The notes under the pieces were generated by a model, which was given only the letters and a program-made list of their open reading frames with translations, was not told the DNA's origin and searched no databases. A stretch of 64,000 nt of DNA. It comes from an uncultured delta proteobacterium (GTDB taxonomy: Bacteria; Myxococcota_A; Polyangia; Polyangiales; Polyangiaceae). The position numbers and the translations under genes were made by a program. Positions within the stretch are counted from its first letter, which is position 1; each line of letters opens with the position of its first letter. This document shows, piece after piece, positions 1 to 64,000 of this stretch. The stretch covers positions 608,001 through 672,000 of the forward strand of contig CAWAIF010000003.1 in the NCBI GenBank assembly GCA_963782055.1. Reading direction: 5' to 3'.

Positions 1-986
1 GGGAGGTCGCCGCCGTTGGGGGGCGTGAGGTCGCTCACGTCGGCCACCAGACGCACCTCGATCTCCTTGGTGGTGGAGTCGAAGCGGGGCAAGACCGTGA
101 CGTTGGTGCCGAAGGTGATCTTCTGCACGCCGGACGTGGACTGGAAGGCGAACTGCTTGAAGTTCACCTCGCCGCCGGAGTTGAAGACCGCCTCCTGCCC
201 GTTGGAGGTGATGATCGACGACTGCTTCATCACCTTGGCCCAGCCGTAGCGAGCCGCGATGTCCAGCTGCGGCAGCACCTGGTTGGTGATGAGGGCCTGC
301 GCGGTGGTGAAGGCCGGGCCCTGCAGGAAGTCGTAGGTGATGTTGGTCGTCCCGATCTGCGCTCCGCCGATGGTGCCGGGGTAGTTGATGCCGAACTGGT
401 AGTTGGAGTTCTTGTCGTACTGGACGAAGAAGAAGTCGATCCGGATGAGGACGCGGCGATCGCCCGCGCCGGAGCCGACCTGCACCAGGTTCTCGACCTG
501 ACCCGGGTAGAGCGCGGCGATGAGGCCGATGCGCTTGAGCTCCTGGTCGGTGGTGACGCCGCCCTCCAGGAAGAAGCGCCCGCCCACGCGGCGGATGCGC
601 ACGCCGGTGGTGCCTTCCAGGAGCTGCTGCAGCTCGCGGTAGACGACCTCGGGGGGGCGGGTGGAGACGTTGATGACCCAGGTGATCTGGGCGCCGTCGT
701 TCTTGATCAGGAGCAGGGTGGTGCTTCCGGCCTTCTTGCCGACGATGACGAAGGCCGAACCGTCGGGCGCGACGCGGGCATCGACGATGCTCGGGTCCGC
801 CACCGAGTAGTTTTTCACTTCCTTGGCGGAGATGGTCTTCGTCTCGCCGATGGAGAGGCCCAGCTCCTCGACGTGCTCCGAGCCGCCGGAGGCGCCGTGC
901 TGCGCGAGCGCCGTTGCTGGCGTGAGGGCGAAGGCTCCCAGGACGACTGCAATTGCTGCTCGCTTCCAGGCCTTCGCCATCTTCAT
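1..986 (-). CDS. cpaC: Flp/Tad pilus secretin CpaC/RcpA-like protein, 3' end outside window
   Basis: Not in the ORF track because no stop lies in the window. Hand translation from ATG 986 gives MKMAKAWKRAAIAVVLGAFALTPATALAQ (signal peptide), ...LSIGETKTISAKEVKNYSVADPSIVDARV..VIVGKKAGSTTLLL (pilus N-terminal domain), then secretin-like ...IITSNGQEAVFNSGGEV..FGTNVTVLPRF. The ATG overlaps the cpaB stop (TGATG). Confidence 0.85.
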   Translation of the reverse strand, partial: MKMAKAWKRAAIAVVLGAFALTPATALAQHGASGGSEHVEELGLSIGETKTISAKEVKNYSVADPSIVDARVAPDGSAFVIVGKKAGSTTLLLIKNDGAQITWVINVSTRPPEVVYRELQQLLEGTTGVRIRRVGGRFFLEGGVTTDQELKRIGLIAALYPGQVENLVQVGSGAGDRRVLIRIDFFFVQYDKNSNYQFGINYPGTIGGAQIGTTNITYDFLQGPAFTTAQALITNQVLPQLDIAARYGWAKVMKQSSIITSNGQEAVFNSGGEVNFKQFAFQSTSGVQKITFGTNVTVLPRFDSTTKEIEVRLVADVSDLTPPNGGDL

Positions 987-1762
987 CAGTGGTTCCCCGT
1001 GATCTGCTGCGGAATGTTGGGTCGGGTGATGATCTGCACCGGCCCGGCCTTGATCAGGTCTGCGGAGCTGTACTTGGGCACCTCGCCGGTGGAGTTGTCG
1101 TCCGGGCTGCGCAGGACGACGGAGACCGAGCCCCTCTCCATCGCCACCGACATCGCCTGCGCCTGCTCCAGGCGCATGCTGAGGGTGAGGATGCTCTCGG
1201 TGCCGCGGCGATCCTTGGTGAGGTCGATGGCGTCGGGGGAGGTGTTGTACCCCGACGCCAGCACCAGGACCTTCTGCAACAGCACGACGGCCGAGCGGCT
1301 GTCACCGCCGCCCTGGTCGGGCAGGACCGCGATGACGTCGACGAAGTCGCCGGGGCGGACCATCGCGGAGCTGGCGTCCTCACGGCTGGTGCGGATGGAG
1401 ACGGCGCGGCTGCCCGGCACGATGAGCGACGAGAGGTCCCGGCGCTCCTCGTTGGCGGTGGCGAGGTCCGTCCACATGAGGGTCTGGCCGGCCTGGACCG
1501 AGTTGCCCACCTTGAGGCCCAGGATCTTCGGCTTGTCGACCTCCTTGATGGCCCTGTCCTCCACGTACGCCTGCGGGACGTCGTGGGTCGTCAGCATGTC
1601 GTCGGTGATGGGCTTGTCGCGGTCGATCGGCTTGACCGCCGTGAGCAAGCGAACCTTGTCGCCGCCAGAGGCCTCTCGCTCGAAGCGCTTCGTGTAGAGT
1701 ACAAGTAACATGACGCCCAGCAGGGCAACCACGAAGGCGAGGAGCAGCGCGCGACGATCCAT
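986..1762 (-). CDS. cpaB: Flp pilus assembly protein CpaB (SAF + RcpC domains)
   Basis: N-terminal TM helix, SAF-like segment, 'IVPGSRAVSI...MVRPGDFVDVI...LLQKVLVLA'; directly upstream of the secretin. Confidence 0.9.
   Translation of the reverse strand: MDRRALLLAFVVALLGVMLLVLYTKRFEREASGGDKVRLLTAVKPIDRDKPITDDMLTTHDVPQAYVEDRAIKEVDKPKILGLKVGNSVQAGQTLMWTDLATANEERRDLSSLIVPGSRAVSIRTSREDASSAMVRPGDFVDVIAVLPDQGGGDSRSAVVLLQKVLVLASGYNTSPDAIDLTKDRRGTESILTLSMRLEQAQAMSVAMERGSVSVVLRSPDDNSTGEVPKYSSADLIKAGPVQIITRPNIPQQITGNH
1692..1704. repeat. Intragenic 13-bp palindrome, copy 1 (GTGTA-GAG-TACAA) inside cpaB
   Basis: Matches KTGYA-N3-TRCAM; local codons TTA CTT GTA are non-preferred in this GC-rich context. 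Confidence 0.6.
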
Positions 1763-1864
1763 GCTGACCGAACACGCTACCCGGCTTCGGCGCGTTTGGA
1801 AATGGGCCCATTTCCCGCTGGCTCGAGCGTTTGCTTCTGGCCCGCACGCGTCAGCGAGGAAGGC

Positions 1865-2536
1865 TCAGCGCAGCCGGGTCGGGCCGATCGCCACCGGGCC
1901 GTGGCGGCGCACGTAGATGACCTTCTTGTGCTGCACCTTGAAGGGCTGATCCACCATGTAGTACTCGTCGCGCGGCTGCACCACGACCGAGACCGTCGGG
2001 CTCTCCGGGCGCAGGTTCTTGGCGGACTTGTCCGAGGTATCGAGCAGAAACTCGAGCTGATCGCCGGGCTTGGCCTTCATCATGAAGGTCGCGGCGCCCG
2101 CCGAGTCGGTGCGGGCGATCTCGTTGCCCAGGTACTTGATGGGCAGGTCATAGCCGTGGTCGGAGCGCACGGCGACGACCACCTTGCGCTCGGTGGGGGG
2201 GCAGGCCGCCTCGTACTGGGTGATCTTGCCGTCGGCGAAGCGGTGGAGCTTCACGGTGATGGGGCGGACCGGGGACAGGTAGCCGTCCGGGCACTTCACC
2301 CACACCTCCAGCTGGTCGCCCTCCGAGCCGTGGAAGGTGAGGATCGCCTTGCCCGTCTCGTCCGTCTTGCCCAGCTCCTTCGAGCTGCGCTGGATGGAGG
2401 CGTTGGCGAGCGGGACGTTCTCGTCGGAGTCCACGCGGACGGCCACCTTGAAAGGTGGCGGCGGCGGGTCCTCCAGCTGCTTGCAGGCCATCGTTCCCCC
2501 GAGGAGGGGCAGGAGCACGAGCAAGAGTCTCCGCAT
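1865..2536 (-). CDS. Hypothetical lipoprotein with two beta-sandwich-like repeats
   Basis: Signal peptide ending ...GTMAC; two similar segments (ELGKTDETGKAIL / EIARTDSAGAATF); TAGACT box 6 nt before the ATG. Confidence 0.75.
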   Translation of the reverse strand: MRRLLLVLLPLLGGTMACKQLEDPPPPPFKVAVRVDSDENVPLANASIQRSSKELGKTDETGKAILTFHGSEGDQLEVWVKCPDGYLSPVRPITVKLHRFADGKITQYEAACPPTERKVVVAVRSDHGYDLPIKYLGNEIARTDSAGAATFMMKAKPGDQLEFLLDTSDKSAKNLRPESPTVSVVVQPRDEYYMVDQPFKVQHKKVIYVRRHGPVAIGPTRLR

Positions 2537-2603
2537 GGTGAGAGTCTACGCGTCCCGGCCATGCCGTCAAAGGGGCGACGAGGCGGTGGCGTTGGGGGGA
2601 GGG

Positions 2604-5017
2604 CTAGGCCCGCAGGGTCGCGCCGAAGGTCTTCGAGACCGCCTCCACGACCTGGGCGTGGCGGGCGTCCACCTCGGCGTCGGTGAGGGTGCGGTCTTCC
2701 GCCCGGTAGAGGACCCGCAGCGCGAGGCTGACGCTGCCGGCGGGGATACCCTGCCCGGTGAAGCGGTCGAAGAGGTGGACGTGGGCGGCGAGGTCGCCGG
2801 CGGCCTTCTCCGCCTCGGCCACGACATCCCCGGCGGGGACGTCCTCCCGCACCACCACGGCCAGATCCCGGCTGCTCGAGGGGTAGCGGGGGAGGGGAAC
2901 GTAGCGTGGGACGGGCGCAGCGTGGGCGGCCAGGGCGGCCAGGTCCAGCTCGATGACGAGCACGCGGTCGAGGTCCCAGGCGTCGGCGACGTCCGGGTGG
3001 AGGGGGCCGAGCACGCCGAAGCGGGTGCCCTGCACCTCGATGGCGCCAGCTCCCCGGGGGTGCAGGTGCCCGGGCCGGGCGTCCGGGGCGATCGTTGCCA
3101 TGCTCGCGGTGGCGTAGCCGAGGCGGCGGAGCAGGCCCTCCGCGACACCCTTGGCATCCCAGACGTCCAGGGCCTCCGGGCGGCGGAGGTACGCGGGGCG
3201 CTCCCCGACCAGCAGCGCCGCGAAGCGATGCGTCTCGGTGGGGAGCGTCTCGCCCCCGCGGGGGGGAGGAAGACCGTGCCGACGGTGAACAGCGCGACGC
3301 CGGGCTCGCCGCGGTTCTTGGCCAGGCGCGCGACGTCGAGCAGGCCCGGCAGCACGCTGGTGCGCATCACGCCCTGCTGCGACGACAGTGGGTTGCGCAG
3401 GACGACCGCCGGGGGCGGCGCGCCCACCGCGGCGAGCGCCTCGGGGGAGCTGAAGGCGTAGGGGATCGCCTCCGACAGACCGAGCTCCACCGCCGCGGCG
3501 CGCACGCGTCGCACCAGCTCCTCGCGGCCACCGACGGGCAGCGTCGGGCGGATGGCGGGCAGGACGGTGGGCACCGAGTCCATGCCGCGCACCCGCACCA
3601 CCTCCTCGGCGAGATCGGCCTCGCGCGCGACGTCCGGGCGATGGGTGGGGACGAGGAACGTGGCTGCCTCCTCCGACCCGCTCTTCTTCTGGAAGCCGAG
3701 GCGCTCCAGGAGGGCTGTCGCGTCCGCCATGGGCACGTGCACGCCGAGCAGCGCATCCATCCGCCGCGCGCGAAGGGTCACCGACGGCTGCGGCAGTCGC
3801 CTGGCCTCCGCGAGCAGCGGCTCCGGCGCCGCGGCGCCGCCGCCCAGCCGGCACGTCATGGCCGTCGCCTGGCGCAGGGCGTCGCGCGTGTCGCCGTGGT
3901 CGACGCCGCGCTCGAAGCGGTGGCTGGACTCGGAGTGCAGGCCGTGGCGGCGCGCAGTCCGCCGCACGGTGCGCGGGTCGAAGTACGCGCACTCGAGCAG
4001 GATGTGCTTCGTCGACGGCCCGATCTCGGTGGAGGCGCCGCCCATGACACCCGCGAGGGCGACCGGGCCGCTGGCGTCGGCGATGACCAGATCGTCGGCG
4101 GTGAGGGTGCGCGTCTCGCCGTCGAGGGTGACGAGCTTCTCCCCCTCCGTCGCCAGCCGGACGATGATGGTGCCGCCGGCGATCTTGTCGGCGTCGAAGG
4201 CGTGCATCGGGTGGCCGTACTCGAGCATCACCATGTTGGTGACGTCGACGACGTTGGAGATGGGGCGGACGCCCAGCGCCGCGAGGCGGTAGCGGACCTC
4301 CAGCGGGGAGGGGGCGATGGTGGCGCCCTCCACGATGCCCGCGGCGTAGTGGGGGCAGCGGTCCGGCGTGTCGATCCGGACCTTCACGCGCTGGCCCACG
4401 GGGGCGCCGCCCTCGCGCGCGGAGGACTCCGGCGCGGGCGTCTTCCACGGGATCTCGAGCAGGGCGGCGGCCTCCCGCGCGAGCCCCAGGTGGCCGAGGC
4501 CGTCGGGCCGGTTGGGGGTGAGGCCGATGTCGAAGACGGTGTCCTGCGCGGCGGGGACCGCGTCCACGAAGCGTGCGCCCGGCTCGGCGAAGGCGGGGGG
4601 CAGCACCAGGATGCCGCCTGATTCCTCGGTGAGCCCGAGCTCCGCCTCGCTGCAGAGCATGCCCTCGCTCGCGACGCCCGCGATGGTGCGCCGCTCGATG
4701 GTCATGCCCTTCGCCGGCAGGTGGGTGCCGAGGGGGGCGAGCACCACCACGCCGCCGGCCTCCGGGACGTTGGGCGCGCCGCACACCACTTCCTGGGTGG
4801 CCCCGCCGCGGTCCACCGTCACCAGACGCAGGCCGCTCTTTTGCGGGTGCGGGCGGACGGACACGACCCACGCGCACACGCACGTCTCGATGCCCGCGCC
4901 GTAGGTGTGGATGCCCTCCACCTCCAGGCCCGCCGCGGTGAAGCGCGCGGCGAGCTTCTTCGGGTCGTCAGGGAGCCCGGGGACCAGGCTCTTGAGCCAG
5001 CCGTAGGACGCTTTCAT
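2604..5017 (-). CDS. pheT: Phenylalanyl-tRNA synthetase beta subunit, with an apparent 1-nt frameshift near 3253-3266
   Basis: N-terminal PheT (MKASYGWLK..VVCGAPNV..SEGMLCS..LTPNRPD..RFERGVD..READLAEEVVR) is in frame 2567..5017. The C-terminal B5/FDX-ACB part (LHPRGAG..GPLHP..RYPSSSRDLAVVV..LFDRFTG..RTLTDAEV) is in frame 2604..4883. Confidence 0.95.
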
Positions 5018-5041
5018 CGATCGGACCGTTTCATTCGCATC

Positions 5042-6097
5042 TCAGAACTGCGCGAGGAAGCGGGGGTCGTTCTCGAAGAAGAGGCGGATGTCGGGGATGT
5101 CGTGGCGAAGCATCGCCACGCGCTCGATGCCCATGCCCAGCGCGAAGCCGGTGTACTTCTCCGGGTCGATGCCGCAGTGCTCGAAGACGACGGGGTGGAT
5201 CATCCCGCAGCCGAGGATCTCAATCCATCCTGTGTGCTTGCAGACGTTGCAGCCGCGGCGGGTGCCGTCGGGTTGCTTGCAGAATACACACCCGATGTCC
5301 ACCTCCGCCCCCGGCTCGACGAAGGGGAAGTAGCTCGGACGCAGGCGCACCGGCGTGCCGCGGCCGTAGAAGCGCTCGGCGAAGGCGGCGAGGACGCCCT
5401 TGAGGTGGGCGAGGCTCACCCCCTCGTCCACCATGAAGGCCTCCAGCTGGTGGAACATGGGGGAGTGGGTGATGTCGTCGTCGCACCGGTAGACGGTGCC
5501 CGGCGCGATGAAGGCCATCGGCGGCTTCACCGTGGACATGGCGCGGACCTGGATGTTGCTCGTGTGCGTGCGCAGCACCTGGCCGGAGGTGGTCCAGAAG
5601 CTGTCCTGCATGTCCGTCGCCGGGTGGTCCGGCGGGAAGCCGAGCTTGGTGAAGTTGTTCTCCTCGAGGTCGATCTCCGGGCCGTCGAAGACCGCGAAGC
5701 CCATGGTCCCGAAGATGTGGACGAGCTCCTCCCGCACCGCGGAGAGGGGGTGCTTGTGGCCGAGGGGTGCGCGCTCGCGACCCGGGAGGGTGAGGTCGAA
5801 GGCCGGCGCGTTGAGATCGGCGTCGCGCTTCTTGCGGGCGATGGCCTGCAGGCGGGTCTCGAAGCTCTTCTCCACCTCCGCCTTGAGGCCGTTGACGCGC
5901 TCGCCGATGGCCTTGCGCTGGTCGGCCGGGACGCGGCCCATCAGCTTGAGGATGCCGGTCAGCTCCCCCTTCTTGCCGAGGATCTTGGCGTTCTCGTCGC
6001 GCAGCGCCTGCTCCGTCTCCGCCGCCTCGAACCGCGGGCCGTACGCCTTCGCGAGGGCTTCGAGGGAGGCGAGGATGTCGGCGTGGGCGTCGGCCAT
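5042..6097 (-). CDS. pheS: Phenylalanyl-tRNA synthetase alpha subunit
   Basis: Motifs DHPATDMQDSF, LRTHTSNIQ, THSPMFHQLE, RPSYFPFVEP, WIEILGCGM, GFALGMGIER. Alternative start at 6112. Confidence 0.98.
   Translation of the reverse strand: MADAHADILASLEALAKAYGPRFEAAETEQALRDENAKILGKKGELTGILKLMGRVPADQRKAIGERVNGLKAEVEKSFETRLQAIARKKRDADLNAPAFDLTLPGRERAPLGHKHPLSAVREELVHIFGTMGFAVFDGPEIDLEENNFTKLGFPPDHPATDMQDSFWTTSGQVLRTHTSNIQVRAMSTVKPPMAFIAPGTVYRCDDDITHSPMFHQLEAFMVDEGVSLAHLKGVLAAFAERFYGRGTPVRLRPSYFPFVEPGAEVDIGCVFCKQPDGTRRGCNVCKHTGWIEILGCGMIHPVVFEHCGIDPEKYTGFALGMGIERVAMLRHDIPDIRLFFENDPRFLAQF
5277..5289. repeat. Intragenic 13-bp palindrome, copy 2 (TTGCA-GAA-TACAC) inside pheS
   Basis: Codons TGT GTA TTC TGC AAG CAA on the minus strand, with non-preferred A/T-ending codons. 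Confidence 0.6.
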
Positions 6098-6180
6098 GGG
6101 GGCACTCGACATAGCACGGACGGGCGAGCCGCCTCAGCCCGGACCTGCCGCGCCTCGGTCGCCGCGGAGGAGTGGTGGTG

Positions 6181-6531
6181 CTACTTCGCGCCGGCCGTCT
6201 TGACGACCTTGGCGAACGCGGGGGCGTCGACGATGGCGATGTCGCTCAGGACCTTGCGATCCAGGGCGATGTTCGCCTTCTTCAGCCCGTGCATCAGGCG
6301 GGAGTAGCTGGTGCCGTTCTGCCGGGCGGCCGCGTTGATGCGGGCGATCCAGAGGCGGCGAAAGTCGCGCTTGCGGCGCTTGCGGTGGGCGTAGGAGTAG
6401 ACCCACGCCTTCATCACCACCTCCTTCGCGTAGGCGAAGAGGCGGGAGCGGGCGCTGTGGTAGCCCGAGGCGTGTTCGAGGATACGGTTGCGACGGCGGC
6501 GGGCTTTGAAGCCCCTCTTGGCGCGCGGCAT
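6181..6531 (-). CDS. rplT: 50S ribosomal protein L20
   Basis: [43 protein letters not shown]. Confidence 0.98.
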
Positions 6532-6558
6532 GGCTTTCTGGCTCCCTGGACGAAGACG

Positions 6559-6756
6559 TCAGCTGTAGGGGATGAGACGCTTGACCTTCCGCTCGAGCGT
6601 CGAATCCAGCATGTCGTTCTGACGCAGGCGGCGAAGGCGCTTGCGCGACTTCTCCTGCATCATGTGGTTGCCGCCCGCCTTCGGACGACGAACGCGGCCG
6701 GTCCCGGAAACCCGGAAGCGCTTGGCCGCGCTCTTGTTGGTCTTCATCTTCGGCAT
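6559..6756 (-). CDS. rpmI: 50S ribosomal protein L35
   Basis: MPKMKTNKSAAKRFRVSGTG... (65 aa), the C-terminal end of track ORF 6559..8352; lies upstream of rplT. Confidence 0.97.
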   Translation of the reverse strand: MPKMKTNKSAAKRFRVSGTGRVRRPKAGGNHMMQEKSRKRLRRLRQNDMLDSTLERKVKRLIPYS

Positions 6757-6834
6757 GGTGAGCCTCGTTCTCGCTCCGGAAAGGCCGCGGAAACCGCGGT
6801 TTTGGGGGACGCCCTTCCAGACGCGGGGAGCGGG

Positions 6835-6862
6835 TTTATGGTCGATGGGCCCCGGATTGTCA
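6835..6862 (-). promoter_or_regulatory. Putative sigma70-type promoter for rpmI-rplT
   Basis: Minus strand TTGACA (6857-6862), 16-nt spacer, CATAAA (6835-6840). Confidence 0.55.
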
Positions 6863-6911
6863 AGCGCCGGGGGCTCCCGGCGGGCGGGCCGCTCCGGTGC
6901 CGGGCTGCCAT

Positions 6912-6941
6912 TTGACGCGAGCGGGCTGGCCCGGGTACCAC
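6912..6941 (+). promoter_or_regulatory. Putative divergent promoter for the 6949 lipoprotein gene
   Basis: TTGACG (6912-6917), 18-nt spacer, TACCAC (6936-6941), 7 nt before the GTG. Confidence 0.4.
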
Positions 6942-6948
6942 GGGAGAC

Positions 6949-7920
6949 GTGCGACGCTTCGTTCTCGCCCTCGGGCTGTTCGCCGTGGCTGCCGCCTCCG
7001 CCTGCTACCTGCCGGGCGAGAAGCCCAAGTCGGCCGCCGACAAGATCCCCAAGTGCCCGGAGCCCGCCATGTACGGCATGGTGCTGGCCACCATCCACGA
7101 GTACCACCTCGCCGATCAGGGCTTCCCGCTGGCGCGCGTGGGCGACGTGCTCGACGCCTACCGCCCCGATGTGGTCCTGGTCGACATCCCCGACGACATC
7201 CTGAAGGGCGACCACCCCGAGATGGGCCCGGTGGAGCTGGAGTACGTGAAGTACATCGCGGGGACCCGGCAGACCGACGTGGTCTCCATCGCGCCGCCGC
7301 CGCGTGACGAGCCGCCCGTCAACGCCCAGCCGGACAAGCTGGACGTGGACGCCCTGCGCAACGAGGTGGGCACCTCGCTCGACGACCTGACCACCGAGAG
7401 CTTCGAGCAGCTCAACGGCGACGAGGGCACGCTCAAGATCTACAAGGGTCTCAACGCGCGCACCCGCTACGTGAAGGGCAACCCCGACTGGGCCATGCAC
7501 GAGGCGTGGCTGGAGCGAGGAGCCGACAAGGCCATCGCCACCGCCAAGCCGCGCAAGGTCCTGGCGATCGTCGACCCGGAGTACCGCTGGGCCCTGCAGG
7601 CGTACTTCGCCGGCCGCGGGATGGGCATCAAGAACCCGGTGAAGGTCGTGGCGAAGTCCACCGAGCGCCGTGAGGAGAGCAGCGTGCCGGCCATCGTGCT
7701 GCACGCGTGGCAGGAGCAGGCCGACAAGCTTCGCGACCGGGAGAGCCGGCTGCAGCCCGGCGACGATCGCAGCTCCATCGAGGCCCAGCTGCGCGTCATC
7801 GAGGCGGCCGTGGACAAGAACGGCGGCTGCTGCGTCAGCCCCGACGTCCTCCATCCGCCGCAGTCGGACACGCCCCCGCCCGCCGACGCCCAGAAGCACA
7901 AGCACAAGAAGAAGCGGTGA
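6949..7920 (+). CDS. Hypothetical lipoprotein
   Basis: Lipobox AASAC; strong GC3 codon bias; basic C-terminal tail. Confidence 0.8.
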   Translation: MRRFVLALGLFAVAAASACYLPGEKPKSAADKIPKCPEPAMYGMVLATIHEYHLADQGFPLARVGDVLDAYRPDVVLVDIPDDILKGDHPEMGPVELEYVKYIAGTRQTDVVSIAPPPRDEPPVNAQPDKLDVDALRNEVGTSLDDLTTESFEQLNGDEGTLKIYKGLNARTRYVKGNPDWAMHEAWLERGADKAIATAKPRKVLAIVDPEYRWALQAYFAGRGMGIKNPVKVVAKSTERREESSVPAIVLHAWQEQADKLRDRESRLQPGDDRSSIEAQLRVIEAAVDKNGGCCVSPDVLHPPQSDTPPPADAQKHKHKKKR

Positions 7921-7962
7921 CCCGGGGGGGCACCCGGACCTCGACGCCCGTAGGATGGCGCG

Positions 7963-8361
7963 ATGACCTCCACGGGAACGCCCCTCTTCCTCACCCTCGG
8001 CGCCGCGGTGAGCGAGGGCGCCACGCTGCTCATCGCGATAGCCTTCGTCGTGGTGGCGGTGATGGTGCGGCGCACGCGCCCGGACGCCTTCGGCCTGCTG
8101 TTGAGCGCCTCGCTCGTCTTCTTGGGCAACCGGGTGGTGGGGTTCGCGCTCCAGCTGCTCGTCCCAATCTTCACGATCCGCAGCGGCCCATCGAGCCTCG
8201 ATAGCTACGCGCAGGGGATGTTCCTGGTGAGCGTGCTCAGCAGCCTGATCAGCCTGGTGGGCTTCGGCCTCCTCTTCGCCGGTGTCCTGCGCCTCGCTCG
8301 GCCGCCGGGCGACGCGTCGTCGCGCACCGCCTTCGCCGAAGGGCGTTATCAAGGGCTGTGA
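7963..8361 (+). CDS. Hypothetical membrane protein (about 3 TM helices)
   Basis: Three hydrophobic stretches; TAGGAT 6 nt upstream of the ATG. Confidence 0.75.
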   Translation: MTSTGTPLFLTLGAAVSEGATLLIAIAFVVVAVMVRRTRPDAFGLLLSASLVFLGNRVVGFALQLLVPIFTIRSGPSSLDSYAQGMFLVSVLSSLISLVGFGLLFAGVLRLARPPGDASSRTAFAEGRYQGL

Positions 8362-8362
8362 C

Positions 8363-10117
8363 CTACACGCCCGCGAGCTGCTGGAACGCGGCGGCGAGCT
8401 TCTGCATCACCGCGCGCGCGCGCGCCTCCGCCTCCGCGAACGGCTCGCCCGCGCGGACCTCCTCGCGCACGTCGAAGTAGAACTTCACCTTCGGCTCGGT
8501 GCCGCTCGGGCGGGCCAGGATGCGGCTCTGGCCGGCCAGGTCGAAGCCGACCATGTTGGTGCGGGGCAGGGTGAGGGGGGTGGACTTGCCGCCCTCGGTG
8601 CGGGTGCGCGTCTCGTAGTAGTCGCTGACGGCGACGACGGCGTGATCGCCGATGCGCTCCGGGCGCGCCTTGCGCAGGCGGTCCATGATCGCGGCGATCT
8701 CCGCCGCGCCCTCGGCGCCCTTGCGCACCACGCTCGCCTGCATGCTGACGAAGAGGCCGTGCTCGCGGGCGATCGCCTCCAGCGCCTGGTGCACCGTCTT
8801 GCCCTCGGTGGAGAGGGAGGCGGCGAGCTCGGCGAAGAGCACCGCCGCGCTCACGCCGTCCTTGTCGCGGACGACGTCGCCCACCGTGTAGCCGAGCGCC
8901 TCCTCGTAGCCGAAGACGAAGCGCAGTCCCTCCTCCCGCTCCAGGTCCATCGCCCGGTTGGCGATCCACTTGAAGCCGGTGAGCGTCTCCTCGTAGCGGA
9001 CGCCCATCCCGCGGGCGATGACGCCGAGCATCGGCGAGGAGACGATGGAGGCGAGCACGACGCGCTTCCCCGACCGGTCGCCGCGGGTGAGCAGGTAGTG
9101 GCCGAGCAGCACGCCGACCTGGTTGCCGGTGAGCTGCAGCCACCCGCCCTTCGCGGTCGCGTCGGGGATCGCGACCGAGAGCCTGTCGGCGTCGGGATCG
9201 TTGGCGAGCACCAGCTCCGCGTTCTTCTTCCGGGCGAGGGCGAGCACCAGGTCCATCGCGCCCTTCTCCTCCGGGTTGGGGAAGGCGACGGTGGGGAAGG
9301 CGCCGTCGGGCTGGGCCTGCTCCGGCACCGACGTGACGTCGGTGAAGCCGGCCTCGGCGAGGGCGAGGTGGGCGAGCCGGTCGCCCACGCCGTGGAGCGG
9401 CGTGTAGGCGATGCGCAGGTCCCGGCGCTTGCCCTCGCCCACGCGCAGCTTCGCGACCGCGTCGAGGTACGCGCGCTCCACGGTCGGCGGTACGGTGACC
9501 ACGAGCCCCTTCGCGCGCGCCTCCTTCAGCGCGGCGCGCGGGACGTCCTTCGCCGGCGGCGCGGCGTCGATCGCCTTCGCGATGTCGGCGTCGATGGGCG
9601 GGATGATCTGCGCGCTGTTGTGCCAGTAGACCTTGTAGCCGTTGTACTCCGGCGGATTGTGGCTGGCGGTGACCATCACGCCCGCGGCGGCGCCCAGGTG
9701 CTTGACCGCGAAGGCGGTGAGCGGCGTCGGGCAGACCGCGTCGAAGAGGTGCGCGTGGATGCCCATCGCGGCGAGCACGCACGCGGTGTCCTCGGCGAAC
9801 GCGCGGCTCAGGTGGCGGCCGTCGTAGCCGACGACGACGCCGCGCGCGGCCGCGTCCTTCACCGCCGCGGCGAGGTGCGCCCCCAGGCCGTGCGTGGTGC
9901 GCAGCACGACGGCGCGGTTCATCCGGTTGGGGCCGGCGCCGAGGACGCCGCGCAGTCCCGCCGTGCCGAACTCGAGCTTTCCGGCAAAGCGGTCAGCGAG
10001 GTCCGCCTCCGCCGCCGCGTCGCCCTTCGCCAGCAGCGCCTCGAGCTCCTGCCGCGTCTCGGGGCTGGGGTCCTCGGCGATCCATCGCCGTGCGCGCTCG
10101 CGGAGTGCCTGGTCCAT
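8363..10117 (-). CDS. Phospho-sugar mutase (phosphoglucomutase/phosphomannomutase family)
   Basis: FGTAGLRG, TASHNP (catalytic Ser), DPDADR (metal loop), GYEEA, RPSGTEPK. Start taken at MDQALRE (10117). Confidence 0.95.
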   Translation of the reverse strand: MDQALRERARRWIAEDPSPETRQELEALLAKGDAAAEADLADRFAGKLEFGTAGLRGVLGAGPNRMNRAVVLRTTHGLGAHLAAAVKDAAARGVVVGYDGRHLSRAFAEDTACVLAAMGIHAHLFDAVCPTPLTAFAVKHLGAAAGVMVTASHNPPEYNGYKVYWHNSAQIIPPIDADIAKAIDAAPPAKDVPRAALKEARAKGLVVTVPPTVERAYLDAVAKLRVGEGKRRDLRIAYTPLHGVGDRLAHLALAEAGFTDVTSVPEQAQPDGAFPTVAFPNPEEKGAMDLVLALARKKNAELVLANDPDADRLSVAIPDATAKGGWLQLTGNQVGVLLGHYLLTRGDRSGKRVVLASIVSSPMLGVIARGMGVRYEETLTGFKWIANRAMDLEREEGLRFVFGYEEALGYTVGDVVRDKDGVSAAVLFAELAASLSTEGKTVHQALEAIAREHGLFVSMQASVVRKGAEGAAEIAAIMDRLRKARPERIGDHAVVAVSDYYETRTRTEGGKSTPLTLPRTNMVGFDLAGQSRILARPSGTEPKVKFYFDVREEVRAGEPFAEAEARARAVMQKLAAAFQQLAGV

Positions 10118-10228
10118 GACGGGGACATACCACCGGGCGCGCGCCGCGTCCCGGGCCGCCTCTGGCGCGGTATTTACGTTACAAACTGCGTGCGTCGGGG
10201 CGCGGGGGGCTAAGCTCGACCCCGCGAG

Positions 10229-11791
10229 ATGCTGCGTTACGCGATCCGCCGGATTCTGTGGGCAGTACCGACGATCCTGGGCATCAGCGTCGTCGCCTTC
10301 CTCGTCAGCACGCTCATCCCGGAGCCGCCGCCGCTCTCCGTCGACCAGCAGATCGCGCTGCTCGGGAAGGACCCCGCCCAGTACGACAGCTACGTCGAAT
10401 CGCGCCGGGAGCGGTCGCTGGATCTGCCCCGCTTCGTCAACCCCACGCCGCGCGACGTGCGCGCCCTCGCGGAGGCCGCCGTTGCGCATTTGGCGGCCAA
10501 CGACGCGCAGGCGCCGCTCGCCGCGCACCAGCTCGCCCGGGTGGGCGGCGCCGCGCTGCCCTACGTGGTGCCCTCGCTCGACCGGCTCGCCCCCGCGGCG
10601 CGCCGCCGCGTGGCGATGGCGCTCCTGCCCATCGCGCGGCGCATGGGCCTGGACGACGACGCCCGCGTGCGCGACCCCGACACCGCGCCGGTGTTCTGGA
10701 CGCAGTTCTGGGAGGACCGCTCGCTGGAGTTCACCGCGCCCGCCGTGCGCCGCTCGGTCGTGCGGCTCACGAGGCGCGCGACCGACGCGCGCGAGCGCGA
10801 CGTGGTGGAGGTGGACACCTTCGCGCTGGGCGAGCTGGTGGCGGCGATGCAGACCTCGTCCGACCCCGACGCCACCGCGCGCCTCTCGGCGCTGGCGTCG
10901 CACGTCTCGTCGCACCAGGTCGCGGTGCCGCGGCCGCTCGACGCGGCCGGCGCGCGCCGCGTGGCCGACACCTGGGCGCGGTGGTGGGACATGCACCGCG
11001 CCGACTACCAGCCGCTGGAGGGCGGCGAGCGCATCACGGCGACGCTCTCCGAGACGCGTTACGGCCGGTGGCTGCTCTCCGCCGCGATGGGACGCTTCGG
11101 GACCAGCGTGCGCGACGGCGAGCCGATCATGGCGAAGGTGATGGCGCACGCGCGCATCACCCTCGCGCTGCTCTTCATCTCGCTGTTCGCCAGCTTCGGG
11201 CTGGCGGTCCCCATCGGCGTCATCAGCGCGCGGCGGCGCGGTCAGCCGGTGGACGTGTGGCTCGCCGTGACGCTCTTCTTGCTGCACTCGCTGCCGACCT
11301 ACTTCCTCGCCGAGGTGCTGGTGCAGGCTTCCCGCGGCGGGTGGCCGGAGACGGTGCGCGTGGTGCTCGCCATCGTCACGATGACCGCGGCGGCGCTCGC
11401 CGCGCTCTCCCGCTACCAGCGCGCGTCCATGCTGGACGTGCTCGGCCAGGACTACATCCGCACCGCGCGGGCGAAGGGCCTCAGCGAGTGGCGCGTGCTG
11501 CTGGTCCACGGGCTTCGCAACGCCGTGCTGCCGATGGTGACGCTCGCCGGGCTGCAGATCCCGGTGCTCTTCGGCGCGGCCATCGTCGTGGAGGAGGTGT
11601 TCGAGCTCCCCGGCCTCGGCTACGAGACGATGCGCGCCGTGGAGTCGCACGACGCCTCGTGGCTGGTCGCCATCGTGCTCTTCACCGCCCTCGCGACGAC
11701 GGCGGCGCTCATCGCGAGCGACGTCGCGTACGGCATCCTGGACCCGCGCATGCGTGAGCGGCTGCTCCGCCGCAGGGGAGGGGCCGCGTGA
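10229..11791 (+). CDS. Dpp/Opp-type ABC transporter permease (DppB-like) with a large extracytoplasmic insertion
   Basis: MLRYAIRRILWAVPTILG N-terminus; EAA-loop 'DYIRTARAKGL'; 'AYGILDPR' C-terminus. Confidence 0.9.
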   Translation: MLRYAIRRILWAVPTILGISVVAFLVSTLIPEPPPLSVDQQIALLGKDPAQYDSYVESRRERSLDLPRFVNPTPRDVRALAEAAVAHLAANDAQAPLAAHQLARVGGAALPYVVPSLDRLAPAARRRVAMALLPIARRMGLDDDARVRDPDTAPVFWTQFWEDRSLEFTAPAVRRSVVRLTRRATDARERDVVEVDTFALGELVAAMQTSSDPDATARLSALASHVSSHQVAVPRPLDAAGARRVADTWARWWDMHRADYQPLEGGERITATLSETRYGRWLLSAAMGRFGTSVRDGEPIMAKVMAHARITLALLFISLFASFGLAVPIGVISARRRGQPVDVWLAVTLFLLHSLPTYFLAEVLVQASRGGWPETVRVVLAIVTMTAAALAALSRYQRASMLDVLGQDYIRTARAKGLSEWRVLLVHGLRNAVLPMVTLAGLQIPVLFGAAIVVEEVFELPGLGYETMRAVESHDASWLVAIVLFTALATTAALIASDVAYGILDPRMRERLLRRRGGAA

Positions 11792-12792
11792 GCGAGCGCG
11801 CCGTGCTGAGGCCCGGGTCCATCCGGCGCGCGGTCGCCATCCTGGTGGGCAAGCGCGTGGTCCTGGCGTGCCTCGCCGTGCTGGGCGTGCTCGCGCTGGT
11901 GGCGGTGTTCGCCGACGAGATCGCCTCCGATCTGCCCGTCGTCTGCCGGGTGCACGGCACGCTCTACGTGATGCCCAACGTGACGCGGCCGGCCGCGCTG
12001 GAGGGCTACGATCACGCCCGCATCGCCCGCGAGCGGCAGGCGGGCGACTGGGCCTTCGGCCCGCTGATGCGCCAGGGGCCGCAGCAGGAGTCTCACGACG
12101 TGCTCGCCCCGCCGCTGCGGGAGCTCGGGCACCCGCTGGGTACCGACGAGCTCGGCCGCGACGTGCTGGTGCGGCTGGTCTACGGCGCGCGCGTCACGCT
12201 GGGGGTCGCCCTGCTCGCGGTCGTCGGGTTCGTGCTCGTGGGGGCGGTGCTGGGCGCGCTCTCCGGGTTCTTCGGCGGCGGTCTGGACTTCCTGGTGGCG
12301 CGCCTCACCGAGACACTCTCGTCCTTCCCGGTGCCGGTGCTGGTGCTCGCGGTGCAGGCGATGGTGCCGCGGCCGGGCGTGGGATCGCTCCTCACCACCA
12401 TCGCGGTGCTGCGCTGGCCGGAGGTCGCCCGCCTGGTGCGGGCGGAGGTCATGGCGGTCGCCTCGTCCGACTACGTGGTCGCCGCGCGGGCGCTCGGGGC
12501 CACGCCGGCACGGGTGCTGCGGCGGCACGTGCTGCCGATGGCGCTCACCCCGGCGGTGGTCACGGCGGTGCTCGGGCTGGGCCAGATCGTGCTGCTGGAG
12601 TCGTCGCTGGACTTCCTGCGCGTCGGGCTGCCGGCGTCGGTGCCCACGTGGGGGGAGATGCTCAGCGAGTCGCGCGATCACTTCGGGGCGTGGTGGCTGC
12701 TGCTGCTCCCCGGGCTGCTGGTCTTCCTCACCGTCATCGCCACCAACGCCGTGGGCGAGGCCGCCCGCGACGCGCTCGACCCGCGGGTGTGA
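11788..12792 (+). CDS. Dpp/Opp-type ABC transporter permease (DppC-like)
   Basis: HPLGTDELGRDV, 'DYVVAARALGA', 'NAVGEAARDALDPR'; GTGA overlap with the upstream permease. Confidence 0.92.
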   Translation: MSERAVLRPGSIRRAVAILVGKRVVLACLAVLGVLALVAVFADEIASDLPVVCRVHGTLYVMPNVTRPAALEGYDHARIARERQAGDWAFGPLMRQGPQQESHDVLAPPLRELGHPLGTDELGRDVLVRLVYGARVTLGVALLAVVGFVLVGAVLGALSGFFGGGLDFLVARLTETLSSFPVPVLVLAVQAMVPRPGVGSLLTTIAVLRWPEVARLVRAEVMAVASSDYVVAARALGATPARVLRRHVLPMALTPAVVTAVLGLGQIVLLESSLDFLRVGLPASVPTWGEMLSESRDHFGAWWLLLLPGLLVFLTVIATNAVGEAARDALDPRV

Positions 12793-12846
12793 GTCCCCCT
12801 CAGGGAGGGTTGGACAGCGCGCGGGGAGTGGTTACCCTACCCGCGC

Positions 12847-13545
12847 ATGAGCAACTTCGGACGGGGTCTCGCCCTCGGCGGCGCGGGCCCGAAAGCGGGC
12901 CCGGGTAAGGGCATTCCCACCATTCGCGAGCAGGACTTCGAGGCGGAGGTCCTCCGCAGCGAGGTGCCCGTCCTGCTGGAGTTTTCGGCGGAGTGGTGCC
13001 AGCCCTGCAAGCAGATCGCGCCGGAGGTGGAGTCCTTCGCCCAGGAGATGGAGGGCAAGGTCCGCGTCCGCAAGGTGGACGTGGACCAGTCACCGCTCGT
13101 CGCGCGCGAGCTGCGGGTCCAGTCGGTCCCCACCTTCATGCTCTTCGAGCACGGCCGTCCGGTGGACGCCGTCGTCGGCGCCATCGGCAAGAAGAAGCTG
13201 CGGGAGATGGTCGAGCCCTTCCTCCCCCGCGCCGAGGGCGCGGTGAAGGCGCCGGAGCTGGTGCAGCTCCTGAAGGAGGGCGTCGTCGTCCCGGTGGACA
13301 CGCGCGACGCGGCCGCGTTCAAGCGCGCCCACGTGCCCGGCGCGCAGAACATCCCCTTCGAGGAGATTGGCGATCGCCTGGCGGAGCTGCACATGCTCCC
13401 CGGCCGGCCGGTTGTCTACTGCCGCTCCGGCGACAAGACGAAGGACCTCGCCCTCAAGCTGGCGGAAGACGGCGTGCCCGTCATGTTCCTGGAGGGTGGC
13501 CTGCTCGCGTGGGAGTCGGAGGGGCTGAAGGTCGAGCGGGGCTGA
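12847..13545 (+). CDS. Thioredoxin-rhodanese fusion protein
   Basis: WCQPC active site in the N-terminal thioredoxin; C-terminal rhodanese (VDTR..HVPGA..YCRSG..LEGGLLAW). Confidence 0.9.
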   Translation: MSNFGRGLALGGAGPKAGPGKGIPTIREQDFEAEVLRSEVPVLLEFSAEWCQPCKQIAPEVESFAQEMEGKVRVRKVDVDQSPLVARELRVQSVPTFMLFEHGRPVDAVVGAIGKKKLREMVEPFLPRAEGAVKAPELVQLLKEGVVVPVDTRDAAAFKRAHVPGAQNIPFEEIGDRLAELHMLPGRPVVYCRSGDKTKDLALKLAEDGVPVMFLEGGLLAWESEGLKVERG

Positions 13546-13663
13546 CGCTCCCGCCGGCCGCCAAGGCCCGGCCCGGTGGTCGCCGTGCGCCGGCGCCCGC
13601 CCGCACGGCTTGCCGATCTCCCGCGGCGGGAACACACTGCGGCTGCATGAGAGGTGGTGGGGT

Positions 13664-14149
13664 GTGAGCGCGACCGAACGAGAAACAGGCGACCTCGACC
13701 GCTTCCGGGCGCTGCTGCACTCGCACATGGTCAAGAAGGGCCTCCGCTCGACCGATCAGCGGCGGCTCATCGTGGAGACCTTCTTCCGCTCGCCCAACCA
13801 CGTCAGCATCGAGGAGCTGCTCGGGCAGGTCCGCGCGCAGGACCCGAAGGTGGGCTACGCGACGGTCTACCGGACGCTCAAGCTGCTCACCGAGTGCGGC
13901 GTCGCGCTGGAGCGGCGGTTCGGCGACGGCCTCGCCCGCTACGAGCTGGCGGACGACACCTCCCACCACCACGACCACCTGATCTGCGTGGAGTGCGGCG
14001 CCATCGTGGAGTTCGAGGAGCCGCGCATCGAGGCGCTGCAGGAAGAGGTGGCGTTGCGCTACGGCTTCGAGCTGCGCAGCCACAAGCACGAGATGTACGG
14101 CCTCTGCCCGGCGTGCCAGGACAAGCTGCGCGGCCCCCGCCGCAACTGA
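13664..14149 (+). CDS. Fur family transcriptional regulator
   Basis: ATVYRTLKLL, HHHDHLICVECG, CPAC. Start placed at GTG 13664 after GAGGTGG. Confidence 0.93.
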   Translation: MSATERETGDLDRFRALLHSHMVKKGLRSTDQRRLIVETFFRSPNHVSIEELLGQVRAQDPKVGYATVYRTLKLLTECGVALERRFGDGLARYELADDTSHHHDHLICVECGAIVEFEEPRIEALQEEVALRYGFELRSHKHEMYGLCPACQDKLRGPRRN

Positions 14150-14155
14150 GCGATC

Positions 14156-14761
14156 TCAGCGCTTCGCAGGGTCGGCCTGGAGGGTGCGCCTGTCGGTCAC
14201 GATCCACGCGACCGGGACGTCGTGCGGGGCGCGGGGGATCTCGGCGAGGAGCTGGAAGTCGTAGGCGACCCCCACCAGCACCGCGCCGGGGAGCCAGCGC
14301 GGCAGGGCCATGTCGTAGAAGCCGGCGCCGTAGCCGATGCGGAAGCCGGCCGCGTCGATCGCGATGGCCGGCACGATCACCACGTCCAGCGCGAGCGGCT
14401 CCTCCGCGCCGGGCGGCGGCTCGGCGAAGCCCATCCCGCGCTCCTCGAGCGTGGCGGGATCGTCCACGAAGCGGAAGGTCATCGTGCGCGTCTCGGGGTC
14501 GATGGACGGGTAGGCGACGCGCGCGCCTGCGGCGCGCAGCGAGGTGTCCAGGGGGCGGAGGTCGACCTCGTGCTTCTCCTCGATGGGCCAGAAGAGCGCC
14601 GCCGAGCGGGCCTGCGTCACGACCTCGAGCGACTGCAGCGCAAGGACGATGCGTCGCGAGCGCTCGGCGAGGGCGGAGGCCGGCGTCGTCTGCCGCAGGC
14701 CGCGCAGGCGGCGGCGCAGCTCTGCCTTCACGCGCATCCCCAGGATCTCGTCGTCCGTCAC
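14156..14761 (-). CDS. ygfA: 5-formyltetrahydrofolate cyclo-ligase
   Basis: DVVIVPAIAIDAAGFRIGYGAGFYD and PHDVPV motifs; GTG start overlaps the methylase stop (GTGA). Confidence 0.92.
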   Translation of the reverse strand: MTDDEILGMRVKAELRRRLRGLRQTTPASALAERSRRIVLALQSLEVVTQARSAALFWPIEEKHEVDLRPLDTSLRAAGARVAYPSIDPETRTMTFRFVDDPATLEERGMGFAEPPPGAEEPLALDVVIVPAIAIDAAGFRIGYGAGFYDMALPRWLPGAVLVGVAYDFQLLAEIPRAPHDVPVAWIVTDRRTLQADPAKR

Positions 14762-15630
14762 GCGCGCCTCCTCGATCGCCGGGGCGCGCCCTCCAGGCGC
14801 AGCCCGGGCGCCGCCCACGTGCCCACCAGCAGCTCGGCCGTCGGCCCGCGCTTGCTGGCGTCGGCGTGGATGCTCCGGGGCGCCTCGATGGATCGCATGG
14901 GGAAGCCGGCGTACAGCTCGCGCGTGTGGGGCGTGTCGGCGTTGGACAGCAGCGCGTGGACGCCCGCGTCCCGCAGCCGCGCCAGCTCGTCGCGCAGGCG
15001 CTCCTGGTCCTTCGCTCCGAAGCCGCCCGCGGCGTACGCGGTGAAGTCGCTGGTGCGCGACAGCGGCACGTAGGGCGGGTCGAAGTAGACGAAGTCCCCG
15101 GCGCGCAGCTTGCGCGTCACCGCGGTGAAGTCGCCGGTGCGCAGCTCGACGCCGGCGAGGGCCGCGGCGGCCGCGCGCAGCCGCTCCTGCTGGAGGATCC
15201 TGGGGTTGGCGTAGCGGCCGAAGGGGACGTTGAACTTGCCGCTGGCGTTGACCCGCCAGAGGCCGTTGAAGCAGGTGCGGTTGAGGAAGATGAAGCGCGC
15301 GGCGCGGGCCACGTCGCTCAGGGTGAGCGGGTCCAGCTCGCGGGTCTCGTAGAAGAGGTCGCGGTCGTAGCGGTAGGCGCCGAGCGCCTCGATGAGCTCC
15401 TCCACCCCGTCGCGCACCACCCGGTAGCAGAGGATGAGCTCCTCGTTGGCGTCGGAGAGGAAGGCGCGCGCGAAGCGCGGGCGCGCGTCGCCGGAGAGGG
15501 CGAAGAAGAGCGCGGCGCTGCCGACGAACGGCTCGGCGTAGGTACCCACCTTCTCGGGGACGCAGCCGAGCAGCTGCTCGCGGAGGCGCCACTTGCCTCC
15601 GGCCCACTTGAGGATGGGGCGCGCTTCCAT
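14758..15630 (-). CDS. Dam/D12-class N6-adenine DNA methyltransferase
   Basis: PILKWAGGK, EPFVGS, LNRTCFNGLWRVNASGKFNVPFG, YFDPPY, LSN. Confidence 0.93.
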   Translation of the reverse strand: MEARPILKWAGGKWRLREQLLGCVPEKVGTYAEPFVGSAALFFALSGDARPRFARAFLSDANEELILCYRVVRDGVEELIEALGAYRYDRDLFYETRELDPLTLSDVARAARFIFLNRTCFNGLWRVNASGKFNVPFGRYANPRILQQERLRAAAAALAGVELRTGDFTAVTRKLRAGDFVYFDPPYVPLSRTSDFTAYAAGGFGAKDQERLRDELARLRDAGVHALLSNADTPHTRELYAGFPMRSIEAPRSIHADASKRGPTAELLVGTWAAPGLRLEGAPRRSRRRA

Positions 15631-15673
15631 TCCTTTGCTGGACGTAGGCCATGCGCGCCGGCGCAGCAAGTGA

Positions 15674-17830
15674 TCAGAAGGAATCGCGGATGGGCGAGAC
15701 GCGGTCGCGGGCGACGAGGAAGGTGGCGTCTATGCCGTCCACGCGGGCGAAGACCATCGGCAGGTTGTGCCGGACGGTGTCGCGCCCGAACACCAGGTGC
15801 GTCGTGCGCGCGCCGCCGTCGGCGGTGACGGTGGCGCGCAGCTGGAGCGACGGCGTCGCGAAGCCCTCGTCGGCGGCGGGGGCGCCAAGGTGGGCCACCT
15901 CGTCGGCGCGGAGGGTGTCCACGGCGTGGAGGAGGGCGTCGGGGCCCGCGGGGAGGCCTGCGTCCGGCCCGGTCCACTGGCCGGCGACCTGCGTGAGGAC
16001 CACCGCCGCTCCCGGGCGCTCCACCTCGATGCGATCGGCGCGCGCGGTGTCGATGGTGACCGGGCTGCGGTCGACCAGGATCGTCTGGAGCAGGTCGCGC
16101 ATGGTGCGCGGGAGGAGGAAGACCGGCGTCAGCGTCTTGGGTCGCCCGGGCTGCGCGTCCTCCGCCTGCGCGTAGACGCCGCCCTCGCCCTCGCGGCCGA
16201 GGCGCACGGTGACGGTGCGCGTGCCGCCCTCGAAGCCCAAAGTCAGCGTCACCGAGCACGGCGAGGTCGCGAAGCCGAAGGAGCCGTCGTCGTGGTCGGC
16301 GACCCAGGCGTCCGCCTGGAGCTTGGCGAGCTGGTCGACCATGTCGAGCGTCTTCGGCGGGTCCGCCGCGAAGCCGTGCGGCGCGCGCAGCGTCCACTGC
16401 GAGCCCGCGGCTTCCAGGTCCTGCGCCACGCCGCAGCGCAGCGAGAGCGTCTTCGCGTCGCGGGCGTCCAGCGATGGCAGGAAGACCGCGCGCCCCTTCA
16501 GCGCCACCAGCGAGGGCGTCAGCTTGCGCGCGACCTCCGGGCTCACCGAGAGGGTGGCGCCGTCGGCGTCGCGGTGCACGCGCGGGTGCGCGGCGTCTCC
16601 GCCGAGCTCCACCACCTCGCGGGCGTGCGTCTCGGCCCGCACCAGCGTCACGCGCGCGCGCGCGGCGAGCGGCGCCGCGTCCTCCTTCGCGTCGGTCCCC
16701 TCCGAGCGGACGACGGCGCCCACGAGGGCGTTGGCCATGTCGACCTCGTCCCCCTCCAGATCGCGGTCGGCGGGGGAGCGCTCGTGCCAGCCGGACCCCT
16801 TGCGCGCCAGCTCCACGCGGGTGCCGGAGGGCAGCGTCTCCAGGGTGATCTCCTCCACCTCGTCCTCGTGGGCGACGAAGAGGCGCGGGTCGACGAGCTC
16901 CGCCGCGGTGGTGCCCAGCCCGGCCAGCACGCCCTTGGGCACACACGCGGAGACGCGTGTCGGCTCGGTGCGCACGAAGGCGACGTCGTCGGGGTGGCCG
17001 GGGCACGCGTCGCCGACGACCATCACGCCCTTCGGCTTGGACGCGTCCTTCGGCGTCATGGTGATGGTGAACGCCGGCGCGGCCGTGAGGCGATCGGCGT
17101 CGGCGTCGGGGAGGAAGCTCTCCGCGCGCATGTCGGCGAAGGCCTGCCACACGCGGTCGATGACCTGCCGCGAGGCGCGCAGCTTCGACCCGGCGAGGCG
17201 GAAGGAGACGTCATCCATGCGGTCGACGTGGAAGCCGGACGTCTTGCCGCGCACCTCCAGGCTCGTCAGGTCCAGCGAGAGGTAGGGGACCACCGTGCGG
17301 CTGCGGTAGGCGTCGGCGCCGAGCAGGAGCTGATCGGTGAGCTCCTTGGAGACGACGTAGGCGCCCTCGCCCTCCACGCTCAGGTACGACGCGCCCGCCG
17401 GCGAGGGGGCGGCGGAGCCGAGCGCGAGGTGGAAGACGAGCTTGCCCATCGTCACGGTGATCCGCGCGCGCGGGGTGTCGGTGCCCGGGGCCTTCCCCTC
17501 CAGCTTGCGCACGTACGAGGCGAACTCCAGCGCGCCCACGAGGTGGTCGACGGCGTCGGGGTCGGCGGCCTGCGGCACTGGCTTCTCGATGCGCCACGGC
17601 GCGTCGCCGCTGTCGGCCGCCACGTCTCGCGCGAGCACCAGCGTCTCGCTGCCGCTGACGATCTCGATGCGAGAGAGCGCGTCGCGGCGGAAGGCAGGCA
17701 GGATGTCCCTGGCGCGCGCCTCGCGCTCGGTGTCGGTCACCTTGTCGCGGTCGACGAGCCACACGTACGCCGACAGGCCCACCGCGAGCGCGATCAGCAC
17801 GATGGACGTGGCGTGCTTGCGCCACTTCAC
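15674..17830 (-). CDS. DUF4340-like repeat protein associated with the Gld-type ABC system
   Basis: GTG 17830 overlaps the upstream stop; N-terminal TM then several similar modules (W..P..AD...V..L..L). Confidence 0.75.
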   Translation of the reverse strand: MKWRKHATSIVLIALAVGLSAYVWLVDRDKVTDTEREARARDILPAFRRDALSRIEIVSGSETLVLARDVAADSGDAPWRIEKPVPQAADPDAVDHLVGALEFASYVRKLEGKAPGTDTPRARITVTMGKLVFHLALGSAAPSPAGASYLSVEGEGAYVVSKELTDQLLLGADAYRSRTVVPYLSLDLTSLEVRGKTSGFHVDRMDDVSFRLAGSKLRASRQVIDRVWQAFADMRAESFLPDADADRLTAAPAFTITMTPKDASKPKGVMVVGDACPGHPDDVAFVRTEPTRVSACVPKGVLAGLGTTAAELVDPRLFVAHEDEVEEITLETLPSGTRVELARKGSGWHERSPADRDLEGDEVDMANALVGAVVRSEGTDAKEDAAPLAARARVTLVRAETHAREVVELGGDAAHPRVHRDADGATLSVSPEVARKLTPSLVALKGRAVFLPSLDARDAKTLSLRCGVAQDLEAAGSQWTLRAPHGFAADPPKTLDMVDQLAKLQADAWVADHDDGSFGFATSPCSVTLTLGFEGGTRTVTVRLGREGEGGVYAQAEDAQPGRPKTLTPVFLLPRTMRDLLQTILVDRSPVTIDTARADRIEVERPGAAVVLTQVAGQWTGPDAGLPAGPDALLHAVDTLRADEVAHLGAPAADEGFATPSLQLRATVTADGGARTTHLVFGRDTVRHNLPMVFARVDGIDATFLVARDRVSPIRDSF

Positions 17831-19528
17831 GGCGTGTCCTCGTCCTCGTCGTCGTCCGGCGCGTCCTCGCGCTCGTCCTCGCCGTCGCCGTCCTCCTGCT
17901 CCTCGTCGGGCGCCTCCTTCGCCTTGCGCTTCTTCGGCGGGCGGCGGTCGCCCGCCTTCCCGGGCGCGTTGCGCGGCTTTCCCTCGGTGCTCCGGCGGCG
18001 GAGGCCCACGCCGAGGGCGATGGCGAAGGCGGCGAGCGGCATGTAGAGCAGCACGTAGCGCTGGACCTGGCCCTCCACCGCCGCGTTCATCTTCAGGCCC
18101 GCGCCGACGGTGGGCTTGTCCGGGATGTCCAGCACCTCCGGCTTGGCCGCCAGCCAGGCGACGGCGTTCTCCACCAGGAAGGCGGTGCCGCGCCACGGGA
18201 GGGGCGCGCGCCAGTTGGCCATGGCGAGCGCGCTGGACGAGCCGAACACCACCACTCGCGGGCCGTGCGCCGCGTCCCTGGAGACCTTCGGGCGCTCGCT
18301 CGCCATGGCGAGAACGAAGGGGCCGGCCTCGTCGCCGCGCGCCTTCTCCGGCACCTCCGACGGGGGCGTGCGGGCGATGGCGCCGGCGCGGTCCACCCCC
18401 ACGGCGAAGGACTTGTCGCTGGAGACGAGCAGGTCGCTCGCGGTGGTGCCCGACGGGTCGACCACGTGGTGCAGCGGGCGGGAGGTGTCCACCACCACCC
18501 GCGGCGGATCGCGCAGCTCGTCGGTGGGCACCAGGCCGGTGGTCACCGGGTGCGTCCTCGCCGTGGCGATGAAGGTGTTGGCGCGGGAGTCGGGGATGAG
18601 GAGCTTGGGGTCGGGCTCGAGCACCAGGCGGTCCCCCAGGCCGATCCCGAAGGGCGCGAGGACCTTGCCGAGCGGTCCCGCGGCGTCGTCGCTCTCCGCC
18701 CCCAGCGTCAGCAGCATGTTGCCGCCGCTCATCAGGTAGGTGCGAAGGCGGGTCGCCTCGGCGTCGGTGAGCGGGCCGAGGGAGCGCGCGCCGCGCACCG
18801 AAGGCGCCGCCACGATGACCACGTCGCAGCCCTTGAAGGGCTCGAAGGCGTTGGGCGGCGTGGAGTCGACCGCCTCGGTGTCGTAGTTGTCCTTCTCCAG
18901 CACGTCGCGCAAGAGGCCCAGGCCCTCGTCGCTCCCGTCCTCGATGGACCGCTCGCCGTGGCCGGTCAGAAAGCAGAGCTTGGTGCGCTCGCCCGCCACC
19001 ACCCGCCGGATCGCCCCGGTGATGGCCTGCTCCTCACGCGGGCGCGCCTTGGTGTCGTCCCCCGGCGTGACCTCCACCATGTCCGCCGGCGTGAGGAACC
19101 AGTGGCGGTCCCCCCGCGCCACGATGACGATGGCGTCCGCCACCATCCGCCCGTCCTGCGCCGGCGAGGTCTCCACCTTGAAGCGCTTTCGCAGGTCCTG
19201 GAGGGCGAGCACGTCCTTGTCGGGGTCGACCCAGTGCACGTCCAGCTTCTGCGTCTCGCCCTCGTAGCTGGAGAGCAGGTGGCGCAGGCTCTGCTCCATC
19301 GGGTCGCCGCCGCCCAGGATGACCCAGAGCTGCACCTTGTCGGGCAGGGAGTGGAGCGTCTCCAGCGTCGGCCCGGAGAGGGTGTAGAGCTTGCCGCTCG
19401 TCCAGTCCCAGCGCTTGTAGTGGCGGGCGAGCAGCACGTTGAGCAGCACGCACACCGCCACCGCCGCCGCGATCCCCTCCCAGCGAGAGAGCGCGCGCGG
19501 TGTCGAGGACCCGCTTCCTGAGCGCCAT
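17827..19528 (-). CDS. GldG-family ABC auxiliary protein, with an apparent +1 frameshift near 19474-19477
   Basis: RWDWTSGKLYTLS, WVDPD, CFLTGHGE, VVVFGSS..N. ATG 19528 overlaps the upstream stop (TGATG) but is one base out of frame with ORF 17827..19461. Confidence 0.85.
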
Positions 19529-20277
19529 CAGCTCCACCTCCACGCGTCGACGACGCGCACCGTGAGGAAGAGCGGGAGCACGACGAGCGTGGCGCCCCAC
19601 GCCAGGCGCCGGGAGTCCACGACGCCGCTGGCGAAGTCGTTCATCTGCGCCCAGACCGAGACGTGGGCGCACACGGCGTGGAGGGTGGAGCCCTCCCGGG
19701 TGACGAACTCGCCGACGCCCAGGATGAAGAGGGACAGGATGACGAGCGCGGTGAGCACCAGGGCGAGGAACTGGCTGCGGGTGAGGGCGCTCATCAGCAG
19801 GCCGAGGGCGAGGTAGCCCGCGCCGACGAGCAGCACGCCGAGGTAGCTGGCCCCGACGACGTGCCAGTCCACCGTGCCGGAGCGCTGCAGGATGACGATG
19901 TACAGCACCGTGGGCGCCCACATGGCGACGTAGGTCGTCAGCGCGGCGAGGTACTTGGCCATCACCACCGCCGTCGCGCTGACCGGCGCGGTCATCAGCG
20001 CCTCGATCGTGCCGCTGCGCCGCTCCTCGGCGAAGAGGCGCATGGTCATCGGCGGGACCAGCAGGAAGAGCACCAGGTAGAGCAGCACCGTGTTGCCGAA
20101 GAAGGCCGCGACCGGCGTCTGATCGCTGTCCACCGCCGCGACGTTCGCGAAGTGGTCGACGAGCAGGTAGAAATGCATGCCCTGCACGAGCAAAAAGACG
20201 CAGATGAGCACCCACGCCAGCGGCGTCACGAAGAAGGCGAAGAGCTCGCGCTTGTAGATGGGCCAGAAGCTACGCAT
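19528..20277 (-). CDS. GldF-like ABC-2 permease
   Basis: KRELFAFFVTPLAW, PPMTMRLFAEERRSGTIEALMTAPV, SALTRSQ. Confidence 0.9.
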   Translation of the reverse strand: MRSFWPIYKRELFAFFVTPLAWVLICVFLLVQGMHFYLLVDHFANVAAVDSDQTPVAAFFGNTVLLYLVLFLLVPPMTMRLFAEERRSGTIEALMTAPVSATAVVMAKYLAALTTYVAMWAPTVLYIVILQRSGTVDWHVVGASYLGVLLVGAGYLALGLLMSALTRSQFLALVLTALVILSLFILGVGEFVTREGSTLHAVCAHVSVWAQMNDFASGVVDSRRLAWGATLVVLPLFLTVRVVDAWRWS

Positions 20278-21280
20278 CGGCGTCCTCTTCCGGCCGCGCT
20301 GCCTCGCCCTCGCCCCCGTCGCCGCCCGGCTTGGTCGCCTCCGTCAGCTCGGCGAAGACCTCCTCCAAGGTGCTCTGCGCGGGCGCGACGGCGCGCACAC
20401 CCACGCCCGCGGCGACGAGCGCCGCGACGACCCGCTCGGTCGCCTCGGCCGCGGACTTCGCCGTCTTCTTCTTCGACCAGGCGCACACCGCGCGCACGGT
20501 GCCGTCCGCGCCGCCCGCCTCCACGCGCACCCGCGCCACGCCGTCCATCCCGCCGAGCGTCTTCTTCACCTGCGCCGCGTCCCCCCGCAGGGTGAGCTCG
20601 AGCGCCGGCGAGCGCCGCATCCTGCGGATCTCCTCGGTGGTGCCTTCCGCCACGAGCTTGCCCCTGGTGATCACGATGACGCGCGAGCAGCTCGCCTCCA
20701 CCTCGCTCAGGATGTGCGTGGAGAGCAGCACGGTGTGCTCGGCGCCGAGCGCGCGGATGACCTCGCGCACCTCGCGGATCTGGTTGGGGTCGAGGCCGGC
20801 GGTGGGCTCGTCCAGGATGAGCAGCGGCGGGTCGGCGACCAGCGCGTCGGCCAGCCCCACGCGCTGCCGGTAGCCCTTGGAGAGCTTGCCCACGAGGGTG
20901 TTGGCGCGGTCGGTGACAGCGGCCTTCTCCATCGCCGCGTCCACGCGGCCGCGGCGCTCCGCGCGCGGGACGCGCTTCAGCTCGGCGCGGAAGGTGAGGT
21001 ACTCGGCGACGCGCATCTCGGGGTAGATGGGCACCGCCTCCGGCATGTAGCCGATGCTCTTGCGCGCCTCGAAGGAGTCCTCGCTCATGTCGTGGCCGCA
21101 CACCTCGACCTTGCCGCCGGTGCGCCCGAGGAAGCCCGCGAGGATGCGCAGCGTGGTCGACTTGCCCGCGCCGTTCGGACCGAGGAAGCCCACGACGTCG
21201 CCCTTGCCCACCTCGAAGGAGAGATCGTCGACCGCGAGGACCGGGCCGTAGCGCTTGACGAGGTGCGAGACCGAGATCAT
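20270..21280 (-). CDS. GldA-like ABC ATP-binding protein
   Basis: GPNGAGKST, LSKGYRQR, LILDEPT, STHIL. Start MISVSHL at 21280. Confidence 0.93.
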   Translation of the reverse strand: MISVSHLVKRYGPVLAVDDLSFEVGKGDVVGFLGPNGAGKSTTLRILAGFLGRTGGKVEVCGHDMSEDSFEARKSIGYMPEAVPIYPEMRVAEYLTFRAELKRVPRAERRGRVDAAMEKAAVTDRANTLVGKLSKGYRQRVGLADALVADPPLLILDEPTAGLDPNQIREVREVIRALGAEHTVLLSTHILSEVEASCSRVIVITRGKLVAEGTTEEIRRMRRSPALELTLRGDAAQVKKTLGGMDGVARVRVEAGGADGTVRAVCAWSKKKTAKSAAEATERVVAALVAAGVGVRAVAPAQSTLEEVFAELTEATKPGGDGGEGEAARPEEDADA

Positions 21281-21394
21281 GGCGGCGCCCGCTGCGATTA
21301 GCACGCCCCGGCGGCACGCGGCACCCTCTCTCTGGGCGGCCGCGGCCGCGCCGCGCGTTGGAACCGGGCGCGCGTCCGCGCTACAACGGCGCGC

Positions 21395-22402
21395 GTGCGT
21401 CTCCGGACCGCCGCGGTCGCGGCCCTCGTGATCCTTGCAGAGTGCACGCCTTCTGGCGAGCGGGAGGCGTCGGGCACGCCTGCCCCACCGCCGGGCGCCT
21501 CCGCGCAGGTGGCCGTCCGGCCGGCGGCTTCCGGCTCTGCCACCGCGCTCCCGTCCGCGTCCGCGCCCGCGGCGCCGGCCGTCTCCGCAGGCCCCGACGC
21601 GTCGGCTCCCGAGGCCGCGCCGCCGGGCATGCTCCTTGTGCCCGCGGGCAGCTTCACCATGGGCGCCGACACCGGCGGCGAGCAGGACGAGCACCCCGCG
21701 CACCGGGTCACCCTCCCGGCGTTCTGGCTGGACCGCACCGAGGTGACCAACGCCGCCTACGACGCGTGCGTGCGCGCGAAGGCCTGCCGCGTCAACGACC
21801 GGCACGTGGCGAGCCGCCGCCACGCCGGACCGGACGCGCGCTTCCTGAGCCCGAACAAGCCGGTCGTCGGGGTGAGCTGGGACGACGCGACCGCGTACTG
21901 CGCATGGCGGGGCGCCCGCCTGCCGCGGGAGGCGGAGTTCGAGCGCGCCGAGCGCGGGGACGACGACCGCACCTACCCGTGGGGCAACGAGCCGCCCACC
22001 CCGGACCGCGCGGTCTACGGCCGCCCGCTCGGCGTCGGCAGCACCGACGACGTGGGCACGCACCCCGCGGGTCGCGGCCCGTACGGTCACGAGGATCTCG
22101 CCGGCAACGTCTGGGAGTGGCAGCAGGACGAGTACGATCCCGTCGCCTACCGTCGCAAGACGGCGAGCGAGGGCAAGCCGGGCACCTGCCCGGAGATCCT
22201 CGCCACGCTGGCGAAGCTCCGCGCCGAGGGCAAGCAGGGCTTCACTGGCTCCAACCCCCTCCCCACCACCTGCGAGCACGTGCTGCGGGGCGGCGCGTTC
22301 AACTACTTCCCGCGCGGGCTGCGGGCGAGCAACCGCGTGCACCACCCCGGTCGGTACCGCCTGGTGATGTCCGGCTTCCGCTGCGCCAAGGACGCGCGCT
22401 GA
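21395..22402 (+). CDS. Formylglycine-generating enzyme (FGE/SUMF1) domain protein, exported
   Basis: VPAGSFTMG, EHPAH, LDRTEVTN, PVVGVSW, RLPREAEFE, DLAGNVWEW, RGG, GFRCA. Confidence 0.9.
   Translation: MRLRTAAVAALVILAECTPSGEREASGTPAPPPGASAQVAVRPAASGSATALPSASAPAAPAVSAGPDASAPEAAPPGMLLVPAGSFTMGADTGGEQDEHPAHRVTLPAFWLDRTEVTNAAYDACVRAKACRVNDRHVASRRHAGPDARFLSPNKPVVGVSWDDATAYCAWRGARLPREAEFERAERGDDDRTYPWGNEPPTPDRAVYGRPLGVGSTDDVGTHPAGRGPYGHEDLAGNVWEWQQDEYDPVAYRRKTASEGKPGTCPEILATLAKLRAEGKQGFTGSNPLPTTCEHVLRGGAFNYFPRGLRASNRVHHPGRYRLVMSGFRCAKDAR
21435..21447. repeat. Intragenic 13-bp palindrome, copy 3 (TTGCA-GAG-TGCAC) inside the FGE-domain gene
   Basis: Codons CTT GCA GAG TGC ACG CCT TCT. Confidence 0.55.
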
Positions 22403-22412
22403 TGGCGGGCGC

Positions 22413-22880
22413 TCAGCCGCGCACGCGCCAGTTGCCGACGAAGGACTTCCCCACGTCGTCGCACGTCGGGTCGGTCGTCGTCAGCTCCGGGCGCATCCCG
22501 CGGCTGACGATGATGGTGTTCTGCCGGAAGACACGCCCGAAGGCGATGGCCTCGTCCCGCTCGATGCCGTGAACCAGCCACGACGGCTCGCGCCAGGTGC
22601 CCTCCGGCTCCTCCTCGTAGCCGACGCACGACTCCACGCGGTAACAGCCGAGGATGAGCAGATCGCGCAGGACGTTGTGGCGCGCGTCGTTGACCTTGCG
22701 CGGCAGGAGCATCGACCGCGGGTTGTATGCGGTGAGGATGCAGAAGGGCGTGCGCAGCAGCTCGGGCAGGGTGGACGGGTCGCTGACGATGTCGCCGTCG
22801 AGGGAGACGCGGAGCGGGCCGTTGGGAGTCGGCAGCTCGTAGACGGTCGAGAGGTACTGGCGGAGAAGCGAGGGGTCCAT
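22413..22880 (-). CDS. DUF3293-like protein
   Basis: 'ILTAYNPRS', 'WREPSW', 'FGRVFRQNTI' pattern. Start MDPSLL at 22880. Confidence 0.75.
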   Translation of the reverse strand: MDPSLLRQYLSTVYELPTPNGPLRVSLDGDIVSDPSTLPELLRTPFCILTAYNPRSMLLPRKVNDARHNVLRDLLILGCYRVESCVGYEEEPEGTWREPSWLVHGIERDEAIAFGRVFRQNTIIVSRGMRPELTTTDPTCDDVGKSFVGNWRVRG

Positions 22881-22954
22881 CGGGTCCTTGTTCCTAATCG
22901 AGCACGGAGCGTTCCGGAAGGACTGGGCCGCCCGACCGCGTCCCGCCCTGGAGA

Positions 22955-23668
22955 CTAGCCATCGAAGCGATAACCTACACCCCGCACGGTGTGGAAGTGG
23001 TGCGGGGCCTGCGGGTCGACCTCCAGCTTGGCGCGCAGCTGCTGGATGAAGTTGTCGATGGTGCGTGGGGTGCCGTGGTGGCCCGGGCCCCAGACCTTGC
23101 GGAAGATGGCGTCGCGGCTGAGCGCGTGGCCCTTCGCGTCGAGCAGGCACATCAGGACGTCGAACTCGGTGGCGGTCATGTCGACCGGCTGGCCGCCGCG
23201 CCGCACGTCGCGCGCCTGGACGTCCACCACCACCTCGCCGAAGCGAATCGCGCGCGAGGCGACGGGACCGCGGCGAAGGGCGGCGCGCACCCGCGCCAGG
23301 AGCTCGGCCAGGCTGAACGGCTTGGCCACGTAGTCCTCGGCGCCGAGCTCCAGGCCGGTCACCTTGTCCATCTCCCCGGTGCGCGCCGAGAGCACGATGA
23401 TCGGCATGCCGTAGCCCTCGGCGCGGAGGGTCTGCAGGACCTCGAAGCCGTTCTTGTTGGGGAGCATCAGGTCCAGGATGACCAGGTCCGGCCCGGCCGT
23501 CCGGGCGGTCTCCAGCCCGCGCTCGCCGTCTCCCTCCACGAGGACGCGGTAGCCTTCCTTCTCCAGGTTGATGCGCAGGCCGAGCGAGATGCTCGCGTCG
23601 TCCTCGACGACGAGCACCATCCGCCCCGAGGTCTGGCTGCCTCGCGCTCTGGGGGCCGTCGGTTGCAT
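22955..23668 (-). CDS. OmpR/PhoB-family response regulator
   Basis: VVEDD, DLVILDLMLP, GAEDYVAKPF, winged-helix end 'TVRGVGYRF'. Confidence 0.95.
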   Translation of the reverse strand: MQPTAPRARGSQTSGRMVLVVEDDASISLGLRINLEKEGYRVLVEGDGERGLETARTAGPDLVILDLMLPNKNGFEVLQTLRAEGYGMPIIVLSARTGEMDKVTGLELGAEDYVAKPFSLAELLARVRAALRRGPVASRAIRFGEVVVDVQARDVRRGGQPVDMTATEFDVLMCLLDAKGHALSRDAIFRKVWGPGHHGTPRTIDNFIQQLRAKLEVDPQAPHHFHTVRGVGYRFDG

Positions 23669-23720
23669 GCCCTGCGAAATTCCTTACCGCGCTTTGTGGG
23701 TGGATAGGGCCGAAACCGTC

Positions 23721-24701
23721 TCAGGGTCGCTGCGGGCTCGCGTCCGGCCCCGCCGTCTCGACCGGCGCGGCGGCCCGCTCCGGCTCGGTCGCGGCCCCCA
23801 GGACGATCTGGAAGGTCGCCCCCTCGCCGCGCGCGCTCGTCACCACCACCCGCCCGCGGTGCGCGCGCACGATGTGTTTCACGATGGCGAGGCCGAGGCC
23901 GCTCCCCTCGCGCGTGCGGGAGAGGCGGTCGTCGATGCGGTAGAACTTGTCGAAGATGCGCCGCTGCTCGGGCGCCGCGATGCCCTCGCCGTTGTCCTGC
24001 ACCTCGAAGGCGACGCGCCCCTTGGTGGCCTGCACCGCGCGGAGGCGGACGACGGGCGGCGTGCCGCCGTACTTGCGGGCGTTGGAGAGCAGGTTGACCA
24101 GAGCGTCGACGATGGCGTCGCGGTCCGCCCTGACCGGCGGCAGCCCCGGCTCCACGCTGCTCTCGAAGTCGATCTTGCCGTCGGTCCGCAGCGGCGAGAA
24201 GGCGTCGATCGCCCCCTGCACGATGTCGTCCGCGGGCACGGCGCGCATGTCGAAGAGCTTGCGGCCCGCCTCCATGCGCCCCCAGTCCAGCAGCCGCTCG
24301 ATGCGGCGGGAGAGCTTGTCGGTCTCCACCGCGAGGCTCTCGATGCACTGCTCACGCGTCGCCTCGTCGTCCCTCGAGCGCTCCAGGGTCTCGGCGAAGA
24401 GACGGATGGCGGTGAGCGGCGTGCGCAGCTCGTGACTGACCTTGGAGACGAAGTCGGCCTGCAGCGCGCTCAGGTTGGCCTCGCGGCGCAGGAAGACGAG
24501 CACCAGCACCACGCCCGTCACCACCACCCCGACGATGGTCACCGTGAGGATGCCCATCAGGAGGTCGATGCCCGCCTCGCCGATGAACATCAGGACGATG
24601 CCCAGCGAGAGCAGCAGCGCCGTGGGCACGATCACCAGGTACACCAGGAGCTGGACGATCCGGCGGTACCCCAGGCGCTGGCGGTTCTTGGTGGCTGCCA
24701 C
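23721..24701 (-). CDS. Sensor histidine kinase with two closely spaced TM helices
   Basis: SHELRTPL, NLLSNARKY, DNGEGI, GSGLGL. Confidence 0.95.
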   Translation of the reverse strand: MAATKNRQRLGYRRIVQLLVYLVIVPTALLLSLGIVLMFIGEAGIDLLMGILTVTIVGVVVTGVVLVLVFLRREANLSALQADFVSKVSHELRTPLTAIRLFAETLERSRDDEATREQCIESLAVETDKLSRRIERLLDWGRMEAGRKLFDMRAVPADDIVQGAIDAFSPLRTDGKIDFESSVEPGLPPVRADRDAIVDALVNLLSNARKYGGTPPVVRLRAVQATKGRVAFEVQDNGEGIAAPEQRRIFDKFYRIDDRLSRTREGSGLGLAIVKHIVRAHRGRVVVTSARGEGATFQIVLGAATEPERAAAPVETAGPDASPQRP

Positions 24702-24737
24702 GACGACTCCAAAGGTAGGACGCCGCGCGCGAAACGG

Positions 24738-25616
24738 CTATGCCGGCGCCGTGGGGGGCTCGTCCAGCGCGGCCAGCATGGCTCTCCGGGGGGCGGTAGA
24801 GGCGAGCCAGAGCTCGAAGGCCAGGGCGCCCTGCCGCGCCAGCACGCCCAGCCCGCCCTCTGCGCGCAGGCCGTGCCGGCGGGCCGCGCGCAGGAAGGGC
24901 GTCTCGCGCGGCGCGTAGACGAGCTCCAGCGCCGCCGCGTCGCGCGGCATCGCGGGCCAGGCGACCGCGCCGGCCACCCCCTCGCCCGCGTCCGCCCCGG
25001 CCATCCCGGCGCTCGTCGCTTGCACCACGCACGCCGCGCGCGCCTCGACCTCTGCGTCCGCGGAGAGAGGGGTCGCGACCACCATGGCGGGGGTGCCCTC
25101 CGCCTCCAGCGCGCGCTCCAGCTCCAGGCACGCCCCTGCCGCGTCCGTGCGCGCGCGCACGACGACCCGCGCGACGCCGAGGAGCTGGGCGCAGGCGACC
25201 ACCGCGGCCCGCGCCGCCCCGCCGGCGCCGAGCACCACCGCCGTGTCCCGCGTGCCGTCGACGCCGGCCCCCAGCGCGCGCAGCTCCTCGGCGATGGCGG
25301 GCACGTCGGTGTCGTAGGCCACGATCCGCCCCGCCCCGTCGCGCACCAGCGTGTTGCACGCCCCGACGACGCGCGCGCTCGGGTCCATGGCGTCCACGTA
25401 CTGCAGGACGGCGACCTTGTGCGGGGCGGTCACGTTGACACCGTCCAGCTCCCCGGCCCGGAGGCGCGCGACGACCGCCGCGAGCTCCGCCGCGGTGGCG
25501 CGGATCGCCTCGTAGGTGTGCGGCAGGCCGAGCGCGCGGTACGCCGCCGCGTGCATCGCCGGGCTGCGGGAGTGGCCGACCGGATCGCCCACGACGGCGA
25601 AGCGCCGCGCCTTCAC
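24738..25616 (-). CDS. aroE: Shikimate dehydrogenase
   Basis: GDPVGHSRSP, NVTAPHK, GACNT, GAGGAAR, QGALAF; GTG 25616 overlaps the xseA stop. Confidence 0.93.
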   Translation of the reverse strand: MKARRFAVVGDPVGHSRSPAMHAAAYRALGLPHTYEAIRATAAELAAVVARLRAGELDGVNVTAPHKVAVLQYVDAMDPSARVVGACNTLVRDGAGRIVAYDTDVPAIAEELRALGAGVDGTRDTAVVLGAGGAARAAVVACAQLLGVARVVVRARTDAAGACLELERALEAEGTPAMVVATPLSADAEVEARAACVVQATSAGMAGADAGEGVAGAVAWPAMPRDAAALELVYAPRETPFLRAARRHGLRAEGGLGVLARQGALAFELWLASTAPRRAMLAALDEPPTAPA

Positions 25617-27163
25617 CCGCCCTCGGGGTCCGGCTCGCGCACCGCAGTCACCGTCGCCTCGACCTGTCCCTCGTGGACGCGCAGGGTGAGGGTGTCGCCC
25701 GGCGCGACGTCGCGCGCCGCCCGCACCGCGCGCCCGTCCGCCCGCGTCGCGATGGCGTACCCGCGGCCGAGCACCTTGAGCGGGCTCATCGCGTCCAGCC
25801 GCGCGCCCAGCTGCTCGAGCGAGGCGCTCTCCCGGGCGACGCGCGTCGCGACGAGGCTGCCCACCCGCGCGGCGACGCGCCCGAGCTCGGCCTTCTCGCG
25901 CGCCAGCACCGCGCCCGGGTGCACGACCGCGAGCCGCTGCGAGAGCGGAGCGAGCTGCGCGCGCCCGCGCCGCACCGCCCGGCGCGCCCCCGACTCCACG
26001 CGCCCCCGCCTGTCGTCCAGGGCCTGCTGGTGGGCGGCGATGGCGAGGCGCGGATCGCCGAGCAGCCGCGCGTGGCCGGCGAGCTCCGCCTTGCCGCGCG
26101 CCAGGTGAGCGCGCGCGGCGCGCTCCAGCCTCTCGCGCAGGTGCCGCGCCTCCCGCCGCATCGCCTGCCGATCGGGCACCGTCATCTCCGCCGCCTGCGA
26201 CGGGGTCGCCGCGCGGCGGTCCGCCGCGAAGTCTGTGAGGGTGACGTCCACCTCGTGGCCCACCGCGCTCACCACCGGCACGCGGCAGGCGGCGACGGCG
26301 CGCACGAGCGCCTCGTCGTTCCACACCAGGAGCTCGTCGAAGGATCCGCCGCCGCGCCCCACGATGATGACGTCCACCGTGGCCACTCGCTGCAGGATGC
26401 GCAGCGCCCGCGCGATGCTCTCCGCCGCGCCGGCCCCCTGCACGCGCGCCGGGGCGAGCAGGATGCGCGCGCCGCCGCGCTGCTTCGCCACCTTGCAGAT
26501 GTCGTGGATGACGGCGCCGCCGGCGCTGGTGACGACGCCCACGACGCGCGGCGACGACGGGAGCGCGCGCTTGCGCCCGGCGTCGAAGAGGCCCTCGGCG
26601 GCGAGCTTCGCCTTCAGCCGCTCGATCGCCTCGAGCAGGGCGCCGCGCCCGGCGAGCTCCACGCGGTCGGCGGTGAGCTGCAGCCGCCCGCGCGGGGCGT
26701 AGTACGTCGGCCGCCCGCGCAGGCGCACCCGGGCGCCGTCCTTGATCATCGCGCGGGTGCGGGAGGTCAGGTTGCTCTTGTAGACGACCACGTCGACCGC
26801 GGCGTCCTCCTCGGCGTCCTTGAGTGTAAAGTACAAGTGTCCGCTGCCCGCCGGGCGGGCCCCCACGACCTCGCCCTCGACCCACACCCCGCGCGCAAAG
26901 CCGGCGTCGATGGCCCCGCGGATGGCTCGCCCCAGCTCGGCGACGGACATGGCGCGCGGCTGGCCGCGGGGCTCCGGCGGGCGCGCCGCCGGCGCGGGAG
27001 GCCCCACGGGCGGCTCGTCGTCCAGCTCCACCCAGCGCGTGGGGCTCGGGGCGTCCGGGTACGGCGGCGGCCAGTCGGACTGCGGCGCCTCGCTCGCGGG
27101 TGCCTCCTCCTGCGCCGCGGGGAGGGCGTCGAAGTCGAATGTCAGCGAGCGCTGGTCGGTCAC
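25613..27163 (-). CDS. xseA: Exodeoxyribonuclease VII large subunit
   Basis: VWVEGEV, SGHLYFTLKD, GRGGGS, SAVGHEVD, RAATPSQAAE, LGRGYAI; Pro-rich N-terminal extension. Start GTG 27163 supported by TATGCT 6 nt upstream. Confidence 0.95.
   Translation of the reverse strand: MTDQRSLTFDFDALPAAQEEAPASEAPQSDWPPPYPDAPSPTRWVELDDEPPVGPPAPAARPPEPRGQPRAMSVAELGRAIRGAIDAGFARGVWVEGEVVGARPAGSGHLYFTLKDAEEDAAVDVVVYKSNLTSRTRAMIKDGARVRLRGRPTYYAPRGRLQLTADRVELAGRGALLEAIERLKAKLAAEGLFDAGRKRALPSSPRVVGVVTSAGGAVIHDICKVAKQRGGARILLAPARVQGAGAAESIARALRILQRVATVDVIIVGRGGGSFDELLVWNDEALVRAVAACRVPVVSAVGHEVDVTLTDFAADRRAATPSQAAEMTVPDRQAMRREARHLRERLERAARAHLARGKAELAGHARLLGDPRLAIAAHQQALDDRRGRVESGARRAVRRGRAQLAPLSQRLAVVHPGAVLAREKAELGRVAARVGSLVATRVARESASLEQLGARLDAMSPLKVLGRGYAIATRADGRAVRAARDVAPGDTLTLRVHEGQVEATVTAVREPDPEGG
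26824..26836. repeat. Intragenic 13-bp palindrome, copy 4 (GTGTA-AAG-TACAA) inside xseA
   Basis: Codons CAC TTG TAC TTT ACA CTC in an otherwise extreme-GC3 gene. Confidence 0.6.
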
Positions 27164-27227
27164 GCGCGAAGCATACCGAAAACGCGCGGGGTTATCTCCC
27201 GCGCGATTCCCTGGTAATCGAACGGGC

Positions 27228-28760
<1,533 letters not shown>

Positions 28761-28764
28761 GCGG

Positions 28765-29325
28765 TCACTGACCGCCGGCGTCCTGGATGCCCGCGTCGCC
28801 ACCGCCGTCGGGGGCGCCGCCGTCGAGGAAGGCGCTCAGCCCGCACTCGCCGTAGCAGTTCTTCTGCGCGCAACCGATGAGGGAGAAGCCGATGGCCTGG
28901 GTGTCGCTGCCCACGCCGGCGAAGGCGAGCAGCCCGCAGGAGGTGAGAGACTGGCCGTTCCCCAGGCAGTCGTAGAGGCTGATGATCGCGCCCTTGCACT
29001 CGCAGAGGTTGTTGCAGTCGTTGATGTCGGAGCTGCAGCTCGTCTTGAGGCACGCCGCGCAGGCGGGGACCGACCCGCCGGCGTCGCCGATGGCGGCGTT
29101 GGGGACGTTCAGGTTGTTGAGATCCCCGTCCACCGTGCAGGCGTCGCTCGGAGGCGCGGCGTCCTGGACGTCCGGCGCCACGTCGGGCATCGCGTCCTGC
29201 GTGGTCACGTCGGGGCCGGCATCGACGACGGTGTCGTCCGAGGTGTTGCCACACGCGGCGACGAGGCCGCCCATGGCGAGGGTGGACGCGGAGGCGAGGA
29301 CCAGGACGATGCTACGAAGGCGCAT
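28765..29325 (-). CDS. Cys-rich hypothetical lipoprotein
   Basis: Lipobox VAAC; DAG-rich linkers; CAACLKTSC..C..C.EC pattern. Confidence 0.8.
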   Translation of the reverse strand: MRLRSIVLVLASASTLAMGGLVAACGNTSDDTVVDAGPDVTTQDAMPDVAPDVQDAAPPSDACTVDGDLNNLNVPNAAIGDAGGSVPACAACLKTSCSSDINDCNNLCECKGAIISLYDCLGNGQSLTSCGLLAFAGVGSDTQAIGFSLIGCAQKNCYGECGLSAFLDGGAPDGGGDAGIQDAGGQ

Positions 29326-29407
29326 GGGGAAGCTCCTTGCGAGGGGAGTCCAGCCTAGACCCCTTTGCAGCGCTCGGAAAAGCGCTTTCTGGTGCTAGAA
29401 CGGCCTC

Positions 29408-31855
29408 ATGATCACGCGCGCGCTCCGCCCCTACGGGCTCTTTGCAGTCTGCATCCTCTTTTCTTGCTCCAGCACCGAGACACCGCCGGCGCCGACCTCG
29501 CCGACGGTCCACTTCGTCGACGCAGCCGCGGTGCCCGACTTCATGGACGTTCCCTTCCCGTCCGACGCGTACCTCGCGAACGGGAAGATCGGCACCATCC
29601 CCGCGCTGGACGCCGTGGTGACGGTCAACGCCAGCTTCTTGCAGAAGGCCCTCTCCACGCTGGACGGCTTCTCCCGCACGGCGGCCGCCGAGTTCTACGT
29701 CGACGACCCCACGTCCACCGCCGACGAGCCCGTCTCGGCGAAGGTCGACCCGGCGACCCTCCCGGTGAACGAAGCCGCCTGCCTGGCCGATCAGAGCTCG
29801 GTCTTCTTCCTGGATCTCGAGCAGACCGACCCGGCGAAGGCGCGCATCGGCTGCCGCGCCGCTTATCACGTCGCCAGCCTGGCCAAGACGCGGCCGGCGC
29901 TCGGCGTGGGGCCCGCGCGCGGGGTCGTCCTGCTGGAGGGGCACCGCTACGCGGCCGTCGTCACCAGCCGGGTGAAGGACAAGGACGGTCACGCCCTCGC
30001 GGCGAGCCCGGACTTCCAGAAGATCGCCTCGGGGGACCGCTCTGGCCCGGTCGGCGCCATGTACGGCGACGCCTACGACAAGGTGTCGGCGCTGCTCTCC
30101 GGCGCGCTCGCCGCCGACGGCGCGCAGATCGTCGGGGTGGCGGCCTACACCACCGACCACTCCACCCGGGAGCTCTTCGCCCTGCGCGACGCCCTGGAGG
30201 ACGCCCCCACGCCCGCGCTCAAGTGGGACACGGCCTCGCTCGCGCCCATGGGCGACGGACGGTTCGCCGCCGCGACGCCGTTGCCGGCGGGCTTCGCCGC
30301 CACCCTGGACGACTGGCTCGGCGTCGTCGACGCGAAGGACAAGCTCCCGAGCGGCGACGACGATCCCGATCGCAGCTTGCCCGTGCGCGCTCACGACAAG
30401 ATCGCGGCCGTGGGCACCGCGGTGTTCGACGCGGTGAACTACCTGCAGGTGCGGCCGAACGGCTACGCCGACCCGGACCACGCCAACTTCGCCCGCGACG
30501 CGTCGGGCAACGTCATCCCCGCGCCGGAGAAGCCGACGAGCAAGATCTGGGTCACGATCGCGCTGCCCACCGCGGCGATGCCGCCGGACGGCTACCCGGT
30601 CGTCATCGTGCAGCACGGCCTCTCCAGCTCCCGCTCCTTCCTCTTCGACCTCGCCAACATCTTCTGCGCGAAGGGCTGGGCGGCCGTCGCCATCGACAGC
30701 GTCACCTTCGGCGCGCGCGCGCCGGAGCCGCAGTACCAGAACGACAAGACCACCAACTACGTCAGCGCGCCCGGCGCCAAGTACAACGGCCCGGACGGCA
30801 TCGCCGACGTGGACGACAAGGGCGCCACCAACGGCTCCTTCGACCTCTTCGGTGGCCTGCAGAACCTCGGCGCCCTGCGCGATCAGCTCCGGCAGGCGGA
30901 GCTCGACACCGCGCAGCTCGTGAAGGTGCTGCGCGCCGGCCCGGACATCTCCCCGCTGCAGACGGGCGGCACCGCGCCGAAGCTGGACGGCTCGCGCATC
31001 GTCTACGTGGGCGATTCGCTCGGCGCGATCGAGGGGACCGTGGCCGCCGCGCTGGAGCCGCACGTGCTCGCGTGGGCGCTCAACGTCGACGGCGGCGGCA
31101 TCATCAACGAGCTGGGCGTGCACTCCCCGGCCATCAGCGCGCAGCTCTCCCTCGCCGGCGCGCTCAACTTCGGCTTCCAGAACGACCAGTTCACCGACAC
31201 GCACCCGCTGGTCACCCTGATCCAGACCATCGTCGGGCCCGGGGACCCCATCGACTACGCCTCGCGCCTGGTGACCGACCCGGCCCCGCTGAAGGGCGTG
31301 GCCACCAAGCCGCGCGACATCCTTCAGACGGAGGTCGTCTTCGACGAGATCGTCTCCAACGAGGCCGGCGAGGCGCTCGCCCGCGCCGCCGGGCTGCCGA
31401 TGGCGTCGCCCAACGTCGGCTCCAACGCCGAGATCATGGACCTCAAGGCCCCCGACCAGAACCCGCACCGGATCGACTTCCCGCAGGCGGCGCCGGACTC
31501 GGGGGGCGCCATCCACGACACGCCGCTGGCGGGCACGACAGCCGTCCTGGTGCAGCTCTCCCCCGGCACCCACGGCGAGGACATCGCCAACAGCCACGGC
31601 ACCCGGCAGTACCGGGCGCCCTGGGGGCAGTTCGACACCGATCAGCAGCCCTTCTTCCGCTTCGACACGGCCCAGCAGTACCAGGTGCGCTGCTCCTACC
31701 GGGAGACGCAGGCGGGCGTCACCGGCTTCTTCGACGGCGCCTTCGCCGGCAAGGTCCCGCAGATCGCCGGCTTCGCCGCGCCGGTGCGCGACCTGGACGA
31801 CGACGGCACCCCGGACGCGACCGACCCCGATCCGAACGACCCCAGCGTCAAGTAG
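29408..31855 (+). CDS. Exported alpha/beta-hydrolase (lipase-like) lipoprotein
   Basis: Signal peptide ending LFSC; 'PVVIVQHGL'; nucleophile elbow GDSLG; C-terminal DLDDDGTPDATDPDP Ca-binding-like motif. Confidence 0.8.
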   Translation: MITRALRPYGLFAVCILFSCSSTETPPAPTSPTVHFVDAAAVPDFMDVPFPSDAYLANGKIGTIPALDAVVTVNASFLQKALSTLDGFSRTAAAEFYVDDPTSTADEPVSAKVDPATLPVNEAACLADQSSVFFLDLEQTDPAKARIGCRAAYHVASLAKTRPALGVGPARGVVLLEGHRYAAVVTSRVKDKDGHALAASPDFQKIASGDRSGPVGAMYGDAYDKVSALLSGALAADGAQIVGVAAYTTDHSTRELFALRDALEDAPTPALKWDTASLAPMGDGRFAAATPLPAGFAATLDDWLGVVDAKDKLPSGDDDPDRSLPVRAHDKIAAVGTAVFDAVNYLQVRPNGYADPDHANFARDASGNVIPAPEKPTSKIWVTIALPTAAMPPDGYPVVIVQHGLSSSRSFLFDLANIFCAKGWAAVAIDSVTFGARAPEPQYQNDKTTNYVSAPGAKYNGPDGIADVDDKGATNGSFDLFGGLQNLGALRDQLRQAELDTAQLVKVLRAGPDISPLQTGGTAPKLDGSRIVYVGDSLGAIEGTVAAALEPHVLAWALNVDGGGIINELGVHSPAISAQLSLAGALNFGFQNDQFTDTHPLVTLIQTIVGPGDPIDYASRLVTDPAPLKGVATKPRDILQTEVVFDEIVSNEAGEALARAAGLPMASPNVGSNAEIMDLKAPDQNPHRIDFPQAAPDSGGAIHDTPLAGTTAVLVQLSPGTHGEDIANSHGTRQYRAPWGQFDTDQQPFFRFDTAQQYQVRCSYRETQAGVTGFFDGAFAGKVPQIAGFAAPVRDLDDDGTPDATDPDPNDPSVK
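29442..29454. repeat. Intragenic palindrome, copy 5 (TTGCA-GTC-TGCAT, one flank mismatch) inside the hydrolase gene
   Basis: Core TGCA-N3-TGCA intact; codons TTT GCA GTC TGC. It lies near the gene start, where AT content is naturally higher. Confidence 0.4.
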
Positions 31856-31961
31856 CGAGGCGCGCGCGCGCACTGCGCACGCCCTGCCACTTGATCGAAC
31901 CGGCAGGCCAAGGTGCCGGGGCGGTGCTACGTTCCATCATGGAGGGAGTGCTTCCCTCCGA

Positions 31962-32996
31962 ATGATGGGCGCGCTCCGTTCCCCCCCCTCGACCTACGTC
32001 GACCCGAAGGCAGAAGTTCGCCTCCGGCTCGGGGTGGCCCCCACGTTCTCGCGGGCGGCGGCGGTCGCGTGCGCGGCGCTCTTCGCCGCCGCGCCGCTGC
32101 TCTGGCTGGTGCTGGGCGAGGCGTGGCTGGGCGTCGCGTCGGCGCTGGCCGGGGCGGGTGTCCTCGGCTTCGCTCTGGCCCGTCGCGCGCGTGCGCCGTC
32201 GGCGTGGGTGAGCGCGCACGGATGGGGCCTCTCACGCACCGACACGCTCGGCTCGGTGCGCCTCGCGGCGTGGACGGAGCCCTTCGGTCTGACGCTGCTC
32301 GCCAACCCGGCGCGCACCCGAGCGTTGCTCGCCATCACGACGCAGCACCACACGCGCTTCGTCGGCGTGCGGCTGGACTCCCCGGCGATGCACGCCCTCC
32401 TGAACGAGGCCGCGACGGTCGCCGACGGCGGGGCGCTCGCCGCCCACGCGTCGGAGGAGTCGTCGCTCTCCGGTGAGGACGCCGTGATGCTCGTCGGGAT
32501 GGTGCGCAGGCACTGTCCGCAGGCCCTCAAGCGGCTCTTTCTGTCCGGCTCCCGCGGGGAGCGCATCGTGCTGGACGGCGCAGACCTGCGCATCGAGTCG
32601 GCGCTGGACGCGGCCCACGTCGGCCGCACCTTCGACCTCGCGCGCCCGCTGGAGTGGCGCGGCTTCATGTTCCACGAGTCGATGGGGGCGGTCGCCATCG
32701 TCTACCAGGCGACGTGGATCCGCCAGGGGTCGACGGAGCTGGTCCTCGTCGCGCCCATGCCGGCGGAGCTCGCCACCGGACGCGGAGACGCCTCCGCCAC
32801 CGATCACGATCGACGAGCCCTGCTGCGCGACCTGCGGCTGATGCAGTCGGCGCCGGGGGAGCCGCCGCCGCGCGAGCTGCGCGCCGCCATCGAGCGCGTC
32901 TTCATGCTCCCCCTGCGCCAGGCGCTGGACCGCGCGCCGCGCGCGGCGCGGAGCGCGCCGCCGACGCGCATCTCGTCCCCCGATCACGCGACGTGA
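31962..32996 (+). CDS. Hypothetical protein with two N-terminal TM helices
   Basis: Coding-like GC3 bias; hydrophobic hairpin followed by a soluble domain; no motif recognised. Confidence 0.7.
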   Translation: MMGALRSPPSTYVDPKAEVRLRLGVAPTFSRAAAVACAALFAAAPLLWLVLGEAWLGVASALAGAGVLGFALARRARAPSAWVSAHGWGLSRTDTLGSVRLAAWTEPFGLTLLANPARTRALLAITTQHHTRFVGVRLDSPAMHALLNEAATVADGGALAAHASEESSLSGEDAVMLVGMVRRHCPQALKRLFLSGSRGERIVLDGADLRIESALDAAHVGRTFDLARPLEWRGFMFHESMGAVAIVYQATWIRQGSTELVLVAPMPAELATGRGDASATDHDRRALLRDLRLMQSAPGEPPPRELRAAIERVFMLPLRQALDRAPRAARSAPPTRISSPDHAT

Positions 32997-33026
32997 GGAC
33001 GCGAACGAGGGCGCCCGAGCCGGAGG

Positions 33027-33950
33027 CTAGGGGCACACCGAGGCGTCGAGGGTGCAGGTCTGCGCGGCGCAGGAGGTGCCGCCCAGACAGGAGGAGAGGC
33101 CCGTACAGCCGATGCCGCACTGGGTCCCGCCGCACTTCACTGCGCCCAGGCAAGTCAGCTGCTGCGAGCAGCACACCGAGGTGGACGGCGCGGTGCTCGT
33201 GATGGTGCTGGCGCAGGAGCTGTTGCCCGCGCAGGCGACGTCGCAGGTGGAGCCCGCGCACGTCACCGGCTTCGAACAGGAGCCCTGGCCGGTGCAGGCC
33301 AGCTTGCACTGCGTCGCCGCCGTGCATCCGACGGTGTCCTGACATGCGTAGAAGCCGCACGTGACGGAGCAGTCGTCCCCGGCGCACTTCACCGGGTGGC
33401 TGCAGGCGTAGCTCTGCCCGCAGTCGATGGTGCAGGTGGACGCCTCGCAGTCGACGACGTCCTGGCAGGCCGACTGGCCGCAGGTGATCGCGCAGCTCGC
33501 TCCGCCGCAGGTCACCGGGTGGGTGCAGGAGTAGCTACCGCCGCAGTCGACGTTGCACGCGCTCGCCTGCGAGCAGTCCACGACGTCCTGGCAGGCGCCG
33601 TAGCCGCACTTGATGTCGCACGGGATGCCCAAAGGACACTGGATCTTGCCCTGGCATGCGTAGTTCGCCGAGCAGTCGAAGAAGCACGTGCCGCCGTCCA
33701 CGCACACGCCACCCGCGTCCGGACACTCCGCCGCGCAGAGCGCCGACGCGTCGATGGCCGGCGCGGCGTCCAGCTCGTCGGCCACGTCGGCGGGGCCGGC
33801 GTCGTGCACGTCTCTGGGCGCGTCCAGGGTGGCATCAAGACCGGCGTCCGGCGCTCCGGCATCGCTCGGTGGCAGCAGGCCGGACGCGGAGAGCGTGCAG
33901 CCCACGGCCACACCTGCCAGTCCCGCGCCGACCGCCCGACCCAGCCGCAT
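33027..33950 (-). CDS. Secreted Cys-rich tandem-repeat lipoprotein
   Basis: Lipobox AVGC; DAG linker; repeats of about 21 aa, each with 4 Cys. Confidence 0.8.
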   Translation of the reverse strand: MRLGRAVGAGLAGVAVGCTLSASGLLPPSDAGAPDAGLDATLDAPRDVHDAGPADVADELDAAPAIDASALCAAECPDAGGVCVDGGTCFFDCSANYACQGKIQCPLGIPCDIKCGYGACQDVVDCSQASACNVDCGGSYSCTHPVTCGGASCAITCGQSACQDVVDCEASTCTIDCGQSYACSHPVKCAGDDCSVTCGFYACQDTVGCTAATQCKLACTGQGSCSKPVTCAGSTCDVACAGNSSCASTITSTAPSTSVCCSQQLTCLGAVKCGGTQCGIGCTGLSSCLGGTSCAAQTCTLDASVCP

Positions 33951-34013
33951 CAGAACATCGTACCAGCTTCGAGCGCGCGCGGGGCCGCGTCCCCTGCGTC
34001 GCGGTGCGGCGCG

Positions 34014-35870
34014 TCAATCCTCGAACATCTCCATGCCCTCGGCGATCGCCTCCGCCACGTGCGCCTTGGTCACCACGCCGAGGACCTCCGGGCGCCCGTC
34101 GCGGCCCTCCGGCGCCACCACCACCGCGACCCGCGCCTTGCCCGATTGCATCCGCGCGATGAGATCGAAGAGCGTCGTGCCCGGCGCCACCGTGACGAAG
34201 TCGCCGTGCGCCACGTCGCCGATGCGCTCCGCCTCGCCCACCGTGTCCGGGTGCGCCAGCATCCACTCCCTGGCGAGCACGCCGGAGACGCGCCCGCGGT
34301 CCATGCACACCACGTGGCACGCGTCGCCCTCGGTGCCTCGCGACGTCCGTGCGTCGTGTGGCAGCACCAGCGCCTGGTCCATCGCCAGGTCGGAGACGTG
34401 GTGCACCAGGTGGGCGTTCGCCTGCAGCGCGTGCGGCATGTAGTGGCCGCGCCGCGCGAGCTTCATCGTGTAGATGCTCTCCGGTAGCCACAGGCGTCGC
34501 AGGCCGTAGCTCACCGCGACGGTGAGCGTCATCGGCAGCACCACCGAGTAGTCCAGCGTCATCTCGAAGATCATGACGATGGCGGTGAGCGCGGCGCCCG
34601 TCGCGCCTGCGACCAGCCCGGCCATGCCCGCGAGCGCCAGCGCGACGGGGTCGATGTGCAGGCCCGGGAAGAGCGCCTGCAGCACGATGCCGCACCCGCC
34701 GCCCAGCGCGGCGCCCATGAGGAGCGAGGGCGAGAAGATGCCGCCCGACGCGCCGGACCCCAGCGTCAGCGACGTGGCCACGAGTTTCAGCGCGAAGAGC
34801 AGCAAGAGCAGCCACACGTTGGTGAGCGCGCCGCGCAGCACGTCCATGATGGTCGCGTAGCCGACGCCCTCGATGTAGTAGTGCCCGCCGAAGTGCATCA
34901 GCAGCACCATCGTCACGCCCAGGCAGAGCATGCCGAGCATGTGGCGCAGGTACGGGTGGCGGGGGATGCGCTTGTCGAAGAAGTCCTCCGCGCCGTAGAG
35001 CATCTTGATGAAGAGCACCGACGCGCCCGCCATGATCACGCCGAGCGCCAGGTACGCGGGCAGGAGCACCGCCGCCGTCGTGTACGACATGTGCACCGCG
35101 GGGACCTCGAACGCCGGATGGCTGCCGAAGAAGAACTGGCCGACGTAGGTCGCGGTCGCCGTCGCCAGCGCCACGGGCACGAGCGTCCGCACGCTGACCT
35201 CGTGCATCAGCACCTCCACGGCGAAGAGGACGCCGCCGATCGGCGTGTTGAAGGTGGCGGCGATGCCCGCGCCGCCGCCGGCCGCGACGAGCGTCGCCGC
35301 CTCCCAGCGCGAGACCTTCGAGACGCGCCCCACCCACGACGCAAACGCCGCGCCGATCTGGATGATGGGGCCCTCGCGCCCGACCGACCCGCCGCTCCCG
35401 ATCGAGAGCGCCGAGGCCAGCGACTTGATCAGCGCCACGATCGGCCGGATCCGGCTCTTCTGGTAGTAGATGGCGTCCATCACCTCCGGCACGCCGTGCC
35501 CCTTCGCCTCCGGCGCGAAGTTCTTGGTGAGGAAGACCACCAGCACGGCGCCGGCCACGGGCGCCAGCACCACCCACGGCCCCCACGGCGAGGGCGGCGT
35601 GTGCGCGGTCGTCACGTAGTCGAAGGACAGCTTCTGCAGGAAGAAGACGTTGTGGCAGAGGGCGATGAGCATCCGGAAGACGTAGGCGCCCAGCCCCGCG
35701 ACCGCGCCGAGCAGGGTCGCGATCGCCGCCAGCGAGAAGGGGCCGCGGCCCTTGTGTCCCTCCCCGACGAGCCGCCGGGCGCGCGCCGGCGCCAGCGACT
35801 TCGCCAGGCCGAGCGCACGCGCGCCGAGCTCGCCGCCTTCCGCGAGCAGCGACCGGCGCGCCGTGCTCAT
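34014..35870 (-). CDS. ClC-family chloride channel/transporter with C-terminal CBS domains
   Basis: GHGVPE, GREGP, ATFNTP, GGIFSP, SIYT; CBS-like tail. Confidence 0.93.
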   Translation of the reverse strand: MSTARRSLLAEGGELGARALGLAKSLAPARARRLVGEGHKGRGPFSLAAIATLLGAVAGLGAYVFRMLIALCHNVFFLQKLSFDYVTTAHTPPSPWGPWVVLAPVAGAVLVVFLTKNFAPEAKGHGVPEVMDAIYYQKSRIRPIVALIKSLASALSIGSGGSVGREGPIIQIGAAFASWVGRVSKVSRWEAATLVAAGGGAGIAATFNTPIGGVLFAVEVLMHEVSVRTLVPVALATATATYVGQFFFGSHPAFEVPAVHMSYTTAAVLLPAYLALGVIMAGASVLFIKMLYGAEDFFDKRIPRHPYLRHMLGMLCLGVTMVLLMHFGGHYYIEGVGYATIMDVLRGALTNVWLLLLLFALKLVATSLTLGSGASGGIFSPSLLMGAALGGGCGIVLQALFPGLHIDPVALALAGMAGLVAGATGAALTAIVMIFEMTLDYSVVLPMTLTVAVSYGLRRLWLPESIYTMKLARRGHYMPHALQANAHLVHHVSDLAMDQALVLPHDARTSRGTEGDACHVVCMDRGRVSGVLAREWMLAHPDTVGEAERIGDVAHGDFVTVAPGTTLFDLIARMQSGKARVAVVVAPEGRDGRPEVLGVVTKAHVAEAIAEGMEMFED

Positions 35871-37093
35871 GCCGAGCGCGGATGCAAGTCGTGAGGCCCG
35901 CGCGGCCGCCCGTGTCCACCCGCGACCGGCCTCCAGGCCATCTCAATCCACCGCGTCACGTCACGGCGAGAGAGCATCCCGACGAGGGCGCCGTCCTCGA
36001 TGACCGGGAGCTGACCGACGTCCAGCTTCGCCAGTCGCTCGAACGCCTCGGCGAGCGGCTCCTCCGGACCGACGACCGTCGTGGCGTCCGCCGGGGTCAT
36101 GATCTCGCCCACCTTCGTCGTCTCCCACCGGTCGAAGGGCAGGCTCCTCACGTCGGTCATGGAGACCACACCGGCGAACTCCCCGTCGCGCATCACCGCC
36201 ACCGAGCGGTTCTCGGCGGGAACGAGGTAGTCGTGAACGAGCTGCGCCACCGGCAGGTCCGGCGTGACCGAAGCCCCCGTGCGGCGCATGAGCTGTCGCA
36301 CCGTCAGCCCGGCGAGCGCGTCGTCGATGGCGAGGCGCACCTGCGCCTGGGACGCGGCCCCGTTGAGGAACCAGCCGATGAAGGCGAGCCAGAGGCCGCT
36401 CACCAGGCCGGTGCCGAAGAAGGGGACGTGCACGCCGAAGGCCATCGCGATGCCGGTGGCGATGAGGAGCCAGGCGAAGCCTTGTCCGATCAGCGACACC
36501 CAGCGCGTGGAGGCGCGCAGGTCCCCGGTGACGCCCCACACGATGGATCGCAGCACGCGCCCGCCGTCGAGCGGGAAGGCGGGGAGCAGGTTGAACACGC
36601 CGATGATGATGTTGATCGGCCCCAGCCACGCAAACAGCGTCCCCACTGGCCCGAGGTGTGTCACGCCGGCGTACACGTCCGCCCCGTTGGCGGTCGTCAT
36701 GGCCATGAACACCCCGGCCAGCGCGAGGAAGCCGATGCCCAGCGCGATGCTGGTGATGGGCCCCACGATGGCGGTGAAGAACTCCGCCTTCGCCGACGGG
36801 GGCTCCTTCTCGATGTTGGATACGCCGCCGAAGAGGAAGAGCGTGATGTTGCGCACCTGGATGCCGTACCCCTTCGCCACGATGGAGTGCGCCATCTCGT
36901 GGATGAGCACCGAGAGGAAGAAGATGATCGAGCCGGCGATCGCCACGCCCAGCACCAGCGCCGGAGACCACCCCGGATGCCAGTGTGAGAAGACCGAGAG
37001 CAGGCTCCACGTCAGCAGGGCGAAGATGATGAGCCAGCTCCAGTCGATGCGGAGCTCGATTCCAAAGACGCGACCCAGGCGAAATGCCCGCAT
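35867..37093 (-). CDS. Site-2 protease (M50) with a CBS pair
   Basis: HEMAH, FNLLPAFPLDGG, two CBS domains. Start MRAFRLG at 37093; stop overlaps the ClC start. Confidence 0.93.
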   Translation of the reverse strand: MRAFRLGRVFGIELRIDWSWLIIFALLTWSLLSVFSHWHPGWSPALVLGVAIAGSIIFFLSVLIHEMAHSIVAKGYGIQVRNITLFLFGGVSNIEKEPPSAKAEFFTAIVGPITSIALGIGFLALAGVFMAMTTANGADVYAGVTHLGPVGTLFAWLGPINIIIGVFNLLPAFPLDGGRVLRSIVWGVTGDLRASTRWVSLIGQGFAWLLIATGIAMAFGVHVPFFGTGLVSGLWLAFIGWFLNGAASQAQVRLAIDDALAGLTVRQLMRRTGASVTPDLPVAQLVHDYLVPAENRSVAVMRDGEFAGVVSMTDVRSLPFDRWETTKVGEIMTPADATTVVGPEEPLAEAFERLAKLDVGQLPVIEDGALVGMLSRRDVTRWIEMAWRPVAGGHGRPRGPHDLHPRSA

Positions 37094-37321
37094 GACGTGA
37101 CTCCTTTCGTGTCCCTCTTCCTGGCTTCGACCTCTGGAGAGCATCGACCGTGCCGAACGGTCCGGCACCCGTGCCCCCCAATCGGAGGCTCCGGCGCCGC
37201 GCAGAAGATGCAACCGCGTGAATCTCGTGCGCTTCGTGCGGGTGGCCGGTCAGGCCCGGCCCCGGCGCGCCGTCCGAACGCCGGGATCTCCGCGCACCAC
37301 CCCTATGCTATGGCACTCGCG

Positions 37322-39334
37322 ATGGCCCGCCCCTTCTACGTCACGACCCCCATCTACTACGTGAACGATGTCCCCCACCTGGGCACCGCGTACACGACCA
37401 TCGTCGCCGACGCCGTCCGCCGGGTGAACCTGCTCTTCGGGCGCGACACGCGGATGCTGACGGGGACCGACGAGCACGGCCTGAAGCTCGAGCGCGAGGC
37501 CGCCGCCCGCGGGCAGACGCCGAAGGCCTTCGTCGACGAGATGAGCGCGCGCTTCCGCGCCGCCTGGCCGAAGCTGCTGGTGGAGCCGGACGACTTCATC
37601 CGCACGACCGAGCCGCGCCACGAGAAGCTGGTGCAGTGGATCTGGGAGCGCGTGGCCAAGAAGGGCGACCTGTACCTCGGCGCGTACGAGGACTGGTACT
37701 GCGTCGGCTGCGAGTCCTTCAAGACGGAGAAGGAGCTGCTCCCGGGCAACCTGTGCCCCATCCACCAGCGCGCGGTGGAGCGCGTGAAGGAGGAGACGTA
37801 CTTCTTCAAGCTGGCCAACTACCAGAAGCCGCTCCTCGACTGGTACGACGCGCACCCCGGCTTCATCGAGCCGGAGTCGCGCAGGAACGAGGTGCTCGCC
37901 TTCGTGAAGGGCGGCCTGCACGACCTCTCCGTCTCGCGCACCAGCTTCTCCTGGGGCGTTCCGGTCCCCGGCGACCCGAAGCACGTGATGTACGTCTGGT
38001 TCGACGCGCTCGCCAACTACTGGACCGCCCTCGGGGGCGAGGGATCGACCAACGCGCGCTACTGGGAGCCCAGCGCGGAGGTGGTGCACCTGGTGGGCAA
38101 GGACATCCTGCGCTTCCACGCCGTCTACTGGCCGGCGTTCCTGATGAGCGCGGAGCTGCCGCTGCCCACCAAGATCTACGCGCACGGTTTCCTCACGGTG
38201 GACGGGCAGAAGATGAGCAAGTCGCTGCGCAACGCGGTGGACCCGGTGCGCATCGCCGAGACGGAGGAGCTCGGCGGCCCCGACGGCCTGCGCTACCAGC
38301 TCCTGCGCGCGGTGGCCTTCGGCCAGGACGGCGACTTCGACCACCGCGCGATGATCGAGCGCTACAACGCCGACCTCGGGAAGAACCTGGGCAACCTTCT
38401 CTCCCGCACGCTCGGCCTCTGCGCCAAGCTGAACGGCGGGCGGGTGCCCACGGGCGTCCGCATCTCCGACGCCGCCTTCGTCGCCGGCCTGCCGGAGATC
38501 GACCGCCGCTTCCTGGAGGACGCATCCACCCTGCTCGCCCGGGCGCGCGAGGACTGGACGGCGCTGCGGCCGCACGCGGCCCTGGAGTCGACGATGGCGC
38601 TCTCGTCGCGCGCCAACCAGTACGTCGATCAGGCGGCGCCGTGGGCGGAGGCCAAGAAGGGCAACGGCGAGCGGGTGCATCAGAGCCTGTATCTGCTGCT
38701 GGCGGCGCTCGATGCCCTCTCGCGGTGCGTGTGGCCCGCGCTCCCGCGCAAGGCGGCGGAGATCCGCGTGCAGCTCGCGCTGCCGGCCATCGCCACACGC
38801 GTCGGGGAGGACCACTTCCCCACCGCGCTCGGCGACCGCGCGCCGGACGAGCCGCTCGGCCGCGCCGCGCCGCTCTTCCAGACGATCGACAAGGACGTGG
38901 AGAAGGCGCTACTCGCGCGCCTGGTGCCCCCGCCGGACGCGCCCCACGCCGCGCCCGTCTCCGGCACCTCCATCCCCGGGCATCCCTCCAGCATCCCCGA
39001 GGCCGAGGCGATCGCCTACGAGCAGTTCTCGGCGGTGGACCTGCGCGTCGGCGTGATCCGCGAGGCGAAGCGCGTCCCGAAGAAGGACAAGCTGCTCGAG
39101 CTGGCGGTCGACCTGGGCGAGGAGACGCCCCGGACGATCATCGCCGGGCTCGCCCTGACCTTCGCGCCGGAGGCGCTCGTCGGGCGGCGCGTCGTGGTCG
39201 TGGCGAACCTCGCCCCGCGCGACTTCGGCAAGGGGCTGGTGTCGCACGGCATGCTGCTGGCCACCGGCCCGAGCGACGAGCTGCTGCTCGCCACGGTGCC
39301 GGACGGCGCCGCGCCCGGCGCGCGGCTCAAGTGA
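37322..39334 (+). CDS. metG: Methionyl-tRNA synthetase with C-terminal tRNA-binding domain
   Basis: FYVTTPIYYVN, HLGT, TGTDEHG, YVWFDAL, GKDILRFH, KMSKS, C-terminal VDLRVG..NLAPR..SHGMLL. Confidence 0.97.
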   Translation: MARPFYVTTPIYYVNDVPHLGTAYTTIVADAVRRVNLLFGRDTRMLTGTDEHGLKLEREAAARGQTPKAFVDEMSARFRAAWPKLLVEPDDFIRTTEPRHEKLVQWIWERVAKKGDLYLGAYEDWYCVGCESFKTEKELLPGNLCPIHQRAVERVKEETYFFKLANYQKPLLDWYDAHPGFIEPESRRNEVLAFVKGGLHDLSVSRTSFSWGVPVPGDPKHVMYVWFDALANYWTALGGEGSTNARYWEPSAEVVHLVGKDILRFHAVYWPAFLMSAELPLPTKIYAHGFLTVDGQKMSKSLRNAVDPVRIAETEELGGPDGLRYQLLRAVAFGQDGDFDHRAMIERYNADLGKNLGNLLSRTLGLCAKLNGGRVPTGVRISDAAFVAGLPEIDRRFLEDASTLLARAREDWTALRPHAALESTMALSSRANQYVDQAAPWAEAKKGNGERVHQSLYLLLAALDALSRCVWPALPRKAAEIRVQLALPAIATRVGEDHFPTALGDRAPDEPLGRAAPLFQTIDKDVEKALLARLVPPPDAPHAAPVSGTSIPGHPSSIPEAEAIAYEQFSAVDLRVGVIREAKRVPKKDKLLELAVDLGEETPRTIIAGLALTFAPEALVGRRVVVVANLAPRDFGKGLVSHGMLLATGPSDELLLATVPDGAAPGARLK

Positions 39335-39337
39335 ACG

Positions 39338-39763
39338 CTACGGGCAGTCGACCGAGACGTCGTGCGTGCGCTGCGCCGCGTCGCCGCTCAGGTTGACCTG
39401 CACGCCGGTGCCGCAGAGCGTGTCCTTGTGGGCGGACAGCGTGGCCGAGCCCTTCCAGGAGAGGGTGACCTTCTGGCCCGCGGCGATGTCCACGTTGGCG
39501 GCCGACCCGCTCGGCGAGACGAGCTGGATCTGCGTGCCGTAGCCGTGCGGGTCCTGCCAGACGAGCGTGGCCGTCGGCGGGTTGACGAGCGAGTCCACGG
39601 TGTCGGTGTTCTCGTACTGCGCGGTGATGGTGACGTTGACCGCGAGCGTCGACTCGTTGACCGAAACGCTCACGTCCTCCGAGTTCACCTTGACCGAGCT
39701 GGTGGAGTTGCTCGCGCTGCACGCGACGAGGGAGAGCGAGGCGAGAAGGAGTGCGGTGCGCAT
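39338..39763 (-). CDS. Small hypothetical lipoprotein
   Basis: MRTALLLASLSLVAC lipobox; beta-rich Ser/Thr/Val sequence; two C-terminal Cys. Confidence 0.75.
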   Translation of the reverse strand: MRTALLLASLSLVACSASNSTSSVKVNSEDVSVSVNESTLAVNVTITAQYENTDTVDSLVNPPTATLVWQDPHGYGTQIQLVSPSGSAANVDIAAGQKVTLSWKGSATLSAHKDTLCGTGVQVNLSGDAAQRTHDVSVDCP

Positions 39764-39830
39764 GCCCGGGCAATAGTGCAAGCGTCCGTCGTGGTCCAGC
39801 GGGAAGGCGACCGGCCGCCCGCCGTCCTGC

Positions 39831-41141
39831 TCACGCCTCGACGCGGCCGAGCACCAGGGTGCGCGCCGGCGGGGCCTCCGGGGCGATCGTGTACGCACCG
39901 CGGACCCGCTCCTCCACCGCGGCGTCGCGCCCCCGGAGGTGCAGGATGGCGAGCTCCTGCCCGCGTGTCACGGCGTCGCCCGGCTTGGCCAGCACGGTGA
40001 TCCCCACCGCCTTGTCGACGTCCTGGTCGGCGCGTGTCCGCCCCGCGCCCATCGCCACCGCGGCGCGACCGATGGCCAGCGCGTCGGCGCGCGCCACGAA
40101 GCCGTCCTTCTCCGCGGTGACCGGCACCCTCACCGGCGCCACCTCCAGCAGGCCGGGGTCGGCCACCACGCGCGGGTCCCCGTGCTGCGCCTCGATCATC
40201 CGCTCGAGCACGCGCGCGGCGGCGCCCGAATTGATTGTATCATACAACAAAGGCACCGCCGTCAGGGTGTCCGGCGCCTTGCCGCCGAGCACCAGCATCT
40301 CCGCCGCCAGCGCCATCGTCACCTCGGTGACGTCGCCGGGGCCGCGGCCGTGGAGGATCTCGATGGCCTCGCGCGTCTCGAGGGCGTTGCCCACGGCCTT
40401 GCCCAGGGGCGCCTCCATGGCGGTGAGCAGCGCGACCACCTTCTTGCCGGCGCGGGTGCCCACGCGCACGAGCGCCTCGGCGAGGGCGCGCGCGTGCTCG
40501 ACGTCCTTCATGAAGGCGCCGGAGCCCACCTTCACGTCGAGCACCAGGCCGTCGATGCCCTCCGCCAGCTTCTTGGAGAGGATGGAGGCGACGATGAGGG
40601 GGACGCACTCGACCGTCGCCGTGACGTCTCGCAGGGCGTAGATGCGCTTGTCGGCCGGGGCGATGTCGCGCGTCTGGCCGATCATGCAGGTGCCCACGTC
40701 GCCGACGATGCGGGTGAAGTCGGCGACCGAGAGATCGGTGCGGAAGCCGGGGATCGCCTCCAGCTTGTCCAGCGTGCCGCCGGTGTGGCCCAGGCCGCGC
40801 CCGCTGACCATCGGCACCGGGACGCCGCACGCGGCGACCAGCGGCGCCAGGGCGATGGACACCTTGTCCCCGACGCCGCCGGTGGAGTGCTTGTCCACCT
40901 TGATGCCCGGCACGCCGGAGAGGTCGATGACCGTCCCGCTGCGGAGCATGGCGTCGGTGAGGGCCACGGTCTCGGCGTCGGTCATGCCGCGGAAGAAGAC
41001 CGCCATGAGGAAGGCGGCCATCTGGTAGTCGGTGACCTTGCCGTCCAAGAAGTCCCGGACGAGGCGGCGGATCTCCTCCTCGGCCAGCGCCTCGCCGTCG
41101 CGCTTCGCCCCGAGGATCTCCACCGTCGAACGCAAAATCAT
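39831..41141 (-). CDS. pdp: Thymidine/pyrimidine-nucleoside phosphorylase
   Basis: DKHSTGGVGDK, SGRGLGHTGGTLDKLEAIPG, ALRDVTATV, SKKLA, DVKVGSGAFM. Confidence 0.96.
   Translation of the reverse strand: MILRSTVEILGAKRDGEALAEEEIRRLVRDFLDGKVTDYQMAAFLMAVFFRGMTDAETVALTDAMLRSGTVIDLSGVPGIKVDKHSTGGVGDKVSIALAPLVAACGVPVPMVSGRGLGHTGGTLDKLEAIPGFRTDLSVADFTRIVGDVGTCMIGQTRDIAPADKRIYALRDVTATVECVPLIVASILSKKLAEGIDGLVLDVKVGSGAFMKDVEHARALAEALVRVGTRAGKKVVALLTAMEAPLGKAVGNALETREAIEILHGRGPGDVTEVTMALAAEMLVLGGKAPDTLTAVPLLYDTINSGAAARVLERMIEAQHGDPRVVADPGLLEVAPVRVPVTAEKDGFVARADALAIGRAAVAMGAGRTRADQDVDKAVGITVLAKPGDAVTRGQELAILHLRGRDAAVEERVRGAYTIAPEAPPARTLVLGRVEA
40235..40247. repeat. Intragenic 13-bp palindrome, copy 6 (TTGTA-TCA-TACAA) inside pdp
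   Basis: Perfect TTGTAT-C-ATACAA inside a 23-nt AT island (40229-40251); codons CCT TTG TTG TAT GAT ACA ATC AAT. Confidence 0.7.
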
Positions 41142-41177
41142 GATGGTCCGGACTGTAGCCGAACTATGCTCCCGCCG

Positions 41178-41729
41178 ATGACCAAACCCATGGTGCTGGC
41201 GGCGTTGATCCTCGCCCTCGCCGCCTGTGACAAGAAGCCTCCGCCCTCGCCCGAGACGACGACCGCCACCGCCGACACGCCGCCGCCCTCGGCCTCGGCG
41301 CCGCCGAGCGCATCCCTCGCGGACGATGCCGCGCCCGCCGACTCGGCGTCGACGGCGGCGTCCGCGTCCGCGGCGCCGTCCGCATCCGCGGCCACCGGCG
41401 GCGCCACCGCGCTGGCCAACCCGTCGGGCGCCGGCGTGTGCGGCAAGAAGCCGCTGCCCTACTGCCCGCTGCAGGGGTGGATGAAGAAGAACACCGGCCC
41501 CGACATGAACGCGAAGGACTTCGCCGCCGTGGCGAAGGACCTCGACACCATCGCCACCTTCGCGCCCAAGGGGCCCGGCTACCCGCACTGGGTGTCCATC
41601 TCCAAGGACGGCGCGAACGCGGCGAAGGCCGCCGACCTGAAGGCGGTGAAGGCCGCGTGCCGCGGCTGCCACGACCAGTACAAGAAGACCTACCGGGCCG
41701 AGCTTCGGACGCGTCCCATCCCGCCGTGA
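41178..41729 (+). CDS. Lipoprotein monoheme cytochrome c (C-terminal CxxCH, cytochrome c'-like)
   Basis: Lipobox LAAC; Ala/Ser/Pro linker; helical domain ending 'AACRGCHDQYK'. Confidence 0.8.
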   Translation: MTKPMVLAALILALAACDKKPPPSPETTTATADTPPPSASAPPSASLADDAAPADSASTAASASAAPSASAATGGATALANPSGAGVCGKKPLPYCPLQGWMKKNTGPDMNAKDFAAVAKDLDTIATFAPKGPGYPHWVSISKDGANAAKAADLKAVKAACRGCHDQYKKTYRAELRTRPIPP

Positions 41730-42760
41730 CGCGGAAGGCGATCCTCCCGAGAAAGGCGCGCGGGCCGGGGCGCCCGGAGGGCCGCTTCACGCAGCACCGC
41801 CGCATCGAGGGCATGCGCGAGCTGCTCGAGACGCACCCCGGCGGGGTGACCATCGAGGACCTCGCCAACGTGATGCGCGTGCACCCGCGCTCGGTGCGCC
41901 GCTACCTCTCCAGCCTGCGCGAACAGCTCGACCTCGAGCCGGTGCCGACGCAGCCCGGCGGGCCGAACCTCTGGCGCGTGAAGCCGGCGGAGCGCGGCCG
42001 CGCGGTGGCCCTGCGGCGCACGCAGGCGTACCTGCTGCTCGCCGCGCGCGCGGCGTTCGAGCCCCTGCGCGGCTCGGCGCTCTTCGACGAGCTGGACGTG
42101 GCGCACCGCCTGCTGCTCCAGCTCGCGCAGCGGCCGGTGCGCTCCGCGCAGACGGGCGACATACCGTCCGACGCGCGGCTGGAGGAGCGGCTCGTCGTGG
42201 CGTCGCCGCCGGCGACCTCCAGCGCGCCGAAGGGCGCGGAGATCGACGAGTTCTTCCGGGCGGTGGCCGAGCTGCGTACGCTCGCGTGCACCTCCGCGGG
42301 CGAACGCTTGACGTGTCATCCGTATGCGCTGGTGGTGGTGGACGGCGGGGTGGCGTGCGTCGCGCGCGACGTCCGCAGGCGCCGCGTGCGCGCCATCGCC
42401 CTGGCCGACGTGAGCGACGCGGCGGCGCAGGAAGCGCACTTCGAGCTGCCCCCCGACTTCGACGTGCAGCGCTACCTGCGCGGGCCGCTGGGCCTCGTGG
42501 TGGAGGAGGACGGACGGCGGGCGCTCATCGAGTTCGACGCGCAGGCGGCGGCGTCGGTGCGCGCGCGCAAGGTGCACCCCGCCCAGCGCGTCGCGGTGTC
42601 GCGCGACGGCCGGGTGCGCCTGTCCTTCCCGGTGGGCGACCTGGAGGCGCTGGCGAGCTGGGTGCTCGGCTTCGGCGAGCACGCGCGGGCGGTGGAGCCG
42701 CCGGACCTGGTCGCGCGGGTGCGCGAGCGCCTCGGCGCGGCGCTCGCCAAGTACCGCTAG
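41726..42760 (+). CDS. HTH-WYL-WCX (PafB/C-like) transcriptional regulator
   Basis: N-terminal HTH (TIEDLANVMRVHPRSVRRYL), 'HPYAL', 'FELPPDFDV', 'WVLGFGEHARAVEPPDL'; GTG overlaps the cytochrome stop. Confidence 0.85.
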   Translation: MTRKAILPRKARGPGRPEGRFTQHRRIEGMRELLETHPGGVTIEDLANVMRVHPRSVRRYLSSLREQLDLEPVPTQPGGPNLWRVKPAERGRAVALRRTQAYLLLAARAAFEPLRGSALFDELDVAHRLLLQLAQRPVRSAQTGDIPSDARLEERLVVASPPATSSAPKGAEIDEFFRAVAELRTLACTSAGERLTCHPYALVVVDGGVACVARDVRRRRVRAIALADVSDAAAQEAHFELPPDFDVQRYLRGPLGLVVEEDGRRALIEFDAQAAASVRARKVHPAQRVAVSRDGRVRLSFPVGDLEALASWVLGFGEHARAVEPPDLVARVRERLGAALAKYR

Positions 42761-42874
42761 CGCGCGCTGCACGTGACCGCGGCGAGCTTCGGCGCGGGCC
42801 CACCGGCCGGCGGGAGGGAGCCGCCCGGCTGGGCTGAGATTGCAAGCGTTTGTCCCCTGTGGGAGAAGTCCCCC

Positions 42875-44266
42875 ATGGCCACGCTTCCCGTCGTCCAGCC
42901 CAGCTCGAGCGAGCCCATCCTCCCGAAGAAGCCGCCCGTCGACCCGTCGACGCTGGTGCACAAACAGCTCCGGGACGGCCCCTTCTGGCAGCGGCTCCCC
43001 GCCTACAAGGACGTGAGCGAGGAGCAGTTCCTCGACCACACCTGGCAGGCCAAGCACACCATCACCAACGTCTCGAAGCTGCTGAAGGCGGTCGAGGGTC
43101 TGGTCTCGCCGGCGTTCATCGCCGACGCGGAGGCGGGCTTCCACAAGGCGCCGATGAGCGTGCGCGTCAGCCCCTACCTCCTCTCCCTCATCGACTGGGA
43201 GCACCCCTACCAGGACCCGCTCCGCATCCAGTTCATCCCGCTCGGCTCGCGCCTGCGGCCGGACCACCCCAAGCTCAACCTGGACTCGCTCAACGAGCAG
43301 GGAGACGCCCCGGTCGCGGGCCTCACGCACCGCTACCCGGACAAGGCGCTCTTTCTCCCGCTGGACACCTGCCCGGTCTACTGCCGCTTCTGCACGCGCA
43401 GCTACGCCGTCGGCATCGACACCGACGAGGTGGAGAAGGTCAAGCTGCGCGTCAACGAGGAGCGCTGGCAGCGCGCCTACCAGTACATCGCGTCGCGCCC
43501 CGAGCTGGAGGACATCGTCATCTCCGGGGGCGACGCCTATCAGCTCCGCGCCACGCAGCTCGAGGAGATCGGCAACGCGCTCCTGGCGATGCCCAACGTC
43601 CGCCGCATGCGCTTCGCCACCAAGGGCCCCGCGGTGATGCCGATGAAGCTGCTCACCGACGACGCCTGGGTGGACGCGCTCACGCGGGTGGTGGAGAGGG
43701 GCCGCAAGCTCCACAAGGAGGTGGTGCTCCACACGCACTTCAACCACCCCAAGGAGATCACCTCGATCACCCAGCGCGCGATGAACCGGCTCATGGAGCG
43801 CGGCGTCTTCGTGCGCAACCAGTCGGTGTTGCAGCGGCAAGTCAACGACACGCCGGAGGTGATGACGCTGCTGGTGAAGCGCCTCGGCCACGTCAACGTG
43901 CACCCGTACTACGTGTACGTGCACGATCTGGTGAAGGGCGTGGAGGATCTTCGCACGACGCTGGACACCGCGCTCTACCTGGAGAAGCACGTGCGCGGGT
44001 CGACGGCGGGCTTCAACACGCCGGTCTTCGTGGTGGACGCGCCGGGCGGCGGCGGCAAGCGCGACGCGCACTCCTACGAGTATTACGACCGGGAGACGGG
44101 CATCAGCGTGTTCACCGCCCCGTCGGTCAAGCCGGGGCAGTACTTCCTGTACTACGATCCCCTCGAGCACCTGAGCGAGGCGGCGCGCCGACGCTGGGCC
44201 GAGCCGCGCGAGCACGACATCATGATCAACGTGGCGCTGCAGCGGGCGAAGGAGCGGACGCGCTAG
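42875..44266 (+). CDS. KamA-family radical SAM protein (lysine 2,3-aminomutase-like)
   Basis: THRYPDK, CPVYCRFCTR, SGGD, HFNHP, NQSVL, DAPGGGGK (PLP Lys). Confidence 0.92.
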   Translation: MATLPVVQPSSSEPILPKKPPVDPSTLVHKQLRDGPFWQRLPAYKDVSEEQFLDHTWQAKHTITNVSKLLKAVEGLVSPAFIADAEAGFHKAPMSVRVSPYLLSLIDWEHPYQDPLRIQFIPLGSRLRPDHPKLNLDSLNEQGDAPVAGLTHRYPDKALFLPLDTCPVYCRFCTRSYAVGIDTDEVEKVKLRVNEERWQRAYQYIASRPELEDIVISGGDAYQLRATQLEEIGNALLAMPNVRRMRFATKGPAVMPMKLLTDDAWVDALTRVVERGRKLHKEVVLHTHFNHPKEITSITQRAMNRLMERGVFVRNQSVLQRQVNDTPEVMTLLVKRLGHVNVHPYYVYVHDLVKGVEDLRTTLDTALYLEKHVRGSTAGFNTPVFVVDAPGGGGKRDAHSYEYYDRETGISVFTAPSVKPGQYFLYYDPLEHLSEAARRRWAEPREHDIMINVALQRAKERTR

Positions 44267-44468
44267 CCGCCGGCGCCGCGCCCGCCGCCGAAGCGGACGC
44301 GCTCGCCGAAGCCGACGGGGCGCCGGCCTCCGCCCGCTCGGCGTCCTGCCGGTTGATCTCCTGCTGCACGCGCCCGGCGTACTTCACGCGGTACCACGCG
44401 TTGACCGTCACGATGGCGAGGATGAAGACGACGAAGACGCCAATCTCGAGCCGCGAGAACTTCGGCAT
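44226..44468 (-). CDS. Small membrane protein with Ala/Ser tail
   Basis: One TM helix; ATG abuts the upstream stop; the 3' end overlaps the KamA gene convergently. Confidence 0.6.
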   Translation of the reverse strand: MPKFSRLEIGVFVVFILAIVTVNAWYRVKYAGRVQQEINRQDAERAEAGAPSASASASASAAGAAPAASASAPSPAAAPR

Positions 44469-45311
44469 CTAGAACGCGTAGGCCAGGGCCAGGCGCCCGA
44501 CCAGGCGCGGTGACTGGTAGGACAGGCCGACGGCGGGGCCGAAGTCGATGAAGAGGCGTCGCTGCAGAAGCTCCAGCGACGCGGTGGGGCCGATGAAGTG
44601 GCGGGCGCCGCCCTCGGCATCGTCCCCGGTGCCGATCTCCTCCAGGTCCTGCCCGACGTACTCCAGCCCGAGCCGCACCGGACCCGCGAGGCGGTAGCTC
44701 GCACCCAGCATGACGAGCAGGTCCACCGCGTCGCGGTCCTCGGCGAAGACGTGCTCACCGTGGAGCGTGCCGGCGAGGCGCACCGGGCCGGCGTCGTAGG
44801 TGGCGGCGACCCGCGCGAACATCCCGCTCGCCTCGGTGCGGTCGAGCAGGTAGCCCCCGCCGAGCACCAGGCGGAAGTGGTGGCGCGCGGCGGCGAAGGG
44901 GGCGAAGCGCACGCCCGCCGTCATGCCGCCCTCCAGCGCGTCACCGAAGCCGATGACGCCCGTCGCGCCGACGGAGAGCATCGGCAGCAGGCCCACCTCC
45001 GCGTTCACCTCGCCCAGGCCGCCGACCGCGGCCGCGCACGTCGCGTCCCCTTGGTGACAGTTGGGGGCCACGTTGGAGGAGAAGGGCCGCGTCACGCTGC
45101 GCTCGCCGGCGTTGGAGAGCGTCAGCTCCGACCCCACCACCGCCTGCCACTGACCGGGGATGGTCGCGTCGTCGGTGTAGAGCCACGGCCGCTCCACCGT
45201 CCGCGGCGGCGGGGCCTTTCCGTCGTCGACGACGTCGCGCTGCTGCGCCAGCGCGCCTCCGGCCAGAAACGTCGTCATGCAGGCGGCGAGGAGCGAGGGG
45301 AGGGTGCGCAT
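44469..45311 (-). CDS. Exported protein, probable outer-membrane beta-barrel
   Basis: Signal peptide (ALA-Q), alternating beta-strand pattern, C-terminal 'RLALAYAF'. Confidence 0.65.
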   Translation of the reverse strand: MRTLPSLLAACMTTFLAGGALAQQRDVVDDGKAPPPRTVERPWLYTDDATIPGQWQAVVGSELTLSNAGERSVTRPFSSNVAPNCHQGDATCAAAVGGLGEVNAEVGLLPMLSVGATGVIGFGDALEGGMTAGVRFAPFAAARHHFRLVLGGGYLLDRTEASGMFARVAATYDAGPVRLAGTLHGEHVFAEDRDAVDLLVMLGASYRLAGPVRLGLEYVGQDLEEIGTGDDAEGGARHFIGPTASLELLQRRLFIDFGPAVGLSYQSPRLVGRLALAYAF

Positions 45312-45394
45312 GGGCGGCCAGAGTCTACGCGAAATCGCGGCCGGACCACAGGCGCCTCGTCCCCCGCCTCGGCCTTGAACTAGGATGCTGATCG

Positions 45395-46648
45395 ATGATG
45401 CCCCAGGGGGTCACGTCCTCGAACACGCTGGTCGGCGCGATCCTCTCGCGCCGGTACCGGTTGCTCTCGCCGCTCGGCGAGGGGGGCATGGGCCTCGTCT
45501 ACGCGGCGGAGTCCCTCGCCGACGGCCGGCGCGTCGCGATCAAGATCCTGCGGCCGGAGTTCCTGGGCGAGACGCAGGTGCGGGCGCGCTTCGTGGACGA
45601 GGCGCGCACCTGCATGCGCCTGAGCCACCCCAACATCCTGCGCGTGTTCGAGGTGGCCGAGGCCGAGGACGGCAGCCCCTACTTCGTGATGGAGCTGCTG
45701 GAGGGCGCGCCGCTCAACGCCTACATGCAGCCGGGCCATCGCCTCCCCGTCCCTCAGGCCGTCGCCGTCATGCAGGGCGTGCTCTCCGGCCTCGCCGCGG
45801 CGCACGCCCAGGGCGTGGTGCATCGCGACCTGAAGCCGGAGAACGTCTTCCTGGTGCGCGACCCCTCCGGTCAATCGCACGCCAAGCTCCTGGACTTCGG
45901 CATCGCCAAGGTGATGGACGTCGCCGGCGGGATGGGTGGCAAGACGCGCACCGGGATGCTCCTCGGCACGCCCGGGTACATGAGCCCGGAGCAGATCCGC
46001 AGCTCGCGCGACACCGACGCGCGCAGCAATCTCTGGAGCGTCGGCGTGCTCCTCTACGAGATGATCACCGGGCGACAGGCGTTCGTCGCGCCGACGGAGT
46101 TCGCGAAGCTCGCGCAGGTGCTCGGCGCCCAGCCCGAGCCCGTCGCCGCGGCGGACCCGCAGCTCGCGCCGCTCCAGCCCTTCTTCGACCGGGCCCTGCA
46201 GAAGGACCGCGCCCTGCGCTTCCAGTCCGCGCAGGAGATGAGCGCCGCCCTCGCCAGCGCGACGGGGAGCGCCGCGGCGGCCACGTCGCTCAGCCGTCCG
46301 CCTCCCTCGTCGGGTAGCTACACGCCCCCGGGCACCACCGGCGTCGTCTCCACCTCCGGTCCCACCCTCTCGTCGAGCGACGCCGTCCAGCGCATCAGCC
46401 TCCCCGCCGTCGACTCCGGTCCGGGGGGGACGCTGAGCAGCGGCGCAGGCCGCACCCCGTCGGCCCCGCCGCCGCCGCAGGTGCTCATGGTCCCGCCGGC
46501 GACGCCCAACCTGGACCCGCACTCCTTCGCCGGCCCGCGGGGCGAGACGAAGCGCGCCGGCGTGGCCCCGGCCGTGGTCGCGCTGCTCGTCCTGCTCGCC
46601 CTTGGCGCCGGCTTCCTGCTCGGCTTCGCCGTCGGGCGGATCGCTTGA
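45395..46648 (+). CDS. Hanks-type Ser/Thr protein kinase with C-terminal TM anchor
   Basis: GEGGMG, VAIK, HRDLKPEN, DFG, GTPGYMSPE. Confidence 0.95.
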   Translation: MMPQGVTSSNTLVGAILSRRYRLLSPLGEGGMGLVYAAESLADGRRVAIKILRPEFLGETQVRARFVDEARTCMRLSHPNILRVFEVAEAEDGSPYFVMELLEGAPLNAYMQPGHRLPVPQAVAVMQGVLSGLAAAHAQGVVHRDLKPENVFLVRDPSGQSHAKLLDFGIAKVMDVAGGMGGKTRTGMLLGTPGYMSPEQIRSSRDTDARSNLWSVGVLLYEMITGRQAFVAPTEFAKLAQVLGAQPEPVAAADPQLAPLQPFFDRALQKDRALRFQSAQEMSAALASATGSAAAATSLSRPPPSSGSYTPPGTTGVVSTSGPTLSSSDAVQRISLPAVDSGPGGTLSSGAGRTPSAPPPPQVLMVPPATPNLDPHSFAGPRGETKRAGVAPAVVALLVLLALGAGFLLGFAVGRIA

Positions 46649-46686
46649 TAGGGTGTGAATGACGAGGGTGGGCGTACATTGACTCG

Positions 46687-47592
46687 ATGACCCGGCGCGC
46701 GCTGCTCGTCTTCATCGACGGTATCGGCTACGGCGCGCGTGGCCCGCAGAACCCCTTCGACGGCGCGCCGGTCTCCGTCCTGGCGCCGCTAGGTGGCGGC
46801 GCGGGGCACCCCGGCGTCGTCTACGGAGCGCTCGACGCGAGCCTCGGGCACCCCGGGTTGCCGCAGAGCGCCACCGGCCAGGCGATCCTCTTCACCGGCG
46901 ACGACGCGATCGCGCTCGCCGGAGGCCACTGGAGCGGCAACCCGACCCCGCGCATCGCCTCGCTCGTCGCGCGGCGGAGCATCCTCGCGCGCGCGCGCGA
47001 GCGTGGGGGGACCTCCGCCTTCCTCAACGCCTACGACGCGCGCCGCGTCGCGCACGTCACGCGCGTCGTGCGGGGCGAGGAGCGCGCCAACCGGCGGCAT
47101 CCGCCCTCGGCATCCAGCTGGGCTGCGCTGGCCGGCGGCGGCGCGCTGCGCACCTTCGACGACGTGCGCGCCGGGCGCGCGGCCACCTTCGACCTCACCG
47201 GCGAGCTGCTCGGCCACTTCGGTGTCGACGCGCCGCGCGTGACCATCGCCGGCGCCGCGGCCGCCGTCGCGAGGGGCGCGGCGGAGGTGGACCTGGCCCT
47301 CTTCGAGCTCTTCCTGACCGACAAGGCGGGGCACGCCCAGGACGTGGGCTGGGCGCGGCACGAGCTCTTCCGGACCGACCTCTTCCTGCGCGAGCTGCTG
47401 CGGGCTGTCGAGCCGCTCGAGCAGCTCGTCGTGGTCACCAGCGACCACGGCAACCTGGAGGACCTCTCGACGCGGAGCCACACCCGCAACCCGGTGCCGC
47501 TCGCCGCGTTCGGCCGGGACGCCGCGGATTTCGTCGCCGGCGCCACCAGCCTGCTCGACGTCGCGCCACGGCTTCTCGCCCACTCCGCGTGA
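46687..47592 (+). CDS. Metalloenzyme of the alkaline-phosphatase/phosphopentomutase superfamily
   Basis: FIDGIG, PQSATGQ, TDKAGH, TSDHGN, SHTRNPVP. Confidence 0.85.
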   Translation: MTRRALLVFIDGIGYGARGPQNPFDGAPVSVLAPLGGGAGHPGVVYGALDASLGHPGLPQSATGQAILFTGDDAIALAGGHWSGNPTPRIASLVARRSILARARERGGTSAFLNAYDARRVAHVTRVVRGEERANRRHPPSASSWAALAGGGALRTFDDVRAGRAATFDLTGELLGHFGVDAPRVTIAGAAAAVARGAAEVDLALFELFLTDKAGHAQDVGWARHELFRTDLFLRELLRAVEPLEQLVVVTSDHGNLEDLSTRSHTRNPVPLAAFGRDAADFVAGATSLLDVAPRLLAHSA

Positions 47593-47699
47593 GGGCGCGC
47601 CCGCGCCTGGCCAGGATCCTCTGCCGGACGGTCATGTGGGGGCGCCTGCCCTGATGGCCGTTGCTGCCCCGCGTGTTTGCTTGCTACCTTGACCAGGCC

Positions 47700-48236
47700 A
47701 TGAGTGACGCGATCGACCCGAAGTACCTCGAGATCTTCCCTGCCTGGCTGCGCTCTCTCGGCGAAGACGCCGGCGCGCTGGGTACCATCGTGGCCAGCGA
47801 CGCGTCGGAGGGCGTGCGGCGCCACGTCATCGCCGGGCTCAACTACATCTTCAAGTCGCTCGACCTCATCCCCGACGGCATCGACGATCTCGGCTTCCTG
47901 GACGACGCCTTCGTCCTGCGCGTGGCCGCGTCGCTCGCCGTCGCGGAGGACGCCGCCGCCAAGACCGGCCGCCTGGAGGAGCTGGCGCTGGACGCCGCGC
48001 AGCTCAAGGAGTTCCTCGGTGCCGACTACGATCGCCTGGAGACGTACGTGAAGGGGCTCGGCAAGGGCGCCGCGCGCGGCCGCACCGTCGACGACATCAT
48101 CGGCGACGAGGCGCAGCGCACGGAGTTCACGCACGAGGTCGCCGCCTGGGCGAAGGACTACCAGGCCCCCACCTTCACCCGCGACGTCAAGACGCTGCTG
48201 AAGCTCAAGGCGTTCCTGAGCGCCAAGCTGCCCTGA
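47700..48236 (+). CDS. DUF1232/YkvA-like protein
   Basis: 'YIFKSLDLIPDGIDDLGFLDDAFVL' signature. Confidence 0.8.
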   Translation: MSDAIDPKYLEIFPAWLRSLGEDAGALGTIVASDASEGVRRHVIAGLNYIFKSLDLIPDGIDDLGFLDDAFVLRVAASLAVAEDAAAKTGRLEELALDAAQLKEFLGADYDRLETYVKGLGKGAARGRTVDDIIGDEAQRTEFTHEVAAWAKDYQAPTFTRDVKTLLKLKAFLSAKLP

Positions 48237-48267
48237 GAGGATGTGAGCTTCGCTCACATCCCTCTCA
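48234..48267 (+). terminator. Stem-loop between convergent genes; also the first module of an intergenic repeat
   Basis: TGAGAGGATGTGAGC-TTC-GCTCACATC(C)CTCTCA, a 15-bp stem with one bulge; no U-tract. Confidence 0.6.
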
Positions 48268-48326
48268 GTGATGTCTCAATTGCGCGGGGCTCCTCCCCAC
48301 GCAGGCCCTCCGCTGACGCGTCGGGC
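48234..48326 (+). repeat. Modular intergenic repeat, copy 1
   Basis: 48234-48257 is identical to the reverse complement of 55877-55900; 48292-48326 matches the reverse complement of 54279-54312 (2 mismatches, 1 indel). Confidence 0.8.
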
Positions 48327-48382
48327 GTCGGGCGTCGGGCGTGGCATCACGGAGCAAGACGGGCGAGCGGCGGCGTCGCTCG

Positions 48383-50107
<1,725 letters not shown>

Positions 50108-50163
50108 CGGTCAGCTTTGCAGCGTACCAGAAGAAGTGGAGGTCGGGAGGCTTCGCGATGCGT

Positions 50164-50928
50164 TCAGAACGCCACCCTGACGACCGGCAGCCGGAGCTCG
50201 GGTGTGCGCACCACACCGAACTCCTTGGCCTGGCGCAGCGTGTAGTCGAAGTGCACTTCCGGAACGGGGACGCCCAGGCGGAAGGTGCCCTCGTGCACGT
50301 CGAAGAGGGACAGCGGGATGTAGGGGGGCGCGCCGCCGCCGCCGCCGCCAGTCGTCGGGGCAGGTGCGGGCGCGGGCGTTCCGCCGCCGGTGTCCCCGCC
50401 GGTGGTCGCGCCCCCGGTGGTCGCGCCGCCGGTGGTCGATGCGCCGCCGGTACCGGTGGCGGCCGAGCCGCCGCCCTGCACGACGCTCCCGCCCGGAGTG
50501 CCCGGGTTGGCTTCGGGCGCGTTCGTCGGCGCGTGGTCTTCCGTCGCGCCGGCCTCGGGGTGGTACCGGGTGGCGTTGAGCATCACGACGATGGCCGGGA
50601 TGAGCAGGATCATGCCGCCCGCGAGCATGAACGCCGAGCCGTACGCGTTGGTCCCCGAGCTGTCGTAGGCCTGGTCCATGAAGAAGCCGCCGATGCCGCC
50701 GCCCACCGCTCCGAGGCCAGGGAACAGGGCGTACGCCCAGCCGGCCTTGACGCCGGCGAGGCCCATCGGAATGGTCACGACCTCGGCGCCGAGGAGCGCG
50801 CCGCCGACGATCGCCTTCGGCGTGCCCTGGATCTCGTCGGCCCGCGCGGATGGCGCGTAGGCGACGAGGGCTCCGAGGGTGAAGCTCGCGGTGGTGATGC
50901 CGGTTGCGACGCGCTTGGACAGTCTCAT
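50164..50928 (-). CDS. Exported/membrane hypothetical protein with Gly/Thr-rich linker
   Basis: Signal peptide (ARA-D), Gly-rich hydrophobic helices, GGATT repeats, C-terminal 'VVRVAF'. Confidence 0.7.
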   Translation of the reverse strand: MRLSKRVATGITTASFTLGALVAYAPSARADEIQGTPKAIVGGALLGAEVVTIPMGLAGVKAGWAYALFPGLGAVGGGIGGFFMDQAYDSSGTNAYGSAFMLAGGMILLIPAIVVMLNATRYHPEAGATEDHAPTNAPEANPGTPGGSVVQGGGSAATGTGGASTTGGATTGGATTGGDTGGGTPAPAPAPTTGGGGGGAPPYIPLSLFDVHEGTFRLGVPVPEVHFDYTLRQAKEFGVVRTPELRLPVVRVAF

Positions 50929-51144
50929 GAGCTCTCCCGAGAAGAAGAGGCCGGTGAGGGCAGGAACCCCCACGGCACATCGGTGCGAGAAGGTAGCACG
51001 GTGTTCAAGGGGTACCGCAAGCGTGAACTCCGTGGGCCGAAAAGGGGTGGCGCGGACGGCCACGCCCGCCACGGACAGTCGCGCGCAGCGCGGAAGCTCG
51101 GTCGAGGACGAATGCGCGAACGAAGAGAAAACGGAGCGACCGCT

Positions 51145-51354
51145 CTACGCTTCCTTCTCCGTCTTCACCGCCGGCTTCGGGTCGGGCTTCGGCTCGGGCT
51201 TCTTCTCGTCTTCGTCAGCCTCCTTCAAGCCCTTCTTGAAGTTGGCGATGCCCTGACCGAGGCCCTTGCCAATGTCCGCGATGCGACCCGCCCCGAACAG
51301 AAGAAGCGCGATCAACGCGATGATCAGCAGCTCACCAGGCCCGATGTTGCCCAT
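51145..51354 (-). CDS. tatA: Twin-arginine translocase TatA/E subunit
   Basis: MGNIGPGELLIIALIALLLFGAGRIADIGKGLGQGIANFKKGL. Confidence 0.93.
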   Translation of the reverse strand: MGNIGPGELLIIALIALLLFGAGRIADIGKGLGQGIANFKKGLKEADEDEKKPEPKPDPKPAVKTEKEA

Positions 51355-51409
51355 GCGGGTGTGGTAGCAGCGCACTCATTCGGGGGCAAGGCCTCGAAAT
51401 GCGCGCCGC

Positions 51410-52378
51410 TCAGGCGCGAGCGCTCCACCTGCGGCGTCCCACCCTGACCGCGACGATCTGCGTCAGCCATGTCGCCCCAGCTGCGACGAGCGGGATCACC
51501 GCATACCAGCCCGCGCGGGCGTCGCCGCGCTCGAGCGCGCGCATCACCCCGAGCGCCGCCAGCGGGCCGACCGCGCCGATCACCACCGCAGCGAGGGGCC
51601 CACGGCCCAGCCGTCGGAGCATGCCCTCGGTCGCCAGAAAGGCGGCGATCATCGCGGCGCCGAGGAGCACGAGCGCGCGCAGCCAGGCCGGCGCGCCGGA
51701 GGCCTGCGCCCAGGGCGGCAGCCCGCGCAGGGTCATCTGTCGCACGCGCAGCGCGGTGTGGCCGAGCAGGAGGTCGGCCTCGCGCATGTCGATGCGCCGC
51801 ATGTCACCGGCGATGTGCGCGCCGGCGGCGCAGAACACAGCGCCGCTCATCGCGCCTGGACCGTGACCGTAAAGACGCGGCGTTCGCGCGGGCGCGCAGA
51901 GCCACGTGGCGCCCACGAAGGGCACCGCATACGTCGTCGCAGCAGGTGCCGTCGCGCAGGCGCGCTCGCCCTGGGCGATCAGGTCGTTGGCGATCCGTCC
52001 GGGCGCGGCGGCGTCGCGTCCGCCGAGCAGCGACGCGGCCACCAGCACCGCGGCGAGCGGCAGGGCGCTCCGCCAGAGCCGCAGGGTGGAGCGCGCCGGC
52101 GACTCGCCGAGGAGCGCCAGCACCCGCGCCTCGCCTCGATCGGCGAAGCGTTCGGCGGCCATCGCCCAGCCGAGGGGCCAGCCGAGCAGCACGGCGCTCT
52201 CGACCGCCACCTCGGCGATGCCGCGGGCGAAGGGCATCGCCACGCGCAGCGGGACGCCGGGCTCGAGCAGCCAGGGCAGCACCCGCACGCTTCCGGCGAG
52301 GAGCGCGGCGAGCGCGAGCGCACCGGAGAAGAGCGCCGCCGAACGGAGCGCTTCACGCTGCAGAGGGAGGCGGAGCAC
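51410..52378 (-). CDS. Membrane protein, possibly a divergent LptF/LptG-like permease
   Basis: 3 TM + soluble loop + about 3 TM; 'ERFADRGEARVLALLGESP' resembles the LptF/G coupling helix. Confidence 0.5.
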   Translation of the reverse strand: MLRLPLQREALRSAALFSGALALAALLAGSVRVLPWLLEPGVPLRVAMPFARGIAEVAVESAVLLGWPLGWAMAAERFADRGEARVLALLGESPARSTLRLWRSALPLAAVLVAASLLGGRDAAAPGRIANDLIAQGERACATAPAATTYAVPFVGATWLCAPARTPRLYGHGPGAMSGAVFCAAGAHIAGDMRRIDMREADLLLGHTALRVRQMTLRGLPPWAQASGAPAWLRALVLLGAAMIAAFLATEGMLRRLGRGPLAAVVIGAVGPLAALGVMRALERGDARAGWYAVIPLVAAGATWLTQIVAVRVGRRRWSARA

Positions 52379-52426
52379 CGCCGGCCATCGTAGCGAGGTG
52401 GCGGCGCGACGGGCAGCCTTCGAAGG

Positions 52427-52606
52427 CTAGGCCTTCCCCTCGGGCGCCTTCTCCGGCTCGTCCTCGGTCGCCTCTCGCAGGCCCTTCTTGAAGTTGCGGA
52501 TGCCCTCGCCGAGTCCCTTGCCGACGGAGGCCAGCCGTCCGGCCCCGAAGAGCAGGAGGGCGATCAGAGCAATGACGAGCAGCTCACCCGGTCCGAGATT
52601 TCCCAT
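52427..52606 (-). CDS. tatA: Second TatA/E subunit (59 aa, absent from the ORF track)
   Basis: Hand translation MGNLGPGELLVIALIALLLFGAGRLASVGKGLGEGIRNFKKGLREATEDEPEKAPEGKA*; AAAGGTG upstream. Confidence 0.93.
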   Translation of the reverse strand: MGNLGPGELLVIALIALLLFGAGRLASVGKGLGEGIRNFKKGLREATEDEPEKAPEGKA

Positions 52607-52965
52607 GGCGACACCTTTCTTCTTCGAGCCCCTCGGTGCACGACTCGTGCCCGGGAACCCGGATCGTTAGCATGCTCGTCGTCGACCCGCCGGATGGGAG
52701 GGGCCGGCTCGCCCACCGGGCAGCCGGTCCGATCGTCAGCCGGCTAGCGATCGCGCCAAAGCCCGGGTTTTCCCACGCGAGCGGCCAGGCCCGCTTCCCG
52801 ACCGCCAGCGTGCTCGCGATCCGATGAGCCGGGCCGCAGCCGGGGCAGGGAGCCTTGCTCGCCGCCAGGACCGCCCCACCTGCGCCCATCCGAGGGGGAT
52901 CCCCCTCCATCCGCACCTGGATCCCCGGGTAGTCACCTGCCACGCGATGCGTTAGAAGGACCTTC

Positions 52966-54198
52966 GTGTCCCACGCCCTCGCGAAGCGCCTGTCCGCCGT
53001 CGCGCCGAGCGTCACCCTCGCGATGAACGCGCGCGCCGCAGAGCTGCGGCAGAAGGGCTTCGACGTCTTTGCCTTCGGCGTGGGCGAGCCCGATTTCGAT
53101 CCCCCTCCGTACGTGATGGAGGCCGCGAAGCGGGCGATCGACCAGGGCGCGCACAAGTACACGGCCGTCACCGGCGTCCTTCCCCTCCGCCAGGCCATCT
53201 GCGACGCCGCGGCCCGCTGGCGCGGCTACCAGCCCGCGCCCAACCAGGTCATCGTGACCGTCGGCGCCAAGCACGCGCTCTTCAACATCGCCCTCGCGCT
53301 CTACGAGCAGGGCGACGAGGTGCTCATCCCGGCGCCATGCTGGGTGAGCTACCCCGAGCAGGTGCGCCTCATGGGCGCGACGCCGGTCATCGTGCCCACG
53401 AAGGAGTCGGAGGGCTGGCGCATGTCGCCCGAGTCGCTCCGCGCCGCGCTCACCCCGCGCACCAAGGCGGTCGTGCTGTGCACGCCGTCCAATCCGACAG
53501 GGGCGGCCTATGACGAGGCCGGCCTGCGCGCGCTGCTCGACGTGCTCCGCGAGCACGACTGCTGGATCATCGTCGACGAGATCTACGCCGAGCTGGTCTA
53601 CGACGGCTTCAAGCCGGTCTCGGTCGCCAAGCTCGCCCCCGAGCTCGCCGATCGCATCGTCATCGTGGACGGCGCGGCGAAGACGTACGCCATGACGGGT
53701 TGGCGCATCGGCTGGGCGATCGGCCCGCGCCCGCTCATCGCCGCGATGGATGTCATCCAGGGGCAGAGCACCACCAACGCCACCGCCGTCGCGCAGTACG
53801 CCGCCATCGCCGCCCTCAACGGCCCGCGCGACGCGATCGAGGCGATGCGCCAGAAGTTCGAGCGCCGGCGCGACGTGATGGTGGCCGGCCTCGAGAGCCT
53901 CCCTGGTGTGCGCTGCCGCAAGCCGGAGGGCGCGTTCTACGCCTTCGCCGATTGCCGCGGGCTGTACGGCATCGAGCACGACGGCAAGGCGATCGCGAGT
54001 GACGAGGACGTCGCCTTCTTCCTGCTGGACAAGGCGCACGTCGCCGCCGTCCCCGGCACGCCCTTCCACGGCCCGGGCTACGTGCGCTTCTCCTACGCCA
54101 CGAGCGAGGAGCGCATCCTGGCGGGCATCGAGGCCATCAAGCGCGCCGTCGCCGCCGCGCCGCGCCTGTCCAATCCGCCGGCGACCGCCACCGGCTGA
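52966..54198 (+). CDS. Class I PLP-dependent aminotransferase (aspartate aminotransferase-like)
   Basis: GEPDF, GAKHAL, PSNPTG, DEIY, AKTYAMTGWRIG, PEGAFY. Confidence 0.95.
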   Translation: MSHALAKRLSAVAPSVTLAMNARAAELRQKGFDVFAFGVGEPDFDPPPYVMEAAKRAIDQGAHKYTAVTGVLPLRQAICDAAARWRGYQPAPNQVIVTVGAKHALFNIALALYEQGDEVLIPAPCWVSYPEQVRLMGATPVIVPTKESEGWRMSPESLRAALTPRTKAVVLCTPSNPTGAAYDEAGLRALLDVLREHDCWIIVDEIYAELVYDGFKPVSVAKLAPELADRIVIVDGAAKTYAMTGWRIGWAIGPRPLIAAMDVIQGQSTTNATAVAQYAAIAALNGPRDAIEAMRQKFERRRDVMVAGLESLPGVRCRKPEGAFYAFADCRGLYGIEHDGKAIASDEDVAFFLLDKAHVAAVPGTPFHGPGYVRFSYATSEERILAGIEAIKRAVAAAPRLSNPPATATG

Positions 54199-54278
54199 CG
54201 GGCGCCCACCACCGCCAGTCCGCTCACGCGGTTCTTGCGCTTCTCCCGCCTGCCTGGAAAGCGTCGCAAGTCCCCGGA

Positions 54279-54324
54279 GCCCGACGCGTCGCGGAGGGCC
54301 CGCGTGAGGAGGGGCGGCGCGTGC
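54279..54324 (-). repeat. Modular intergenic repeat, copy 2
   Basis: Shares about 35 bp with 48292-48326 and GGAGGGGCGGCGCGTGC (54308-54324) with 55836-55852. Confidence 0.7.
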
Positions 54325-54484
54325 GCCCTCCAGTCGAAAGGTGTGTGCGGGTGCTACCCCTTGATAACCGCCCAGGTTCGGGGCCAGTCTAGATGCAAAC
54401 CAGCCCACCACCGTCCAACGCTGGGGTGCGCGTACGTCGGGCCGGGAAACCGGCGGCTTGCACTTCATCAAAGGAGCTTTCCTC

Positions 54485-55753
54485 ATGGCGATTTCTCGGA
54501 AACTTAAATTCGGCGTGCTCGCCGTAGCGGCCGTGGTCATCCCGGTCGTGACCAACGGCTGCAGCGCCGTCCAGAACGCACAGAACTCCCTCTGCTGTCC
54601 GGAGTTCCAGCCCGGCGGCGACATGACCGCGGTGGCCGCGAAGGCCGACGTCTCGGTCCGTGGCAACGTCTACGCGATCGCGCAGGCGAGCGGCGACCTC
54701 ATCGCGCTGGCCAACCAGGCCGCCGCCGACGTCACCACCGCCTGCCGCAACATCGCCGTCGACCTCGGCACCGATCCCCTGAGCTACACCCAGGACCCGA
54801 ACTCCACGACGCCCGCCTCCGACGCGCTCACCTACTGGTGCGGAGCTGCTCAGACCGATCTCGGCACGGCGCTCAAGGGTGTCACCCTCACCGCCACCTT
54901 CGACCCGCCCCAGTGCACCGCCAGCATCCAGGCGCAGGCCGACTGCCAGGCGCGATGCGACGTCAGTGGCAAGTGCGACATCAAGGCCAACCCGCCGACC
55001 TGCACGGGCGGCACGCTGGAGGTGGAGTGCAAGGGCGACTGCGACGTCACCGCCAAGGCCCCCACGATCGACTGCGAGGGTAGCTGCACCGGCATGTGCT
55101 CCGGCACCTGCCAGGCGCAGGGCTCGACCGCGGTCGAGTGCGACGGCACCTGCGACGGCACCTGCGCCGCGGGCAAGCAGGGCTCCGGCATCCAGGCGGA
55201 CGGGAGCTGCAAGGGTACGTGCAGCGGCACCTGCCACCTGCGCAGCACCGCGAAGGTGAGCTGCCAGGGGAGCTGCTCCGGCACCTGCGACGCCAAGTGC
55301 ACCACCACGCCGGGTCAGGTCTCCTGCAAGTGCTCCGGCTCCTGCAGCGCCGACTACCAGCCGCTCGAGTGCAAGGGCGGCAAGCTGGAGGGCGGCTGCC
55401 AGGTCGACGCGCAGTGCCAGGCCAACTGCAACGCGAGCGTCCAGGCCCGCGCCGAGTGCACCCCGCCGAAGGTCAGCGTCTCGCTCACCGGCGGCACCGA
55501 CCTCACCGCGGTCGAGCGCACGCTGGAGCAGAACCTGCCGATCATCATCACCATCGTGAAGGCTCGCGGCCAGCAGGCGGCGGACCTCATCCAGACCATC
55601 CTGCAATCGGCCGGGTCGATCCAGGGCACGGTCAACGCGGACACGGTCGGCTGCTTCACGGCGATGATCGCCCAGCTGCAGACCGCCCAGGTGAACTTCA
55701 AGGCCACCCTCAACGGGTCGACCGGGATCCTCACCGCGACGAACGTCAAGTAA
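54485..55753 (+). CDS. Cys-rich lipoprotein with CxGxCxGxC repeats
   Basis: AAAGGAG RBS; lipobox TNGC; repeats CEGSCTGMCSGTC, CDGTCDGTC, CKGTCSGTC, CQGSCSGTC flanked by helical domains. Confidence 0.85.
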   Translation: MAISRKLKFGVLAVAAVVIPVVTNGCSAVQNAQNSLCCPEFQPGGDMTAVAAKADVSVRGNVYAIAQASGDLIALANQAAADVTTACRNIAVDLGTDPLSYTQDPNSTTPASDALTYWCGAAQTDLGTALKGVTLTATFDPPQCTASIQAQADCQARCDVSGKCDIKANPPTCTGGTLEVECKGDCDVTAKAPTIDCEGSCTGMCSGTCQAQGSTAVECDGTCDGTCAAGKQGSGIQADGSCKGTCSGTCHLRSTAKVSCQGSCSGTCDAKCTTTPGQVSCKCSGSCSADYQPLECKGGKLEGGCQVDAQCQANCNASVQARAECTPPKVSVSLTGGTDLTAVERTLEQNLPIIITIVKARGQQAADLIQTILQSAGSIQGTVNADTVGCFTAMIAQLQTAQVNFKATLNGSTGILTATNVK

Positions 55754-55835
55754 GACGCTCGCGTCCCGGACGAAGGCGTGCCGCTTCACCGCGGCGCGCC
55801 TTCTCCATTTTGTGCCCGCCCAATCACCTGGGCGG

Positions 55836-55900
55836 GGAGGGGCGGCGCGTGCCGCGCCTCCCGGACGAGTCCTTCCGTGAGCGAAGCTCACATCCTCTCA
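55836..55900 (-). repeat. Modular intergenic repeat, copy 3
   Basis: 24-bp exact match to 48234-48257 and 17-bp exact match to 54308-54324. Confidence 0.8.
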
Positions 55901-57988
55901 ATTCGGAGGCGCCTCCGAGCAGACGTGGTTGATGCACGTCACGCCCTGCGCGGCGTTGCAGCAGTCCGCCGTCGAGTCGCAGTGGTCGCCGTTCTGCGAG
56001 CAGTTGCCCGTCTTGGGGGAGCACACCGGCGCGCCCCCGTCGGCTCCCTGATCGCAGTAGCCGCCGCAGCACTCGGTGCCCGACTGGCACCCCTGCCCGT
56101 CCTGCTTGCACGGGTCGAGCGCCCAGAAGCCGCGCATGTTGATCGAGTCGATCGCCTGGCCGGGGAGGCGGAAGGGCGGGTGGCTCGGGTCCTTGCCCGG
56201 CGTCGGCGACTGGTCGATCGCGGCCACCCAGAGCTGCTTGACCTGGTCCTTGGTGCCGAGGAGCGCGTTGCCGTAGGTGCGGCGGCTGGTGAACACGACC
56301 CAGAAGAAGCCGCCCGACGCGACGGGCGCGAAGGTCGGCTCGAAGTTCCACGACAGATCGCGCGAGCCCGCCGCGAAGGGGTAGCCGTCGCCGTCGAGCG
56401 CCGCCAGGCGCACCTCGCTGTTCGCGGTCTGCGTGCTGGCGACGTACAGGTCGCTGGTGCCGTAGCGCGTGTCGGCCGAGGGGCCGCGGCCGTAGATGAC
56501 CCACTTGCCGTCGGGCGCGACGGTGGGCCACAGGATGCGGTTGTTCGGGTCGCTGCCGGTCGCGACGAGCAACCGGTCGTTGGAGGCCATCGGGCTGGCC
56601 TTGGCGTCGAAGTCCACCGCGCGCAGGTCACCCGGCTGGGGGATGTTCCATCCCTGGGGCCAGGACGCCGGGTCGCCGGAGTTGACGTACGCGATGAGGG
56701 ACCCCTCCGGCGACCACGACGGCATGGCGGACAGCTTGCCGTCCAGGCCGCTGCTGGCCACCTTCGCGCCGCTCTGCGTGTCGTACAGGCTCTCGAAGCC
56801 TCCCGGCCCGCCCGAGGCCAGGCTCAGCCCGACGGCCATGGTGTTGGTCAGCATGTACTTTCCGTCGGGCGAGACGGCGGAGTTGCTCCACTGCACCGAC
56901 TGCCACTGCGTGGCCGCGTTGCCCGCGCCCCACGTGCCGCCGGTGTAGTGGACCGGCTGGCCGGCCTTCAGGTCGTACGAGCCGCCGTAGGTGCCGCCGC
57001 CGGAGACGATCGTCGAGCCGTCCGCCGACACCGTGTGGCACGTCATCAGGCAGCTCGACTGCACGTACTGGTTGCCGTCGTTGAGCGGCGCCTTGTAGGC
57101 GAAGTCGTCCGGGGCGGAGGCGCCGGGCTTGATGCGCATGACGCGGCCCAGGTTGTTGGCCCAGTAGTAGATGGTCCCGCGCATCGACTGGGGGGCGATG
57201 GTCCACTTCTGCTGCGTGACCACCGTCGCGTTGGAGCCGTCGTAGCGGGAGACGAAGAGGTCCGCCTTGCCGCTCGTCGAGTCGGTGAACTTGCGCCACA
57301 GGGTGTCGTCGAAGGCGAACTGCGAGGGCGGCGGCGCCTTGGCGAAGGACTCCAGCTCGAAGTACGGGCTGGTGAGGTGGACGTAGTACTGGTCGTTCGC
57401 CCCGCCGCCGTTCCACATGAGCGGGGTGGCGAGCAGGCCGCGCGGGAAGACCGTCTTGTCGTAGGGGTACGCCCACACGCACGACTTGTCCGGCGAGGTC
57501 GCGCCCTTCAGCGCCGACTGCGCGCCCGCAGGCACGTTGCCCGGGTTCACCTGGTACTGCAGCTTGATGGTCAGCTGCGCCGTGCCCTTCTGGCCCTGGT
57601 AGGCGGCGGTGATGGTGACGGGGCCGCCCACGTCGGTGGAGGGCGTGAAGATGCCGGTGGCGTCGATGGTGCCTGCGGCGGGGTAGTTGGCGGTCCAGGT
57701 GGGCGCGGGGATGGGCTGCTTGGTGCCGTCGGCGTAGTTGGCGAACGCGGCGAAGGCCTGGGTGATCACCTGATCGTTGACGATGGTGATCGTCGCGGTG
57801 GGCGGGTCCACCGTGATGCTCTTCAGGTCGTGGTTGCCGTTGTTGAACGGGTCGCTCTCGTTGCCGCCGTCCAGGCCGTTGCCGTTGTTGTTGCCGTTGT
57901 CGTCACCGCTGCTGCCGCACGCGGCGAGGCCGCCGGCCACGGCCACCGCCACCACGACAAGCACCGTCGCGCCCAGACGTCGGATCAT
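55898..57988 (-). CDS. Lipoprotein with Ig-like domain, TolB/PD40-like beta-propeller and Cys-rich C-terminus
   Basis: Lipobox LAAC; 'VSPDGKY', 'PSWSPEG', 'PTVAPDGKW', 'EPTFAP'; C-terminal C..CC..C modules. Alternative start at 57994. Confidence 0.8.
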   Translation of the reverse strand: MIRRLGATVLVVVAVAVAGGLAACGSSGDDNGNNNGNGLDGGNESDPFNNGNHDLKSITVDPPTATITIVNDQVITQAFAAFANYADGTKQPIPAPTWTANYPAAGTIDATGIFTPSTDVGGPVTITAAYQGQKGTAQLTIKLQYQVNPGNVPAGAQSALKGATSPDKSCVWAYPYDKTVFPRGLLATPLMWNGGGANDQYYVHLTSPYFELESFAKAPPPSQFAFDDTLWRKFTDSTSGKADLFVSRYDGSNATVVTQQKWTIAPQSMRGTIYYWANNLGRVMRIKPGASAPDDFAYKAPLNDGNQYVQSSCLMTCHTVSADGSTIVSGGGTYGGSYDLKAGQPVHYTGGTWGAGNAATQWQSVQWSNSAVSPDGKYMLTNTMAVGLSLASGGPGGFESLYDTQSGAKVASSGLDGKLSAMPSWSPEGSLIAYVNSGDPASWPQGWNIPQPGDLRAVDFDAKASPMASNDRLLVATGSDPNNRILWPTVAPDGKWVIYGRGPSADTRYGTSDLYVASTQTANSEVRLAALDGDGYPFAAGSRDLSWNFEPTFAPVASGGFFWVVFTSRRTYGNALLGTKDQVKQLWVAAIDQSPTPGKDPSHPPFRLPGQAIDSINMRGFWALDPCKQDGQGCQSGTECCGGYCDQGADGGAPVCSPKTGNCSQNGDHCDSTADCCNAAQGVTCINHVCSEAPPN

Positions 57989-58258
57989 CCACATGTCGGC
58001 TCTCCCTGCACGCACCACGCCACAGTGTGGCTACAATATTTCAGCGAAAGGCGAAGGACCGCAAGGGTCGGAAGGGACGCACCTGGGGATCCAGGGATCC
58101 ACCTGTCACGTGCGCAGACTCGCAAGTAGAAGGCATTTTGGCCGGATCGCGTGAGGCGCCGTCGCAAAGAGACATGGTGGGGACGCGCCGGCCGACCTGG
58201 GGGCGCCGGGCCCCGCGCCGGCTTGACGGATCCGACCGCGCGGCCTACGAGCCACCCC

Positions 58259-59374
58259 ATGACGACGCTCGAAGAACGCGTGACCGAGGCGCTGGGCAAG
58301 GTCAAGCACCCCACCCTCGATCAGAGCCTGACGGCTCTGGGCCTCGTGACCGGCGTGGCCAGCAGCGAGGGCAACGTGACGGTGACCCTCCGGCTGGAGG
58401 GTGGCGAGGGCGCGCTGCGCGAGACGCTCGGCGGCGCCGTCCGCGCGGCGGCCGGCGCGGTCGAGGGCGCGAAGGGGGTGGAGGTGAAGTGGGAAGAGGA
58501 GGTGCCCGCCCGCGCCCTCGCCCCGGACGACCCGCTGCCGGAGGTGCGCAACGTCATCCTGGTCATGAGCGGCAAGGGAGGCGTGGGCAAGAGCACCACC
58601 GCCGCCAACCTGACCCTGGCGCTCCATCGCGCGGGCTACCGCGTCGGGTTGCTGGACGCCGACATCTACGGCCCGTCCATCCCCACCATGCTGGGCGTGA
58701 CCGGGCGGCCGGTGTCGCTGGACGGCAAGACGATCGAGCCGCTGACGCGCTTCGGCGTGAAGCTGATGAGCATCGGCTTCCTGCTGGAGGACCCCAAGGC
58801 CGCCGTCGTGTGGCGCGGGCCGATGCTCCACGGCGCGCTCCAGCAGTTCCTGAAGGACGTCAACTGGGGGCCGCTGGACTACCTGATCCTCGACCTGCCG
58901 CCCGGCACCGGCGACGTCGCGCTCACCCTCTCGCAGCGGGTGAAGTCGACCGGCGCCGTCATCGTCACCACGCCGCAGCCCGTGGCCACCGACGACGTCT
59001 TCAAGTCGGTGAGCATGTGCGAGAAGGTGTCGATCCCCATTCTCGGCGTCGTGGAGAACATGAGCTACTTCGTCGACACCGCGGGCGTGCGCCACGAGCT
59101 CTTCGGCAAGGGCGGCGGGCAGGCGGTGGCCGATTTCGCCAAGGCGCCGCTCCTCGGCCAGATCCCCATCGATCAGAGCGTCCGGGAGTGGGGCGACAAG
59201 GGGACGCCGGTGGTGCAGGCCGCGCCCGGCAGCGCCATCGCGAAGAGCTTCGTGGAGCTGGCGGAGCGGCTCGCCGACGTCGTCGCCACGCGCAACGCGG
59301 GCGAGGAGGCCGGCCCGGTGATCGACCGCAGCGGCGGCAAGGGCGGCAAGCGGCGCCTCCCCGTCGCTCGCTGA
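58259..59374 (+). CDS. mrp: Mrp/ApbC (NBP35-family) ATPase with N-terminal DUF59-like region
   Basis: SGKGGVGKST, DADIYGPS, WRGPM, DLPPGTGD, VTTPQ, ENMS. Confidence 0.93.
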   Translation: MTTLEERVTEALGKVKHPTLDQSLTALGLVTGVASSEGNVTVTLRLEGGEGALRETLGGAVRAAAGAVEGAKGVEVKWEEEVPARALAPDDPLPEVRNVILVMSGKGGVGKSTTAANLTLALHRAGYRVGLLDADIYGPSIPTMLGVTGRPVSLDGKTIEPLTRFGVKLMSIGFLLEDPKAAVVWRGPMLHGALQQFLKDVNWGPLDYLILDLPPGTGDVALTLSQRVKSTGAVIVTTPQPVATDDVFKSVSMCEKVSIPILGVVENMSYFVDTAGVRHELFGKGGGQAVADFAKAPLLGQIPIDQSVREWGDKGTPVVQAAPGSAIAKSFVELAERLADVVATRNAGEEAGPVIDRSGGKGGKRRLPVAR

Positions 59375-59378
59375 CGTC

Positions 59379-60254
59379 TCAGCTCTTCCAGCCGCCGCTC
59401 TTCTTCGCGTGCTGGAACAGGTCCACGTCCTGCTCCTTCTTCAGCAGCACCCCGAGGAAGGGCAGCTCGCGGATGAAGCGCTCGTTGCCGATGCCGGCGC
59501 TCTGCAGCACGGCGATCCAGTCGACCAGCTCGCTCGTCGAGGGGCGCTTGCGCAGGCGCGGCAGGGCCCGCAGCTCGTAGAACTTCACCACCGCCTGGTC
59601 CACGAGGGACTGGTCGATGTGGGGGTGGTGGACGCGCACGATGCGCTTCATCAGCTCGACGTCGGGGAAGTCGATGAAGTGGAAGACGCACCGGCGCAGG
59701 AAGGCGTCGGGCAGCTCCTTCTCGTTGTTGGAGGTGATGACCACCACCGGCCGGTCCTTCGCGACAATCTCGTCGCCCGTCTCGGTGATGGAGAAGCGCA
59801 TGCGGTCCAGCTCGTGGAGCAGGTCGTTGGGGAACTCGATGTCGGCCTTGTCCACCTCGTCGATGAGCAGGACGTGGCGGCCCCGCGAACCGTGGAAGTA
59901 GGCGGTCTCCCCCTCCGAGGAGGCGGCGAAGGCACGACCGAGGGGCCCGAGCTTGATGTAGTGCCGGACGTCCTTCACGTCGCCGTCACCGAAGCGTGCA
60001 TCATACAAGCGTTGCACGGTGTCGTAGACGTAGAGGCCATCCTGCGCGCGTGTCGTCGACTTCACCGGCCAGTGGATGAGCGGCAGCTCCAGCGACTGGG
60101 CGATCGCCTCGGCCAGCAGGGTCTTGCCCGTGCCCGGCTCGCCCTTGACGAGGAGCGGACGCTCCAGCGCGAGGGCGCAGTTGACCGCGGCCTCCAGGGA
60201 CTCGTTGGTGAGGTAGCTCGGCGTGCCAGCGAAGCGGCGAAACTCTTGGGTCAC
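59379..60254 (-). CDS. MoxR-family AAA+ ATPase
   Basis: GEPGTGKT, LLIDEVDKAD, FPNDLL, TSNNEKELPDAFLRRC. Confidence 0.93.
   Translation of the reverse strand: MTQEFRRFAGTPSYLTNESLEAAVNCALALERPLLVKGEPGTGKTLLAEAIAQSLELPLIHWPVKSTTRAQDGLYVYDTVQRLYDARFGDGDVKDVRHYIKLGPLGRAFAASSEGETAYFHGSRGRHVLLIDEVDKADIEFPNDLLHELDRMRFSITETGDEIVAKDRPVVVITSNNEKELPDAFLRRCVFHFIDFPDVELMKRIVRVHHPHIDQSLVDQAVVKFYELRALPRLRKRPSTSELVDWIAVLQSAGIGNERFIRELPFLGVLLKKEQDVDLFQHAKKSGGWKS
59996..60008. repeat. Intragenic 13-bp palindrome, copy 7 (GTGCA-TCA-TACAA) inside the MoxR gene
   Basis: Codons CAA CGC TTG TAT GAT GCA, all but one non-preferred. Confidence 0.65.
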
Positions 60255-60356
60255 GCGCTAGGATGTAACGGCTCGCCGGGGGCGCCGCAACCTGCCTCAC
60301 CCGTCGGCTCGTCCGCCCGCCGTGGCGTCGACGCCTTTCGCTGGTAGCGTACGGGG

Positions 60357-61784
60357 GTGAATCTGCGCGCCCCCGCCCTCGAGCCGGTCCCGGCCGCCCG
60401 CGTCGAGCGCGCGGCGATCGAGCTGGACCGGGCTCTGGGGACCTCCAAGCTCATCATGGAAGAGGGCGCCCGCGCGCCGTACGCCCGGGACGACAGCCCG
60501 GCCCCGGGGCGCGTGCCCGACGTGGTCGTGCTGGCGGAGACGCGGGAGGACATCGCCGCGGTGCTGCGCATCGCCGATGCCCACGACGTGCCGGTGACCC
60601 CCCGCGCGGCCGGCTCCGGCAGGACGGGCGGCGCGGTGCCGGTGCGCGGCGGCATCGTGCTCGCCACGCACGGCATGACCGCGGTCAAGGAGGTAAGCCG
60701 CCACGATCTCCTCGCCGTCGTGGAGCCCGGGGTGGTGACCGGCGAGCTGCATGCCCTCGTCGAGAAGGAGGGCCTCTTCTACCCGCCCGACCCCAACTCG
60801 ATGGACATGTGCATGATCGGCGGCAACGTCGCCGAGAACGCCGGCGGCCCGCGAGCCTTCAAGTACGGTGTCACGCGGGAGTACGTGCTCGGTCTGGAGG
60901 CCTGCCTGATGGGAGGGCGCGTGGTGCGCACCGGCAAGCGCACGGTGAAGGGGGTGACCGGCTACGACGTGACCGCGCTGCTCGTCGGGAGCGAGGGCAC
61001 GCTGGGCGTCTTCTCCGAGATCACCCTGCGCCTCTTGCCGCGGCCGCCGCGGGTGGCCACGCTGCTCGCCCTCTACTCCGACGTGCGCGCCGCGGGCGCC
61101 TCGGTCGCCGCCGTCGTGGCCGCGGGGCTGGTGCCGCGGTGCCTGGAGCTGCTGGACACGCTGACGCTGGACGCCGTGCGCCAGGCGGGCAACGCGATCG
61201 ACCCGCGCGCCGGGGCGATGCTCCTCATCGAGGTGGACGGCGAGGACGCCGACGCGCAGGCCCAGCGGCTGGGCGAGGCGGTCTCGGCGGGCGAGGGCGT
61301 CCTGGACGTGGTGCTCGCGCAGGACGCGGCGCAGCGGGCGCGCCTCTGGTCGGCGCGCAAGTCGCTCTCCTACGCCACGCGGAAGCTGGCGAAGCACAAG
61401 CTCTCGGAGGACGTGGTCGTGCCGCGCTCGCGCGTCCCGGAGCTGCTCGCCCGCGTCGACGCGATCGGCGACGAGGAGCGCGTGCGCCACCTCACCTACG
61501 GCCACGCCGGGGACGGCAACCTGCACGTCAACTTCCTCTGGGACGACGACGACGAGCGCGAGCGGGTGGAGCGCGCGATCGAGGCGCTCATGCGCGCGAC
61601 GGTGGAGCTCGGCGGGACGCTGAGCGGCGAGCACGGCATCGGCCTGGCGAAGGCGCCGTACCTGGCGATCGAGCAGTCGCCCGAGCTCATCGCCCTGCAG
61701 AAGGACCTCAAGCGCGTGTTCGACCCGAAGGACCTGCTCAACCCGGGCAAGATCTTCCCCGCCGGCGGCCACCGCGCCTGCTGA
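60357..61784 (+). CDS. GlcD-like FAD-linked 2-hydroxy-acid oxidase/dehydrogenase
   Basis: [50 protein letters not shown]. Confidence 0.93.
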
Positions 61785-61809
61785 GAAGAGGAGGTGGTAC
61801 GCTGCGGGC

Positions 61810-62496
61810 GTGCGCGTCCTCGTCGTCGAAGACAGCCCGCGCGTCGCCCAGGTGCTCACCGGCGCGCTGCGCCGTGCCGGTCACGCCGTCGCCGTCGCCC
61901 CGACGCGGGTGGAGGGCCTGGCCGAGGCGGAGCGCGCGCACGTGGACCTCGCCATCGTGGACGTGGGGCTTCCGGACGGCTCCGGGCTGGACCTCTGCCG
62001 CGCGTGGCGGTCGGCGGGGCACGACTTCCCGGTGCTGGTGCTGACGGCGCGCAACGGCGTGGGGGATCGCGTCGCCGGGCTCGACGCCGGGGCCGACGAC
62101 TACCTCGGCAAGCCCTTCGCCGCCGCCGAGCTGCTCGCCCGCGTGCGCGCGCTCGGCCGCCGCGGCCCGCGCTGGACCGAGTCGAGGAAGACCTTCGGCG
62201 ACGTGGTCATCGACCGCGACCGACGCACCATCACGCGCGGCGGCGGCGCGCTGCCGCTCACCCCGCGGGAGTTCGAGCTCGTGGCCCTGCTCGCCTGGCG
62301 CGACGGCCGGGTCGTCCCGCGCGACGAGGTGCTGGAGATCGTGTGGGGCGCGTGCACCGAGCGCGAGGCGGCGAGCCTGGAGGTGCTCGTCTCGCGCGTG
62401 CGGCGCAAGCTGGGGTCGCGCGCGGGTGACGAGGTGGTGCGGACAGTCCGGGGGGTGGGGTACGCGTGGGCGCTCGGACGCTCGAGTCCAGCCTGA
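61810..62496 (+). CDS. OmpR-family response regulator
   Basis: [32 protein letters not shown]. Confidence 0.95.
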
Positions 62497-63773
62497 GGGG
62501 CCGGCTGCTGCTGCTCGTCGCCCCCGCGCTCGTCGCGGTGGCGGCGATCGCGGTGCTCGTCACGTGGCGCGCGCTGTGGGCCGCCGACGAGGACGCCGCA
62601 CGGACGCGCGCCTCGGCGCTGGTCACCGCGTTCGACGCCGAGCTCGGGGAGGGCGATCCCCCCGACATGGGCGCCAGCGAGGTGCTGGCGGAGGTGACCA
62701 AGGAGGGCGTGGCCGCCACGCTGCTCGACGATGCGTCGGGGCGGCGGTGGGACGGCGGCCTCCCGCTCGCCGCGGAGATCGCCGCGCTGCCCGCGGGGCA
62801 GTGCGCGCTGGCGCGCTCGGGCGGCGTGTGGTGGCGCGGCTGCCGGGTGCGGCGAGGCGATCACGAGGCCGTGGCCGCCATGCCGGTGACGTCTCACGTC
62901 GGGGTGGTGGCGAACGTGGCGGAGGCGATGGGCGTCGTGCTCGTCGCGGCGCTGGTCGCGCTCGTGCTCGCGGGGCGCGCGGCGGTGAAGCAGCCGCTCG
63001 CCTCGGTGGGGCGGCTGGTGGAGTGGAGCGAGAGCGTCGTGGCGGCCGGCGGCGAGCCGCCGCCCCCGCCGGCGGCCGACTCGGAGGAGATGCGGCGCCT
63101 CGGGGGGGCCTTCGACGCGCTGGTGCGGCGGCTGGTGCAGGCGCTCGCGCGCGAGCGCGCGACGGCCGCGCACATCGCCCACGAGCTTCGCACGCCGCTC
63201 ACCGCGATGCGCGCGGAGCTGGAGGAGCTGCTGCCCTCCGGCGGCGATCGCGTGGAGCGAATGCTGGGCGACGCCGACCGGCTGGCGCGGGTGATCGACG
63301 CCATCTTGCTGCTGTCCTCGCCGCAGAAGGCGGAGAAGACGGAGGGCGTGGTGAACGTCGCCGACGTGGTGCGCGAGCTGGCGCCGCGTGGAGCGGAGGT
63401 GGACGCCCCCGACGAGGCGCTGGTCGACGCGGACCCGAACCTCGTGGAGCTGGCCGTGCACAACCTCATCGAGAACGCGCTGAAGCACGGCGGGCGCCCG
63501 GCGCGCGCGGTTCACGTCACGCGCGTGGAGGGCGGCGTGCGCGTCTCGGTGGTGGACGACGGCAAGGGGATGGCCCCGGACGCCATTCCCCACATCTTCG
63601 ACCGCTACTGGCGCGGCTCCGGAGACGTCGGGGGCACCGGCCTCGGGCTGGCGCTCGTCCGCGCGGTCGCCGAGCGCTATGGCGGAGCGGTGCACGCCGC
63701 GCCCGCCGCCGGGTCTGGACTGGAGGTGGGCATCACCTTCGGGCGCGTCCTCGGGTGGCACGCCCACGCCTGA
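62466..63773 (+). CDS. Sensor histidine kinase (TM-periplasmic-TM-HAMP-HisKA-HATPase)
   Basis: [28 protein letters not shown]. Confidence 0.93.
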
Positions 63774-63814
63774 CCGTTAGGATCCCGTTCAGGTTGGCCC
63801 GATAGCCTTGCGCG

Positions 63815-64000
63815 ATGAGGCACGCGACGGTGACCACGGCGCTCGCTCTCGGCGTGACGCTGGTCGCGGCGGCTGCATACGCCCAGCCGACGACGCCGAT
63901 CGGCTACCGTGACGCGCTGGAGCGGGCGCGGCGGGCCTCGCCCGACGTGGCGGCCGTGAGGGCCGAGGAGGCCGTCGCCCGGGCGGGCGTCGGGGTGGCG
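63815..64000 (+). CDS. Probable TolC/CzcC-family outer-membrane efflux protein, N-terminal fragment
   Basis: Hand translation MRHATVTTALALGVTLVAAAAYA-QPTTPIGYRDALERARRASPDVAAVRAEEAVARAGVGVA, matching the 'A..A...P.l.a.ra' opening of OMF proteins; runs off the window. Confidence 0.6.
   Translation, partial: MRHATVTTALALGVTLVAAAAYAQPTTPIGYRDALERARRASPDVAAVRAEEAVARAGVGVA

What the first reader, a model, noticed from the sequence alone, without database searches (positions are those of the whole stretch)
1692..60008. Dispersed intragenic 13-bp palindrome (C)TTGYA-N3-TRCAC: candidate chromosome-scale protein-binding site system
Seen in sequence: seven copies of TGYA-N3-TRCA, about one per 9 kb, all inside CDSs of unrelated genes. 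Written in a common orientation: CTTGTA-CTC-TACAC (1692-1704, cpaB), CTTGCA-GAA-TACAC (5277-5289, pheS), CTTGCA-GAG-TGCAC (21435-21447, FGE gene), CTTGTA-CTT-TACAC (26824-26836, xseA), TTTGCA-GTC-TGCAT (29442-29454, hydrolase), GTTGTA-TGA-TACAA (40235-40247, pdp), CTTGTA-TGA-TGCAC (59996-60008, moxR). Every core match I found carries TTG on at least one arm, although CTGCA is far commoner than TTGCA in this window. The sites fall in different reading frames and coincide with A/T-rich non-preferred codons (TTA, CTT, GTA, TTG, TAT, GAT, ACA, GCA, TTT), and the AT bias often extends into the flanks. My rough hand tally of about 200-250 TGYA predicts on the order of one core match by chance, before flank conservation is counted. 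Established: dispersed palindromes that often lie within genes are typical of chromosome-organising or nucleoid-occlusion proteins (MatP/matS GTGACRNYGTCAC, which has the same 5-3-5 geometry; SlmA/SBS; Noc/NBS; ParB/parS). This motif matches none of those. Inference: it is bound by an unidentified dimeric protein with a structural or segregation role rather than being a promoter operator. The cognate protein need not be encoded in this window.
Basis: partly seen in the sequence, partly recalled or inferred. Interest (0 to 1): 0.85.

Follow-up and report, generated by a model that had tools for sequence, protein, structure and literature searches.

The report
Arsenic-sensor operator spread genome-wide
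In one branch of soil-type myxobacteria, a 25-base DNA site is kept by selection in hundreds of genes; the same site sits in front of arsenic-resistance operons in other bacteria, so it is probably bound by a former arsenic sensor that now coats the whole chromosome.

Summary
All 7 sites are real (0.75 expected). The genome holds about 410 copies of a 25-bp palindromic site, 77-89% in coding sequence and 20-fold over a synonymous-codon null, with no ori/ter gradient. Individual intragenic sites are kept across genera with rare codons; the pdp site survives amino-acid changes. The motif is enriched in 16 of 61 relatives, 15 of them in one branch of the family.

The likely reader lies outside the window: a single-copy, cysteine-free 140-aa MarR protein (G000:C3:3529426-3529845). 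The site lies just before its start codon in 29 of 38 orthologue loci. It also marks the promoters of its cysteine-bearing relatives in arsM/arsC operons (10 of 26 loci), the MarR-ars arsenic-sensor type.

Best reading: an arsenic-responsive repressor lost its sensing cysteines and its operator spread genome-wide, giving a sequence-specific, nucleoid-protein-like system. It is not MatP-, Noc- or SlmA-like. Binding and the structural role are inferred, not shown. One subclade keeps the protein without sites, and one genome keeps protein and self-site without the spread.

The parts
1686..1710 (.). 25-bp site (11-bp core 1693-1703) in cpaB, codon 20
   Evidence: (flank score 9.4); not kept in 1 of 1 orthologue seen
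5271..5295 (.). 25-bp site (core 5278-5288) in pheS at a Cys-x-x-Cys stretch
   Evidence: kept at the same codons in 8 of 10 other motif-rich genomes and 0 of 2 motif-poor ones
21429..21453 (.). 25-bp site (core 21436-21446) in the 5' end of the FGE-domain ORF 21395-22402
   Evidence: start codon uncertain
26818..26842 (.). 25-bp site (core 26825-26835) in xseA
   Evidence: kept in 10 of 20 motif-rich or likely-rich genomes (10 of the 14 whose residues allow it), 0 of 8 motif-poor
29436..29460 (.). 25-bp site (core 29443-29453) near the 5' end of the 815-aa ORF 29408-31855
40229..40253 (.). 25-bp site (core 40236-40246) in pdp
   Evidence: kept in 6 of 6 congeners although the residues differ (Leu-Tyr-Asp-Thr here, Leu-Gln-Asn/Ser-Ala there); 0 of 11 other motif-rich genomes, 0 of 9 motif-poor
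59990..60014 (.). 25-bp site (core 59997-60007) in the AAA ATPase gene. The candidate reader lies outside the window: marR at G000:C3:3529426-3529845 (-), locus L038:5424-5846, with its own site 20 bp before the ATG

Best explanation
The palindrome is the binding site of a dimeric winged-helix MarR protein (140 aa, pI 10.1, no cysteine; G000:C3:3529426-3529845). The protein descends from the arsenic/antimony-sensing MarR-ars type. Inferred mechanism: each recognition helix reads one strict 4-bp half-core, and the wings reach the A/T pairs 9-10 bp from the centre, giving one 25-bp footprint. Having lost the cysteine triad, the protein should not be released by As(III) and should bind constitutively or under another signal. 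Its site over its own promoter sets its level by autorepression. In one branch of the family, selection has written the site into about 400 (G000) to roughly 1,800 (G033, extrapolated from 47 sites in 91 kb) places, mostly in genes and all round the chromosome. I commit to a sequence-specific nucleoid-protein role: evenly spread anchor or constraint points on the chromosome, not gene-by-gene regulation. Shown: the site, its selection, its spread, its link to this MarR clade and the loss of cysteines. Inferred: direct binding (about 0.8) and the structural function (about 0.6 given binding).
For: Enrichment: 264 sites with the 3-bp spacer on C3 against 9-63 for 12 other spacers; 212 in CDS against 10.3 +/- 3.0 in 20 synonymous permutations. 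Strict core: one-mismatch cores with good flanks are only 48 against 26 expected. Footprint ends at +/-12 bp; 43-76% rare codons under the core against 5% background. Arms independent: 213 of 409 paired against 212 expected. Positional conservation. Link to the protein: close orthologue (>=62%) in 14 of 16 motif-rich and 1 of 45 motif-poor genomes. Site 18-25 bp before its start codon in 15 of 15 G-handle orthologue loci and 29 of 38 distinct loci overall. Genomes sampled with the self-site carry 30-92 sites per Mb (4 of 4); those without carry 0 in 240 kb. Independent link: exact site at the operon start in 10 of 26 loci of Cys-Cys MarR relatives (25 of the 26 have an arsM match), control spacers 0-2; 12 of 26 with one mismatch allowed, against 2 hits in the other 82.5 kb; two top-scoring sites between arsC-like and DUF47-marR genes in G046; a one-mismatch site before the marR-arsN1 operon of a Pseudomonas plasmid. 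Tree: orthologues group with the Cys-Cys proteins (SH-aLRT 94, quick tree). In G033, the densest genome, it is 1 of 5 PF12802 matches, the closest to the Cys-Cys type and the only one with an upstream site. MarR fold. Against promoter control: intergenic density is 8.8 per 100 kb between divergent and 12.3 between convergent genes; no peak before start codons and no -35-like word.
Against: No binding data. Nine orthologue loci (L106, L108-L115), eight of them one subclade, keep the same recognition helix and wing but lack the self-site and have 1 site in 139 kb; genome G350 has 0 in 200 kb. G019 has the protein and the self-site but no spread (27 against control 36). G006 (84% complete) and G060 (48 against 12) are motif-rich with no orthologue found. 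Motif-rich genomes cluster in one branch, so any branch-specific gene would co-occur. 14 of 26 Cys-Cys loci have no site even with one mismatch, several have a different recognition helix, and 1 of 2 Pseudomonas loci has no site. Two MarRs that I had put in the outgroup fall inside the same clade. Sites are 2-3 times denser per base between genes than in them. Nothing here tests chromosome structure.
Confidence: 0.5

Rival explanations
1. Same MarR reader, but the function is transcriptional: a global repressor or roadblock, or a silencer of cryptic promoters. The centre of each site resembles a sigma-70 -10 hexamer on both strands (resemblance from recall).
For: The self-site covers the putative -10 region behind a conserved -35-like element. 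Sites are 2-3 times denser between genes. SlyA/RovA went from local MarR repressor to pleiotropic regulator through expression level (PMC6401476, Discussion read), which could also explain orthologues without spread.
Against: 77-89% of sites are in ORFs, spread evenly along genes. There is no divergent-over-convergent bias and no -35-like word at fixed offsets. Sites are built with rare codons, so they are gained, not tolerated. The genes hit are unrelated.
Confidence: 0.22
2. A different, unidentified dimer reads the genome-wide sites and the marR gene is only one of its targets; or MarR reads them but a partner, lost in G019 and in the site-less subclade, gives the function.
For: Orthologues with the same DNA-reading residues occur without sites. 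G019 has protein and self-site but no spread. I could not compare whole proteomes.
Against: The site tracks distant Cys-Cys MarR operons in motif-poor genomes of other families and in Pseudomonas, which a branch-specific second protein does not explain. HTH_3, HTH_20, MarR_2 and ParB_N lists gave no better candidate.
Confidence: 0.15
3. Molecular drive rather than a chromosomal function: a DNA-uptake bias (as with DUS/USS) or a methylase- or repair-driven bias (as proposed for HIP1; both from recall) accumulates the motif.
For: Strict core, uniform spread, intragenic, somewhat sparser in low-GC windows (0.8 against 1.0-1.5 per 20 kb) and in low-GC3 genes.
Against: The soft flanks to +/-12 bp and the operator positions at MarR-ars-type promoters fit a repressor footprint. 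Site retention through amino-acid change at one position indicates purifying selection. Methylase co-distribution was not tested.
Confidence: 0.08
4. A MatP/matS-, SlmA/SBS- or Noc/NBS-type positional system.
For: Dispersed intragenic palindrome with 5-3-5 geometry.
Against: No gradient from ter (Spearman -0.01; 37 sites in the ter-nearest bin). No MatP in 4 of 4 genomes. One ParB-domain protein in G000, G029, G031 and G033. matS 1 copy, SBS 0, NBS 0 (motifs recalled).
Confidence: 0.03
5. An RNA or DNA hairpin, or the remnant of a mobile repeat.
For: 18 of 56 copies of a 140-bp intergenic hairpin repeat carry the site in the loop, and two IS families (5 copies each) carry it upstream of the transposase.
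Against: Only 60 of 450 cores belong to any repeat family. Arms do not co-vary at any of 7 positions tested.
Confidence: 0.02

Closest known systems
MarR-ars subfamily (AdMarR-ars of Achromobacter As-55; bioRxiv 10.1101/2021.08.12.456183, parts 1-2 of 3 and passages read)
   Same: MarR winged helix; autoregulatory position of the site; groups in the tree with Cys-Cys MarRs of arsM/arsC/arsN operons, whose promoters carry the same palindrome.
   Different: No cysteine (the triad Cys36/37/157 defines the subfamily); not in an ars operon, and no ArsM orthologue in the called proteome; hundreds of conserved intragenic sites, whereas AdMarR-ars regulated only marR and arsV. The text I read gives no operator sequence; its supplementary alignment could not be seen.
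SlyA/RovA lineage (PMC6401476, abstract and Discussion read)
   Same: A local MarR repressor that lost its linked target genes and became a conserved, genome-scale factor.
   Different: SlyA keeps ligand inhibition and countersilences at AT-rich foreign promoters; here the site is strict and written into core coding sequence.
PA3458 of P. aeruginosa (PMC8070244, passages read)
   Same: MarR protein with more than 300 ChIP sites.
   Different: Degenerate motif, found on overexpression; the passages read report no selection on intragenic sites.
MatP/matS, SlmA/SBS, Noc/NBS (recalled)
   Same: Strict dispersed palindromes, often in genes; SlmA and Noc are likewise regulator-family or ParB-family proteins turned to chromosome work.
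   Different: Those are 20-70 sites confined to or excluded from ter; here hundreds to about 1,800, with no gradient, and a different protein family.
CdbA of Myxococcus xanthus (PMC7156744, passages read)
   Same: Myxobacterial nucleoid protein with more than 500 sites and little transcriptional effect: the functional model for the best explanation.
   Different: Ribbon-helix-helix fold, GC-rich direct repeat, moderate specificity.
Intragenic sites of PhoB and sigma-54 in E. coli (PMC9934606, PMC4591121; abstracts read)
   Same: Most sites lie within genes.
   Different: PhoB intragenic sites are unconserved noise; sigma-54 sites are oriented promoters. These sites are 20-fold enriched, conserved and symmetric.

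Membership tests
MarR family (candidate reader) | MarR winged-helix domain and fold | tested here: met
   PF01047 E 1.9e-13, over cut-off; model pLDDT 82, top Foldseek hits all MarR
MarR family (candidate reader) | Palindromic site over own promoter | tested here: met
   29 of 38 distinct orthologue loci
MarR family (candidate reader) | Direct binding of the dimer to the site | not testable with these tools
   needs EMSA, DAP-seq or ChIP
MarR-ars subfamily | Three conserved cysteines (Cys-Cys before the winged helix, one C-terminal) | tested here: not met
   0 Cys in the protein; 0 in 42 and 1 in 4 of 46 close orthologue loci
MarR-ars subfamily | Located in an ars operon | tested here: not met
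   neighbours are a fatty-acid hydroxylase, DUF433, KGG and TerB-like genes
MarR-ars subfamily | Common descent with Cys-Cys ars-operon MarRs | tested here: inconclusive
   one clade at SH-aLRT 94 in a quick tree of 148 columns, with two extra MarRs inside; best G000 hit of a Cys-Cys query; AdMarR-ars itself was not in hand
MatP/matS | MatP protein | tested here: not met
   0 of 4 genomes
MatP/matS | Sites confined to ter | tested here: not met
Noc/SlmA nucleoid occlusion | Sites excluded from ter | tested here: not met
   37 sites in the ter-nearest 250-kb bin, second highest of 14
Noc/SlmA nucleoid occlusion | Noc-type ParB paralogue | tested here: not met
   single ParB_N match in G000; SlmA not tested separately
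Sequence-specific nucleoid-associated protein | High abundance and effect on chromosome structure | not testable with these tools
   no usable RNA runs; needs proteomics and Hi-C
Restriction-modification or methylase motif | Cognate methylase co-distributed, site methylated | not tested
   no methylase family search was run

The most novel reading that the evidence does not exclude
A new chromosome-organising system arose within one myxobacterial branch by exaptation: an arsenic-sensing MarR repressor lost its metalloid switch, and the genome then recoded hundreds to thousands of positions in core genes, even changing amino acids, to carry its operator. This would be a traceable birth (and, in G019 and the site-less subclade, loss or non-expansion) of a sequence-specific nucleoid protein, testable in cultured Labilithrix luteola DSM 27648.
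Probability: 0.4. Interest if true: 0.92.

Novelty: new variant of a known kind. Interest (0 to 1): 0.82.

Why it matters
Whether intragenic transcription-factor sites are noise or functional is an open question (PMC9934606 against PMC4591121). Here is a case where they are plainly selected: 20-fold enriched, paid for with rare codons, and kept across genera and through amino-acid change. The case comes with a named candidate reader, an identifiable ancestor, relatives that kept the protein without the sites, and a cultured strain that carries both. It makes the route from local repressor to nucleoid protein directly testable. It also gives a candidate operator for the MarR-ars type, which the paper text I read does not define.

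Tried and rejected
CdbA: its motif is a direct repeat. Noc-like ParB paralogue and MatP: not found. XRE (HTH_3) proteins of G033: neighbourhoods of 8 of 8 fetched; none singled out. Other MarR_2 matches (18 loci from G033, G023, G029): none had a site at a fixed upstream place. Hairpin function: no co-variation. Promoter reading of the dispersed sites: no -35-like word and no start-codon peak; the enriched pentamers came from repeat families. A different palindrome in the site-less subclade: nothing clear in 200 kb, a weak test. A first conservation test on incidental loci gave only 18 orthologous positions and was uninformative alone. Short-range spacing: 0 gaps under 400 bp against 8.5 expected in G000, but 7 of 35 in G033, so not used as evidence. 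Viral contigs: no relative of the protein. Rfam: 0 hits at L038 and L274. Earlier findings: none returned. A count of extended consensus patterns and a scan of named genomes for them were not done, so the range of the motif outside this order is known only from loci around the MarR relatives. No dimer prediction was run, as a MarR dimer would pass by likeness to solved structures.
Full report
OBSERVATION. In the genome (G000, 7.58 Mb, 72% GC, 3 contigs) there are 450 cores. The 13-bp form (core plus G/T and A/C outside) occurs 264 times on C3 with a 3-bp spacer and 9-63 times with each of 12 other spacers. Using my own crude gene caller, 212 of 281 such sites lie in CDSs, against 10.3 +/- 3.0 (largest 17) in 20 within-gene synonymous codon permutations. 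This test does not depend on a trained matrix.

ANATOMY. The eight core positions are strict: no single substitution is enriched, and one-mismatch cores with good flanks number 48 against 26 expected. A matrix trained on G000 shows softer preferences: G or T just outside the core, A/T at the centre, and T, A, G at 9, 10, 11 bp from the centre. The A/T excess stops at +/-12 bp, and 43-76% of the codons under the core are rare, against 5% genome-wide. The arms vary independently at all 7 positions tested (for example 213 of 409 paired against 212 expected), which argues against a hairpin and for two half-sites. 409 cores score above 0; 313 lie in called CDSs and 363 if starts are extended. Only 60 of 450 cores belong to repeat families.

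PLACEMENT. dnaA is on C2; KOPS polarity and GC skew put ter near C3 3.55 Mb (inferred). Counts by distance from ter are uneven (chi-square p 0.005) but show no gradient (Spearman -0.01). Per 100 kb there are 4.8 sites in CDS, 13.9 between tandem genes, 8.8 between divergent and 12.3 between convergent genes. There is no clear peak before start codons and no -35-like word at a fixed offset.

RELATIVES. Of 61 genomes, 16 hold the 13-bp form at more than 3 times the reversed control (48-779 copies); 45 are near control. Fifteen of the 16 are in the family. The 14 of them placed in a quick PheT tree cluster (3 changes; 0 of 500 shuffles as low), with motif-poor G019 nested among them. The family is inferred to be Polyangiaceae (Myxococcota) from the titles of the nearest named orthologues. 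Single sites are conserved. The pheS site is kept in 8 of 10 other motif-rich genomes and 0 of 2 poor ones; 12 of 30 loci reached that codon. The xseA site is kept in 10 of 20 rich or likely-rich genomes and 0 of 8 poor ones. The pdp site is kept in 6 of 6 congeners although the residues differ, and in 0 of 11 other rich genomes. Those loci hold 38 sites in 163 kb of rich genomes and 0 in 74 kb of poor ones. Sites therefore both persist and turn over.

THE CANDIDATE READER. Listing winged-helix proteins gave a gene at C3:3529426-3529845 with a site just upstream in 5 of 5 genomes. It encodes a 140-aa MarR protein, pI 10.1, without cysteine. It is single-copy in 74 of 251 family genomes, mostly all-or-none by genus. 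A close orthologue is in 14 of the 16 motif-rich genomes (not G006, 84% complete, nor G060) and in 1 of 45 poor ones, G019; G032 has a 47% version without the site. The site lies 18-25 bp before the start codon, behind a conserved -35-like element, in 15 of 15 G-handle loci and in 29 of 38 distinct loci with upstream DNA, after 7 duplicates were dropped. Four further genomes with the self-site have 30-92 sites per Mb in 100-200 kb samples, including Labilithrix luteola DSM 27648 (6 in 200 kb; L097, G349). Three without it have 0 in 240 kb.

Because motif-rich genomes are kin, co-occurrence alone is weak. The stronger evidence comes from distant relatives in motif-poor genomes. G046 (22 copies in 9.8 Mb) has two sites scoring 13.4 and 13.1, among the top 10 of G000's 450, between an arsC-like gene and a DUF47 gene that precedes a Cys-Cys MarR of 40% identity. 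G044 (14 copies) has one 15 bp before an arsM-marR operon. Across the phylum, 10 of 26 loci of these Cys-Cys MarRs have an exact site at the operon start, while six control spacers give 0-2 hits in 87 kb. With one mismatch allowed it is 12 of 26, against 2 hits in the remaining 82.5 kb; 14 of the 26 loci come from one family, so they are not independent. A Pseudomonas plasmid marR with Cys36/Cys37, upstream of arsN1, an FAD oxidoreductase, arsD and arsA, has a one-mismatch site before its start; a second such plasmid locus has none by my cut-off. This matches the MarR-ars subfamily: As(III)/Sb(III)-released autorepressors defined by three cysteines (bioRxiv 10.1101/2021.08.12.456183; parts 1-2 of 3 read, supplements not visible). 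In a quick tree the cysteine-free orthologues and the Cys-Cys proteins form one clade (SH-aLRT 94) together with two other MarRs. The alignment shows the Cys-Cys pair replaced and the C-terminal cysteines absent.

RESULTS AGAINST. Nine orthologue loci, eight of them one well-supported subclade, keep the recognition helix and wing but have no self-site and 1 site in 139 kb, against 22 in 315 kb for loci with the self-site. G019 has the protein and the self-site but no spread. So the protein is not sufficient. Lower expression (as argued for SlyA in E. coli; PMC6401476, Discussion) or loss of a partner could explain this; both are untested. Several Cys-Cys proteins with the site have a different recognition helix.

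MECHANISM. Most likely a MarR dimer reads the two strict half-cores with its recognition helices and the outer A/T pairs with its wings (from general knowledge of MarR-DNA complexes). It is no longer switched off by metalloids, limits its own level, and occupies hundreds of selected positions. In G033 loci the density is 47 sites in 91 kb. Even spread, no promoter geometry and unrelated host genes favour a nucleoid-protein role over regulation, but no result here tests chromosome structure.

COMPARISON AND NOVELTY. It works like CdbA or a genome-wide matS in being a dispersed selected site. It is not a member of the MatP, Noc or SlmA systems. Nine literature searches by words found no description of this protein, of the MarR-ars operator, or of a MarR with a selected genome-wide intragenic site. 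I did not search the motif letters themselves, and the library lacks most subscription journals and RegPrecise, so absence from print is not shown. Verdict: real, strongly selected, with a well-supported candidate reader and an open function; a new variant of a known kind; interest 0.82.

Noticed in passing
G000:C3, e.g. 1154292-1154431 and 1155311-1155446 (L274): A family of about 140-bp intergenic hairpin repeats (56 matches, most full length) with conserved arms and a variable loop; 18 carry the site in the loop. No Rfam match at L274.
   Followed up: partly
L274:1400-2163 (-), between an inverted pair of those repeats: A truncated ORF whose sequence looks like the N-terminus of a retron-type reverse transcriptase (by eye; not tested), cut where the hairpin repeat begins.
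   Followed up: no
G000:C3:892888, 4424992, 5176049, 6144906, 2124325 and 891011, 2227422, 6178123, 6194379, 6770335: Two IS families (DDE_Tnp_1_4 and ISL3 transposases), five copies each, carry the site about 320 and 170 bp upstream of the called transposase ORF.
   Followed up: partly
G000:C3:3345406-3345681 and C2:77899, 79201, 449243: The only parB lies near the inferred ter on C3, far from the two parS-like sites and dnaA on C2.
   Followed up: no
G000:C3:887108, 887130, 910104, 910126, 918593, 918615, 950769, 2544255, 2732749, 2732771, 4287804, 4287826: A second, unrelated 14-bp perfect palindrome with an AT-rich centre, 12 copies, mostly in pairs 22 bp apart.
   Followed up: no
G000:C3:1526917-1760249 and 2227421-2403041: Site-free gaps of 233 and 176 kb; the first has ordinary GC and gene length.
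   Followed up: partly
L116-L141: A widespread arsM-marR(Cys-Cys) operon in Myxococcota (26 of 301 genomes), often with two operator-like palindromes in tandem before arsM.
   Followed up: partly
G060: Motif count 48 against control 12 in another family, with no orthologue found; unexplained.
   Followed up: no
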